Of a DNA stretch of 64,000 nt, positions 1-64,000 are shown one piece after another (within the stretch, counting starts at the first letter, position 1; every line of letters begins with the position of its first letter). A program made the translations under genes and the position numbers. Origin of the DNA: Octopus vulgaris (Eukaryota). Below the pieces are notes generated by a model. The model did no database searches, was not told the origin of the DNA, and saw only the letters and a list, made by a program, of their open reading frames with translations. The stretch is taken from NCBI GenBank assembly GCA_951406725.2, contig OX597818.1:75950001-76014000 (forward strand), written 5' to 3'.

Positions 1-216
1 ATAAGCACTGCAGTTATGCTCTTGGCATTTTTACAGCAAATTATGCTGATCAGTCAGAACATCACATCACAAGAGTTGCATCAGGCATTGGTGCGCAAGA
101 AAACCTTCTGTGGTATTTATGCTTATAATAACGTTCACAACAAGGGTTTTTTACGCAACTGGATGGAGTTTATTTTTAGACCATCTCGGAGTATTTCACA
201 GAAGATTCCCATGTAA
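1..216 (+). CDS. ZDHHC23: 3' end of last coding exon of a DHHC palmitoyltransferase, ZDHHC23-like (5' part outside window)
   Basis: Frame 1 is open from base 1 to TAA 214-216: ...LQQIMLISQNITSQELHQALVRKKTFCGIYAYNNVHNKGFLRNWMEF. This contains the TTxE-like motif (NITSQE) and the PaCCT motif (HNKGFLRNW), and closely resembles the ZDHHC23 C-terminus as I recall it (NISYNVTERE.QQAL...LCG...YNRGFLRNW). Confidence 0.8.
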   Translation: MSTAVMLLAFLQQIMLISQNITSQELHQALVRKKTFCGIYAYNNVHNKGFLRNWMEFIFRPSRSISQKIPM

Positions 217-362
217 ACATTTTTTTAAATATGTGTGTGCGTGTGGCAGGGGTGGGGAGGGTATGCGTATATATTTATATATATGTAGGTATATATATCT
301 ATGTATACGTGTGTGTATGTATATGCATATATGTGTGTGTGTGTATGATGATTATGTGTGTG

Positions 363-394
<32 letters not shown>

Positions 395-445
395 GATAAA
401 TGAAAAGAATGGAGTCGAACAAAGATTTTAACAAAATTCCTTTAC

Positions 446-526
446 TTTCGACATATGTTTCGAAGACTGCATACTCTTAATTTCGAAGGAATGAAGGTTG
501 CATTATGCCGTCTTCTCATCAGGAAA
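446..526 (-). ncRNA. Mirror-copy hammerhead ribozyme in the left arm of the inverted repeat
   Basis: Reverse complement reads TTTC-CTGATGA-GAAGAC...GTCTTC-GAAA-CATATG-TC-GAAA, with the same core as the right arm. Confidence 0.8.
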
Positions 527-693
527 TACAAGGAACCTCTATCAGCCTCAAGACAAACAAAAGCTTCTTACCGTCTGCCTACATGGTTTCCACAGTGATA
601 ATTTTAAATAAATACTCATTATCACTGTGGAAATCATGTAGGCAGACGGTAAGAAGCTTTTGTTCGTCTTGAGGCTGATAGAAGTTCTTTGTA

Positions 694-774
694 TTTCCTG
701 ATGAGAAGACGGCATAATGCAACCTTCATTCTTTCGAAATTAAGAGTATGCAGTCTTCGAAACATATGTCGAAA
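694..774 (+). ncRNA. Minimal type I hammerhead ribozyme
   Basis: TTTC-CTGATGA(698-704)-GAAGAC...GTCTTC-GAAA(759-762)-CATATG-TC^GAAA. Full core, 6-bp stem II, palindromic stem III, GUC cleavage triplet (cut after 770), stem I TTTC/GAAA. Confidence 0.85.
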
Positions 775-969
775 GTAAAGGAATTTTGTTAAAATCTTCG
801 TTCGACTCCATTCTTTTCATTTATTCATATAAAAAAACACACAAATTTCCACACACGAAAACGGGGTTCGGCCCTTGGCATGTAACTTCAACCGTGTTTT
901 ACTGACGTGAATTTGCTACCCAGGTATCGATTAACCGAATTATCCATACTAGGATAATTCATTCATCTA

Positions 970-1039
<70 letters not shown>

Positions 1040-1041
<2 letters not shown>

Positions 1042-1230
1042 TCATCATCACTATTTAACATTTGTTTTCCATGCTGGCATGGGTTGGGCAGTTTGACAGG
1101 AACTTGCAAGGTGAGAAGACTGCACCAAGCTCTATTGTCTGCTTTGGCATGGTTTCTATAGCTGGATGCCCTTTCCAATGCCAACCACTTTACAGGGTGT
1201 ACTGGGTGCTTTTTACATGTCACCAGCACT
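1040..1230 (-). mobile_element. Short RTE 3'-UTR/tail-derived repeat
   Basis: (CAT)n tail plus TTTCCATGCTGGCATGGGTTGG...GGATGCCCT...CCAACCAC, matching the 3' ends of the RTE copies at 15140 and 47400-47565. Further copies near 9987, 21700, 42720, 48950, 51200 and 54745. Confidence 0.7.
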
Positions 1231-1959
1231 GGTAATTTGCAAAACTACCTCCTCCTCTCTTAATTGGGAGGGGGAGTAGTATTGAGGGAGGTGACTTTGT
1301 GCCAGTTGATGAGAGGTTAAAATATAACAGAGGGATAGAGGTAGGTGTCTTGCTGTAGAGGAGATACCTGGACACCCCAGTTGGAAAAGAAAGGAGAGAA
1401 AGGGAGAAAAAGATAGATAGATGGATAGGAAGATAGATAAATACATAGAGAGAGAGAGAGAGTGAGAGAGAGATGATGATGATGGTGGATATGTGTTGAG
1501 ATATGCCCTTAAAGTACAGTGGGAGGTGAATATAAGTGAAGTGGTACTGGACAGGGTGAGTGGGCAGGAAGGGTAGAGAGGGAAGTATCACAAAAGTGTT
1601 AGGAGAGATTGGGTTGAGATGACTATAGCAAGGGATGCAAATGATGGTGGGGGATATAGGAGTGGCTCAGGGAAGTTATGGTAGATATTTGAAGCCATTG
1701 AGAGTGATAGCAAATAAGAGAAGTATTAATGATGGAGTATAGCAGAGAGGAGAGAGAGCAATGGCAGAAGGCACAGAAAGGACGTGATTCGTGGAAATAG
1801 TTGGCAGGAAGATAATCAGAAATGAAATTCTGCTCTCAGGTGATTAAAGCAGTTGAGTAAAACTATAGATAGATAAATAATGAATTAGAGGATGAGATGT
1901 GGGGGAAATGCTTGATGGGTTAGAGAGAGTGGAGGTGGGGCAAGACCCTACATGTACAA

Positions 1960-3240
1960 ACATTACCAAGCTGGTTTTAGGATATCTTTTCTGCTCTAAT
2001 GGACAGGTCTTCTTGAGCACAGCAAAACCCCAAGCATCTTGGTCCTTTGTCATCTCCCCCATAAGACTCAGTATCTTGAGATTGGCCTTCAATACCGTCA
2101 TGCCTTCATGAGTCTTTCTCTTCCACAAATTCCATCCACTTTAAACAATTAGCATTTCTTTATGCAACTATTCCTCATCCATATGCATCACATGGCCAAA
2201 CTAGCATAGTCTTCTCTCTTGATCACTACATCTGATTCTTTTATGCCTAGCTTTTCCCTCAGCACACCAGCACTTTGTCATACATGAACTTTGTCCATTG
2301 TGCATTTAATTGAGCATACTAGCTTCATTCCTCTTTAGACTTTACACAGCTTCTGCATTTAGGGCCCATGTCTCACTACCATATAGCATTGCTGTTCATA
2401 CACAAGCATTATATAATCTTCCTTTCACTCAGAGAGAGAGAGAGACCTTTTGTTGTCAATAGAGGTAAAAGCTCTCTGATTATAATGCTGCTACACCAGT
2501 CATTGGGGCTGACACCTTCCTGAATAACTTGATTAACTATACAGGTGACCAGACTGTAATCCTACACCACCAGATATTTTAAGCATTTCAGCCGTAATTC
2601 CCAATGGACTAGTGGCTTTCCCTGTCTTCATATCCTCAATTGCCTAATCTATGTTACTGATGTCAACTAGAATAGCTAATCTCTCTGTTGGATTCACATT
2701 GGAGAGACTCCCTTTCTCTCATTCATTCTCTACATTTAATAACCTTTCATAGTAACACTTTCATGCCTCCTTCCTTTCAGAGTCACTAAGTGCAAGCATA
2801 CCATTATCCATCTGTGCACACTTCTCTCCCATAACATCTTGATTCTCTGTGATACAGTCTAGCAATCTGGAACATCACAAGTCTCTGATTTTCATGCTAT
2901 ATGACATTGACAAACTTCTTCCTTTCTGCATCCGCCATTGTTAGATGAATCTGTAGCCTATCTTCCCTCCTAGTTACTTGATACAACTCTTTGTTGCTCC
3001 CCTTTTCTAGTTTTTTTTTTCCAAGTTCATCTCTTTGTCTTTATGACCCTGTCTATCTTACTGTTCCACCACCATATCATCTACAGTTTGGTTGAAACTT
3101 TGCTCCAACTACAGATTTGATGTGCAGCCTTCAGAAGGTGTTCCCATAAGAACTTCCAGTTGGACTCTATGTTATATGTCACTATCACCTCCTCTTTCCC
3201 AACAGATACTTTAATCAGAAGGTCTCTGAATCACTATAGT
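1960..3240 (-). mobile_element. Degraded RTE-clade LINE fragment
   Basis: Minus strand encodes decayed RTE segments (LSLMGEMTKDQDAW; GRLYNACV..AMLYGSETWA; tether region) homologous to the 15140-19535 copy, with many stops and indels. Confidence 0.7.
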
Positions 3241-3474
3241 ATACACACACACATTTTTGTGTGTAAACATATGTAATTATATATGCATATAAAATGCCAA
3301 GGCTGGTTCCTTCAGATGGTCTGTTTTATGATAAATTTCCTTTAACTCTCATCTGATGTTAGTTTTTTTCCTGGCTACTTTGAGTGTAAAGTACAATATT
3401 GATAATTAAGAGAATGAGGAATTTGAACATTCAAATTTTATGTTTATTTACAGTTGGTTTATTCATAATTGTCT

Positions 3475-3925
3475 GACATGTGTTTCGATTGCATTAATTC
3501 TTTTATTCTTTTACTTGTTTCAGTCATTTGACTGCGGCCATGCTGGAGCACCGCCTTTAGTCGAGCAAATCGACCTTAGGACTTATTCTTTGTAAACCTA
3601 GTACTTATTCTATCAGCCTCTTTTGCTGAACTGCTAAGTTACGGGGACATAAACACACCAGCATCAGTTGTCAAGCGATGTTGGGGGGACAAACACACAC
3701 ACACACATATATACACACACATATATACGACGGGCTTCTTTCAGTTTCCGTCTATCACAAGGCTTTGGTCGGCCCGAGGCTATAGTAGAAGACACTTGCC
3801 CAAGGTGCCATGCAGTGGGACTGAACCTGGAACCATGTGGTTGGTAAGCAAGCTACTTACCACACAGCCACTCCTGCACTTATTTATGTGCAACGATTTA
3901 TGCATAATTAGTACAATCCCTTCAG
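3475..3925 (-). ncRNA. Decayed hammerhead motif split by a SINE insertion
   Basis: Minus strand: CTGAAGG-GATTGTA (3925-3912) ... [SINE] ... TGCAATC-GAAA-CACATG-TC (3493-3475). Stem II is 7 bp including one G-U. Core A9 is mutated and stem I is poor. Confidence 0.45.
3505..3876 (-). mobile_element. tRNA-derived CORE-type SINE
   Basis: Minus strand starts AGGAGTGGCTGTGTGGTAAG with a B-box-like GGTTCAGTCCC and CORE-like CCTTGGGCAAGTG, then an internal (CA)n and a GTCAAATGACTGAAACAAGTAAAAGAATA tail. Near-identical copy at 61775-62216. Confidence 0.8.
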
Positions 3926-5334
3926 GCTGTATAAACATGACATTGTTCAAAGAGGAATTATCCTCCATTATTAGTTTGAACTAGTCTTGGTAGCAGTAGT
4001 AGTAAACCATGATGTTCATCGATGAGCTGTTTTTCACAACTCACAACTACCATAATGCATAAATCACTGCATATAAATATGCAACAATATTGAAACACAT
4101 ATCAGACAATTATGAATAAACCAACTGTAAATAAACATGAAGTTTGAATGTGCAAATTCATCATTCTCCTTATTATCAGTATGTATATATCTATAAATAC
4201 ACACACACATTTTTGTGTATGTTTTGCTGTACGTAAACATATGTAATTATATATGCATATATGTTTGTGTATGTGTGTATGTATGTGTGTGTAGGTATGT
4301 ATGTATGTGTGTGTGTGTGTGCATATGCATACATATATATTTATGCACATATTTATATAATGTGTCTATTTTCCTATGAATCTATTTATTCTTTGTATAA
4401 TGGACATAAAAATATTATTTGTGTGATAAATGCAATTCTTTTAATTACTTTATTATATTTTAATTAACTTTATTATATTTGATAAACATCATTGAAGATC
4501 TGCAACAGATTATTATGAAAGACAGTTATAATACTTCCATTGTAAAACCATTGACCTGATATTTGAAATATGTATATAGCTATATTTTGTATAAAAACAG
4601 AACTCCATAACAATTATATACTTAATAAACATTCAGTGATATCAAAATTATGGCTTTTACTTTTCTTTGTATGCAGAAATAAGTCGTTTTCTTTTCTAAG
4701 AATTGTGTAGGCCCAAACTTCTTTTTTGTGCTGGTCACTCTCATCAATAATAAATGTATTGCTATCCATTTTGCTGATTCCATAACAGTAGTTTAGTATG
4801 GGTCTTGGCTGCCTCCTGATTGCTTGCTACCATCCTTGACCCATTACCATTTAAACAGGCCATATTGGGCCCAGATATTCTACTTGTTTTATGTTCAAAC
4901 TGACCAGATCTGACCTTTCACTCCTACCCTTTAGAATGATATTCATTCTAAAGATAAGCAATCATATCATCAAAATCTCAAAGCTACAAGATAAAGCATG
5001 CTTCATTCAAAATGTGTATAAATAAGCATTACATTTGACAGAGTAATATGAATGCTAAAGGTGAAATGGAATATTCTTTCAACTATATTATATGCATGTA
5101 TATAAATGCCACCCTGTGCAGTCCACATACTTGAAGCTGTGCCAGTGTTCCATAATCTGTCTGCTTGTCTCTGCTTATCTCTTTCTTCCCAGTCTCAACA
5201 CCATTCACAATAATTGAATCCTTTTATTATATACTAGCAGAGATACCCGGTGTTGCCCATGTTACATTCAATTGAAGAATTAGACTTTTCTGTTATGAAC
5301 TGGAATATCTATGTTTCGAATTTCATCAAGAAGT

Positions 5335-5820
5335 GAGCAGCTAATGTGTATCTCAGTCAAGAAGTGACTATAAAGTGAGAGATGGAGAATGAGATCTTGC
5401 AAAGGGTAAGAGCAGGATGGAGAGCATTCAACTCAACGAAGGATGTGCTGAAGGCAAACCTAGACAAGGCAACTCATGCCAATCTCTTCAACAGCTCAGT
5501 CTTGCCGGCAATACTATATGCATGTGAGACTTGGTCCTTGATAAAAAGAGAGCAACACCTGCTTACAGTGCAGAGAGCCATGGAAAGGTTGATGTTGGGA
5601 ATCTAGCTAAAAGATCACATCTGGAACAAGGATATCGTCACAGAATACCACTACACAAAGCTATGATGAGCCAGTCATGTCGCAAGGTCTACAGACAATC
5701 AGTGGACCTGTGCAGAAACCACTCGGAAGACCTCCAACCAGGTGGGAAGATGATTTAAAAAAGATATTTGGAACAATGTGGAGAATGGTGAAAGCACAAT
5801 GGGAATGGAACAAATGCTGT
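5335..5820 (+). mobile_element. RTE-like LINE 3' RT fragment (second family)
   Basis: MENEILQRVRAGWRAF...LFNSSVLPAILYACETWSL...QRAMERLMLGI is the typical RTE thumb region; frameshifted. Confidence 0.7.
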
Positions 5821-6479
5821 GGCTAATTTCTAAATGGTTTTGCTGTCGTGATTTCTTTATCCATCAGTTTCTAAGATAGAGACACGAGTAAAATTAATAA
5901 TAGAGAAATGAAAATAAAACTTTGGAAACAGCAATACCACCATAACTTACGTGGAAAGACTTGAAAGTCAATGTAAGATCGTAATACTTCATGTAAAGTA
6001 AATATAACAAATAATCCAGAATCCTTGTCTAGTGCCAGATCAATCCCAAAATCTAATCAGTTTGTGCCAGTCATGAGGCCAAACATCCCTGAAAGTTTCA
6101 TCTGAATCCATCCAGCAAAGGTGGAGGTAATAATAATGATGGTCACTCCTGTCAATTTTGACATATGAGTGTTTGAAGGATCAAAAATAAGAGATGCTGA
6201 ATCTATTTGCGATGGAAGTGTAAATGGAATTTGAATCCATGTATGGATTTTGCTATGATGGTTTTGATTTTACTTGGGATTGGACAAATGTGTTTGTTAA
6301 TTGCAGGATATAATTCTTTTCTTACTCTGTTTCTTAAACTCAAATTGTTTAGATGTATCATGATACATTCTACATCACTCTGACCTAGGCAATAAATGAA
6401 GCTGTAGGGATTTTAGTGATTGCTTCAACTTATCCTTATATGTAAGGATGGGTCTTCCTTTACCATGGAACCCTTTTAT

Positions 6480-6935
6480 TTGTTAGCCATACAAAAGAAT
6501 TTTTGGAATGCAATCATCTTGCATTTGAACATGTCCTGCCTGTCTGACCTGAATTCTCAATAGCATGCTTTCAATACTGGAGCTATCACATTTCCCTAAA
6601 ATTTTGACATTCAATATCTTATTTTGCAATTTTATATTGCACAAACAGCACATGTGAAAAGTTTCAAATTTCTTTATATATCTGTAGTAGGGAGTCCTTG
6701 CTTGTCCCATAAAAATGTGTGCTAAAAATTACTAGGTTTGTATCCACTTATTTTAGTTTTCAAACTGACACTGTGTTCATCCCATAAACAATGGGAAAGT
6801 TTTCCAAAAGTACTTGTAGCCTTAGATATTCTAATAATGACTTTGTTATCAAGAGTACTCTTAAAGTATGTTGAGCATAGGTAGAAAAATTCTTGCTGAT
6901 TCTTAACTGCATCAATAAGCATGTAGCAAACAGTA
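6480..6935 (-). mobile_element. RTE/BovB-like LINE fragment
   Basis: FFYLCSTY..LDNKVIIRISKATSTFGKL, FETFHMCCL, AGHVQMQDDCIPKILLYG. Confidence 0.7.
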
Positions 6936-6939
6936 TACA

Positions 6940-8171
6940 CAGTACTGTGCAAAAGTCTTCAGCCACTTCAAACTATTGTAAATTTCTACTAATTGCCAAC
7001 TTACAAGTGGATGCTTCACATTGTGTTTTTTACAGATGAAACATCTGTCTTGTTGGAGTCATTTCCATACTTAATCATTATATTTTGTAGTTGGGATTCT
7101 AAATGAGAGGGGAAGATGCAAGATGACCACCAAAAGTGGCCGTGCAAATGTTTTCAGCTACCTCACATAAACCAATCAAGATACAGGGTTTTAAAACAGA
7201 AAAATATCACTATTCAAGTTACCGTCAATTTTAACCAACCGTCTTGAACCATCACTTTTTATGTATCCTCAAAGCATCAGACTCTTACCTCTAAACTTCA
7301 CTGTTTCCATCATGTAACATGGTTGTTTCACTTTCTTAGAGGCCTCCTGATAAATTCTCACTTATTAGAAAGCGAAACGTTCCATGACGAAAACAGTGAT
7401 GTTTGGGGGTAAGAGTCTGATGCTTTGGGGATGCATAAAAAATGATGGTTCAAGAAAGTTGGTTAAAATTGAGGTAACTTGAATAGTACCAAATACATCC
7501 AGCTGCTGAAGGGCAATTTGATACCAGACTTGGATGAAGGTGAGATTTTTCAGCATGACAGAGCTCCATGCTGCACATTGCATGCAACACAACAGAGTCT
7601 GGCTGATGAAGGTGTTACCATATTGAAAGATAAGCCAGCTCAGAACCCTGACTTAAATATCATTGAGCAAATGTGGACAGAACTAAAGAGAAGGGTTCAT
7701 CAGAAGAATCCACACAATCTTGAAGAGTTGTGGGAGCTCAGCCACAGAGAATGGCATCTCATACTTGTGAAAATGGTAAAGGATTTGTTTGTATCTCTTC
7801 CCAGGTGCATTGAAGCAATTATTCAAGCTAAGGGAAGCCACACAAAATATTAAAAATATACAGTAACTTCTTGAAATTAACATTATGTAATAAATTTTCA
7901 TTATAGACATTTTTTCTGTTTTAAAATACTGTATCTTGATTGGTTTATGTGAGGTGCCAAAAACTTTTGCACAGCCATTTTTGGTGGTCGTCTTGCATCT
8001 TCCCTTCTCATTATGAACCTCTACTACAAAATATGATTAGGTATGGAAATGACTTCAACAGGGCCAATATTTCATCTGTAAAAAATACAATGTGAAACAT
8101 GCACTTATAAGTTGGCAATTAGTAGAAATTTACAATAGTTTAAAGTAGTGGAAGACTTTTACACAGTACTA
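6940..8171 (+). mobile_element. Tc1-family DNA transposon, internally deleted, with long (~265 bp) IR/DR-type TIRs
   Basis: TIRs ~6940-7205 and ~7910-8171 begin CAGTACTGTGCAAAAGTCTT, with TA at the right end. Transposase C-terminus at 7365-7853 (MLWGCI...FQHDRAPC...PAQNPDLNIIEQMW). Confidence 0.9.
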
Positions 8172-8184
8172 TATCTTGAATCCC

Positions 8185-8380
8185 AATGTGGATTTCAGGC
8201 TAGGAGAGGTACAGTTCACGTGATTTTTTTTGCCATTAGGCAAGTTCAAGACAAAGCACTTGAGCAAAATACTGACTTATACATGGACTTTGTGAACTTG
8301 ACCAAGGCCTTTGATAGTGAATTGTGAGGTGTTTTGGAAACTTTTGTCAAAAAAGTTTGCCTTCCTGATAAAATGATAAG
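8185..8380 (+). mobile_element. RTE-like RT N-terminal fragment, inverted relative to the 6480-6935 piece
   Basis: CGFR...RQVQDKALEQNTDLYMDFVNLTKAFDS (RT domains 2-3). Confidence 0.6.
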
Positions 8381-8389
8381 GGTAATAAT

Positions 8390-9040
8390 AATGGTTTCAA
8401 ATTTTGGCACAAGGCCAGCAATTTCAGGGAAGGAGGTAAGTTGATTATATTGACCCCAGTATTCAACTGGTACTTGCTTTATCAACCCTGAAAGGATGAA
8501 AGGCGAAGTCAACCTGGGTAGTGTTTGAACTCAGAATGTAGAAATGGATGAAATACTGCTAAGCATTTTACTCGGTGTGCTAATGATTCTCCCAGCTTAT
8601 AATAATAATAATTCTAATTTTGGCACAAGGCTAGCAACTTTGAGAGGAGGGGTTAGTCAACTACATCAACCCCATTACCTGACTGGTATTTTATTTTATC
8701 AAACCTGGAAGGATGAAAGGAAAAGATGATCTCCTTAATTTGAACTCAGAAGGTAAATGAGTCAGAAGAAATGCCACTAAACATTTTGTACAATGCACCT
8801 AATGATTCTGCCAGCTCATGGCCTTTTTCTTTCTAATTTTGACACAAGGGCCAGCAATTTTGAGGGGAGGGAGTTAGGTAATACTATCGACCCCAGTATT
8901 TTACTAGTATTTTATTTTGTTAAACTCTGAAAGGATGAAAGGTAAAATTGACCACAGCATGATTTGAACTCATAAAGTAAGGTACCAGAAGAAGTTGCTG
9001 CTACACATATTGACTAATGCTCTAGTGATTCTCCCAAGCC
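8390..9040 (-). mobile_element. Tandem cluster of three degraded tRNA-derived SINEs (Meta-domain-like)
   Basis: Three repeats of TTTTGGCACAAGG...GACCCCAGT...AAAGGATGAAAGG...TTTGAACTCAG, the reverse complement of the SINE at 24440-24670. Confidence 0.65.
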
Positions 9041-9318
9041 ACAACCCTTTAATATTAATAACAATAATTATGTTAAAATTCCATGTTAGTATGGGTGGGA
9101 TTAGTCATTATTTTGTGAATCAGTCCTGATTCAGAGTTACTGTGCTTTTGAATAGGTCCAAGAATCACATCTACCTTGAACCTTTTAATTTTGGCATGGA
9201 ATTAGATGCTCTTCCTAATGTCAACCCCTTTACAGAGTGCACTAGGTACATTTTATCATAGCACCAACACTAAAATAGAAGGCAAGAAAAAATAAAAGGT
9301 TGTATCTAAACTTTAATT

Positions 9319-9626
9319 TTAACCATAAGTGTCCGAACTAAAGTGTGTATTTTCTCTGTCAGCTGAATGTAAGACATCTACTATGGCATGTTTCGGTACT
9401 TCAGAACCTCGTACTTTCATCATATAACAGGCTGTCTCGACTTTCTCTAGTGACTGTTTCATGGTTAACATCTTTAAAGAAGTCTCGCGGCAGGTGTTCC
9501 CAAAACCCAAGAAGTTGGTGTGGATCTCACGTAGGAAGTTACAAATGCGGAATGGAGTTTCGACATCTCCACTACTGATTGACTTGATGGCCATCCTCAT
9601 TAGTTCACCAGTCAAGTCAGCAACAC
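9319..9626 (-). CDS. TSNAX: TSNAX (TRAX, C3PO subunit) last coding exon
   Basis: Pyrimidine-rich acceptor ...CTCCATCCAG|GT. Encodes (G)[17 protein letters not shown]...[28 protein letters not shown], the diagnostic TRAX C-terminus. Phase 1 matches the upstream exon. Confidence 0.95.
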
Positions 9627-10122
9627 CTGGATGGAGAAAAAAAAGGGAAACAAATGAGAGAGAGAAGAGGGTGAGAGAGACATAAATGAGGATTGCAGTT
9701 AACATTTTACTCCAGATATGTTCTAATCTAGTAGACCTATGATCAAAGACATTCCAACCATCATTGTTTAATGTGTACTTCCATCTTTTTAAGACAGAAA
9801 GATTTAGCTGTTATTTCTAGTAAGCTGAGTGACTATTACACTAGAATGGTTTACAGTTGGTTGAGTCAGTAGAATGTTGGTTAAAAAGCTCAATGGTCAA
9901 CAGCTCATATCTCTATCACCAATAATGATACATGGCAATCAATAACTAAGGTAATATAGGTAGAATAGATAGTCATAGTAATAAACATCATCATCATCAT
10001 TTAATGTCTGTTTTCCATGCTGGTATGGGTTGGACGGTTTGACAGGAGCTGCACCAGTCTCCATAGTCTGTTTTGGCTTGGTTTCTATGGTTGGATGCCC
10101 TTTCAAATGCCAACCACTTTAA

Positions 10123-10340
10123 CCCTTTCATTACTGTATTTATTTTGAGATCCTCTTTGTTTCTTTTAATTAATTATATAACAAAGAATTTAGTAAAATA
10201 ACTTAGTTATCATTCAGCTAGTGTTAAGAACATAAATTGTGACTAAGGTTTGGTGGAAGATTTTAATTCAAAGCTTATGAAAACAAGACATTTGAACTAC
10301 AGAGCCAGAGCCGGCATCAACCAGGTTGGTAACGAAAGGG
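10123..10340. mobile_element. piggyBac-like MITE
   Basis: TTAA target duplications at 10119-10122 and 10341-10344; TIRs CCCTTTCATTAC / GTAACGAAAGGG. Inserted into an RTE-tail repeat. Confidence 0.8.
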
Positions 10341-10498
10341 TTAAAGAGTGTACTGGGTACTTTTTACATGGCACCAGCACCCACACCAATGCTTTTAATG
10401 TGGCACCTTAGTTTTAGGATTTCAATTCTGTTGTGATGAGTAGGTCTTCTTGAGTATAGCAGAGTAAAATATAAAGAGCAAGTGCCTTGTTAGCTTAA

Positions 10499-10706
10499 CC
10501 CCTTTTGTTACCATATTTCTATTGAAATACTCAGTTTTGTTCTAATTAATTTTGAAAAAATAATGAAGAACTTAATAAAATAACTGGTGTTTGGAACATA
10601 AATTAACATGAAACTTTGATGGAAGGTTTTGATTTACATCACTTTAAAACAATGAATTTCTATCATAGAATTAGGAGTGGTCTCAGACAGGTTGGTATTT
10701 AAAGGG
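10499..10706. mobile_element. piggyBac-like MITE, diverged copy
   Basis: TTAA-CCCCTTTTGTTACC...GGTATTTAAAGGG-TTAC; interior similar to 10123-10340. Confidence 0.65.
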
Positions 10707-11054
10707 TTACCTCTTTAAATCAGTGGTTTTCAACCATTTTTTTGCCCATAAACCACTTTGATTTTTTATTTTACTCTCTTGGACTTCTATAGTCATTCAA
10801 TATATGAATGTATGTATATATAATAATAATAATAATAATAGAGAATATAATTCCAAAACTTACAGGGAAAAATTCAATTTAATAATTTTAAATCAAATTT
10901 CACAATATATAATATATGTATATAATTTAGAGAAAAACCTCTATTAAACAATTCAATAATGAAAGATGTTATTCACACCATATAGGAAACATATACTATA
11001 AAAACTTTATTCTAAAATTCAATAAAGTACAATAAATGGTAAATAGTAGTAAAA

Positions 11055-11169
11055 AGACTATGCGCGTTTCATGGCTATATTTCCAAATAGATAATAATAA
11101 TCAATTTGATTTAAAATTAAATCGATCTAAAATTAATTCTATTAAAAAATATAGTCATTCATCAGGTCT
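11055..11169 (-). ncRNA. Type I hammerhead ribozyme motif in an AT-rich repeat (TSNAX intron, sense strand)
   Basis: Minus strand: AGAC-CTGATGA-ATGACTATATTT...AAATATAGCCAT-GAAA-CGCGCA-TA^GTCT. Core intact, long stem II, stem I AGAC/GTCT; stem III palindrome has one substitution. Host repeat (~10825-11175) recurs at ~43600-44280. Confidence 0.75.
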
Positions 11170-11182
11170 AAAATAATAAATA

Positions 11183-11219
<37 letters not shown>

Positions 11220-11226
<7 letters not shown>

Positions 11227-12147
11227 AATACAAAATGGGACATGAACGCAAAACATCCGGACAGCTAGGTGATACAAAAATGGGACAACAAAACATCCAG
11301 ATAGACGATACAAAGAAAACAAGGATGGGTCATTCAAAGTTTTCTTTCCTCAGTCAAGCACCAGATTATCCTCGCAATTTCGGCTGATTATACTTGAGAT
11401 TGCTCAAATCTGGCCAGCCCCAAGGAAAAACTAAGCTAAGAGTATTAGATTCCTTGGAAGAAAGCAGCGAATGTATACAAAAACAAGGACGGAAAAAAAA
11501 CGGATGTTACACAATACAATAAAAATAAAAACAGGACATAACAATAGGTGTCTTTCAACTAAGGACAAATTAAATTAAGCTGGTGTGTGTGGAAATGAAG
11601 CCTTACGGCAGGAATAGAAGATTTCACAAATACAGGGAGGAATATCGATGTTGCATGGACAACGGCCAGACCAAGAAAGAAAGAACAGGCTTGGTCGAAT
11701 GCCGGTCATGTGGGATGAGAAAAGAGAGAAGAAGCAGAGGGACAGAAGAATTGAGGAGCGAGAAAAAATGACAGGGACACAGTAAAGTGAAAAGTGGAGG
11801 GAAAGTTAGCAAGAAGAGAAGATAAAGAAATGTGAGAGAGGGGGAATGAAAGAATGAAGAGTGGAATGAACGAACAGGCGTGAAAGGGCTGATAGACAGA
11901 AATAGAGTCGTACAAGATTTAGAAAAATGTATATTTACATATAAGAGACCAAAGTGTATGTACGCCGCTATATATATATATATATATATATACATATACA
12001 AAAAATACAAAATGGGACAAGAACGCAAAACATCCGGACAGCTAGGTGATACAGAAATGGGACAACAAATCATCCAGATAGATGATACAAAGAAAACAAA
12101 GATGGGTCATTCGAAGTTTTCTTTCCTCAGTCAAGCACCAGATTATT
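11220..12147. repeat. Repeat with ~150-bp direct terminal duplication (pLTR-like partial tandem)
   Basis: AAAAAATACAAAATGGGACA...CAGTCAAGCACCAGATTAT at ~11220-11369 and ~12000-12147, each preceded by (TA)n. Confidence 0.6.
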
Positions 12148-12730
12148 TCTTTTCATCTGAAAATATTTACTTTTTTACCGAAAAGACTTATAGTTTTTAA
12201 GTGTGTAGTGTCCACAAAATCGACCAAAATCGATCTAGAAAGGGGAAGATGGGGAAGGGGGTCCTAAAAAAAAAAAAACATTTGCCAAAAAAATTTTCTA
12301 TTGTTAAAACAATGCTCCAGATCATTTCCATGGGCATCGTGAAAAAAAATTTGAAAAACCTCTGTTCAAACAGAGAAATTCCAATTTATATGGGTGAACT
12401 ACTCTGGACATCTGCCCATTTAAAAAAAAATATTTATTGAGTAACTGTAATTGTATTTATATAAACAGTATAAGTTAAATCAAAAGTTTAATAAAATCGA
12501 AAATACTTTGTAAGGGGTTGATTTCATTTAAGCCTAAGGAAACCACAGCAACAACTAATATCAGAGAAGATGCATGGTAAACTTCCAAGTTTTTTTTAAA
12601 GAACAAAAGTTTAAAAAATGCATCTTCTATGCCGCAAAATGCGATAAATGTAAAAGAATGTATTAGATAAGCTAATGAGAATTTTGGCATTTAAGTTGAC
12701 ACGTTTCTAATTATTTATGAATATATAGGT

Positions 12731-12890
12731 ACAGGAGTGGCTGTATGGTAAGAAGCTTGCTTCCCAACCACATGGTTCTGGGTTCAGTTCCAATGCGTGG
12801 CACCTTGGGTTTTCTACTATAGCCTCGGGCCGACCAAAGCCTTGTGAGTGGATTTGGTAGATGGAAACTGAAAGAAGCTCATTGTGTGTG
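12731..12890 (+). mobile_element. CORE-type SINE 5' part
   Basis: AGGAGTGGCTGTATGGTAAG...GGTTCAGTTCC...GGCACCTTGGG, same family as 3505-3876. Confidence 0.75.
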
Positions 12891-13659
12891 TATATGTGTA
12901 TATGTATATATATACACACACACACACATGATATATACACTGCTCTACATCTTAGAGTGTGCTTCTTCGGATTTATGTTTTCTACAAACGATCCTTTTCA
13001 CTTTCTGGCCAGAGTGTTTTACAGAGACCATGTAGTTTATGCTAAATAGCTGACCAGTAGGCCGTACCTGTACATATTTATGGAAACCACGGGTCTCTCA
13101 TAAATATGGAATGATTTGACCTCAGTTTCTCCACTATTTAAACACCATATTTTTAAGAGGTTATGGGCCAAGAGGTTTTCTGGGATCTGATAATATGCCA
13201 TAAAGCTAAACCCTTTATGGATAGGAAGCCTAAGGTAATCCCATAAACCGATGTTCCCCATTTTTAATATATAGCATTGGTTTTTACAATTCTGTAAATA
13301 ATAATGATAGTATTTTATAAGCTAAAGGCTTATAAGCAATCACCTCGCAATGAAGAAAAATAGTCTAATAATGGGGCATGTAAGTCCTTGACAGAAAAAA
13401 AACGTAGGTTTTCCCGTATGCGTGAATGAGAAAAAGAAGAAAATGGAGAAACTGACATTCAAATCAATATAATATGAAATTCTTATCCCTTCAGCCATTT
13501 CCATATCCAATTAATTCAATGTTTACAATTTACAAAATCAAACTAGAAAACTGGACAAAACAGAGAACACAATTGAAAAAAATTAAAAAGAAAAAAGAAG
13601 GAAAAAGACCAAAACAATTCACCACCTTGGGTTGAAGAGTTGGGGGCGCTGGAAAACCT

Positions 13660-15125
13660 CTCTAATGGCTATTGAGACATGCCAGCACGCTTGCAGAGCT
13701 GCCATGGGTGATGGCAAAGCTGATGCACTGGAACTGCCAAGTGCCCTCACGAGCCTCACCAGTTACCTCTGCAAGGTGAGTTGCCAGTGAAGACAGGAAT
13801 CTTGCAGTTAGTGGTCCGACCCCACCAAACGTCTTGAACGCCACAGGATGGAAAATATCGTTGGGCGACAGATCACGGTATTTCAGGATTTTGTTCTGCT
13901 AGGCTGCAGAAGCCGTGGATCTTGTTCTAACCGCAGCATCCAGGATGTGAGAAGAAGCAAGAGTCGCTGTGACCTCTGCTTTGCGACCAGCAGCACAGGG
14001 TGAGGCCGTCCCATCACATCTGGACAATCCAGATGGTTCCAAGATGAAGAGATGTTTGCCTGGGTCAAGCTCCTCTTGAGTATAAGGTTTAACTCCATAT
14101 GATGTGCAAAGCAACCAGCATTCAGGCAGCAAGAAAGGCATGGAGGCCTGAGGAGTCAAAGAGCCTTCCACAACAACAGATCAAACCCGTGCATACATCA
14201 GCTCCCACTCTGAGGGCAATGGAGACATGATGTTCATCCAAGTTGAGTAGGCCACCAACATTAGCCACAGGGATGGCATCAATCCAGTCATCTGAGTATT
14301 TGGTGCTAGCAGACAGTAAAGCGGCACCTTGAAAACTGTTTTGACTGGATGAAGAGGGAGTCGAAGGTGACCTTTGAAATTATGTTGTCCCAAGTTCTCT
14401 GACTCCAACAGTCCTCCACCTTCTCAGGAGCAGACAAGTCCAATTCCCTCCAGTGTTGGAAAGCTTCATCCAACTCCCTGTTGGAACTGGTCAATGTTGG
14501 AGAGGAGAGGATGTTGCTCACCAGAGTAGAGCAGGCATCGGTGGAGGAAAGGAAGCAGGGGAGAGAGAGGGATGAACACTTATAAAGACCAAGACCTCCA
14601 AATCACTTGGGCAATGCAACCTGATCAAGGGATGTTGGAGAGACATTGACTAAGCATTTCAGTCTCTCAAAGATTAGGTTGTCGAAGCATTGGAGGCATG
14701 ATGGGAATCGGTAAGATGAGCTGACTCTGAGTAAATATAGAAGCTTAGGGATTGAGAGGTAATTCCTAAGTAAGGAAAAACCTTGATGGGGTTTGATAGC
14801 TCAATATTTTTCAGTAATTGCTCAAGGGCAGCCACCTTCAACTGAAAGATGGACTCAAAGGCAAGGTGAGTGATTGGAGCACCTACAAAGCACCAAGCCG
14901 ATGGAGGAGGAACTGCAATGGAAGGGAAGGACTCCGCAAAAAGGTCACTAGTTGGTTGATATTGTGAAACCAGAGGTAACATTTGGAGCTGTTTACTTGG
15001 AGACCTCGGCGACCAAGCTACCCAACCATCATGTTTGCAATGGTGAGAATCCTGTCTGAAGGTCCCCCCCCCAAACAAGCATCATCGAGATACCAGACGT
15101 TGAGATCTAGCTCGATGCCCATCAT
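13660..15125 (-). mobile_element. CRE-clade-like non-LTR retrotransposon, 3' half (RT end plus restriction-like endonuclease), degraded
   Basis: LNVWYLDD at the 5' junction; EPSGLSRCDG; HPVAFKTFGGVGP; WQFQCISFAITHGSSASVL (RLE motif and CRE-type C-terminus). Confidence 0.75.
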
Positions 15126-15139
15126 GATCATGATCACCA

Positions 15140-18100
15140 TCGTTTAACTGGGGTCTGGGAAGCCCGAAGGCTGTACCAGGCCAGTCAGATCTGGCGGTGT
15201 TTCTACAGCTGGATGCCCTTCCCAACGCCAACCACTCCGTGAGTGTAGTGGGTGCTTTTTATGTGCCACCGACACAGGTGCCAGACGAGGCTGGCGAACG
15301 GCCACGCTCGGATGGTGTTTTTTACGTGCCACCGGCACGGAGGCCACGCAGGGCTGGCACGGCCACGATCGGATGGTGTTTGTCACGTGCCACCTGCATG
15401 GAGGCCAGTTGATGCGGTGCTGGCTACGGCCACGTTCGGATGGTTCTCTTACGTGCCACCGGCACCACAAACTACAAATTCCATTGATGTGGATCGATTT
15501 TAATTTGATTTGATTCTTCGATTTTGATTTTCACTTGCCTCAACAGGTCTTCACAAGTAGAGTTATGTGTCCCAAGAAGGAAGGTATGCACAGGTGGACT
15601 GACGTCCCAGGTAGGGGCCATGGGTTATGGCCTCACTTGTCCTGCTGGGTCTTCTCGCGCACAGCATACTTCCAAAGGTCTCGGTCTCTGGTCATTTCCT
15701 CGGTGAGACCTAAAGGGCGAAGGTCGTGTTTCACCACCTCATTCCAGGTTTTCCTGGGTCTACCTCTTCCACAGGTTCCCTCAACTGCTAGGGTGTGGCA
15801 CTTTTTCACACAACTATCTTCATCCATTCTTACCACGTGTCCATACCAGCGTAGACGTCTCTCTTGCATACCACAACTGATGCTTCTTAGGTCCAACTTT
15901 TCTCTCAAGGCACTTACACTTCGTTGGGTATGAACACTTGACATTACACATCCATCGGAGCATACTGGCTTCATTTCTTGCGAGCTTACGCATATCCTCA
16001 GCAGTCACGGCCCATGTTTCACTGCCATGTAGCATGGCTGTTCGTACACATGCGTCATACAGTCTGCCTTTTACTCTGAGCGAGAGGCCTTTTGTCACCA
16101 GCAGAGGTAAGAGCTCTCTGAACTTTGCCCAGGCTATTCTTACTCTAGCAGCTACACTTTCAGCACACCCACCCCCACTACTGACTTGATCACCTAGGTA
16201 ACGGAAATTATCAACTATTTCTAGTTTTTCTCCCTGGAATGTGGCGGAGGATGGTCTCTGCGCATTTTCAGTGTTTATTGCACCAGAGCATCTGCCACAT
16301 ACAAAAACTATATTCCTAGTTAACCTTCCTTTGGCATTGCTGCACCTCTTATGTGTCCATAGCTTACACTTGGTGCATCTTATAGAGTTCCTACCTACGC
16401 CTTTTCTACAGATCGAGCAGGGCCATCTACCTGAAGGCGTTTGAGATTTGTCTACCTTCCTACTTATTAGGACTTTGGTTTTAGCTAGATTGACTCTGAG
16501 GCCCTTCGATTCTAATCCTTGCTTCCACACCTGAAACTTCTCCTCGAGTTCTGATAGTAATTCAGCAATTAGAGCAAGGTCATCAGCATAGAGGAGCTCC
16601 CAGGGGCATCCTGTCTTGAATTCCTCCGTTATTGCCTGGAGGACTATGATAAATAGGAGGGGGTGAGGACTGAGCCTTGGTGGACCCCAACCTCCACCCG
16701 GAATTCTTCACTGTACACGTTGCCAACCCTCACCTTACTAACAGCGTCCCTGTACATGGCACGCACAGCTCTCACTAACCATTCATCTATCCCTAGTTTC
16801 CTCATTGACCACCAGATAAGGGAACGGGGGACCCTGTCAAAGGCTTTCTCCAAGTCAACGAAAGCCAGGAACAGAGTTTTATCTTTGGCTAGGTATTTCT
16901 CCTGCAGCTGTCTCACCAGAAATATGGCATCGGTGGTGCTTTTCCCTGGCACGAAACCAAACTGCATCACATCCAGGTTGACTCTCTCTCTCTAATCAGT
17001 TGGGCTATGACTCTTTCCGTAACCTTCATTACCTGATCCAACAGCTTGATACCTCTGTAATTATTTGTATCTAGGGCGTCACCTTTACCTTTGTAGCAGT
17101 TGACTATTATGCTACTACACCACTCATTGGGTATGACTCCTTCGTGTATCACCTGGTTAACTATACGGGTGACTAGGCTATAGCCGACACTGCCAGATAT
17201 TTTGAGCATCTCAGCAGTAATTCCTGATGGGCCTGGGGCTTTCCCTGTCTTCATGCTTCTAATTGCCTTAACTACCATGGAACTGTCAACTCGGATAGCT
17301 GGTCCCTCTATTGGGTCGACATTCGGCAGACTCTCTTTATCCTATTCATTCTCTTTGTTGAGCAACCTTTCATAGTGGCATCTCCAAACCTCTCTCTTTG
17401 CATCCTCATTTAGCGCAAGTGAACCATCATCCATGCGAACACATTTCTCTCCTACCACATCACGGTTCTCTCTCACACACTGTCTTGCAACATAAAACAC
17501 CTCAAGTCTTTGGTCCTCACGGCACAGAACATTGGCAAATTTTTTCTTACCTGCTTCCCCTCTGGCTAAATATACCTGTCTCCTAGCTTCTCTTTTCGCA
17601 GTCTGATACAATTCCCTACTATCGCCATTCCTCCAGTCCTTCCAAGCCTGTCTCTTGTCTCTAATAGCCCTGTCTACAGCATTGTTCCACCACCACGTTA
17701 CCCTGGGACGAGATGGGACTTTGCTCCATCCACAGATCTGGTCAGTGGCACTCAGCAGATTGTCCCGTAGAAACCTCCAGTTGGTTTCCACATTATGTGA
17801 TGCCATATCCCCTTCTATTTAGTCGAAAGCTTCGAGTAGGACTTCTCTAAATCTCCATCCATTTACAGGATCTTTAAGTTTCCAGACCTTTCTCCTCCGA
17901 GCTGGTCTTCTTCTGGGCAGCCATTTGGCCCTGATCCAGAAGTCGCTAACTACTAATCTATGTTGAGGAGTACATTTTGGAAGGAGAAACCCAGCATCCA
18001 CCTACTCCCTCCACAACACTAGTCTCAAAAAGTCTTCATGTGAACGTGACCTGGGTGTTATTGTCGACAGTGATTTCCGTTGGACAAAACACATCGCTAA

Positions 18101-19535
18101 AATTGTCTAGAAGGCTGAGGGTGTCTTGGCATCACTCACCAAATCCTTTGTGAGCTGCTCTCCGGCTATCTATCTGCGGCTTTATATAGCTATGGTAAGA
18201 CCTCACCTGGAATTTGCATCACCGGTCTGGAACCCCTATCTTGCCCAGGATATCAATCGTCTGGAAGCTGTTCAGCGACGTGCAACCAAAAGAATACCTT
18301 CCATCAGGCATTTGCCATATCCTGAACGCCTTACTTCCCTGGGCATGGACACATTGAAACTCTGACGTCTGGCAGCTGACTTGGAAGACACCCATAAAAT
18401 TATCAACCAAGTACAAACAATAACTCTGAGCACCTTTTCAAACTCCACCCATCTAACACCCGTGAACATATTTACAAAGTCAGAAAACAGCACAGCTCCC
18501 ATGACTTCAGGAAACATTTTTTCACGCTGAGAGTTGCTGAAGCATGGAACAAACTGCTGGCATCAGTAGTTAGTTGTCGGAGCACTGCATCCTTCAAAAC
18601 TTCCATGCTTTCTGAGATTCGCCAACACTACTACACCTGATTTTCTCCCCTCCATACACACACAAGCATGTATCTGACTCATACATTGTTCGCTTCCCAG
18701 ACATTTTTACATTACTGCATGTACTTTATATGCACTTTCTGACAAGTTGTGGTGCACCTGAGCACTGTATACAATAATTTCATTATTATATTATTATTAT
18801 TCCTCGCCTGGAAAGGTTTTGGCATTTATAAGCAGCCCTCTTTCCCTCTTTCTGGTGAGGATGTAGTCGATCTGGCTAGTGTGTCTGCCAGAATGGTAGG
18901 TGACTAGGTGAGAGGTGGGTTTCCTGAAGTTGGTATTGCAGACCATAAGGTCATTTGCATCGCAGAACTCCAGCAGCCTGGTTCCCTCCTCATTACGAGA
19001 GCCAAAACCGTAGCCTCCATGAACGCCATGGAAGCCTCCGACATGCCGTCCAACATGTCCATTGAAATCACCTGCCACGAAGAGAAGGTCACTGTCATTT
19101 GTCAACGAGGCAGTCCGCAATAGGGTGTCATAGAATTGGTCTTTTTGTCCTTCCGGTAGCCCTGGTTGAGGGGCATATGCCGAGATGATGGTAGCTGACC
19201 TATGGTGAAGCACTAATCTAATTTTAATTACTCTGACTACCTCGATTACCTTATCTACCCATTTCTCCGCAAGAAGTTGGTATAGCAAATCATAAGGTCA
19301 TTTACATCGCAGAACTCCAGCAGCCTGGTTCCCTCCTCATTGCGAGAACCAAAACCGTAGCCCCCATGTATGCCATGGAAGCCCCCGACATGCCGTCCAA
19401 CATGTCCATTGAAGTCACCTGCCACAAAGAGAAGGTCACTGTCATTTGTCAACAAGGTAGTCTGTAATAGGGTGTCATAGAATCGGTCTTTTTGTCCTTC
19501 TGGTAGCCCCGGCTGAGGGGCATATGCAGAGATGA
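15140..19535 (-). mobile_element. RTE-clade LINE (APE endonuclease, RT, PHD-like finger), 5'-truncated and interrupted
   Basis: IISAYAPQ, VAGDFNGH, SQIDYIL (APE); QFGFVPG, FVDLEKAFD, GVHQGSVL, YADD (RT); repeat-rich 3' UTR and tail near 15140. Frameshifted. Confidence 0.95.
17977..18797 (+). mobile_element. CR1/L2-group LINE 3' fragment nested in the RTE
   Basis: ERDLGVIVDS, LYIAMVRPHLEFASPVWNPY, LEAVQRRATK, YPERL; (ATT)n tail. Interrupts the RTE peptide PGEE|CTPQH. Confidence 0.9.
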
Positions 19536-20800
19536 TGATGTCATCAATGCCCTGTGCAAACAGAGCAGGCCCGAGTAGGATACCCTGTTGGACTCCTGAG
19601 GCAGAGGTGATGATTTAGTCACTGAAAGAGAGATAGGAAGGCTCTCGATAAGCCTGCCATGCAAGACGGTATAGTTGTGGGACCTTCTCTCTTACTGAGC
19701 TGAGGAGAGTTGAAGACATTCTTAAGGTCAAGTTTGAGGATGACCTTGGGTGACAAGGAGGGCAAGTTGGCATAGTCTCTGGTAGCATGGGCGACAGCTT
19801 CACATTCCAAATTGGTGCCCACTCCTAGCTGGGTGGGGAAAAATATTTCCTCCAATAAGTTAGAGACTGATTATAAGCACACTTTTGCAGTGAGACGGCA
19901 AAGGGTGAAGCCGACCACAATGGGACTTAGGTCTCCATTGGGTTTGGTGAGCCCAAATAATTTTGCACTGGAGAATAGTGGGCAGATATAATGGAAGACG
20001 TTTGCTGAAGAGAACTGGTTCACAAACTGAGTCATATTCCCCAAGAGCTCAAGTCCGGTGTCACCAGCTGATAAAGAGATACCATCCTTGAGATTTTGAG
20101 GCCAAAGGCCATTAATTCCCACACCTGAACCGGCAGGGAAGGATGAAATCACCTTTCTGATGTTATTAGAGGTGAAGACTGTCTCAAGTATTCTAGGGGA
20201 TCGGGCCAGTTTAGTTGATTATCAGGGAGTGCTTCTCTTTCAGACATCTAAGAGACTCAGAGTCACATGGAGCGAGATAGGATAGAGAAGAGAGGAGACA
20301 GACAGCCCCTTTTATGTCAGATTCACTGAATTTGTCATTGACTGTGCGCTTAAGGTTTATTGGTTGCCTGTCAGTAGGCACCATGCTTGATGTCAAGTTG
20401 AAGTGAGAAGTGGTTGGAGTAGACTCAAATAGCTGAAACTTGAGAGAGGATGTAAGGGAGCCCAATTTCGCATCATGCACATGGAAAGAGATGTCAGGGA
20501 ACAGAAACAGTTTCTGCCAGTTGGATGCATTGTTGGATAAACATACATTTTCTAACAAGCTGTAGAGTGCGCGGGCAAAGCTATTCTGAGCTCCCTTAGG
20601 GATCCGGTTAATGAGCTTCGATTTAGATAAAACCTGGAGGGCTGCAGCAAAGACCTCAGTAGAGAACTGGTTGTCGGAGTGTGAGGTGTCTCCACGGAGT
20701 GTGTCGGAGCTGAAGTGGCACTGACTGCAGGTCCAGTATGGAAGACTTTTGGTTTGAGCCTTGGTGATGCAGACAACTCCTGTGGTAATTTTGGTGGCAC
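19536..20800 (-). mobile_element. CRE-clade-like non-LTR retrotransposon, 5' half (RT domains 0-4)
   Basis: SFPAGSGVGINGLWPQ, LTKPNGDLSPIVVG, QLGVGT, ILKLDLKNVFNS, GVQQG..LGPALF; continues across the RTE insertion into WYLDD at ~15100. Confidence 0.75.
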
Positions 20801-21354
20801 AGGTGGTTAATAGGATATTTCATCAGGGCAGAATTCCCAGAAAGGAGTTACATCCCAACGTGTTAGTTTGCCAAAAGAGACCAATAGAATAAGTACTAGG
20901 CTTATAAAGGATAAATCCTGGGGCCAATTTGTTCGACTAAAGGTGGTGCTCCAGCATGGCCACAGTCAAATGACTGAAACAAGTAGAAGAATAAAAGAAT
21001 AAAAAAGAATATTACATCCTCAAAATTTTTAATGTCATAACTTTTATTTTAAATAAAATTTGCTCTTTTAAATTGGTTTTCATATGTTTTAAATTGTTTG
21101 TTTTTAAATAAAAGTTAATCTGGTTTAAAATTCATATAATTTAAATCATAGCATGTATATATTGGCATACCGCACATACCTTATTATATGCACTGTAAAA
21201 ACATTTTCATAAAGTGAAACAATATCGAATGGTTTTTTTTTCCTCGCTGAACTCATACAATGAAACTTTTGCTATTTTATTCAAAGTATGTCAACAATAG
21301 AGCAGAAATATCAATGGGGATGATGGTTTATTTTCCTTTCAGAAATATAATTGT

Positions 21355-22020
21355 TGGGCAAGTGTCTTCTACTATAGCCTTGAGCCAACCAAAGCCTTGT
21401 GAATAGATTTGGTAGATGAAAACCGAAAGAAGCCTGTCGTGTGTGTGAGGAGACCTATTGAGTGAAGTACATCAACATCAAAATAAAAATCAAATGGAAA
21501 TTGTAGTTGTGATACCCATGCTGGTGGCATGTAAAAAGCACCATCCTTATGCTGCTGATGCCAGCGCTGCCTTGGCAGGCTTCTGTGCCAGTTGCATGTA
21601 AAAAGCACCAACCGATTGTGGCCATTGCCAGCCTCCTCTGGCCCCTGTGCCGGTGGCACGTAAAAAGCACCTACTACACTCAGTGGTTGGCGTTGGGAAG
21701 GGCATCCAGCTGTAGAAACACTGTCAGATCAGACTGGAGCCTGGTGCAGTCTCCTAGCTTCCCAGACCTCGGTCGAACCGCCCAACCCATGCTAGCATGG
21801 AAAACGGACGTTAAACGATGATGATGATGTGTGTGTGTGTGTGTCCCACCAACGGTTGACAATCGATGTTGGTGTGTTCACGTCCCGGTAACTAAGCGGT
21901 TCGGCATAAGGTATTCGATAAAATAAGTACTAAGCTTACAAAGAATAAGTCCTGGGGTCGATTTGTTCGACTAAAGGCGGTGCTCCAGCATAGCCGCAGT
22001 CAAATGACTAAAACAAGTAA
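21355..22020 (+). mobile_element. CORE-type SINE with an RTE 3'-UTR fragment inserted in its (TG)n tract
   Basis: SINE body at 21355-21447 and ~21830-22020 flanks an RTE 3' end (GAGACCTATTGAG...GGACGTTAAACGATGATGATG). Confidence 0.7.
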
Positions 22021-22054
22021 AAAAATAACATTCAGAATTTAACGAGGATGCCAC

Positions 22055-22326
22055 GGTACTATTTAAGAAGAGTGGTCCCGGAGCGCGCACTCGCGTATCC
22101 GCGCTAGCTAGTCGTGACTAGTCGATCCTACAACGACTACCTAGCAAAGTAAATAAAACACGAAATAAATAATTTTTTAAAAATAAAATAAATAAAATAC
22201 AAAATAAATAATTTTTTAAACAAAGTAAATAAAAGACAAAAACACAGAGTAAGGATCGACTAGTCACGACTAGCTAGCGCGGATTCGCGAGTACGCGCAC
22301 CGGGACCGCTCTTCTTAAATAGTACT
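22055..22326. mobile_element. MITE with ~75-bp TIRs and 8-bp TSD, Merlin-like
   Basis: TSD GATGCCAC at 22047-22054 and 22327-22334; CpG-rich TIRs begin GGTACTATTTAAGAAGAG; AT-rich spacer. GG terminus plus 8-bp TSD fits Merlin. Confidence 0.85.
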
Positions 22327-22889
22327 GATGCCACTATGTCATCACCAGACCTGCTAGAAATAGTAGCCAAATCCAAACCCCGTACTATCTTAAATAAAGG
22401 ACAACACATTTGATAAGGTTATCTGAGGCACCCCTAAAATGACAAGACGTTTAATGGCTGGAATAGCTTTGATCATGGGTCTGTCTACTGGGGCAGGCTT
22501 GACCCAGGGCTAAAAGAAACTACGGCAATATGTTCCGTCTTCCTGTTCATTGTCTTATTAGTTCTAGCAGCTGTGATGTGGCCATGCTGGGGCAGTCATC
22601 AATTAGGATGTCTTCAAAACACAGACATTATTATATACAACCAAAAAACTCAGATAATTCGTATAACTACAAGTTACGATATATTTCTTTATGAAATAAT
22701 AACGCGTCTCCAGTCACCAAGTTGACAGCATTGTCTTGTATGTTTGACTCAATGCCCTGTCTAAGTACCAGCATTCTTGCTTATATTTCCTCAAAACGCA
22801 GGAACCAAAAATTAATAATAATATAACTCTGTTTCTCGTGAATTCTAAAATAAAACGAAAGATAAATGTTAATTAAATATAAGAAATAC

Positions 22890-23442
22890 CTAATAAAAAA
22901 TCAACCGGTCTGACGAATACCAAGTATTCATTTTCATAATTGTCTGTCTTGTCTTCTTCTGAGGAATTATTCTGAATCTTTTTGAAGTTAAGCATCGACT
23001 GAATTTCGTTGAGAGTAACAAGCCGATTCTCTTTGATGTAAAAATAAAAAGAAACTGCTTCGATAAACTCTTGTACTCCAAAAGTGTAGGCTTTGATATA
23101 TTGATAAGGGTCTTCTGCTTCTAGTTCTTTGGCGAGAGGAAGAAATTTTGTGCGCAATAATTCCTTAAACTTCGTGTCTGTTTGTCCGAGTATATTTTCG
23201 TTATCCCCTGAAGCATTTCGATGAAGTAGAAATATAATTCTTTTGCTTTCAATGGTGATGTCTCTACCCAGCTTAACAATCCGTTCGTATTTGTCGTGCC
23301 TAGCATCAATTTTTACTTGGTAAGTTCGAAAATTCTCGAGTAAATCTGAATCGATATCCGTTGTTGAGGCAGATTCTGGTGTGGAATTGCTATTTTTCTC
23401 ATTCTGTTCCTTTAAAGTTAAAGCGGGTGGATTTGCTGCCAT
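22890..23442 (-). CDS. TSNAX: TSNAX first coding exon
   Basis: ATG at 23442 (MAANP...). Contains DARHDKYERIVKLGRDITIESKRIIFLLHR and GVQEFIEAVSF. Donor TTAG|GTATTT at 22890, phase 1. Spliced CDS is 861 nt (286 aa). An upstream acceptor TTTCACAG at 23545 implies a 5'-UTR exon. Confidence 0.95.
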
Positions 23443-24373
23443 TATGTTTTCAACACAAAATGGACTGACAGAATTATTGGCCCTGAACCTCTTTATAATT
23501 CTATTCACAGTTTGCGTATCTTGGATGCTTCACAATATTTCCTCCTGTGAAATTAAAATTAAAAAATACTGAAAATTCCACAAGATAAGAGGCCTTCCTA
23601 TAAAATTTAACAGGAATCTATTTTATCAAAAAACTCTCTACAATAGTTAGTTTCATTTAATGTCATATTAAAATCAGGGTTATGCAGCTTCCTATGTAAG
23701 GGGACATAACTACAGATGTATACTCAGAGAAATGGATACTTTTAAAGAAATTTTCAACAAATAATCGCTTAGATCCTGTAGATTCAGTGTATGTAAAGAT
23801 TTGTTCGAAGAAATTTTTTCCAAGTGGTTGGGGACAGGATTTTCGGAATATTTACACGATTGGACATTTTCCCCCTCATAACTTTCAGGAAAATGGGTAT
23901 TTTTAATGAAATTTTATATGAATAAACTTTCAAACGGTATAGATTACGATTACTAAGAAATTTGTAGGCAAACTGTTTTGGAAGGGGACGTGGAGGGAAT
24001 GAGCTTCTGGAAAAAGGAGTTTCGGATCAGACGGTCCACATAAGTCGGAATTTATCCGTTTTGACGGGGATTTTTTTCCAATTTGTTTTATTCAGCTCAG
24101 TCTTCGGAATGATGGAAGGCATCTTTTCACGAAAAAAAAAAAAGTTTTGAAAATTTATGTTTTTTTTTCACTCCTGCCACCCCATTGCTACCCCAGTCAG
24201 GATTGATTTTGGTCAGTTTTTTTTTTCACTAGGCACTTAAAACACGTGAGAGAAACATTGTCGCTTGGAAAGTGTGATTTAAGGGAGATCTGGCTGTTGT
24301 TTCTAGCACATCTCAAGACCTCTCGCCTCGTTTCGTTCTCATTGATGTTTTTCAATATTTCATTTACCCACTA

Positions 24374-24670
24374 AGGGCGGCGAGCTGGCAGAATCGTTAG
24401 GATGCTGGGCGAAATGTTTAGCGGTATTTCGTCTGAGTTAAGGCGGCGAGCTGGCAGAAACGTTAGCACGCCGGGCGAAATTCTTTGCGGTATTTCGTCT
24501 ACCGTTACGTTCTGAGTTCAAATTCCGCCGAGGTCGACTTTGCCTTTCATCCTTTCGGGGTAGATTAAATAAGTACCAGTTACGCACTGGAGTCGATATA
24601 ATCGACTTAATCCCTTTGTCCTTGTTTGTCCTCTCTGTTTAGCCCCTTGTGGGTAGTAAAGAAATAGGTA
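24374..24670 (+). mobile_element. tRNA-derived SINE (Meta-domain-like) with duplicated head
   Basis: GGCGGCGAGCTGGCAGAA head twice; B-box GAGTTCAAATTCC; GCCTTTCATCC...AAGTACCAG central domain. Other copies at 32455, 40390, 52105 and 56190. Confidence 0.8.
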
Positions 24671-24702
24671 TTTTGTCTGAGTTCAAATTCCGCCGAAGTC
24701 GA

Positions 24703-25123
24703 AATGAAATTATTGTATACAGTGCTCAGGTGCACCACAACTTGTCAGAAAGTGCATATAAAGTGTATGCAGTAATGTACAAATGTCTGGAAAGCGAACA
24801 ATGTATGAGTCAGATACATGCTTGTGTGTGTATGGAGGGGAGAAAATCAGGTGTAGTAGTGTTGGCGAATCTCAGAAAGCATGGAAGTTTTGAAGAATGC
24901 AGTGCTCCGACAACTAACAACTGATGCTGGCAGTTTGTTCCATGCTTCAGCGTGAAAAAATGTTTCCTAAAGTCATGGAAGCTGTGCTGTTTTCTGACTT
25001 TGTAAATATGTCCACGGGTGTTAGACGGGTGGAGTTTGAAACGGTGCTCAGAGTTATTGTTTGTAAGATGGTTAATAATTGTATGGGTGTCTGCCAAGTC
25101 AGCTGCCAGACGTCGGAGTTTCA
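24703..25123 (-). mobile_element. CR1/L2-group LINE 3' fragment inserted in a SINE
   Basis: MKLRRLAADL...TRGHIYKV...RKHFF; nearly identical to 18350-18785; flanked by the two halves of a SINE. Confidence 0.85.
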
Positions 25124-25435
25124 TTGTCTTTCATCCTTTCGGGGTCGATTAAATAAGTACCAGTTACGCACTGAGTCGATGTAATCGACTTAATCCCTAT
25201 GTTTAGCCCCTTGTGGGCAATAAAGAAATAAATATTTTATTTCCCATAAACACATTTTATGGAATGATAATGCCAAAGTAATACACGCGTAGTCTATTGC
25301 TGCGATATATGCAAAGAAAAAGAAATAGTTATTTAAATTTTTACTCGCACCCCAACCGAGCGAGGCCGTGTATGTGTGTTTAAGAAAAAAACATTTTCTA
25401 ACAGAAAATTATGCTATTAAAATAAATTATATTTT

Positions 25436-25535
25436 ACATACTCCTTATTAAAATACTCTGGATAAATCCTAGCAATAATCTTCTCAGGCTCTCCAATATT
25501 ATAGAATTATATAAACAGAAACATCCGGAAGCAAA
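25436..25535 (-). promoter_or_regulatory. Candidate TSNAX non-coding first exon/promoter
   Basis: Minus-strand donor GGA|GTATGT at 25442/25441 and an ETS-type CCGGAAG at 25525-25531 in non-repetitive sequence upstream of the 23545 acceptor. Motif inference only. Confidence 0.35.
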
Positions 25536-26349
25536 TTTTCAAATTTTCCTTTTTTTTATAGCATAAATGTTTATGGAGTAAAATAATGAAAAAAATCAAT
25601 ACATATTTGAGTTAGACAAAAACGAGGGTGGTCTTGCGATGTGCTAGAAACAATAGTCAAATCTTCCTTAAATCACCTTTTCCTCGCCCCCTTCCAAAAT
25701 CTTTTGCCAAAAAATTTCTTTGTAATCGTAATCTACACCGTTTGAAAGGTATTTCTATAAAATTTCATTAAAAAAATACCCATTTTCCTGAAAATATGAG
25801 GTGGGGATCTGTTCCATCTCATGCACGGATTTTTTTAATTAATTTTTTTTAACACCCGGAAACGTCGGATACTGGTAGAATGTGTCACGTAGAACAGAGT
25901 TTACTCTTAACATTTTTGACAAAATTTTGTATTTTAAAAGTTATTTCGTGTTAAAGTTGTCGTATTTGGGTATTTTTATAGCAACATATATGAGAATGTG
26001 TCCATCCATCCATCTAATCTATATGTCTATCTATCTATCTACTCACACACACACATTAATAATAGGCAGAAGTTACAGAGGGACAATGGCCAAATTCGTG
26101 TTTGATAAGTGCCAATACACGAAACTCAACTTTTGACTTACTCTCTAACTTCTGCAGTTGATATATCTACATATATATATGTGTTAAAAAAATCTCATCA
26201 CGTAACCGAACCAAAAGAAGAGCCTCTACCTGGCCGCTCGACATGCTAAAAATAGCAGCCAAAGTATCCTCCTACCTAAATCACATGCCCATTGTACGAA
26301 ATGTCCTAGATTATCCCTAAAAAGACCCTGACCCTAACTCACCCTAACT

Positions 26350-26832
26350 CTAAATCAAAAATAGATTGAAATGCAATAGATCGATACTAGGGTTATAATT
26401 ATGGGTGACATTTTCATTTGACACCGCTAGAAAAAAATCCCATTTTCCGTAACGGTGTCGTATGAAATTGTCACCCATGATTATAACCCTAGTATCGATC
26501 TATTGCATTTCAATCTATTTTAGATTTAGGGTTAGGGGTGGGGGAAGGGTATCTTTTTTTCTTCGCAAATGTAAATAAACCCAATCTGTTTCTTAAACGA
26601 GGGACATATTCATACAGCACGGAATGTTGTTTACCTAAATAGAGGCCAGCGATTGGTTAAAATTGCCGAAATGCTTGAAATTAAAGTGGAAATATGTTAC
26701 AACATATAGAATTTTCTCAATAAAGCCAAGAAAAAATGGTTTTATAAACACATTCTACCAGTATACGAAGTTTAAAAGTGTTTAGTTAACTAGAAATTGT
26801 GTTGACATGTACCGTTCAAAGGGAAAAGATCC
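26350..26832. mobile_element. Rearranged non-autonomous DNA element with internal ~75-bp inverted duplication
   Basis: AATAGATTGAAATGCAATAGATCGATACTAGGGTTATA...GACACCG mirrored at ~26452-26522; TAACCC-like motifs; right end TTCAAAGGGAAAAGATCC resembles 30715-30731. Confidence 0.55.
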
Positions 26833-28269
26833 AAGACGGTTTCTGAAGGCTGGAATGTCTTTGATAATAGGTTTGCTGTATCAATTGGTTACACATCATA
26901 AGGGTCAATAGAACTTATTGAAGCAAGTTAACATGCTTGTGACATCATTGTGGGCAATGGTGAGGTTAAGGTGTCAGGACAGCGAAGCATCCTCACATGC
27001 ATCACGTAACATCTTGGTAAGGCAAACCGCTAATGATGACAAGAATTTCACTTGTCAGTAGCCCAGCACCTTCGAAGATCTCAAATGTCACAGGCTGGAA
27101 GAAATGGTTCAGCAACAAGTCCTGTTACTTTAGGACAGTATTTCTCAACTATTTTTTGCCTATGTACTCCTTTGTTTGCCCTTTTACTCAGGTGGACCCT
27201 TATGGCCACTCAATGTTTAAAAAAATCCTATTATATTTTTATAATTACATATTAGGAATTGTATAAAAAAGAACTGTGTAAATATTTTAAGTAGTGTAGA
27301 TGTATAACCAATTTATTGTGGATAAATTTTAACAACAAAATTTTGTTTGGACTCCCAAAGGCTATGTGGATCCTGGTTGATAACCACTGATTTAAGATTT
27401 TGTTACATTTAGCCACCCTCCCATTTATGGCAGCATCCTGGAGCATTACATTTGAAAGAATTGTATGAGTGCCTAAGAGTTGAAGCTGAATGTTCGCTTT
27501 GTTATATTTTGTGCAAAAAGAAAAGGCAATTTTGTGGTTATCAAACAATGCCTGTTTATGTATTACAAAATGATTGTAAGGTTTAATTTTTAAAAAAATA
27601 ATTTTGCAATTGTTCATGAATATGAACAAAAGTGTTACTAGCACTAAGAAGCATTGTTCCAAATAAGCTGTCTGTCAATGGGTCTATGGAAGCAAAAGAT
27701 ATATATGTGGGAACAAACTCAACATTGTGAAATATCTAATTACACTGTGTAACACGATTTTTGTCCTTAAATTGCAACTGTTATTTCCTGTTTGCTTTCT
27801 AGAAAGCTTGAAAAATGGCTAATATTTCCTTCAAACTTTGCTTTTGTTACATTTATTCTTAACCCCCAAAGAATCCCTCCTAGCACATGGCTATGATGCT
27901 TCCCTACTACTCTTGCTCATAATCAGAGATGCACATATTGTCAGCCACAAAAAGACATGCTCAAATGGTTAATTAAGATCGTGCAACTGACAAGCAAATC
28001 TGTGGTATTGAGCAGAATATTTGCTATAATGATATTTTTGCTTCAGCAATTCAATGCTGAATATGTTAGAAATATAATGGAAAATAAGTCAGTTTCAAAA
28101 CATTGATGTCTAGATGACAAAAGCAAACTTTGAAAGGAATAGCAGGCATTCCATTTGATTTCAAGACAGAAGCAAATAAGAAATAACGCTTACTGACCAA
28201 ATACAGACAAAAAATTAAAATTTTGTTACACATTGTTATTACTACAGCGCATACAACCATCCACTCCAC

Positions 28270-28640
28270 TGGGCAGTCCTCTCGTCTCCCAAGGATCATG
28301 CTCTATTGAGAACTTGCAATTGAAACAAGACCCAGAGAAGTCTGAAATTCTGTTTTAAAGACCAGCTCAAATGGACTTTGGCTCAAGCAAACATCCAGCC
28401 ATCCTCATGGGAACAGAATGCCATGGATAGGACAGCCTGAAGGACTGCTATCTGCAATGGAGCCAGCTACTTCGAGCAGAACAGACAACAAAATGAAGAG
28501 GCAAAATGCAGGAGAAGAAAAGAATATCTTCAACATCCTTGACCTGCACAGACCATCCTGTGCTAGTTCTGCCCACAGCTCTTTCACCACCGACTTGGAC
28601 TCCAAAGTCACTTTTGACACAAACGTCAGCCAAGGAGACT
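28270..28640 (+). mobile_element. Degraded LINE (RTE-like) extreme 3' fragment
   Basis: CGTCTCCCAAGGATCATGCTCTAT reads RLPRIMLY, followed by a decayed basic helix and zinc-finger-like tail. Confidence 0.4.
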
Positions 28641-31600
28641 GGATGGAAACTGACAAACACAATGCTCGGATACGAGCTGGAGCTGACTATAGTGCAATAC
28701 AACTCCTCTTTATAGGAAATGCTTTGTATGTTTTTGTTTCATCCATGTTCTCACAGTTAATCCTTTTGATACCAACCTGTCAAAGTCTACTAGTTCTATT
28801 ATATTCATGTTTTGAAATAAACTAACTAAAATCTTTCCATCAAAATTTTATAATTTATGTTTCAAATACTACTTAATCATGATAATACTAAAACTCTAGG
28901 GATGTTTGAAATATCTCAGAAATAGTATATTTTATCTTAATTTTTTTTTTACATATTTATTTTCATACTTGCCTTCGGCAGTGCAGTACAAATTTTGGCG
29001 ATCTTTCGTCTCTAGTAGACCTTTCCGTCGATTTCCGTAAAAAACTTTTTTTTTTTACATATGGGCTTGCGGGAACTTTTGAAGTAATGAGAGCGAAAGA
29101 GACTAAGAGAAAGCGATTGTATGACGAGGGAAATTCTTTTGAAGTTACCGTGCATGGGAAGCATTGATGTACATGTGTGTATGTGTTTGATGGGGTGTGG
29201 GAGACAGACAGTATGTTGTGTAAGTGAACTGTCAGAATTGTCCCTTCGTCTCAAAACAACACAAATCACTGTACCGACTAGACTGTCGGATGTTGCTACA
29301 TATCGCTGGTCACAATGCGCTTCCTCGCATTGTTGTAGCTTCTGAGTGATGCCACCCTGAGGCTAGACGGGTAGGGTTGTCCATTTAAAACTGTGTCGAT
29401 CGTAGTAACGTGAAACGAAGTCTTTTGCTCAAAGCCTTTTCCTTTGCATGCAACTCTTTTCTCATGAGAAGAATATCTCCTCATTTTATAACTCTCCCGT
29501 CTTTTTCTTACCATTTCACCATCGTCACATCAACAGAGACATTAAGGCTGCACAGTAGCAGTCGACAAGGCATGTATGCCCAAAGTTTTGTAACATTTGA
29601 ACTTCTATTTAAACAATTAAACAATTTTTGTTGTTTCTTGATGAAAAAATACATGGCTCACATGACTCAACACACATACACGAATACAGAATACACACAC
29701 ATATAATGAATGTCTTGGCATGTATACACAAACACACGTTCGCTATCTGTCACATATAGACATACTTTGTCTTCGAGCTCTCTAAGAAAAAAGACCGTTG
29801 ACATTTTGACGCACGCAATATTTTAATCATTTGTATTTCGTCTGTCTATGTTCTGAGTTCAAACTCCGCCAAAGTCGAAAACAAAATTGTAATTCGTAAC
29901 TTAAACGTAGTTTAATTTTAAGAATTTTAACCAATGAAATCGCAGCATTCGAGCTCAAATTATTTACCTCTTCTTCTGTCTTCTACATGTGCTAGAAATA
30001 ACAGCTATATCTCTTAAGTCGTTTAATTTCGTCGCCCAATAAAAATATTAACGATATTTTTTGAATATTTTCTTTATTTTTTTTTTACCGAAAAGGCTTC
30101 TCCCATGGTTTTGAAGGGCCAGAAACAACAAAAACAAAACAATAATATGCCTAAATCGGTCTCGAGTTTGCGCGTAGAGTGTTAGTAGTATTGTAAAAAT
30201 TTGCGAGATATTTTTTCATAAAAGGATGTCCCCAGCTTGTCGGAAGCTGTGATATAAATTGGGAAAAAAATCCTCGGCACCAGTGCGTAATTGGTACTTA
30301 ATTTATCAACCCTGAAACGATGAAACATTGACCCCACCCCACCTTCTGTGCAAATTTGTTGCGGCAAGTGGCAAAACATGAACGTGTATTTTTGCTTGTG
30401 TGTGTATGTATATGTCCGTTTGTATGTGTGTGTACGCTTATATATTAATTACTATGTGCTTGTGCAAATGTGTGTGTGTCGTGCGTCTGCTATATTTCTT
30501 TATCAATATCGATAACGCAGCAATGTTGGGATTTCATTGGTTAAAATTCGAAGATGTTGGGATTTCATTGGTTAAAATTCGTAAAAATTAAACTACGTTT
30601 AAGTTACAAATTACAATTTTGTTTTCAATTTTGTTTACAATAATGTTTTCTTTTGACACATTCTACCAGTGTACGAAGTTTCAAATTTTTTAGTTAACTA
30701 GGAAAATCTGGCCTTCAAAAAGAAAGGATCCGAATATTTTAATCATTTAGAGATATTTTAAACTGAATATGATTTCATCATCTGGACTTCGTTAATTTCC
30801 GTAAAATGTTTTTATTTATTTACTTTTGTTTTAAACTGGAAGATGTATGTACGTGTATATGAAATGGATATGTGTGTATGTGAAAGACACACACATACAC
30901 ACACAGAGACAGAGTGAATGAAGGTGTGTGTTGTCATGTATAGGTACATGCATCAATACATATGCATACATTTTTTGTATGTACGTGGGCATGTGTGTGT
31001 GAGAGAGAATGTGTGTGTGTGTGAGTGAGCATGTGTGTTCTCGTGTGTGTGTAAGTGGCACACACACTATCTCTTTCACACACACATACATTATTCACTT
31101 TCTCCTCTCTTTCACTTTAAAACAAAAGTAACAGGTGATTTTCAGGATTAAAATTGTTTAAAAAAGGCTCATGTATATTGATTACTATTGTTTGAATAGT
31201 TCCAATTAAATTAGTCCAGAAATTAAGTTAAATATATATATACATGCTTAAGTACTGTTAATTCCCATTCTATACACTGGCAAATAATTCCGTGAATGCT
31301 TTATCAGGCAAAGCTGGGTAGTAAGTCTAGTAATGACTACTAAATTTTTCATTATTTTCCAAATTAATCAAAACAACAACATATTTCAACAGAAATCTGA
31401 CAATAAAGAGGTTTATAATAACAAAGTTATTTTACTAAATTCTTCATTATTTTCAAAATCAATTAAATGAAAACCAGTATATTTCAACAAAAATATTGAA
31501 CAATTGATTTTCAGGGAATGCTATTCTACAAAATAGAAGTGCCATGTCTAATTGTGGAGGGAACCTGTGGAAAGGATAGATCCAGGAAGACACACCAAGG

Positions 31601-34404
31601 CGTCCAGGCTACCAATGTCCAGAGATGAAATATTTATTCAAGTGAAATAAATTATTATTGTTATTTGTTCAGAGATTCTTGTTTCTGCTATTTTCCTTTC
31701 CACGACTATGTAAGGAATTGTGAGGCACCCATCCAGTGCCAACCTCACTACATAGAAATCCTTTAGGTGGGTTGTACCTGTAATTCAAGAGGTACAGCCT
31801 TGCCACACACTATGTCACACAGATTCTGTTTGAGAATTAGATTAGGGGTATATATGCTTTTGAAATACTCAGCCACTTGTATGTTAAATGAGGAGCAGGT
31901 AATTCAGTTGATCAAATAACTGAATCTTTCTCATCAAACGACAAAGATCTATCACCTGTATATTTAACACAGACTGCACTAGACTGCAGTCTCTTTTGGC
32001 TTGGTTTCTATATCTGGATGCCTTTCCTAACACCAACTACTCCACAGAGTGTACTGGGTGTCTTTTACGTGTCACTGGCATGGGTGCCTTTTACATGTCA
32101 CCAGTATGGGTGCCCTTCATGTGTTGCCAGCACTGGCTAAGAGTTGTCAAGCAGTGGTGGCAGACAAATGTAAACATGAAGACACACATACACATCAATA
32201 TACATATATATGACAGGCTTCTTTCAGTTTCCATCTACCAAATTCACTCAAAAGGCTTTGGTTTATGCTGAGCTATAGCAGAGGACACTTGCCTAAGGTG
32301 TCATGCAGTGGGATCAAACCAAGAAGCATGTTGTTGGGAAACACACTTGTTACTACAAAGCATGCCTACATCTAAGTATTTTGTTTTTTAATTTAGGGTA
32401 TTTTAAAAGTTTTCATTATTAAAGGTATGAGTCCCATTAAAAATCATAGATTATAAGGTGTGAACTGGCAGAATCATCAGCATGCTGGGCAAGATGTTTA
32501 GCTACATTTCTTCCATCTTCACATTCTGAGTTCAAATTCTGCTGAGGTCGACTTTGCCTTCCATCCTTTTGGAGTCAATAAAAGGAGTACCAGTTAAACA
32601 TTGGGGGTGATGTAATTGACTTACTCCACCCAAGAGGAGTGATTTAAAAAAATTTCATGCTACAATTTCTAATGGGCTGAGAGAGCACATAGAAGTTCTC
32701 TTGTTGGTTTGATAAGATCCCTGCAGTAGGCCATGTTATTATAATGGATATTAGATTAGAAAATAGGTTGAACAGTTAATTGATTAATTTGATTATAGTG
32801 TAATAATATAATGTTCTGCTAAATGTTTGTGGGTGTCATTCAGTTACTTTTTCACACAGCCCAAGAAGCACATTTTCATTGATCAACTCAACCAGTGATC
32901 ACCGAAGACCAGCCAACAAACACGCTCGGGACACTTAATTAATCCATTTTTGCTGACAATGTATCAGAGTTTTATAATTCCGCTTCTGTACAAACGATAT
33001 AAACTGAGTTGGCTTAGTTCTCACCTGTTCAGTATCAACAGTTCTTATCTCAGCTATAATCTGGCAATTATTCTGTCTATTTATCACCTGCACAAAATAA
33101 GCATTTCTACTCTATATTTCATATACACACATGCGTGCGTGCATGCACACACACACACATGCATGCTTGCACACACACACAGTCCTTATCTCTATTTACA
33201 TTTACATTGATCTATTTCCCTCTCCCCTCACTCTTATCTCCTTGTTTTTCCCATTCTACCTTTATTTACACCTCTTCATTTATATCTACATTGACCTCTC
33301 TTTATCAACATTGATCCCTCTCTCTCTTCATTTCTACTTATATCAATGTTTCTCTGCTTCTCTCATCTCCATATTTTCTCCCTTACTGTCTCTGTATATC
33401 CATTTGCATCAATCTCTCTCTCTCTCACTTTCTTTGCTTTTCTTGACTGCCTCTACATCTCACTCTCCCTTATCTACGTTTCTCTCTCTTTTTCTCCATC
33501 TCCATTTACATTTTTTTATCTCTTCTCTTTCTGCTTTTCTTGACTGTTTTTACATCCTCATCTCTCTCACCTCTGTCTGTCTGTCTCTCTAAATATCTTT
33601 CTTAACTTCTTGCCTCCTCTTCCTCCCTATTTCAGCAACATGAACCTTAGCGAGGCAAATTACACCAAAGACAGAATTGCCTTTAAAGTCTAAGGTAACA
33701 GGAAGTCTGAGGAAACAAAAGCAATGCTCCTTGCATGGAACTTAGCAGAAGGATCATCACCAAACAATTTAATTTCAGAAACCCTGAACAGAGTTGTTTC
33801 TCACAGGACAATGGCTCAGAAAGGAACTTGAAGCAGTTCAGCAATGCTACACAAGAAAGATTGCATCAATGGAACAGCTAAACTACTAGGAAAGTCTGAA
33901 AGAATTGTGACTCTACTTCCTGGAGTGAAGATAGGAGAGTTATATTGTGATATACATATAGAAGATCCTAGAGGGGTTACTATCAAACTTTGGCTTTGAG
34001 AGTCACACCAGTCCTTGAATTGGATGTCAATGTATTGTTCCAAAGGTCATGCCCATCCTGTCTAGAGTGATGTCCAGATGAACCTACATCACTGCAAGAA
34101 GCTCAAAAGAAGGCATCAGTAACAAATTCCCTCCTTCACAAGAAACCGATCACAATAAAATGGCCAATGGCAAGGTGATACTACAGGCAATGCTCCTGCA
34201 ACAATCACAGCTTTTAGGCTGAAATACATAAATGAATAATAGAATATGATGCTGTGTGGTAAGAAGTTTGCTTCCCAACACATGATTTCTGTTTCAGTTC
34301 CACTGCATGACACTCTAGGTGAGTCAAGTGTCTTCTGCTATAGTCCTGGAGCAACCAAAACCTTGTGAGTGGATCCAGTAGATGGAAACTGAAAATTCAT
34401 TGTG

Positions 34405-34833
34405 TATGTTAGTTAGTTAGTTAGTTAATTTGGCTCAAAAGCAAATAGCAAGGCCATATAGGGGGACATGGAGTTAAGTACAGGGTGGTGTTCATGTAAA
34501 GAGTTCAGGCCACTTGAGGTCCAGGGAGGCTTTGAACAAAGCGGTCGTCGGCATCTTCAGCATCTCGTCTGGCAGCTTGTTCCACGGATCCGCAACCCGG
34601 ACGGAGAAAGCTCCTCTCCTTCGATTGAAATGAAATCGTCGCAGGTAGAGCTTTTCGGAATGACCCCGCAGCTGATGCTCCGGAGCAGGAGTGAAGAACA
34701 GCTCTTTCGAGAGGTTACACTTCCTGCTTATGATGTTGTGGGCGAGAATGAGATCACCACAGCGGTGGCGTTTTTCAAGAGAATAAAGGTCGAGCGTCCT
34801 CAGCCTTTCTTCGTAGGACAAATTTTTGAGACC
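34405..34833 (-). mobile_element. CR1-group LINE 3' fragment with (TAAC)n tail
   Basis: GLKNLSYEERLRTLDLYSLEKRHRCGDLI...LRGHSEKL...FSVRVADPWNKLP; (GTTA)n at 34407-34427. Confidence 0.85.
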
Positions 34834-34884
34834 ATGAATGTATGTATGTATGTATGTATGCATGTATGTATGCATGTGTGTGCA

Positions 34885-34928
<44 letters not shown>

Positions 34929-34932
34929 CACA

Positions 34933-34977
<45 letters not shown>

Positions 34978-34985
34978 ACACATAC

Positions 34986-35590
34986 AGGGTATTCAGGCTA
35001 AATTTGACAAGTTTTTGTGTCTCCTTTATCAGGAAGAATTTGATGTATTGTTAAATTGTCAACAGATCTGGAGAACATAAAGATTATAGATGTAGTTGAA
35101 GAAAAATTAACTGACATGGAGGACTGGAAGTCATTTGAATATTGAAAATGAATTATCTATATCAATATGATACACACTTGGTATTGAAATGCTGAAATTA
35201 TGACCTCTGCCCAATGCTCTGTGAACATTGTAAAGGCTGTAAAATTTGACATGGACAACTGCAACACACACTACGAAGCCATAGCCAAAAGAAAGGACAC
35301 AATAGGTGTTCTGACTGTGTCCGCAACCCCAAATGCAGCCTCACATCTCTGAACAGGGCTTTAAGCTTAATTCAGAGATGGCTATGAGAAGCTACTGGAG
35401 ACTGTGTTCTATCCCTTACAGGAGAGGGTAGCTGCTGGAAGGCTATATATGTGTCAGCAGGATTTGGCTTGTTGCCATACCTCCAGAAAGAATCAGAAGT
35501 GTTTGTCAGAGAATTTCTATGACATCACTAGCTCCAATTTCTGGCCTCCTAATTCCCTCAATTGTAATCCACTGGATTAATATATGCAGG
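34986..35590 (+). mobile_element. Mariner/maT-like transposase remnant
   Basis: TA-CAGGGT terminus near 34984; QQDLACCHTSRKNQKCLSENFYDITSSNFWPPNS...NPLD (WPPxSPDxNPLD-type motif). Confidence 0.65.
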
Positions 35591-36094
35591 AATTGTCTGA
35601 AAAATGTTGACTGAGAATTCTTAAGACTCATCAGTTTTGACAATTTTGGTTGCTTTATCAGTTAAGCCTGCTTAGCGTTCGGCTTTTCCCAGACCTGTTT
35701 CTCTATTAATATTTATGCTTTTGTCATCCAAATTAATGGATGATTTAGCAATTCGCAAATGTGTATACACAAAATTAATATAAACAGCAGGTTGCAATGT
35801 TTCCTCAAAAAGGAGAATTATAATTATCATTAAATGGATGTTAAAAAACATTTATATTATTAGAAATAAGAGCTAAAATGCTCTAATGCTGTAGTTAACA
35901 CACATGAATGAAAACATATACATTAGCAGGAACCATAATTGTCTGAAAAATGCTGACTGAGAATTCTATAGACTGATGTTAGTTTCAGCAATTTTTGTTG
36001 CCTCATAGAGCATTTTAGCTCTAATATAAGAATATATATGTACATATATATATGAAGGCATGTGGCTTAGTGGTTAGGATATTTGATTCATGTA

Positions 36095-36770
36095 CCCCTA
36101 CATTTTGTACATTTCGTATTTGTAATCTTGTGGAAAAGTTCAGAAAGTAGCACACAATGTCAGCTCAGAAACGCAAGCAGACTGAGTTTACGCTGAAGGA
36201 AAAGAAGGAGATTATCGATGCTGCGAAAAACGTTATTGTCGGGCCCCTCGTATCATTAGTAATATCTGATACAAGTTACCGCCCCTTGTATTGTCCGACA
36301 TGTTTCACTCTAGAAGAAATAGCAAAGGAGGTAATGCATAACGAAGAGCCGGTGGAAAGTGAAGACAACGAGGTAATTGTGGAAGAGGAATACGTTTTGT
36401 TTGCAGATGCCCAGAGAGCATGGAGCACTATCCGAAAGATTATGCAGCAGCAGAGCAGCGGAAAACCCAGCATCATGCAGGCGTGTGATAGGCTAGACAA
36501 CGAAATGAATGAAATCCGCCGAAAGAAGATGCGTCAGCCGACAATTTTTGAGAGCTTCGGGATTAACTAAAAGCAATCTGAACTTAATAAACTTGGATGT
36601 CTTCTTTTTACCATTGCATTGAACTTCTTATTGGCCTTACTTCCTACACTATGAATTTTTATTCATATGTTCAGTAAATTTTTGGTTATGTAGTGTTTAG
36701 ATAACAGACCCTCGGTACTATGCCACTTTGGCTCAGTCCCGCAGGGTGGCATAGTAGCGAGAGTTGACTG
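36095..36770 (+). mobile_element. pogo/Tigger-like element, internal deletion derivative
   Basis: ORF 36157-36570 joins a CENP-B-type HTH start (KRKQTEFTLKEKKEII) to a Tigger-type C-terminus (acidic stretch, QPTIFESF). Right TIR ...GAGAGTTGACTG-TA at 36770. Confidence 0.75.
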
Positions 36771-37399
36771 TAATTGATTAATATCAATTTCTACCCTCAT
36801 TATTTAATTTCTATATATATCAGTGTATATATATTTCATGCTTCTTACAGCATTAGGAGTTTTTAACTCTTACTTCTTTCAATATAGATGCTTTACAATC
36901 TGTGACAATTAAATTTTTTGTTTATGTTATTATATTGTGCCTAGTTGTTTATATTAATATATATATATATAAATTAACAGAATGAGATAAAAATCCAAGG
37001 CAGTGAAAGGTTTCAGAACATTTATAAATAGAATGTCTTACAGCTGTTTCCGGGATATTTTAACTATTTTAAACTATAGTCTGTCCATAGCACTTTCTCA
37101 GCATTACCTGACACTTTTGGGTCTTCTTGACACCATTACCTCTCATAACCTATATAGTATATATATAATGATTGCTTCATCTTGATAGCTGTCCTATCAA
37201 CACACACACTACACCCCATCACACAGCACAATCACTCCGTTGATGGGCCCTCAAATGACTTTTAAGACCAACTGCTGACAGGGTTTAACACACAAGTGAC
37301 ATATTATTCATGTTTCTTCTATATCTTTGTCCTTTGGAATCTGATTCTGAAGGAATGTTTTTGTGAACTAGCATGTCTTTTAAGTTCAGATATTGTCTT

Positions 37400-38460
37400 A
37401 CAACTTTTGTGACATATGACACAAGTTGTAAGAAGCAGTTGATGTCCAAGATTATTACCTATCTGGGCATTTCGATTTTCATGTGACTTCATGAGTCATG
37501 TATCCTGCTTTTGACAACAAAACATGATACATTTTCACTGTTCACTGTTGATTACAGTTCCAATTGTTCCTTTGCAACAGGCCCTTTTAAGCTTGGAGTG
37601 CTGAATCATTTTTTCCTCCCAGGCATTGCAATCAGTCCTAACAGCACCTCTCCACTTGTTCTGATCTAGAACATCAAGTTCCCAATCACTATTGCTCATA
37701 TCTAGTTTCTTCAGGTTTTCCTTCACACAGTCTTTATACCTTTTGTTTACCAGAATTGAGCTCACCATAAAAAAAGATGCTTTGGTAATCGCTTATCTTT
37801 CTTTCTAATAACATGTCCAGCACATCTCATTTGAGCTAAGATAATATGTTGTTCAATTGAGCTACAACGTGCCATGCACAAAACCTCTGTATCTGGCATG
37901 AAACATTCCCACTTGACTCCCAAGATATGTCTGAGGCACTTTTGATGAAATCTCTCCAGCATTTTTATATGACACTTGTAAGTGGTCCATGTCTCACTCG
38001 AATAAAGATGTGCAGTCAATACACATATTTTATAGACACTGATTTTTATCTCCAGGGAAATACCTCTATCCACCCATACTTGCTTTTTAAGCTTTCCAAA
38101 TGCAATACTTCCCTTCTCTATTCGATAGTATTTCTAGCATCAAGACTACCATCTCTTGACATGGTGCTTCCAAGATAAACAAAGGTGTCAACAACTTCTA
38201 ACCTTGTTCCATTCACAAAAATGTTTGGTTCAGGATATGTTTGTCCTGACACAGGAGTAAACATTACTTTGGCTTTCGCCAGACTAATTGTGAGTCCAAA
38301 ATGTACACATGCAGTGGAAAATCTGTCCATTAAATGTTGCATATCCCCTTCTGCATGTGCCAACAAATCAGCATCATCAGCATAAAGTAATACTCTAACA
38401 AATATTTTGTAAGTCTTTGTTTTACAGTTAAACTGGGTCAAATTAAAAATGCGACCAGCT
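37400..38460 (-). mobile_element. RTE/BovB-like LINE 3' fragment
   Basis: LLYADDADL, FVYLGS, LYSSETW, LERFHQKCLRHIL, RYKDCVKENLK. Confidence 0.85.
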
Positions 38461-38473
38461 GCTCTACATCACT

Positions 38474-38513
<40 letters not shown>

Positions 38514-38517
38514 TACA

Positions 38518-39617
38518 TAATGCTCAGAGGCAATTAACACTGAAAATGTGCACAAAACAGCTTCCGCCACATGCCAGGAGAAAAAACTAGAAGTAGTTGA
38601 TAGCTTCTATTACCTAGGTGACCAAGTCAGTAGCGGGGGTGGATGCTCTGAGAGTGTAGCTGCTAGAATAAGAATAGCCTGGGCAAAGTACAGAGAGCTC
38701 CTACCTCTGCTGGTGACAGAGGGCCTCTCGCTCAAAGGAAAAGGTAGACTGTATGATGCATGTGTGCAAACAGCCATGCTACATAACAGTGAAACATGGG
38801 CTGTGACTGCTGAGGACATGTGTAAGCTTACAAGAAATGAAACTAGTATGCTCTGCTGGATGAGTAATGTCAGTGTGCATACATGACAGAGTGTAAGCAC
38901 CCTGAGAGAAAAGTCGGACTTAAGAAGCATCAGATGTAGTGTGCAAGAGAGACGAATGGATGAGGACAGCTTTGTGAAAAAGTGTCACACCCTAGCAGTA
39001 GAGGGAACTTGTGGAAGAGGTAGACCCAGGAAGACCTAGGATGAGGTGGTGAAGCACGACCTTTGAATGTTGGGCCTCATGGAAGCAATGACGAGTGACC
39101 GAGACCTTTGGAGATATGCTGTGCTTAAGAAGAGCCAAATGAGACTGTAACCGTGGCTTATGCTAGTGCAGTATAACCAGCCCATTTAAGAATACCCTTC
39201 AATCATTGGGCAATAAACTGTGCTTGCAAAGACCTGTTGAGTCAAGTGAAATCATTGCTATGGTCATGCCAGTACCGCCTGACTGGCACCCATGCTGGTG
39301 GCACGTAAAAAGTACCATTCAAGCGTGGTTGTTGCCAGTGCCGCTTGACTGGCCCCCATGCTGGTGGCACATAAAAAGTGCCATTCAAGTGTAGTCGATG
39401 TCAGTACTACCTGACTGGCTCTCATGCCGGTGGCACATAAAAAGCACCCACTATACTCTTGGAGTGTTTGGTGTTAGGAAGGGCATCCAGCTGTAGAAAC
39501 CTTGCCAGATCAGATTGGAGCCCAGTACAGCCTTTCTGGCTTGCCAGTCCTCAGTCAAACTGTCCAACTCATGCCAGCATGAAAAGCAGATGTTAAATGA
39601 GGATGATGATGATGATG
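38518..39617 (+). mobile_element. RTE LINE 3' fragment with 3' UTR and (GAT)n tail
   Basis: Same family as 44856-47565 (LEVVDSFYYLGDQVSSGGGCSESV...). Confidence 0.9.
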
Positions 39618-41354
39618 ATACATACATGCATACATACATACATACATACATACATACATACATACATACATACATACATACATACATACATACATACATA
39701 CATACATACATGTATATTGAATAAGTACTACACAGAAAGCAATTGTACATATAAATAGATAGAACAGGGAAGTTGGTTTTTATTGATTTAATTTGGAGAG
39801 GCTACCAGGACTAAATATTGATTAAATGGTTCCTACTGGTAGTGTGACATAATTAGATTTTGTGTGGGAGATAGTCATATAATAGATAGGTTCATTTTAA
39901 GGGTTAAAACAAATATTAAAGGGAAGACTATATGAAGCTTACATGAAATGCCTGATAGTGTATGGCAGAGAGATATGGGTTATGAATGTAGAAGATGTAC
40001 AGCAGAAAGAAAGGAATGACTCCTATACTGTCCATTGTTAATTTACACAAAAGATTAAATACTACTGATTTGAAATGATTAATAAGATGTAATTAATGGA
40101 TATTGATGACTACAAGAATGAGAAAATACATCTAGGGATGTCTGGTTTAACACTGCTATCAGGTATCCTGTGAGCCTTTAACAAGCCTGTCTGTTATATT
40201 TAGGTTAGGCTTCCACTTTGCACGTAACTTCTGCTTTCCCTTCCAAGAGTATTGGAGGTCCCAGAAATGGTCATGGGCACTACCTACTCCCTGGTTAAAA
40301 GATAGAAATTATATATTGGATGTTGATAGGGGAAACATTTGGGTTGTAGGGAAATGTCTATGGGTAGCAGTTAATATTGTGTAATAAAAAGGCGGTTAGC
40401 TGGCAGAATCATTAGCACACTGGGCAAAATGCTTAGCAACATTTCATCTGTCTTCATATTTTGAGTTCAAATTCTGCTGAGGTCAACTTTGCCTTTCATC
40501 CTTTCGGAGACATTGAACACTGGGGTCAATGTAATCAACTTAACCCTTCCCCTGAAATTGCTAGCCTTCTGCAAAAATTTGAAAATGATATTGGGTTATA
40601 AGGTTGACATTTGTGGTATAGTGTAAATATTCGAGATACAGAGTGAGCATTTGGGTTTAAAAGGGTACTTTGAGTTTGAGGGAGAACATCTGAGCTATCT
40701 GGAGGACATTTGGGCTATGGGATCAATATTTAAACAAAAATGGCTAATATCTAAGTTATAGGGTTAACATATGAATTATAGGTCAACATTTAGGATATAA
40801 AATTGAGAAATATAAAGAAGATACCACATTACAGATCTATATTACTGCATGGAAAAAAAAAAACTAAACTGGCATTTTAATGAAGATGAAGTTGTTTTGT
40901 TGTTGTTGATGATGATGAGGATGAGCAGGGTGAGGAGTGGAGGTTGATGTAATTAGGTGTCAAAATCTCGCTCACCCTTGGAAAATGTTCTCCACACTAA
41001 GTTGTCTCTCTACATGAAGACATCATTGTCAACACAGTATGCTGTTGTGTAATTATTAATAGACAAGGCTATCTTTAGAAATCACCTCTCACAAGGCAAT
41101 GTTGGGGATGAGTCACCTATGTGGTTCCTTGATTTGCCAGGACTAGTAGCTAAATCTCTCTAAATACAATGTTTTATCATCTTAAAAAAGGGACTTGCTG
41201 GTTTATGTGGTCCTGGGTCTCTGTGCATAAGAAAATAACAAGATGGTCATGGCTGGAATGCTTTTGATCATAGGCCAACTAGATCACAGTTGACCTGTGG
41301 AGGGTGTGTGTGTGTGTCAAATGATATCATCATCATCAACAACATTCTACACAA

Positions 41355-41409
41355 CTACTACTACCACAGCACCACCATCACTGCCACCACCACCACCACC
41401 ACCACCACC

Positions 41410-41449
<40 letters not shown>

Positions 41450-41487
41450 CTGCTGCTGCTGCTACCACCACCACCGCCACCACCACC

Positions 41488-41547
<60 letters not shown>
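41355..41547. repeat. Compound trinucleotide microsatellite (CAC/CAA/CTG/CTA)n
   Basis: Directly visible; explains the poly-T/P/Q/V ORFs here. Confidence 0.9.
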
Positions 41548-41549
<2 letters not shown>

Positions 41550-41943
41550 CTCACTGGTTAGTTTACATTTTTGATTAGAAGTACAGTACTCAAGTGGGTT
41601 AGAACTCAAATGAAGTTGTCATCAGTGTTATGCCACAGAACCACAGAACCACCATAAAACTGTTCTGCATTGATTAGATATCAATATTTATTGACAACTA
41701 TAACAACAACAATGGCAATAACGGTCATAGAATCAGTATATGTTCCACCCCCATCATCTCTGTCACATGTATCAGCCACAAGAACTGCATCAGCAGCAGC
41801 ACTGTATGCCCCACCTGGTACATATATTGACAACAACAGCAACGACCACAAGAGCAGGTACAACAACAATAGCAGCAGCAGCAGCAACAACAGCAGCAGT
41901 AGGTACAACAGAAGCAGCAACAGTAATTATTTGTCATTCTCAT

Positions 41944-41949
41944 TATAAA
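41944..41949 (+). promoter_or_regulatory. Candidate TATA box of the lectin/PAN-like gene
   Basis: TATAAA about 85 nt upstream of the ATG at 42029. Confidence 0.35.
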
Positions 41950-42028
41950 CACCCAATCTTCATACTTCACCGCCAGAGAAACACCACCACCATCAAAACT
42001 ACCACCACCACCACTACCAAGTCCAGAT

Positions 42029-42083
42029 ATGATGAAACTTTGTGCTGTTATGATGTTCATCACTTTCCTGCTCCACCAGGAAG
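42029..42083 (+). CDS. Secreted CTLD-like/PAN-like protein, exon 1 (signal peptide)
   Basis: MMKLCAVMMFITFLLHQE-G, then consensus donor AAG|GTAAGT, phase 1. Confidence 0.7.
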
Positions 42084-42389
42084 GTAAGTCATTAACTAGC
42101 TGTCATCTTGATTACATCTACTCACACCCACAATCACATGCACACACAAACACAAATATACACACATAGTTATATTTAGAAGGTATCCAACAATTGTAGA
42201 AATATTTCAAAACCGTGATATATGCACATATGTATATATCATCATCAGCATCATCATCATCATCATCATAAACATCATCATCATCATCACCATCATCATT
42301 GTCATTGTTTTCACTTTTGCCTTTCGATGCTCAGACAGAATTTTGTCAATGAGGCAACGAAACAATAACACACACACACACATACATTC

Positions 42390-42440
<51 letters not shown>

Positions 42441-42446
42441 GATAGG

Positions 42447-42522
<76 letters not shown>
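42390..42522. repeat. (TCTA)n-(TAGA)n head-to-head microsatellite
   Basis: Tetranucleotide repeat flips orientation around ATCGAT near 42440. Confidence 0.85.
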
Positions 42523-42523
<1 letters not shown>

Positions 42524-43218
42524 GACAAGCTTCTTTCAGTTTCTGTCTACCAAACTGACTTACAAGGTTTGTTGAGCCTAAGGCTATAACAGAAGACATC
42601 TGCCCAAAGGGCCACATAGTGGAATTGTACCCAGAACCATGTGGTTGGAAGGCAAACCTCTAACCACACAGCCACACCTGTATTTATACATACACACACA
42701 CACATATGTATGTATCATCATCATCATCATTATCATTTAATGTCCGCTTTCCATGCTGGTATGGGTTGGATAGTTTGACTGAAAACTGGTAAGCCAGGGA
42801 GCTGCACCAGGTTCCGATATGATTTGGCAAGGTCTCTATGGCTGGATGCTCTTCCTAGCATCAACCACTCCAAGAGTTTAGTGGGTGTTTTTTATGTGCC
42901 ATTAACCTGACACTGGCATTGGCCATGACTATGATCTCACTTGGTTTGACAGGTCTACACAAGCATGGTGTATATATATTCTTTTATTCTTATTCTTTTA
43001 TTCTTTTCACTCATTTGACTGTAGCCATGCTGGAGCACCACCTTTAGTTGAACAAATAAACTCTCAGGACGTATTCTTTGTAAGCCTAGTACTTATGGTA
43101 TTGGTCCCTTTTGCCGAACCACTAAGTTACAGGGGTGTAAACACACCAACATCGGTTGTCAAGTAATAGTGGGAGACAAACACAGAAACACACACATACA
43201 TATATATATACATATACA

Positions 43219-43441
43219 TAAAAAAGATAAATTAAATATAGAGATATTCTACTGACATTCAATAATTTATTTATATTACTATTTGTTGGCCCTTTTATGG
43301 TTTTTATAATTATTTATATAATATTATGTTAAGCTATATATTATATATAATATATCATATTCATACTATTCAATGAAATATTGGAATATAAATAAATTAT
43401 TGAATGTCAATAGAATATCTATATTTAATTTATCTTTTTTA
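43219..43441. repeat. AT-rich inverted repeat (~58-bp arms)
   Basis: TAAAAAAGATAAATTAAATATAG...CATTCAATAATTTATTTATATT mirrored at ~43385-43441. Confidence 0.8.
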
Positions 43442-43529
43442 TTGAATTATACCAATATTTATATGGTATCCAACTGGAGTACCAGTGAATTGGATGTTTA
43501 AGACCCCTTTGAAGGATCTATATCTATCC

Positions 43530-43603
<74 letters not shown>

Positions 43604-43812
43604 TAATAATATTAGGGAGTATAACTCCAAACTTACAGGGAAAAATTCAATTTAGTATTAAATCAAATTTCTCAATATAAATATATAATATATAATATAC
43701 ATAAATTAGAGAAAAACCACTATAAACCATATCATAAAGAAAAAATAAAATATATTATAAAACATATAACTAGATCACAAAATGTACAAAAAATGAATAA
43801 ACAATATATAGT

Positions 43813-44099
43813 AAACAATTGCAGCGTGGAAGGTGTTTATAAGCCATTTAAGAAACACACAAAAGCCGTTCGATTCACTTCAACATTTAAGTTTAATTTG
43901 TCAAAATATTTTGTCGCTAAAATCCGTGACCTGTTCACTGACAAAGTCCGTGATGCAGCACGGACTTTGTCAGTGAACAGGTCGCGGATTTTAGCGACGA
44001 AAATATTTTGACAAATTAAACTTAAATGTTGAAGTGAATCGAACGGCTTTTGTGTGTTTCTTAAATGGCTTATAAAAACCTTCCACGCTGCAATTGTTT
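43813..44099. repeat. Near-perfect palindrome (140-bp arms, 6-nt loop)
   Basis: 43813-43952 versus 43959-44099; loop ATGCAG; one indel and two substitutions seen. Confidence 0.95.
43966..44015 (+). ncRNA. Hammerhead-like motif with G3-C8 covariant core
   Basis: TTTGTCA-GTGAACA-G-GTCGC-GGATTTTA-GCGAC-GAAA-ATAT-TT^TGACAAA: 7-bp stem I, 5-bp stem II, palindromic minimal stem III. Confidence 0.55.
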
Positions 44100-44172
44100 T
44101 CGTTTCAGCACACGATCTCAGATCAAATTACTTGCTATGCGAGTACATTTCCGTAATATATAGTAAGTAAAA

Positions 44173-44275
44173 AGACTATGTATGTTTTGTGGTTATAACT
44201 TCAATTTGAATTACAATTAAATTTGAATTTAATTGAAAAACAATTCAATTTAAAAGTAAAGTCACTCCTCAGGTC
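44173..44275 (-). ncRNA. Decayed hammerhead motif (paralog of 11055-11169)
   Basis: Minus strand GAC-CTGAGGA-GTGAC...AACCAC-AAAA-CATACA-TA-GTC; G12 is mutated. Confidence 0.5.
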
Positions 44276-44312
44276 AACAATAATAACAATAATAATGAAA
44301 TAAATAATCAAA

Positions 44313-44634
44313 TAGAATTAAACAATATTTCTTAAAGAAATAAAAACATGATTCTTCTTATAGAAGAAACTCCATTAACTAAATTTGAAACTTAAAAAGT
44401 AGGACCGGTTGTCTATAATACATTTATCATGTTAAAAACTTAAGGTAAAAAAATAGAGTAAATAGATAGAAAAATGTATTTTATCTGTGAAGATATATTT
44501 TAGCATTGAGAATAATATTAACAAACTATAGTATATCTTTACTGGAAAAATATAAGTTTCAAATTTAGTTAATGGAGTTTCTTCTATAAGAAGAATCATG
44601 TTTTTATTTCTTTAAGAAATATTGTTTAATTCTA
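44313..44634. repeat. Inverted repeat with 82-bp arms
   Basis: 44313-44394 is the reverse complement of 44553-44634 with no mismatch seen; 158-nt spacer. Confidence 0.9.
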
Positions 44635-44781
44635 CAAACTGAAAAGGGAGCTTGACAGAATTAACTAAATTAGCGTCGAATAATGGTTTCATATTATTTT
44701 ATAATTAAGATCTAAATTGTTGATATATGAATGCAAAAGAGATAGTTGAATAACTGTAAACCTATTTTTGGGCCATATATA

Positions 44782-44836
<55 letters not shown>

Positions 44837-44855
44837 ACATATATACTTGAAGCCT

Positions 44856-47565
44856 ATGGACATATTACTTGAAGCCTTTGACGAAGTAGAAGGGGATATA
44901 GCTTCACTTGGGGTAGAAGACAACTGGAGGATTCTAAGGGACAACCTGCTGAGAGCCACTCACCAGATCTGTGGCTGGTGCAAAGTCCCCTCTCGACCTA
45001 AAATAACGTGGTGGTGGAACAATGTTGTAGACAGGGCTATTAGAGAAAAAAGACAGGCTTGGAAGGACTGGAAGAATGGGGATAGCAGGGAATTGTATCA
45101 GACTGCCAAAAGAGAAGCTAGGAGACAGGTTTATTTAGCCAGAGGGGAAGCAGATAAGAAAAAATTTGCCAATGTTCTGTGCCGTGAGGACCAAAGACTT
45201 GAGGTATTTCGTGTTGCAAGACAGTGTGTGAGAGAGAATCATGATGTGGTAGGAGAGAAATGTGTTCGCATGGATGATGGTTCACTTGTTCTAAATGAGG
45301 ATACAAAGAGAGAGGTTTGGAGATGCCACTATGAAAGGTTGCTGAATAAAGAAAATGAATGGGATAAAGAGAGTCTGCCGAATGTCGACCCAACAGAGGG
45401 ACCAGCTATCCGAGTTGACAGTTCCTTGGTAGTTAAGGCAATTAGAAACATGAAGACAGGCCCATCAGGAATTACTGCAGAGATGCTAAAAATATCTGGT
45501 AGTGTCGGCTATAGCCTAGTCACCCGTATAGTTAACCAGGTGATACACGAAGGAGTCATACCCAATGACTGGTGTAGCAGCATAATAGTCAACTGCTACA
45601 AAGGTAAAGGTGATGCCCTAGATACAAATAATTACAGAGGTATCAAGCTGTTGGATCAGGTAATGAAGGTTACGGAGAGGGTCATAGCCCAACTAATTAG
45701 AGAGAGAGTTAGTTTAGATGAGATGCAGTTTGGGTTCGTGCCAGGGAAAAGTACTACTGATGTTATATTCCTGGTAAGACAGCTGCAGGAGAAATATCTA
45801 GCCAAAGATAAGCCCCTATACCTGGCTTTCGTTGACATGGAGAAAGCCTTCAACAGGGTCCCCCGATCCCTTATCTGGTGGTCAATGAGGAAACTAGGGA
45901 TAGATGAATGGTTAGTGAGAGCTGAGCAAGCCATGTACAGGGATGCTGCTAGTGAGGTGAGGGTTGGCAATGATTACAGTGAAGAATTCTGGGTAGAGGT
46001 TGGGGTCCACCAAGGTTCAGTGCTCAGCCCCTTCCTATTTATCATAGTCCTCCAGGCAATAACAGAGGAATTCAAGACAGGATGCCCCTGGGAGCTCCAC
46101 TACGCTGATGACCTTGCTCTAATTGCTGAGTCACTATCAGAACTGGAGGAGAAGTTTCAGGTGTGGAAGCAAGGATTAGAATCGAAGGGCCTTAGAGTCA
46201 ACCTAGCTAAAACCAAAGTCCTAATAAGTAGGAAGGTAGACAAGTCACAAACGCCTTCAGGTAGATGGCCTTGCTCGATCTGTAGAAAAGGCGTAGGTAG
46301 AAACTCTATAAGATGCACCAAGTGTAAGCTATGGACACATAAGAGGTGCATCAACGTCAAGGGAAGGCTAACTAGGAAGATAGTTTTTGTATGTGGCAGA
46401 TGCTCAGGAGCAATAAACACTGAAAATGCGCAGAGACCAACTTCCGCCACATTCCAGGGAGAAAAACTAGAAATAGTTGATAGCTTCCGTTACCTAGGTG
46501 ACCAAGTCAATAGCAGGGGCGGGTGTGTTGAAAGTGTAACTGCTAGAGTAAGAATAGCCTGGGCAAAGTTCAGAGAGCTCGTTCCTCTGCTAGGGACAAA
46601 AGGCCTCTCGCTCAAAGTAAAAGGCAGACTGTATGACACATGTATACAAACAGTCATGCTACATGGCAGGGAAACATGGGCCGTGACTGCTGAGGATATG
46701 TGTAAGCTTGCAAGAAATGAAGCCAGTATGCTCCGATGGATGTGTAATGTCAGTGTTCATACTCGACAGAGTGTAAGTACCTTGAGAGAAGTTGGACCTA
46801 AGAAGCATCAGTTGTAGTGCGCAAGAGAGACGTTTGCGCTGGTATGGTCATGTGGCGAGAATGGATGAAGATAGTTGTGTGAAAAAGTGCCACACCCTAG
46901 CGGTTGAGGGAACCTGTGGAAGAGGTAGACCCAGGAAAACCTGGGATGAAGTGGTGAAGCACGACCTTCGAACTTTAGGTTTCACCGAGGAAATGACTAG
47001 AGACCGAGACCTTTGGAAGTATGCTGTGCGTGAGAAGACCTGGCAGGACAAGTGAGACCATAACCCATGGCCTCAGTCCACTTATGCATACCTTTCCTTC
47101 TTGGGACACAAATCTCTACTTGTAAAGACCTGTTGAGGCAAGTGAAAATCAAAATCAAAATCGATCAACATCAATGGAAATTGTAGCTGTGATACCAGTG
47201 CCGGTGGCACATAAGAGAACCATCTGAACACGGCTGTTGCCAGCACCGTTCCGACTGGCTTCCATGCTGGTGGCACGTAAAAAGCACCATCCGATCATGG
47301 CCGTTGCCAGCCTCGCCTGGCCTCTGTGCCAGTGACACGTAAAAAGCACCATCCGATCGTGGCCGTTTGCCAGCCTCATCTGGCACGTAAAAAGCACCCA
47401 CTACACTCATGGAGTGGTTGGCGTTAGGGAGGGCATCCAGCTGTAGAAACATTGCCAGATCAGACTGGGCCTGGTGCAGCCTTCTGGCTTCCCAGACCCG
47501 ACCCAGGTTGAACTGTCTAACCCATGCCAGCATGGAAAGCGGATGCTAAATGATGATGATGATGA
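44856..47565 (+). mobile_element. Young RTE-clade LINE, 5'-truncated (tether, RT, PHD-like finger, 3' UTR)
   Basis: Long open frame with QFGFVPG, FVDMEKAFN, GVHQGSVLSP, HYADD, FRYLG; one frameshift near 46790; (GAT)n tail; inserted in (TA)n. Confidence 0.95.
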
Positions 47566-47650
47566 TATATATATATATATACATATTGGTAAAACGGTAA
47601 GATAACAAAAGAAAGAAAGAGACCTCAATATTATGTAAATAGAGGAAATT

Positions 47651-48439
47651 TATCTATACAATAATATGTTACATTACTCGATAGTCAAGATAAAACTCTG
47701 AGTTTCAGATGCCGAAGTGGAAATCCACAACACCATCTTCGGTTATCTGGCTATTTGAAAACGCTATGAAAAAATACCGTTATATAAAGGGAAATTACTG
47801 TGTTATAACTCTGCTTGCCTGCGTACTTATACATCGCTCGCATTTTTCGTCATAAAAATTATATAACAATACATAAAAAATATATAAAAAATATATAAAA
47901 ATATATAATATCTTCTTGGGACATAACATAGAAAGCATGTTCTATCTGTTTTCTTTAGGGGACCAAAAATGTAACAGAAATTTAGTCACATGTGGGCATG
48001 ATCCGAAAAGTTCTGTCCTTGTGTTTAGACATGTAGTAGGGTCTAAGCTGCTTTTCCAGATAAGCCATCTCTCCATGTCACATAGACCGCACCTTCCGCT
48101 GCCGTTTGTATAGGGCTTACATCTGGCCAAAATCTTCCAATGTATGTTATAATTGACACCTTTATCTCTTAAAGACCAAATATGATTAGATAATTGTGTC
48201 GCTTTTCTTTTGTTCCAGTGCCTAAAGCTCAAAGTGTGGTTATTGAACCTGGCCTTGAAGTTACCCTCTGTAAGGCCCACGTATTTCTTCGTCGAAACGG
48301 TGTCTTTAGTGGTTATAGAGTTTACGGTAGCTTCATATATGATAGTCTTGGAGATGGTGTTGTGGATTTCCACTTAGGCAGCTGAAACTCAGAGTTTTAT
48401 CTTGATTATCGAGTATTGTAACATATTATTGTATAGATA
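47651..48439 (-). mobile_element. 5'-truncated Penelope-like element: GIY-YIG endonuclease with inverted pLTR segment
   Basis: KTIIYEATV...KKYVGLTEGNFKARFNNHTLSF...LSNHIWSL...RCGLCDMER...LNTRTELFGSCPH. 47651-47738 is inverted at 48352-48439. Confidence 0.9.
47688..47748 (-). ncRNA. Atypical hammerhead motif in the Penelope pLTR
   Basis: Minus strand AGATAA-CCGAAGA-TGGTGTTG...CGGCATCT-GAAA-CTCAGAG-TT^TTATCT: 6-bp stem I, U4C core change, U-U at the base of stem II, GUU triplet. Confidence 0.55.
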
Positions 48440-48461
48440 TATATATATATCTATCTATCTA

Positions 48462-48513
<52 letters not shown>

Positions 48514-48537
48514 TATATATATACATACATATACATG

Positions 48538-48593
<56 letters not shown>

Positions 48594-49397
48594 TATGTAT
48601 ACATGCATGTTCATATATTCATGCCAGGAAGAGCATCCTGTTGTAGAAACCAACCTAAAACTGAATGTTCTAGTTCTTGAAATTAATTTTTATAATTCTT
48701 CCTTTTCTTGATGTACTTCAAACAGCACTAAAGGAAACAAAATCTTCAAAACAATTTGGTTCTTGCTGCTGCTAAGATTCCTTTAAAATAAGAGATTTAT
48801 GGCTTCCACATTGGTCAACCTACATCAAGGTTCTCTCTTTCATTTTTAAAAAATTTAAATAAGTTTATCAGTGGATCAAAGTATGAATACATTTGATGTC
48901 TGAGAATCATTTTTGAGAGGCAAGAGAAATATATTTGAAGGGCATCCATTGGTAGAAACTATGCTAAAACCAAGATATCGGAGCAAGAAGTTGTTCGTCT
49001 GCTCCATTGGATCCTATCTCACTATCCAGCCCATGCCAGCATGGAAACAGATATAATATGATGATAGTGATGATGTTTAATTCAGACAAATTATCAGGAT
49101 TGTCATCGCTATTGATCTCCTTATTGTTGTTGTCATCATCATCATTATTGTCATCATCGTTATCATTGTTGTTGTCATTGTTGTCATCATCATCATCATC
49201 ATCATTATCACCATCATGTCACCATCATCATCATCATGTCACCATCATCATCACTATTGTTGTGGTTACCCTCTTCCTCCTCTTTATCATTGTCATCTTC
49301 ATTATCATCGTCATCATCTACTATAATATATTGGAAGACTGATTCCTTCTTTCTCTTCATCTTACTTCTCTTTATTTTTTTTCTGCTGTATTTTCAG

Positions 49398-49498
49398 GAA
49401 TGGCAGAAATAAAACCCATTTCAGTCTCTAGAAATGATTCTCAGGGGGTGATCTACTGGCACTTCCAAAATTTGGTAACCTCAAATTCTGCAAAACAG
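49398..49498 (+). CDS. Secreted CTLD-like/PAN-like protein, exon 2
   Basis: Long polypyrimidine tract plus TTTTCAG|; (G)MAEIKPISVSRNDSQGVIYWHFQNLVTSNSAKQ; donor CAG|GTACGA; phases 1/0. Confidence 0.7.
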
Positions 49499-50045
49499 GT
49501 ACGAAGATATCTTGGCATCTATGTCATAACAACATAAATATGATGAACTCCAACATTTAGTTCTATCTACATTGATTTAATCTTTGAAATGGCCTTCAAG
49601 ACAAATATGTCTGAGATATCGTGTATATTTGGAATTGTGTCACTTATGAAGAATATTGGTTAGCAGCAGTTATGACATACTAAAATATATAAACAGACAA
49701 GCAGTAATTAGTAACTCCATGACATCAGTTTAAATACAGTGTGTGGCAGAAAAAGCTCCCATATTTTACAGTAAAGTTATATAGGTGTTATATCACACGT
49801 TCCAGTGACCTCTACTCAACTCCCCCTATATCTACTTCATCGTCTGGGGGCGTCCACACAACAATAGGTAATAATAGTGTCTTCATATAGCTAATGTTTT
49901 ATAGTTTTTATTCAGTTACCATAATGGTTTAACCCTTTACAATTCTGTTTATTCCTGTGTCAAATGTAATGCTTATTGATTTACAATATTTTGAATTGAA
50001 GCAGTATTGTGTAGCTTTGCTTTTGAGCAAGTATGATGGGCAAGT

Positions 50046-50117
50046 GGTTCTATGGTGTAATGGTTATCACTCTGGACTTTGAATACAATGATCTGAGTTC
50101 AAGTTTTGGTAGAACTT
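50046..50117 (+). pseudogene. tRNA-Gln(TTG) pseudogene
   Basis: GGTTCTATGGTGTAATGGTTATCACTCTGGACTTTGAATACAATGATCTGAGTTCAAGTTTTGGTAGAACT is colinear with metazoan tRNA-Gln but has stem-breaking substitutions; T-run follows. Confidence 0.8.
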
Positions 50118-50129
50118 ATTTTATTTTGT

Positions 50130-50430
50130 GTAGGCACATGGTTTAGTGGCTAGAGTGTCAGGATCACAGTCATGAAGAAGTGAGTTCAATTCCTGGACCG
50201 GACAGTGTGTTGTGTTCTTGAGCAAGACACCTTATATCACATTGCTCCAGTTCACCCAGCTGTAGAAATGGGTTGTGATGTCACTGGTACCAAGCTGTAT
50301 CAGCCTTTGCTTTTCCATGGATAACATCAGTGGCGTCCAATCCCGGTGGCATCCAATCCCAGTGGCATCCAATCCCAGAGGCATCCAATCCCAGTGGCAT
50401 CCAATCATTCATGACCAATGGAGGTCTTTT
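50130..50430 (+). mobile_element. tRNA-derived SINE with internal 16-bp tandem repeat
   Basis: A box TGGTTTAGTGG, B box GAGTTCAATTCC, CTTGAGCAAGACAC; (RGTGGCATCCAATCCC)x~5 at 50329-50406. Confidence 0.7.
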
Positions 50431-51458
50431 ACTCTTGATTATATAGCTTCATGATTTTGATGAAGTGATTGTTTATTTTTGAATGACATTGTAGGGTAGG
50501 TGTGAGAGGCTGAATCTGGTGAGTTTGAACATAGAACAGAGCAGAACATTTGGGCCTGAGGTGGGTGGTTTAAATGATAGTGCATACTATATATTTACAC
50601 TTAAAACATTCATCAGCCTTTAAAATGTGGCAGGTATCTTTGCTGTACCTTGTTTATTGTCACATTTAGTTCTATTAATTTGTGTCATCAGACAGGAATG
50701 ATGGATGCTTCACATATTCCAGATGTATATGACAGTGTCCCAGGAATGTTTCTTTTAAAACTACTAATACTCAGGGGTTACTGCTCCCTACAGGAATACT
50801 GTGGTTATTAAGAATGTATGGGAGAGTGAGAGAAGGAAAGTGGGTTATATTCACTCCATTCTCACATACACTCTTGCAAGCTTTACTCATCCACCCACAC
50901 TCCCTGTTTTTTTGGTTCTATTCACTTTTACTTACTTTGTACCTTCAGGGTCCACCAAACATCATCACTATTTTTTATCTTTCCCTGCTCCCAGCTGATC
51001 CCTCTCCATTCTCTCTTCTAAAATGTGAGTAGCCACGTGGTCCCTCTACAGCAAGAAATCTGTTCTGATCTGCCCACTTCTCTCATACTTTACCCCTTTA
51101 TCTCCTCACATAAAACCACCCAGCCTCAGGGTTCATAGTCTTGCAAGCCACACGGTGGTCTTAATAGTACTAGTTGCATCAAAAAAGCAGCCAAAACTCA
51201 TTCTAAAGTGGTTGGCATTAGGAAGGGCATGTGACCAAAGAGACCATGTCAAAAAAAACCATGCCAAAATAGACACTGGAGCATAATGCATTCCTCAGAT
51301 CCATTAGATCCTGTCAAAACATTCAATTTTTACCAGCATGGAGAATGGATGTTAAAAGATAATATGGTGATGATGATGACGAGGAGGATGATGACAATGA
51401 CATTACTGCCTCTGCCACTGCCATCACTGCTGCTGCCAGCGATAAGAGTGGTGATGCT

Positions 51459-51489
<31 letters not shown>

Positions 51490-52333
51490 ATAACAATGAT
51501 GATGATCACGACAGTGAAGATTAGGCTTACTCCTTAATTCCCTGATATCTCAATTGAGATTCTCAGCTGCAGTTTCTTACTTGAAGAAATCTGGCAGAGA
51601 CCAGTATCAGTGAATGAAAACTGAGCCTAGCGCATGACTGGTATTTTATTTTATTGACACCAGAAAAAACAAAAAAGGTCCAGCCATCACCTCTGCATGA
51701 GTATGGCTTGGTAACACATACCATGCCTTCACTAGAACAAGTATAATTGATCTTTGATTCTCGTAGCCTTTGAACCAGAATATCCAGGATGTGACAAGTG
51801 GCAGGGGTGGGTGGGTGTGAGATGGTTGTGCTAGTACTTGGCTGGTGCTCATTTTCAGCTGAATAGACTGAAGTAGAATTAAAGGAAGTGCCATAAACAA
51901 GGACATAAAGCACTGTCTGGTCTAGAAATTGAACCCATGACATTATGATCATGAGCCAAACACCCTAACCATTTCTCCATATGCCTTCAGCCACCAGAAT
52001 GATGAAAGGATTTGAACTCTGAACATAGGCAGTGTGGAACAAAATATCACATGATGCTGTAATAATTCTACCATTCCACTGCCTTGATATTTAGTCTCCA
52101 TAAGGCAGAGAGCTGGCAGAATTAGCACACAAGGCAAAATGCATAGTGGTATTTCATCCATCTTTATATTCTGAGTTCAAAGTCTGCTGAGGTCAACTTG
52201 TCTTTCACCCCTCAGGAGTTGATAAAATAAGTACCAGTTGAGTACTGGGGTGAGGGTCAATGTAATTGACCTACACCCTCCCCCCAAAATTGTGGATAGG
52301 AAGCAAACTTCTTACCACACTACCACACCTGTG

Positions 52334-52382
<49 letters not shown>

Positions 52383-52468
52383 AATGTAGGATAAAAGTTT
52401 TTCAAAAAAAAATTTTATCAATGGCCAGCATATTAAAAAATACCTTTAAAGGTTAAATTTATAAATAA

Positions 52469-52582
52469 CTTATAAAATAAGGGCGAAAGAAAAATTCTAA
52501 TGCCCTTATAATGGTTATTGACAATTTGTCTATTTTCGGCATATTTGGCATTAGAATTTTTCTTTTGCCCTTATTTTATAAG
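52469..52582. repeat. Inverted repeat (36-bp arms) between (TA)n tracts
   Basis: CTTATAAAATAAGGGCGAAAGAAAAATTCTAATGCC mirrored at 52547-52582. Confidence 0.8.
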
Positions 52583-52583
52583 G

Positions 52584-52624
<41 letters not shown>

Positions 52625-52693
52625 GTGTGTGTGTATGCCTAAGAATCCATAAGTTAGGTAAAAATGCACTTGTATATCTTTCAGTAGAGTGGG

Positions 52694-52989
52694 TATATTA
52701 ATTGAAATGTACAGTATTATATGTCAATTACAGCCAATCTTACTAATCGTTTTCACCCTAGGGGTTCAGTGGAGTGTTAGGTAACAGTCCAATTATGTAA
52801 CCCTGTGCTCTTCAGAGAAGGGAATTATGGAATGAAATATGGTATTTCATTCCATAACTGCCATCTCTGAAAAGTGCAGGGTTACACAATCTGATTATTA
52901 TCTAACATTCTATTGAATCCCTAGTGCAAAACCAATTGGTATGATCAGCCATAATAGATATATAATACTGTACACTTCAAATTAATATA
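52694..52989. repeat. Old diverged palindrome (~145-bp arms) with decayed hammerhead motifs in both arms
   Basis: Centre GAAATA-TGG-TATTTC at 52834-52848. Minus 52818-52738: TCT-CTGAAGA-GCACAGGGTT...GAAA-ACGATTAG-TA-AGA. Plus 52864-52944: TCT-CTGAAAA-GTGCAGGG...GTGC-AAAA-CCAATTGG-TA-TGA. Confidence 0.75.
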
Positions 52990-52993
52990 TATA

Positions 52994-53056
<63 letters not shown>

Positions 53057-53121
53057 ATATTTCGGAATGGTCATATTGCCAGTTTAGCCAATAAAAAATC
53101 TTGCACAACAAATATTTAAAC

Positions 53122-53232
<111 letters not shown>

Positions 53233-53385
53233 TAATCCAAACAAGAAAACAAAAAAAAAACAATGCAAGGACGTGGAACAAATAAAGTATTATTGGACGC
53301 TTAGGAGAGAAGGGAATGTAGGTAGGTAGACAGATAGGCAGATAGATAGGCAGACAGATAGGCAAACAGACAGACAGACAGACAG

Positions 53386-53422
<37 letters not shown>

Positions 53423-53749
53423 CAAATAGACACTCTTATAATTGTTAAAATTTATCTAAATCTGAAATTATACATTCAAATTATTTATTAATTATTATGA
53501 TGTGAATATTTAATATTTAGTAGACATGCCCTTTGCATTTTCCAATGCAAGGACTATTAGGCATGCTACTGATCAGATGATGAATTGTTCAACCCCCTGC
53601 TTTTGTTTTAATAAATCACAGAAAGAAGAGTGCATGCATGTGTGTATGCGTGTTTTATGTTTGTTGATGAATTCTTCAGTATGAATTCATGTAATCTTTT
53701 TAAGGAAATTTATAATCCAGCAAGATCTCAAATTCTGCTGCTTTTACAG

Positions 53750-53822
53750 ATTTGTCAGGAATATGGAATGACACTGTTCAGTATAAAGCGCCACAATTTC
53801 AGTATCATGGAACTTTTAATAG
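53750..53822 (+). CDS. Secreted CTLD-like/PAN-like protein, exon 3
   Basis: Acceptor CTTTTACAG|; phase 0 gives ICQEYGMTLFSIKRHNFSIMELLI, completing the CTLD pattern A-x-x-x-C-x-x-x-G-x-x-L-x-S-I; donor TAG|GTATGT, phase 1. Confidence 0.72.
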
Positions 53823-55103
53823 GTATGTAGCAAATATTTTATTCACTATTCTTCCTCAGTCATTGTTGTTATCATTGCCACTGTTGTTATTCTTTGGGCA
53901 CAGGTCAGATCTGATCAAGCAAACCCATGATCAAAGATTTTTCATGTGTATCACAGTATATCCAGGACTACATTCATCAGTTTTACATTCCTTAATTTTT
54001 AAGACAGTATAGTATGTTTTGAGGGAGATTTGGCTGCTATTTTCAGAAGAATGACTTACTATTTAGAGGCTTGGCATTATAAAGGGCATCCAGTTGTAGA
54101 AACCATGCAAGTACAGACATTGTACTTTGATATAGCTCCACAACTCATTGGATCCTATCAAACCATTTACCTCATGATAGCATGGAAAACACACATATAT
54201 ATGCAACAGAGACCGTATTAATACTGGGAAGTAATATTTATCCCCACTTAAACATGGATGTTCTGTTAGAACAAACTATACTGCAGCAGTTATTATGAGA
54301 GAAAATCTCATATTGGTTATTTGGTGCCAACTGCATTGTTCTTTATATTGCTAGTGGGGAATATGCAAAATTAGTTTATTATTAAGAAACAGGAAAAAAG
54401 AGAATTAAAAAATGGAAAAAGAAGTGTGTGTGTTTGGGGGAAGCATCAGAAAATGGAGGGGGGGATGATGGGCCATATGCCCCAGAACACATGGCGTGCT
54501 CATCCATGCCCTGCAGTAATGACTGTGATGGCATTGCAATAGAGAGAGGCCAGTGACACTCATTGTAGCAGCCATTCTACCCTGCAGGGTTCATTTCTGC
54601 AATGGGCTGTTGTTATCCCTATTTTGTGGAGGAAATCAGTAATATGGAGTCTTAGAACAACTGACATTTTGACAGTGACTGGCACAAACTGATGCCATGT
54701 CTGAAGAAGCATCACTGTTGCTAAAGTCTAGAAATATGGTAGAATCATCATTTAATGTCCACCTTTCATGCTGGCATAGGTTGGACAAGAGTTGATCAGG
54801 CAGGAACCTGCACCAGACTTCTGTGTCTGTTTTGGCAGGGTTTTTTTGGCTGGATACCCTTCCTAGCACCAACCATCCTGCACAGTAGACTGAGTGCTTT
54901 TTACATGACACAAGAACAGGCGAGGCCGATTTTGGCATGGTTTTTACAGCTGGATGCCCTTCTAAATGCCAACCACTTTACAGTGTGGACTGAAAAAAAG
55001 GGAAACAGTTAGACTTTTACAATTGTTAAAATCTTTACTGTTTGACAGATACAACTTGATATATAAAGATATAAATATTTGTTTTCTCAATGATTTCTTG
55101 CAG

Positions 55104-55190
55104 ACAAAGTTCGGAAATTTATAGAAGGCAGCAAAGGACAAATAATGTTGGAGGCTTTTGTTTGTCAGCGACATTTGGAACATGGAAATG
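55104..55190 (+). CDS. Secreted CTLD-like/PAN-like protein, exon 4
   Basis: Acceptor TTTCTTGCAG|; (D)KVRKFIEGSKGQIMLEAFVCQRHLEHGN, with CTLD terminal strand FVCQ; donor ATG|GTAAGT; phases 1/1. Confidence 0.72.
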
Positions 55191-55742
55191 GTAAGTAACA
55201 TATAACAATGGTTAATCTTTGTTTATCAGACACTGGGAATATGGAAATAGTGAAACTTAATATTAGTTAATCTTTGTTTGTCAAAGACAAACAAATATGA
55301 GAATATTTGGAATATGGAAGTGGCACCAAACAACAAAAGTAGCATACTACAATAGAATACTACCTGATGCCATAATGATATTAAAGGGATATTTTACAGT
55401 ATCAGAAGAAAAATAAACATCACCACCAGCAGCATTACTAGTTATAGCAGCAGTACTACTAGCTACAGCAGCAGCAGCAGCACCACCACCACCACCACCA
55501 CCACCACCAGCATTAACACCTGCACCAGAAGCAGCAGCAGCAGCACCACCACCACTACTTCCACCAGCACCTGCACCACTACCATTCCCACAACTGCTGC
55601 CCTCACCACTACCACAACCACCATTGCTACTATCTCACCACTAGCACCCCCCATCACTGCCACTGCCAACGTCACTACCAGCAACACTATCTTGTTTGTA
55701 AGTATCCGAGTGAAGTCAATACTTTTGTCCCTATCTTTACAG

Positions 55743-55957
55743 ATTACTTTCATCGTACTGAAGAGATTGAAGTCTGTGCTAAAGCATTGCAGAGTGTTAA
55801 AGGAAACCATTTTCAGTGTGCATTCTATTGCAGCATCACTAAAAATTGTGCACTTTATTGTTTATCCTCCCATGTGTGTTTTCTGTATTCTAAATGTACT
55901 GGAACCTGCCCTAAGATGGCATGTCTGAAGAAGCATCACTGTTTCGCTAAAGTCTAG
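55743..55957 (+). CDS. Secreted CTLD-like/PAN-like protein, exon 5 (Cys-rich PAN/apple-like domain, stop)
   Basis: Acceptor CTTTACAG|; (D)YFHRTEEIEVCAKALQSVKGNHFQCAFYCSITKNCALYCLSSHVCFLYSKCTGTCPKMACLKKHHCFAKV*; C-x3-C-x5-C-x2-Y...C-x-L-Y PAN pattern; AATAAA at 56108 and ~56126. Confidence 0.75.
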
Positions 55958-56679
55958 AAAAATCCAAAATGAGTTAAAACCGTTTCCTTCACGATTCATT
56001 TGCATCTCAACAAGAGATAAAACCAATTCTGTCAAGTTTCATCTGTAGGAACCGATTTAACCAGATTAGCTGGTTATATTAACAGTAATATAAACATTTG
56101 AGGACCCAATAAACCCAATACGTATAATAAATTTTACTCCGATGCTTTTATCAGTGTTTGTTGTTATTATAACTTTATATAAAGGTAGGGAGCTGACAAA
56201 ATCTTTAGGGCATTAGAAAATGCTTCATGCCTTTTATTCTGGTTCCTAACATTCACAGTTTGAATCCTGCTGAGGTCAACTTTGTCTTTCATCTCTCTTG
56301 GGTTGATAAAATAAATGTACCTGCCAAGTACTGGGGTCAGTAGTATCAACTAATCCCCTACCCTCAAAATTGCTGGCATTGTGTCCAAATTAGAAACTGT
56401 AGGGATTGAAACCCAAGCATGAAATTACTAGTTCACTGTGATGAATGAACCAAACCGTGTTCACATGTCCAATCTTAAAAATCATTCATTCAGCTTGAAG
56501 CCATGTTGAAAACATCATCTTGAATGTTTTTGAGGAATTCCGGTTACCTCCTAAACTTCTTTGAATTTTCAATTTAATGTAATCCACACTCTCTCAAAAA
56601 CATATTACTATGAAATGTTATCTAAAATTATGGGTAAAGAAAGAAATAGCAAAAAATATTTGAAAATGGGGGTGGGAGT

Positions 56680-57215
56680 GAAATTTCCGAGGGTTCCACC
56701 TCACCTCGTTCCTGGACCCAAAAAAGGGTTTTGTAGCATATTAGGAAGCCACCGAAATTCAGTCAACAAAAAACAAAAATTCCAATGATTCCAGAATGTG
56801 TGTGGGTCCAGTTTCCCACCCACTCCTTTTTTCCGAACAAAAATAAGGGGTTTGCAGTATATTATGAAGTCAGGGTATCGTTTCCATGCAAAAAATCTGA
56901 GTTTTTTTTTCTTAGTGAAAAGATCAATGGGAGTGGGGTGGGGTGAAATTCCACCTCACCCCACCCCATTTTCCGGACCCTTAAATGGGTTTTGTAGCAT
57001 ATTAGGAGGTCACCAGAATGCAGTCAACGGAAAAAAAAAATTCCAATGATTCCGGGATATTGAGGGGGGGGGGGGAGAGTCCGGCTCCCCCCTTTTTCCG
57101 AACAAAAATGAGTTTGCAGCATATTAGGTTAGGGTACTTGATTCCACGCAAAAAATCCGACTTTTTTTTGTGTCAGTGAAAATCGTACGGGTGAAAGGAT
57201 CAAAATTTACCCATT
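56680..57215. repeat. Tandem ~255-bp duplication in a dispersed repeat
   Basis: TTCCACCTCACC...GGGTTTTGTAGCATATTAGGA...TTCCAATGATTCC...TTTTCCGAACAAAAAT occurs twice; a segment recurs at ~61520-61600. Confidence 0.7.
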
Positions 57216-58039
57216 TATTATTTTTTTTGTGGGGGTGGTCTAAATAACATTCAACATATACCTTTTACTTGTTTCAGTCTATGGACTGCTGCCAAGCTGG
57301 GGATACCGCTTTGAAGGGTGTAGTCGAACAAACTGACTCAAGTAGTAATTTTTTTAAAGTTTGACGCTTATTCTATAGATATCTTTTGTTGAACCCTTAA
57401 CTTATTGCGATGTAAACAAACTAATACCGATTGTCAAATGGTGATTGGAGGCAAACACAAATACACATTCATAGATATATATATACATACATGGTTAACG
57501 TGTCGTTTAGTCATAATAAAGTGAAAGTAAATTGTACGGAAAAAAATTGCGATACACTGCAAAAGTAACGGCAATGGCATATCTGATAGTGGGGTGGTGG
57601 GCTTCAAGTGCAGGGGTTTCATCTACTTCTATACTCATGAAGTTGTTAACCATTCACTCAATTTCGTTGATCCAAACTACGACAGCATCCATACACAGAC
57701 TGTAGATGGGGGCGATGGTTGCTCACCATGAAAGAACTAAGGCGGAATGTGAGACTAGTGATGATTTATTTACTATCATCATCAACATGTGTGACGATAC
57801 GAATTTAGAAATCGGGAAAAAACATTTACGAATCTCATTTCATGCATCAATAACTATTGTGTTTTTCCATAAATGTAAATGTTTTCATCTTATAAAAAAT
57901 ATATGTACGGTTTTCATGTTATATGAAATATATATATGCAAGTCCTAGATATTCGTTTTGTCAGTGGTGACTTGGGGACAACATTTTGTCCCAGAATTTA
58001 ATACTAAATTAGAGGTGCGACTTATATACGAGTAAATAC

Positions 58040-58082
<43 letters not shown>

Positions 58083-58085
<3 letters not shown>

Positions 58086-58653
58086 TAGACGAGCAAAACG
58101 CCCCCCCCCCCGTCCGATGAACGGTGCTGAATCATATCTGCTGAATAAAAAGCAATCGGTGTTTTCTTTTCATTAAAAAATAATTATGCATGCCTTTGTT
58201 TCAATAAAACTTTTGGTTTTGTTAAACGAAGTTAATGCAAAAAAAAAAAAAAACTTCTTGAGAAACCAATTAGTCTTTCCTTCCTTCATGCCAAGTTTGA
58301 AGAAAATATCTCTTTTGCATCTTACTTTTTTGGTCTCTTAAATATACTGCATTTTGTGGCATTGTTTCAAGCCAGCCGGCTTTTTTTTGCGCAAACTACA
58401 CGTGCATTTTTCTCGCGTACGCGTAGTATCGATTGCAACAGCTGATGTACTTGCGCGTACAAATGCACGTTCCCACGGCTTTATCGATCGCATTCTCACC
58501 CGGAATCGATTTTTGTATTTTTTAAAGACTTATACACGCCCTGATACCGTCGGTATCTACATATCAAATTTGAGCGCAATCGAATGGAGGATGCCCGAGA
58601 TCCTAGAAGACACACACGCACACACACAGACAGAACGGATTTTATATAATAGA
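58083..58653 (+). mobile_element. Putative non-autonomous Helitron/Helentron-like element
   Basis: Starts TACTAG plus a short GC hairpin after (TA)n; ends (CA)n-GACAGA...TTTTATATAATAGA. A similar start lies at 5232. Family assignment from pattern only. Confidence 0.4.
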
Positions 58654-59888
58654 CTACCCGTAACCCATTGAGTCACCGGGAAAGTCCAAGTTTTGGTTCG
58701 CGCCTTTTTCTTTTTGCGCGCGCGACAATTTCTACAGCTTATCCGAATGAAAAGAGGAAGTACACAGAAATATAGAAATATTTTACGTACCTATCGTATA
58801 CGTTGGATTAATCTCGACAAAACACAAGTTTAGTCACTTCTATCAGAATCGTTTACCTTTAAAGCGAAAAAACAAAACCGACGTATACGACAGGTATGTA
58901 AAATATATTTCTGTGTACTTTCTCTGTTCATTCAGATATGCTGTAGAAATTATTGCGCGTGCACACACACAAACACAAAAATTCTCCAGACATTTAGCTG
59001 TTATTTTTAGCATATGGAGTTCCGTGATCCTTTTGCTGTTTAACTATAAGTCTACGCATATCAGACAAAACAGCCACTCATTTTCACTTTTAGATAACGG
59101 GATGGGGTGGCGAGGGGTGTGTGGATCAATTTTGGAGGTTTTCATAAAAAATTTGAAATTAAAATTTGTGCCCCCCGCCATATTCTTAATCTCTGTATTT
59201 TCCAGGTATATTGAAAAAACAATTCGAAAAAAGTAAAAGATTTGGGGGTGAGGGAAGAGGAAATAAAAAATTTGAAAACGTGGCTTTTTGCATATTCGGA
59301 ATCTCCGTCATCGAAAAGAGGCATATCTTCGGAATCTGGTGAAAAAAAAATCGGAAAGGTGGGAGTGGGGCTGACTGTGCACCAGGTCCACCTACACACA
59401 CATACATATATATATATATGTATATATATATATACACACACACGCACATAATATAATACACACACACATAAAACTAATAAATACACTTAAAGACACCAAC
59501 TCACGTAAAAGGAAACACTCTCAACTCTTCCACACACACAAAATAGAAAAACTAATGTAACAGAATTATATTGCAAATATATTTAATCTACCGTGTAAAT
59601 TTGTTTTAGCACCAACACATAATCCAAATATATAATACATACAAAACAATCCAATGATATAATACATATTATAATGGTATGTATTAGCACAAACGCATAA
59701 AATTTAAATAATTTGGATAGCAAGTCCAATTAACAAATGTATTGTGGTTCAGTTTCCAATTAACGAAATATTTTGTTGAGTGGGTCCAATAATCAAATAT
59801 TATTAATATATGATATATATTATTGTTAAGTGTTCCGACTCGTGAAATACTTCAACATTAGAAGCATCAGTAATGCGGACTATTGTGG

Positions 59889-60740
59889 TTACTGCTTTAT
59901 TTCTTCTCTATGCGCTTTGAAACGTAATTCTTTGGTCATAGTCGAACTTACAGAGGCGAGATGTCCAGAATGGTTATTCTGATTATGTATGTCGTTAAGC
60001 CGGACATTGAGTTGAGTCATAAGTTGATGTAGTTCAAGTTTTAGACCATATTCTTTCAACACTGAACAGAGCGTTTGAATAAAACAAGATCTGTCCTTTG
60101 TACGAGACTCCGAACAAAACCCGGAAGAAACAGTCAACAGATTTGCCCATAACGGAATCGTCGTATAATTAATCGATTTTTTAAAAAACCCGAATAATCC
60201 ATCATGTTGGACGTTAACTTTTACAACAGGACTAGTATCAACGATGAAGAATTTTGGTTTTGCAGCGAGAGTCGAATTTTCTTTTTTAATTAGTACTTTC
60301 AACAGAGAATCAAAACTAACGAAATTATCCGTGCCGTATATGTAGTCATCGTCTTTGCTATAAGTTAATATTGCGCATACAAAACAGCTATAATCATTAC
60401 TATGCTCCGACAGACTGCTTATTAGATCTTTCATCTCTGTTACACTTCGATCCTTACGGAAAATAATTTTAAAGTTTAAAAACGTCAGAGCTTCTTTCAG
60501 GTCTTCCGCATCTCTTTGAGAATTTATTCGTGGAGCTATTTCAGTATGAGAATCAAAACAGTTGTAGATAATAAGAGCCAGGCCGGGTTTGGTGGAGTTA
60601 GTGTCACACTCTACTGTAAAATGGCACTTTGAGTAATTTTTACTGAACTGCTCCGAGGAATTACTGGTAGAACTTTCTTGTTGAAAGTTAGAACATTTCT
60701 TATAGACCCCATCGGTTGGTTTCGCATCACTGTAATCCAT
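59889..60740 (-). CDS. Caspase-3/7-like protein lacking catalytic His and Cys (pseudo-caspase), 283 aa, single coding exon
   Basis: MDYSDAKP prodomain; PGLALIIYN, PRINSQRDAEDL, DYSCFVCAILTYS (expected SHG), LAAKPKFFIVDTSP (expected QACRG), TIPLWANLL, SCFIQTLC, STMTKELRF. No stops or frameshifts. Confidence 0.9.
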   Translation of the reverse strand: MDYSDAKPTDGVYKKCSNFQQESSTSNSSEQFSKNYSKCHFTVECDTNSTKPGLALIIYNCFDSHTEIAPRINSQRDAEDLKEALTFLNFKIIFRKDRSVTEMKDLISSLSEHSNDYSCFVCAILTYSKDDDYIYGTDNFVSFDSLLKVLIKKENSTLAAKPKFFIVDTSPVVKVNVQHDGLFGFFKKSINYTTIPLWANLLTVSSGFCSESRTKDRSCFIQTLCSVLKEYGLKLELHQLMTQLNVRLNDIHNQNNHSGHLASVSSTMTKELRFKAHREEIKQ

Positions 60741-61001
60741 AATTAGAATAACGTGCTTTATATATTCAGGCAAAATGTAGACGATGGAAAAAATGTAATA
60801 ATATATAAAGTTAGAAATCAAATATTGTTAAAGAGATAAGTTTGAGCATTAATAGCAGAATAAAAATACGGCACCTATTTACAACTAAATAGGTTTAATA
60901 ATGTGAGCGAGACATGTACTGAATAAGTGACATTTGATGTCAAATTGAACTGTTTCATAATTATAGAAAGTTCTCAACGTCACATCCGTTTGACTTTGTT
61001 T

Positions 61002-61029
61002 GTATGTACGTACGTACGTACGTACGTAC

Positions 61030-61060
<31 letters not shown>

Positions 61061-61290
61061 TGTATGTATGTATGTATGTATGTATGTATGTATGTATGTA
61101 TGTATGTATGTATGTATGTATGTATGTATGTATGTATGTATGTATGTATGTATGTATGTATGTATGTATGTATGTATGTATGTATGTATGTATGTGTGTA
61201 TGTGTGTATGTGTGTGTGTGTGTGTGTGTGTATGTGTGTGTGTATGCATGTGTGTATGTATGTGTGTGTGCGTGTGCGTGCGTGCATGCA
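61002..61290. repeat. (TATG)n/(TG)n microsatellite
   Basis: Directly visible; source of the MYVC/HTYI ORFs. Confidence 0.95.
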
Positions 61291-61774
61291 TTTATATGTA
61301 TAACATAGAACAACCGCCTGACAGCACGGTTATTCTATTTGGTTGTTGAGTAAACTCAGTCTAGTTGTGTTGTTTAGTAATTTATTACTTAGCTAGCTAG
61401 TTGTACAATATTCCCCCATCTCACTCGCTATCCTTCGGAGCAACGCCTTTTCCATTTTGTCTGCTGGTGCCATGAGAAATGATTCTTTCACCTGCACGAT
61501 ATTCACTAAGAGTTCAGAGTACTTGATTCCACGCAAAAAATCCGAGTTTTATTATTTTTTTCTTAGTGAAAATTGTGCGGGTGAAAGGATCAAAATTTAC
61601 CAATGTTTCAATATTGTGAGATGCAAAATTCTTCGTTAGGATTTCCTTTAGAAACGCACCTCTCTGAGAAAATGAAATGCAATTAAAATTTTTTTTATTA
61701 AAATGTAAAATATATACAAAATAAATGATGTCCGACATGTTTGTTTATATTTGCGAGTGCCCGTTTTCCGTTTA

Positions 61775-61987
61775 CTCTTTTACTTGTTTCAGTCATTTGA
61801 CTGCGGCCATGCTGGAGCACCGCCTTTAATCGAGCAACTGGACCCCGGGACTTATTCTTTTGTAAGCCCAGTACTTATTCTATTGGTCTCTTTTGCCGAA
61901 CCGCTAAGTAACGGGGACATAAACACACCAGCATCGGTTGTCAAGCAATGCTAGGGGGACAAACACAGACACACAAACACACACACA

Positions 61988-62059
<72 letters not shown>

Positions 62060-62216
62060 TACGACAGGCTTCTTTTCAGTTTCCGTCTACCAAATCCACT
62101 CACAAGGCTTTGGTCGGCCCGAGGCTATAGTAGAAGACACTTGCCCAAGGTGTCACGCAGTGGGACTGAACCCGGAACCATGTGGTTGGTAAACAAGCTA
62201 CTTACCACACAGCCAC
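61775..62216 (-). mobile_element. Young full-length CORE-type SINE
   Basis: CpG-rich copy of the 3505-3876 family with an internal (CA)n(TA)n tract. Confidence 0.85.
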
Positions 62217-64000
62217 TTGTTTAATCTTTTCGTATAAAATATTTAAAAATGGATGAATCTTTCTAATTTTTTGCGTACATCTTTTATTTTGTATATATTT
62301 TCTATTTTCATAACTTTTTTTAAAGTTGCATTTCATTTTCTTGGAGAGGCGCGTTTCTATAGGAGCGTCCTCCGTTAATTTGCTTTATTGTAAAGCAGGT
62401 TCAGAAATATATTTTGCATTTTCAGAATAGTATCATTCAATTTCCACAATTGTGTAATTTCCAAAATAGTATATTTTTTTGATAAATTGTATTTATGGCT
62501 GACTGGAAACGTCTTTTTATTTAATGAATTACATGTTCGATGCTAACATGTGTCTTAAACCAGTCGATTCACCCCCACCCCCGCCGCTTTCGTTGTTGTT
62601 TAGCCCCAAATCACTTATGAGTGTAGACATAGAATGGAAACTGTTCCAGCTGTGTCAGTAACATCTTTTATTATATGTAAACATTTTTGGGATCTGTTCA
62701 ATTTGGTTCGCAGATTTTTAAAATTAATTTTTAAAACTAAACAGTTTGAAATTTCGTATACTGGTGGAATGTCTCACGCAGAACACGGTTTACTTAATGC
62801 AGCCAAATTTCAACCTCTTCTAACCTCTTCTATTTTACCAGATGCGTTCGCTAAGCAGAATAATGTTTTTGCCATTTGACCCTTCTAACCCCTTCTATTT
62901 TACCAAAAGCTAGTATAGAGATAACAGGCCCACAATGAAATCTATTGTTCTCAATAATATGTCTATCCCTCTGGCTGGTTTTGCATAGTTATAAATACTA
63001 GAATTTGGTGAGCCAACTAGAGTCATGCCACAAGCAGACAGCCACTAAAGACAAACGGCCAGAGGGAGAATGAAGGTTACAATCTGCCAACTATGAAACA
63101 CAACTTCCTACGACTCTATAACTTTCACTAGCTCAATTTCCTTTCTCTTACAGCATCAGTCTATCACTATCTATGGTTTACTACTACAATAAGAATGTGT
63201 GCACACATACAGGCCGAAATTAACTTAATACCGCATGATCTTTCGATTATATCACACCTGCCCGTCGAGGCATGGCATTATACAAAGTAACGGTAAATAA
63301 ATATGTCTTTACAACTTTGATCATCTTGCTCATCTGCAACAATAACACCGACTCCAACATATGTCATAATATCATACTGCCACACGTGAAGACTCCGACG
63401 TTCCACCCAACCATGCCGTTACATTGGTGACCTTTAACTGCAACGAATATTCATACCATTACAAAGTTGTCGTATTTTGGTAATTTCAACCAATCAACGA
63501 CGTGTATTCAGTTGAAGAAAGCTACTGCTGTTTCTGATAGTAATCGAAGAGGAACCACTTTCGGGTCATATCTACTAAAAGTCACCACTCTGTTCTATTT
63601 TATTTTTTGTTTACGGCTTCTGTTACATATTACATGCTTTTTTTTTTGTTTTTTGGTTCTCGTGTCGGAGTAACCAGTAAACATCGAAGAATCAACACCA
63701 AGAAGATAGAAATATTGTTTACATATATTTATTCGTTAGCCCGACATCGGTATTTTATCCACATAATGCGCACCGGATTTTAAAAGACCTATAGAGCTAC
63801 GAGTCCGCAGCTAGCTTTTTTGTTGTTGACGTGTATGTAGTTTCAAAATGCTTTATTTTACAACTACTTGGTGTATTGTTATTGCCATGATTTTATCTTA
63901 CTATACTCAACAACACGCATTTCGTCAATATAAAAGTCTTTATATGATTAAAAATAACTTTAACCAAAACATGAAGGTAAAACAAAGCAAATAGCGGCTT

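What the first reader, a model, noticed from the sequence alone, without database searches (positions are those of the whole stretch)
446..52944. Recurrent architecture: hammerhead motifs from several repeat families, mostly inside fold-back repeats
Seen: hammerhead or hammerhead-like motifs at 446-526/694-774, 3475-3925, 11055-11169, 43966-44015, 44173-44275, 47688-47748 and 52738-52944, plus a half-site at 37035-37050. All have type I topology and a tiny, near-palindromic stem III (CATATG, CACATG, CGCGCA, ATAT, CTCAGAG, CCAATTGG, CAGCTG). Four loci are inverted duplications, and one is attached to a GIY-YIG ORF. Established: Penelope-like elements and retrozymes use such motifs. Inference: this genome holds many short non-autonomous ribozyme-bearing retroelements whose integration leaves hairpins, seeding introns and UTRs with dsRNA and latent self-cleavage sites.
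Basis: partly seen in the sequence, partly recalled or inferred. Interest (0 to 1): 0.75.

Follow-up and report, generated by a model that had tools for sequence, protein, structure and literature searches.

The report
Penelope retrotransposon ends with variant hammerheads
These self-cutting-RNA motifs are real, and most are the leftover tail ends of a known kind of jumping gene that inserts as back-to-back pairs, which is predicted to lock them shut; the unusual points are one large family with two paired core letters swapped and many short copies that likely record the very start of the element's RNA.

Summary
Observation confirmed; interpretation half right. The eight motif sites belong to seven repeat families plus one subfamily. 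Five families (A-E) run upstream into GIY-YIG frames, and four (A-D) into reverse transcriptase, of Penelope-like elements (Hydra-type and Neptune/Nematis-like). So they are mostly cut-down ends of autonomous elements, not retrozymes; no site is a tandem array. The fold-backs are the published head-to-head insertion pattern: 26 head-to-head versus 0 tail-to-tail pairs in family A; one long and one short end in 33 of 35 family-D pairs. In four fold-backs 80-100% of the motif is predicted to pair with its antisense arm, and private mutations hit cores as often as flanks, so latent cleavage sites are not supported. Two extras: family D (1,793 exact copies) has a G3-C8 core swap covarying with a sister family; and 43 of 64 sampled D arms start at one point, 21 of 30 with an extra G, as expected from copying capped RNA. 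Neither was found in the papers searched, but a key paper was unavailable. The scan already noted the architecture, the swap and the long/short rule elsewhere in this genome.

The parts
372..602 (-). Family B arm 1 (long 3' end), canonical hammerhead core 450-522
   Evidence: 97% to L019 1501-1731
597..831 (+). Family B arm 2 (3' end 17 nt shorter), canonical hammerhead core 698-770
   Evidence: 96% to L019 1480-1714; family continues upstream into RT and GIY-YIG frame in L399
3287..4041 (-). Family G long arm; hammerhead with A9G change, split by an unrelated short repeat at about 3500-3880
   Evidence: no coding frame found for the family
4052..4182 (+). Family G short arm, 5'-truncated inside stem II (GAAA half only)
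10912..11185 (-). Family C single 5'-truncated copy; hammerhead 11055-11169 with one stem III mismatch; sense strand of a host intron
   Evidence: family continues into RT and GIY-YIG in L401, L402
9627..22889 (-). Intron of a translin-family (TRAX-like) host gene, GT-AG, between two Translin-domain exons
   Evidence: inferred from sequence, no transcript seen
36960..37062 (-). Family F arm, 5'-truncated inside stem II (the half-site at 37035-37050); family core is CCGAUGA (U4C)
37072..37167 (+). Family F second arm: only the 3' tail segment, not complementary to the first arm
43591..44551 (-). Older C-related element (68-75% to family C copies), hammerhead 44173-44276 with G12A; interrupted by the family D pair
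43813..43957 (-). Family D short-end arm; hammerhead damaged (one base lost at GAAA, stem II mismatch)
43952..44162 (+). Family D long-end arm; hammerhead 43966-44015 with G3-C8 swapped core GUGAACA (43973-43979), extra G before stem II, U17; 12-bp direct repeat at 43803-43814 and 44155-44166 flanks the pair
47576..48356 (-). Family A (Hydra-type) long-end arm: C-terminal GIY-YIG fragment (frame 47942-48373), 3' UTR, hammerhead 47688-47748 with U4C core, U17 and a 2-nt deletion against the family
   Evidence: 97% to L041
48351..48442 (+). Family A short-end arm, starts inside the core (5' core half missing)
52695..52855 (-). Family E arm 1, core CUGAAGA intact, G12A
52843..52988 (+). Family E arm 2, G8A and G12A; family links upstream to a Hydra-type endonuclease fragment in L131, L145, L148

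Best explanation
The motifs are hammerheads in the 3' terminal repeats of several Penelope-like retrotransposon families, left as shortened copies, and the fold-backs likely arise when both ends of the cut DNA prime reverse transcription on the element's RNA from two fixed start points and the two copies join head to head. Shown: family membership, coding links for A-E, head-to-head orientation, two fixed 3' ends with one of each per pair, insertion in TA-rich DNA. Inferred: the two-primer mechanism (supported by published in vitro work on another Penelope element); that family D's short copies run from an internal start site to the capped 5' end of an RNA begun at the repeat's own promoter; that the ribozyme is kept intact only in the source elements. 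Predicted: copies in fold-backs do not cleave, because the motif pairs with its antisense arm.
For: Family A: 717-aa frame with RWK, DKT and CxCx5C, the Hydra diagnostics of PMC8557442; 2,910 exact motif matches; 2.58-kb tandem units; among the first 100 listed, adjacent pairs within 4 kb are 26 head-to-head, 8 same-strand, 0 tail-to-tail, 0.4 expected. B and C run into RT plus GIY-YIG; E into GIY-YIG in 3 of 30 loci; D into a 1,025-aa RT-GIY-YIG frame. D, position-ordered sample: 41 of 76 matches have an inverted partner upstream, 0 of 76 downstream; 33 of 35 pairs have one long and one short end, 2 unclassified. A: 5' ends spread from -1551 to +1 in 30 loci, 22 of 30 with an inverted partner. 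Published: inverted 5'-truncated copy and one-sided tail (PMC8557442, PMC3846280); two RT start sites and extension of both strands (PMC11167929); dual minimal hammerheads 100-700 bp apart on opposite strands (PMC4209133). Folding: 80-100% of motif bases pair outside the motif for B, D, A, E. Rare (<= 2 copies) non-CpG changes hit core and non-core equally (C 0.021 vs 0.024, p = 1.0; E 0.027 vs 0.037, p = 0.51), while all changes together spare the core in E (0.027 vs 0.080, p = 0.0004) but not significantly in C (p = 0.47).
Against: F and G showed no linked coding frame in 25 loci each and 3 extended loci each, so they could be non-autonomous. B lacks CxCx5C in the one long copy examined. G's motif is not buried by its fold-back (11% outside pairing). 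Genome pattern alone cannot tell two-primer copying from the antisense self-priming model of PMC3846280. The D start point also reads as a 3' splice site. No RNA-level evidence of cleavage or start site was obtained. Loci found by similarity search favour young, close copies.
Confidence: 0.85

Rival explanations
1. The sites are non-autonomous retrozyme-type elements that spread as self-cleaved circular RNAs.
For: Type I hammerheads with palindromic stem III; F and G not linked to a frame; earlier scan notes report retrozyme arrays elsewhere in this genome (not checked by me); D has a defined short form.
Against: No tandem array at any site; A-E link to coding frames; copy ends do not fall at the cleavage site; one same-strand pair among B's 58 matches.
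Confidence: 0.1
2. The fold-backs come from self-priming on an antisense template or from later DNA-level inversion, and D's short copies from splicing or deletion, not from two primed cDNAs on capped RNA.
For: PMC3846280 proposes antisense self-priming for head-to-head repeats and recombination or deletion for solo repeats; the D boundary follows a CTAAC-pyrimidine-AG stretch like a 3' splice site.
Against: One long plus one short end in 33 of 35 pairs; no shared upstream exon beyond GAG in short arms, and G at -1 in 21 of 30 against 15% background, p = 2e-11, where long copies have C or T. About half of those G could also come from the partner arm as 1-nt microhomology.
Confidence: 0.25
3. 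The inserted hairpins and ribozymes are kept for a host function (editing substrates, intron cleavage).
For: One motif is sense in a host intron; long duplexes would suit ADAR (established knowledge).
Against: Neutral decay of cores in inserted copies; only 14 of 33 E copies keep both core halves; no Pfam-detectable host exon among 140 of 179 candidate frames scanned from 24000-60000, so host context of the five fold-backs is unknown.
Confidence: 0.07

Closest known systems
Hydra-clade Penelope-like elements, including Hydra-1_Obim (Craig et al. 2021, PMC8557442; seen: passages, section 11, supplement part 2 of 59 and one supplement search)
   Same: Under 3 kb, single frame, RWK, DKT, CxCx5C, C-terminal GIY-YIG, TA targets, inverted 5'-truncated partner, one-sided tail; listed hammerheads often have U17 and an ACTC-N-GAGT stem III as in family A.
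   Different: Family A's hammerhead differs in sequence from the listed Hydra-1_oBim motif and has U4C, which none of the listed Hydra motifs has; B lacks CxCx5C in the copy examined; tails here range from 17 to about 135 nt.
Minimal type I hammerheads of metazoan PLEs (Cervera and de la Pena 2014, PMC4209133; seen: abstract, parts 1-2 of 4)
   Same: Long stem II, short stem I, palindromic stem III, extra base between positions 9 and 10.1, solo copies and opposite-strand pairs 100-700 bp apart from truncated elements.
   Different: They report the U3-A8 core covariation; family D has G3-C8, sister family H has C at position 9, A and F have U4C.
Poseidon of Anolis carolinensis (Frangieh et al. 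2024, PMC11167929; seen: main text section 3 in full)
   Same: Two internal RT start sites bounding the tail, both strands extended, AT-rich targets; the engineered C3G/G8C pair partly restores cleavage.
   Different: G3-C8 is engineered there and natural here; that paper does not deal with inverted pairs or solo repeats.
Adineta vaga Penelope elements (Arkhipova et al. 2013, PMC3846280; seen: passages)
   Same: Head-to-head inverted repeats, tail on one of them, initiator-like motif in the repeat, solo repeats, asparagine-rich inserts between RT and endonuclease (as in families B and C).
   Different: Explains inversions by antisense self-priming and solo repeats by recombination or deletion; family D points to capped sense RNA.
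Animal non-LTR retrozymes (PMC7229834, passages; bioRxiv 10.64898/2026.07.22.740005, part 1 of 5)
   Same: Type I hammerhead, PLE connection, small size.
   Different: Defined by tandem 150-450 bp non-coding monomers and circular RNA; no site in this window is a tandem array.

Membership tests
EN+ Penelope-like elements | Single frame with RT and GIY-YIG endonuclease upstream of the hammerhead-bearing repeat | tested here: met
   A (717 aa), D (1,025 aa, PF01541 above cut-off), B and C (RT and EN by tblastn to A); E endonuclease part only; F and G none found
EN+ Penelope-like elements | 5' truncation, partial tandems, inverted 5'-adjacent copy | tested here: met
   head-to-head only; 2.58-kb tandems in A; tandem repeats in H
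EN+ Penelope-like elements | Tail at one end only (two 3' ends) | tested here: met
   D 33 of 35 pairs; A ends at about +98 and +155 or beyond; B 1714 and 1731; not resolved for E and C
Hydra clade (family A) | RWK, DKT, CxCx5C linker, under 3 kb, TA targets | tested here: met
Hydra clade (families B, C, E) | Same protein motifs | tested here: inconclusive
   28-48% identity to A over the matched parts; C has CxCx5C; B copy lacks it and its N-terminus; no tree built
Neptune or Nematis clade (families D, H) | Cx2-5CxxC linker before the endonuclease; placement on a reference tree | tested here: inconclusive
   Linker present, DKS in place of DKG; no reference sequences, so no clade assignment
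Minimal type I hammerhead | Core C3-U4-G5-A6-N7-G8-A9 ... G12-A13-A14-A15.1 ... U16.1-H17 with three stems | tested here: met
   Canonical in majority of B, C, E, G; variants in A, F (U4C) and D (G3-C8); D versus H: 4 of 12 pairs change on both sides, 39 of 500 shuffles reach this with only two sequences
Minimal type I hammerhead | Self-cleavage at N17 | not testable with these tools
   Only contigs were served, which cannot show ends
Non-LTR retrozymes | Tandem non-coding monomers, each with a hammerhead | tested here: not met
   No such array in the window; coding links for A-E
Non-LTR retrozymes | Circular monomer RNA | not testable with these tools
   No raw RNA reads available

The most novel reading that the evidence does not exclude
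Family D records the whole Penelope copying reaction in DNA: the enzyme copies one capped RNA, begun at the repeat's own promoter, from two fixed internal start points using both cut DNA ends, reads through the cap (extra G), and so mass-produces 150-210 bp solo repeats that behave as a short mobile element; and that RNA carries a working natural G3-C8 hammerhead that standard searches miss.
Probability: 0.4. Interest if true: 0.6.

Novelty: new variant of a known kind. Interest (0 to 1): 0.4.

Why it matters
The architecture itself is textbook for Penelope-like elements, so the window adds members, not a system. Two features could matter to specialists. A natural G3-C8 core in a family with at least 1,793 exact copies, beside U4C and C9 cores in other large families, means hammerhead censuses built on CUGANGA undercount, and gives natural variants for the open question of what these ribozymes do. 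The fixed start with an extra G and the long/short end rule give a genomic test between two models for the inverted repeats (capped sense RNA with two primers versus antisense self-priming).

Tried and rejected
Rfam found no hammerhead family at these motifs; not evidence against them, since the long stem II and short stem I differ from the canonical layout. Run search: no RNA holder listed on record; only contigs were served, so starts, ends, cleavage and circles could not be examined. Splicing of the translin-family intron was not checked on transcripts. In one search one run (X3, RNA by guess, another organism label) shows 8 A>G and 3 T>C places at 3-10% that are under 0.6% in the other three runs; without DNA of the same organism this is not counted as editing. 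Naiad membership for family A was considered and rejected: the endonuclease is C-terminal and Hydra motifs are present. The first inverted-partner count was inflated by TA repeats and was redone. The first pair count on the D/H alignment used a mis-registered structure and was redone. No host exon was found by Pfam among 140 of 179 candidate frames from 24000-60000. Lunse et al. 2017, Arkhipova et al. 2017 and Przybilski and Hammann 2007 were not held; the first could already list G3-C8, U4C or C9 variants. Supplements of PMC4209133 and PMC3088659, and 58 of 59 parts of the PMC8557442 supplement, were not read and may list such variants or these families.
Full report
Setting. The window is G000:C5:75950001-76014000 of a 2.8-Gb animal genome. 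A protein labelled Octopus vulgaris by its source matches G000 loci at 99-100%, so this is an octopus genome. The window holds two Translin-domain exons, a caspase frame, LINE and Tc1 fragments.

Observation. Every motif is present as described. A strict minimal type I descriptor finds two (450-522 -, 698-770 +) against none in 20 local shuffles; looser descriptors give 3 against 0.05, 4 against 0.4, and, with one core mismatch, 9 against 3.8. The damaged motifs are therefore only credible through their families. Genome searches gave families for all sites. Majority cores: B CUGAUGA, C CUGAUGA, E and G CUGAAGA, A CCGAAGA, F CCGAUGA, D GUGAACA (part of the family C rows was cut from the output, its counts come).

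What they are. Family A: the 47942-48373 frame is the end of a 717-aa RT-GIY-YIG frame with RWK, DKT and CxCx5C, the Hydra-clade marks of Craig et al. 2021 (PMC8557442, section 11). Their supplement lists Hydra-1_Obim from another octopus and Hydra hammerheads with the same stem III and U17 layout. Families B and C continue upstream into RT and endonuclease similar to A; E into an endonuclease fragment in 3 of 30 loci. Family D lies about 1 kb behind a 1,025-aa frame with a Cx3CxxC linker and GIY-YIG, Neptune- or Nematis-like, not placed on a tree. F and G gave no linked frame in 25 loci each plus 3 extended loci each. No site is a tandem array, so the retrozyme definition (PMC7229834; bioRxiv 10.64898/2026.07.22.740005) is not met here.

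The fold-backs. Exact motif counts in the genome: A 2,910, D 1,793, B 58, reversed controls 0. In the first 100 A matches, neighbours within 4 kb are head-to-head 26 times, same-strand 8 times, never tail-to-tail; 0.4 neighbours are expected by chance. In 76 position-ordered D matches from 68 loci, 41 have an inverted partner upstream and none downstream. Each family examined has two 3' ends: A about +98 and +155 or beyond, D about +129 and +186, B 17 nt apart, F and G about +110 and +245 or +200. In 33 of 35 D pairs one arm is long and one short; 2 are unclassified. The window's B, G, D, A and F loci follow this; E was not resolved. The inverted copy and one-sided tail are published (PMC8557442; PMC3846280), as are opposite-strand hammerhead pairs (PMC4209133). 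PMC11167929 shows in vitro that a Penelope protein extends both strands and starts at two internal RNA sites bounding the tail. My inference is that each cut end primes one of the two sites and the cDNAs join at their truncated ends.

Are they latent cleavage sites? Folding whole loci puts 80-100% of motif bases in the antisense duplex for B, D, A and E, but only 11-13% for G and the two C sites. Each strand of a pair carries one sense motif, whereas these minimal ribozymes were reported inactive as monomers (PMC4209133) or active only with protein (PMC11167929). Rare mutations strike cores as often as flanks in C and E, whereas shared variation spares the core in E only: selection in source elements, neutral decay after insertion. 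One motif (11055-11169) is sense in the 9627-22889 intron of the translin-family gene and has a stem III mismatch. Host context of the other sites is unknown.

Variant cores. D reads GUGAACA: G3 and C8 have traded places. All 39 close copies have it (overlapping loci counted), as do most copies behind frames of 80-89% identity: of 9 such rows, 5 have GUGAACA, 3 a single change and 1 no alignable motif. Sister family H, 55% identical in protein, has C3-G8 (and C at 9). Between D and H, 4 of 12 pairs change on both sides, including 3-8; with two sequences this is reached by 39 of 500 shuffles, so it is supportive, not significant. The engineered double change partly rescues a Penelope hammerhead (PMC11167929). 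Natural U3-A8 and a viroid U4C are in print (PMC3088659; PMC4209133). A natural G3-C8 was not found in searches (PMC3884650 mentions only a laboratory variant), but Lunse et al. 2017 was not held. All 100 listed A matches are U4C although the pattern allowed U.

Defined short form of D. Of 64 arms in the ordered sample that keep the leader, 21 continue upstream and 43 start at one point 19-21 nt before the core; 30 begin AG-ATG, and 21 of these have G in front where long copies have C or T (background G 15%, p = 2e-11). About half of those G could also be read from the partner arm. The site reads TCAGAT or TTAGAT, like an initiator (consensus recalled; Penelope repeats hold an internal promoter, PMC2377424). 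An extra G from copying the cap is recalled knowledge of reverse transcriptases. So short copies likely run from an internal start to the capped end of an RNA begun in the same repeat. The site also resembles a 3' splice acceptor, but no shared upstream exon appears. Two searches and scan look-ups did not show this reading.

Relation to earlier scan notes. The architecture, the G3-C8 swap and the long/short rule were noted before on other DNA of this genome; I had seen the swap and the two end classes before reading them, and counted the rule after. They are not counted as support.

Verdict. Real and above chance; mostly known Penelope biology in an octopus, with variant cores and a likely cap signature as the parts worth following. 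Interest 0.4.

Noticed in passing
window 53049-53124: Tiny head-to-head remnant of the 3' end of family H (sister of D), 100% identical over 49 and 34 nt, without the hammerhead.
   Followed up: partly
L236:4632-4690 and 29 other loci (L231-L260): Young family H, frames up to 1,312 aa in 4.6-kb tandems, hammerhead core CUGAUGC (C at position 9) with U17 in essentially all copies listed.
   Followed up: partly
window 44313-44394 and 44553-44634: 82-nt inverted repeat, 100% complementary, at the 5' end of an otherwise old C-related element; looks like a more recent local inversion.
   Followed up: no
window 11222-11370 and 12000-12140: Direct repeat of about 140 nt with CTGAGGA on the minus strand (11353, 12130) and no downstream hammerhead partner seen; next to the family C copy.
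   Followed up: no
window 43950-44165, run X3: A>G and T>C differences at 11 places (3-10%) in one run only; possible RNA editing of family D, no matched DNA.
   Followed up: no
window 6941-8170: Tc1-type DNA transposon with terminal inverted repeats and a DDE_3 fragment; holds an internal 94-nt inverted repeat at 7225-7472.
   Followed up: no
window 22056-22325, 26342-26537, 58705-58973, 61644-62364: Other inverted repeats without a hammerhead hit in my descriptors; 22056-22325 is G+C-rich with 95% arms, MITE-like.
   Followed up: partly
window 59889-60827 (-): 312-aa open frame with a complete caspase domain in one stretch.
   Followed up: no
window 50046-50117 (+): tRNA match above the Rfam gathering score.
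   Followed up: no
L019, L084, L399: Families B and C carry asparagine-rich stretches between RT and endonuclease, as reported for rotifer Penelope elements.
   Followed up: no
L403 (about 4.7 kb before the window): Another family E motif just upstream of the window.
   Followed up: no
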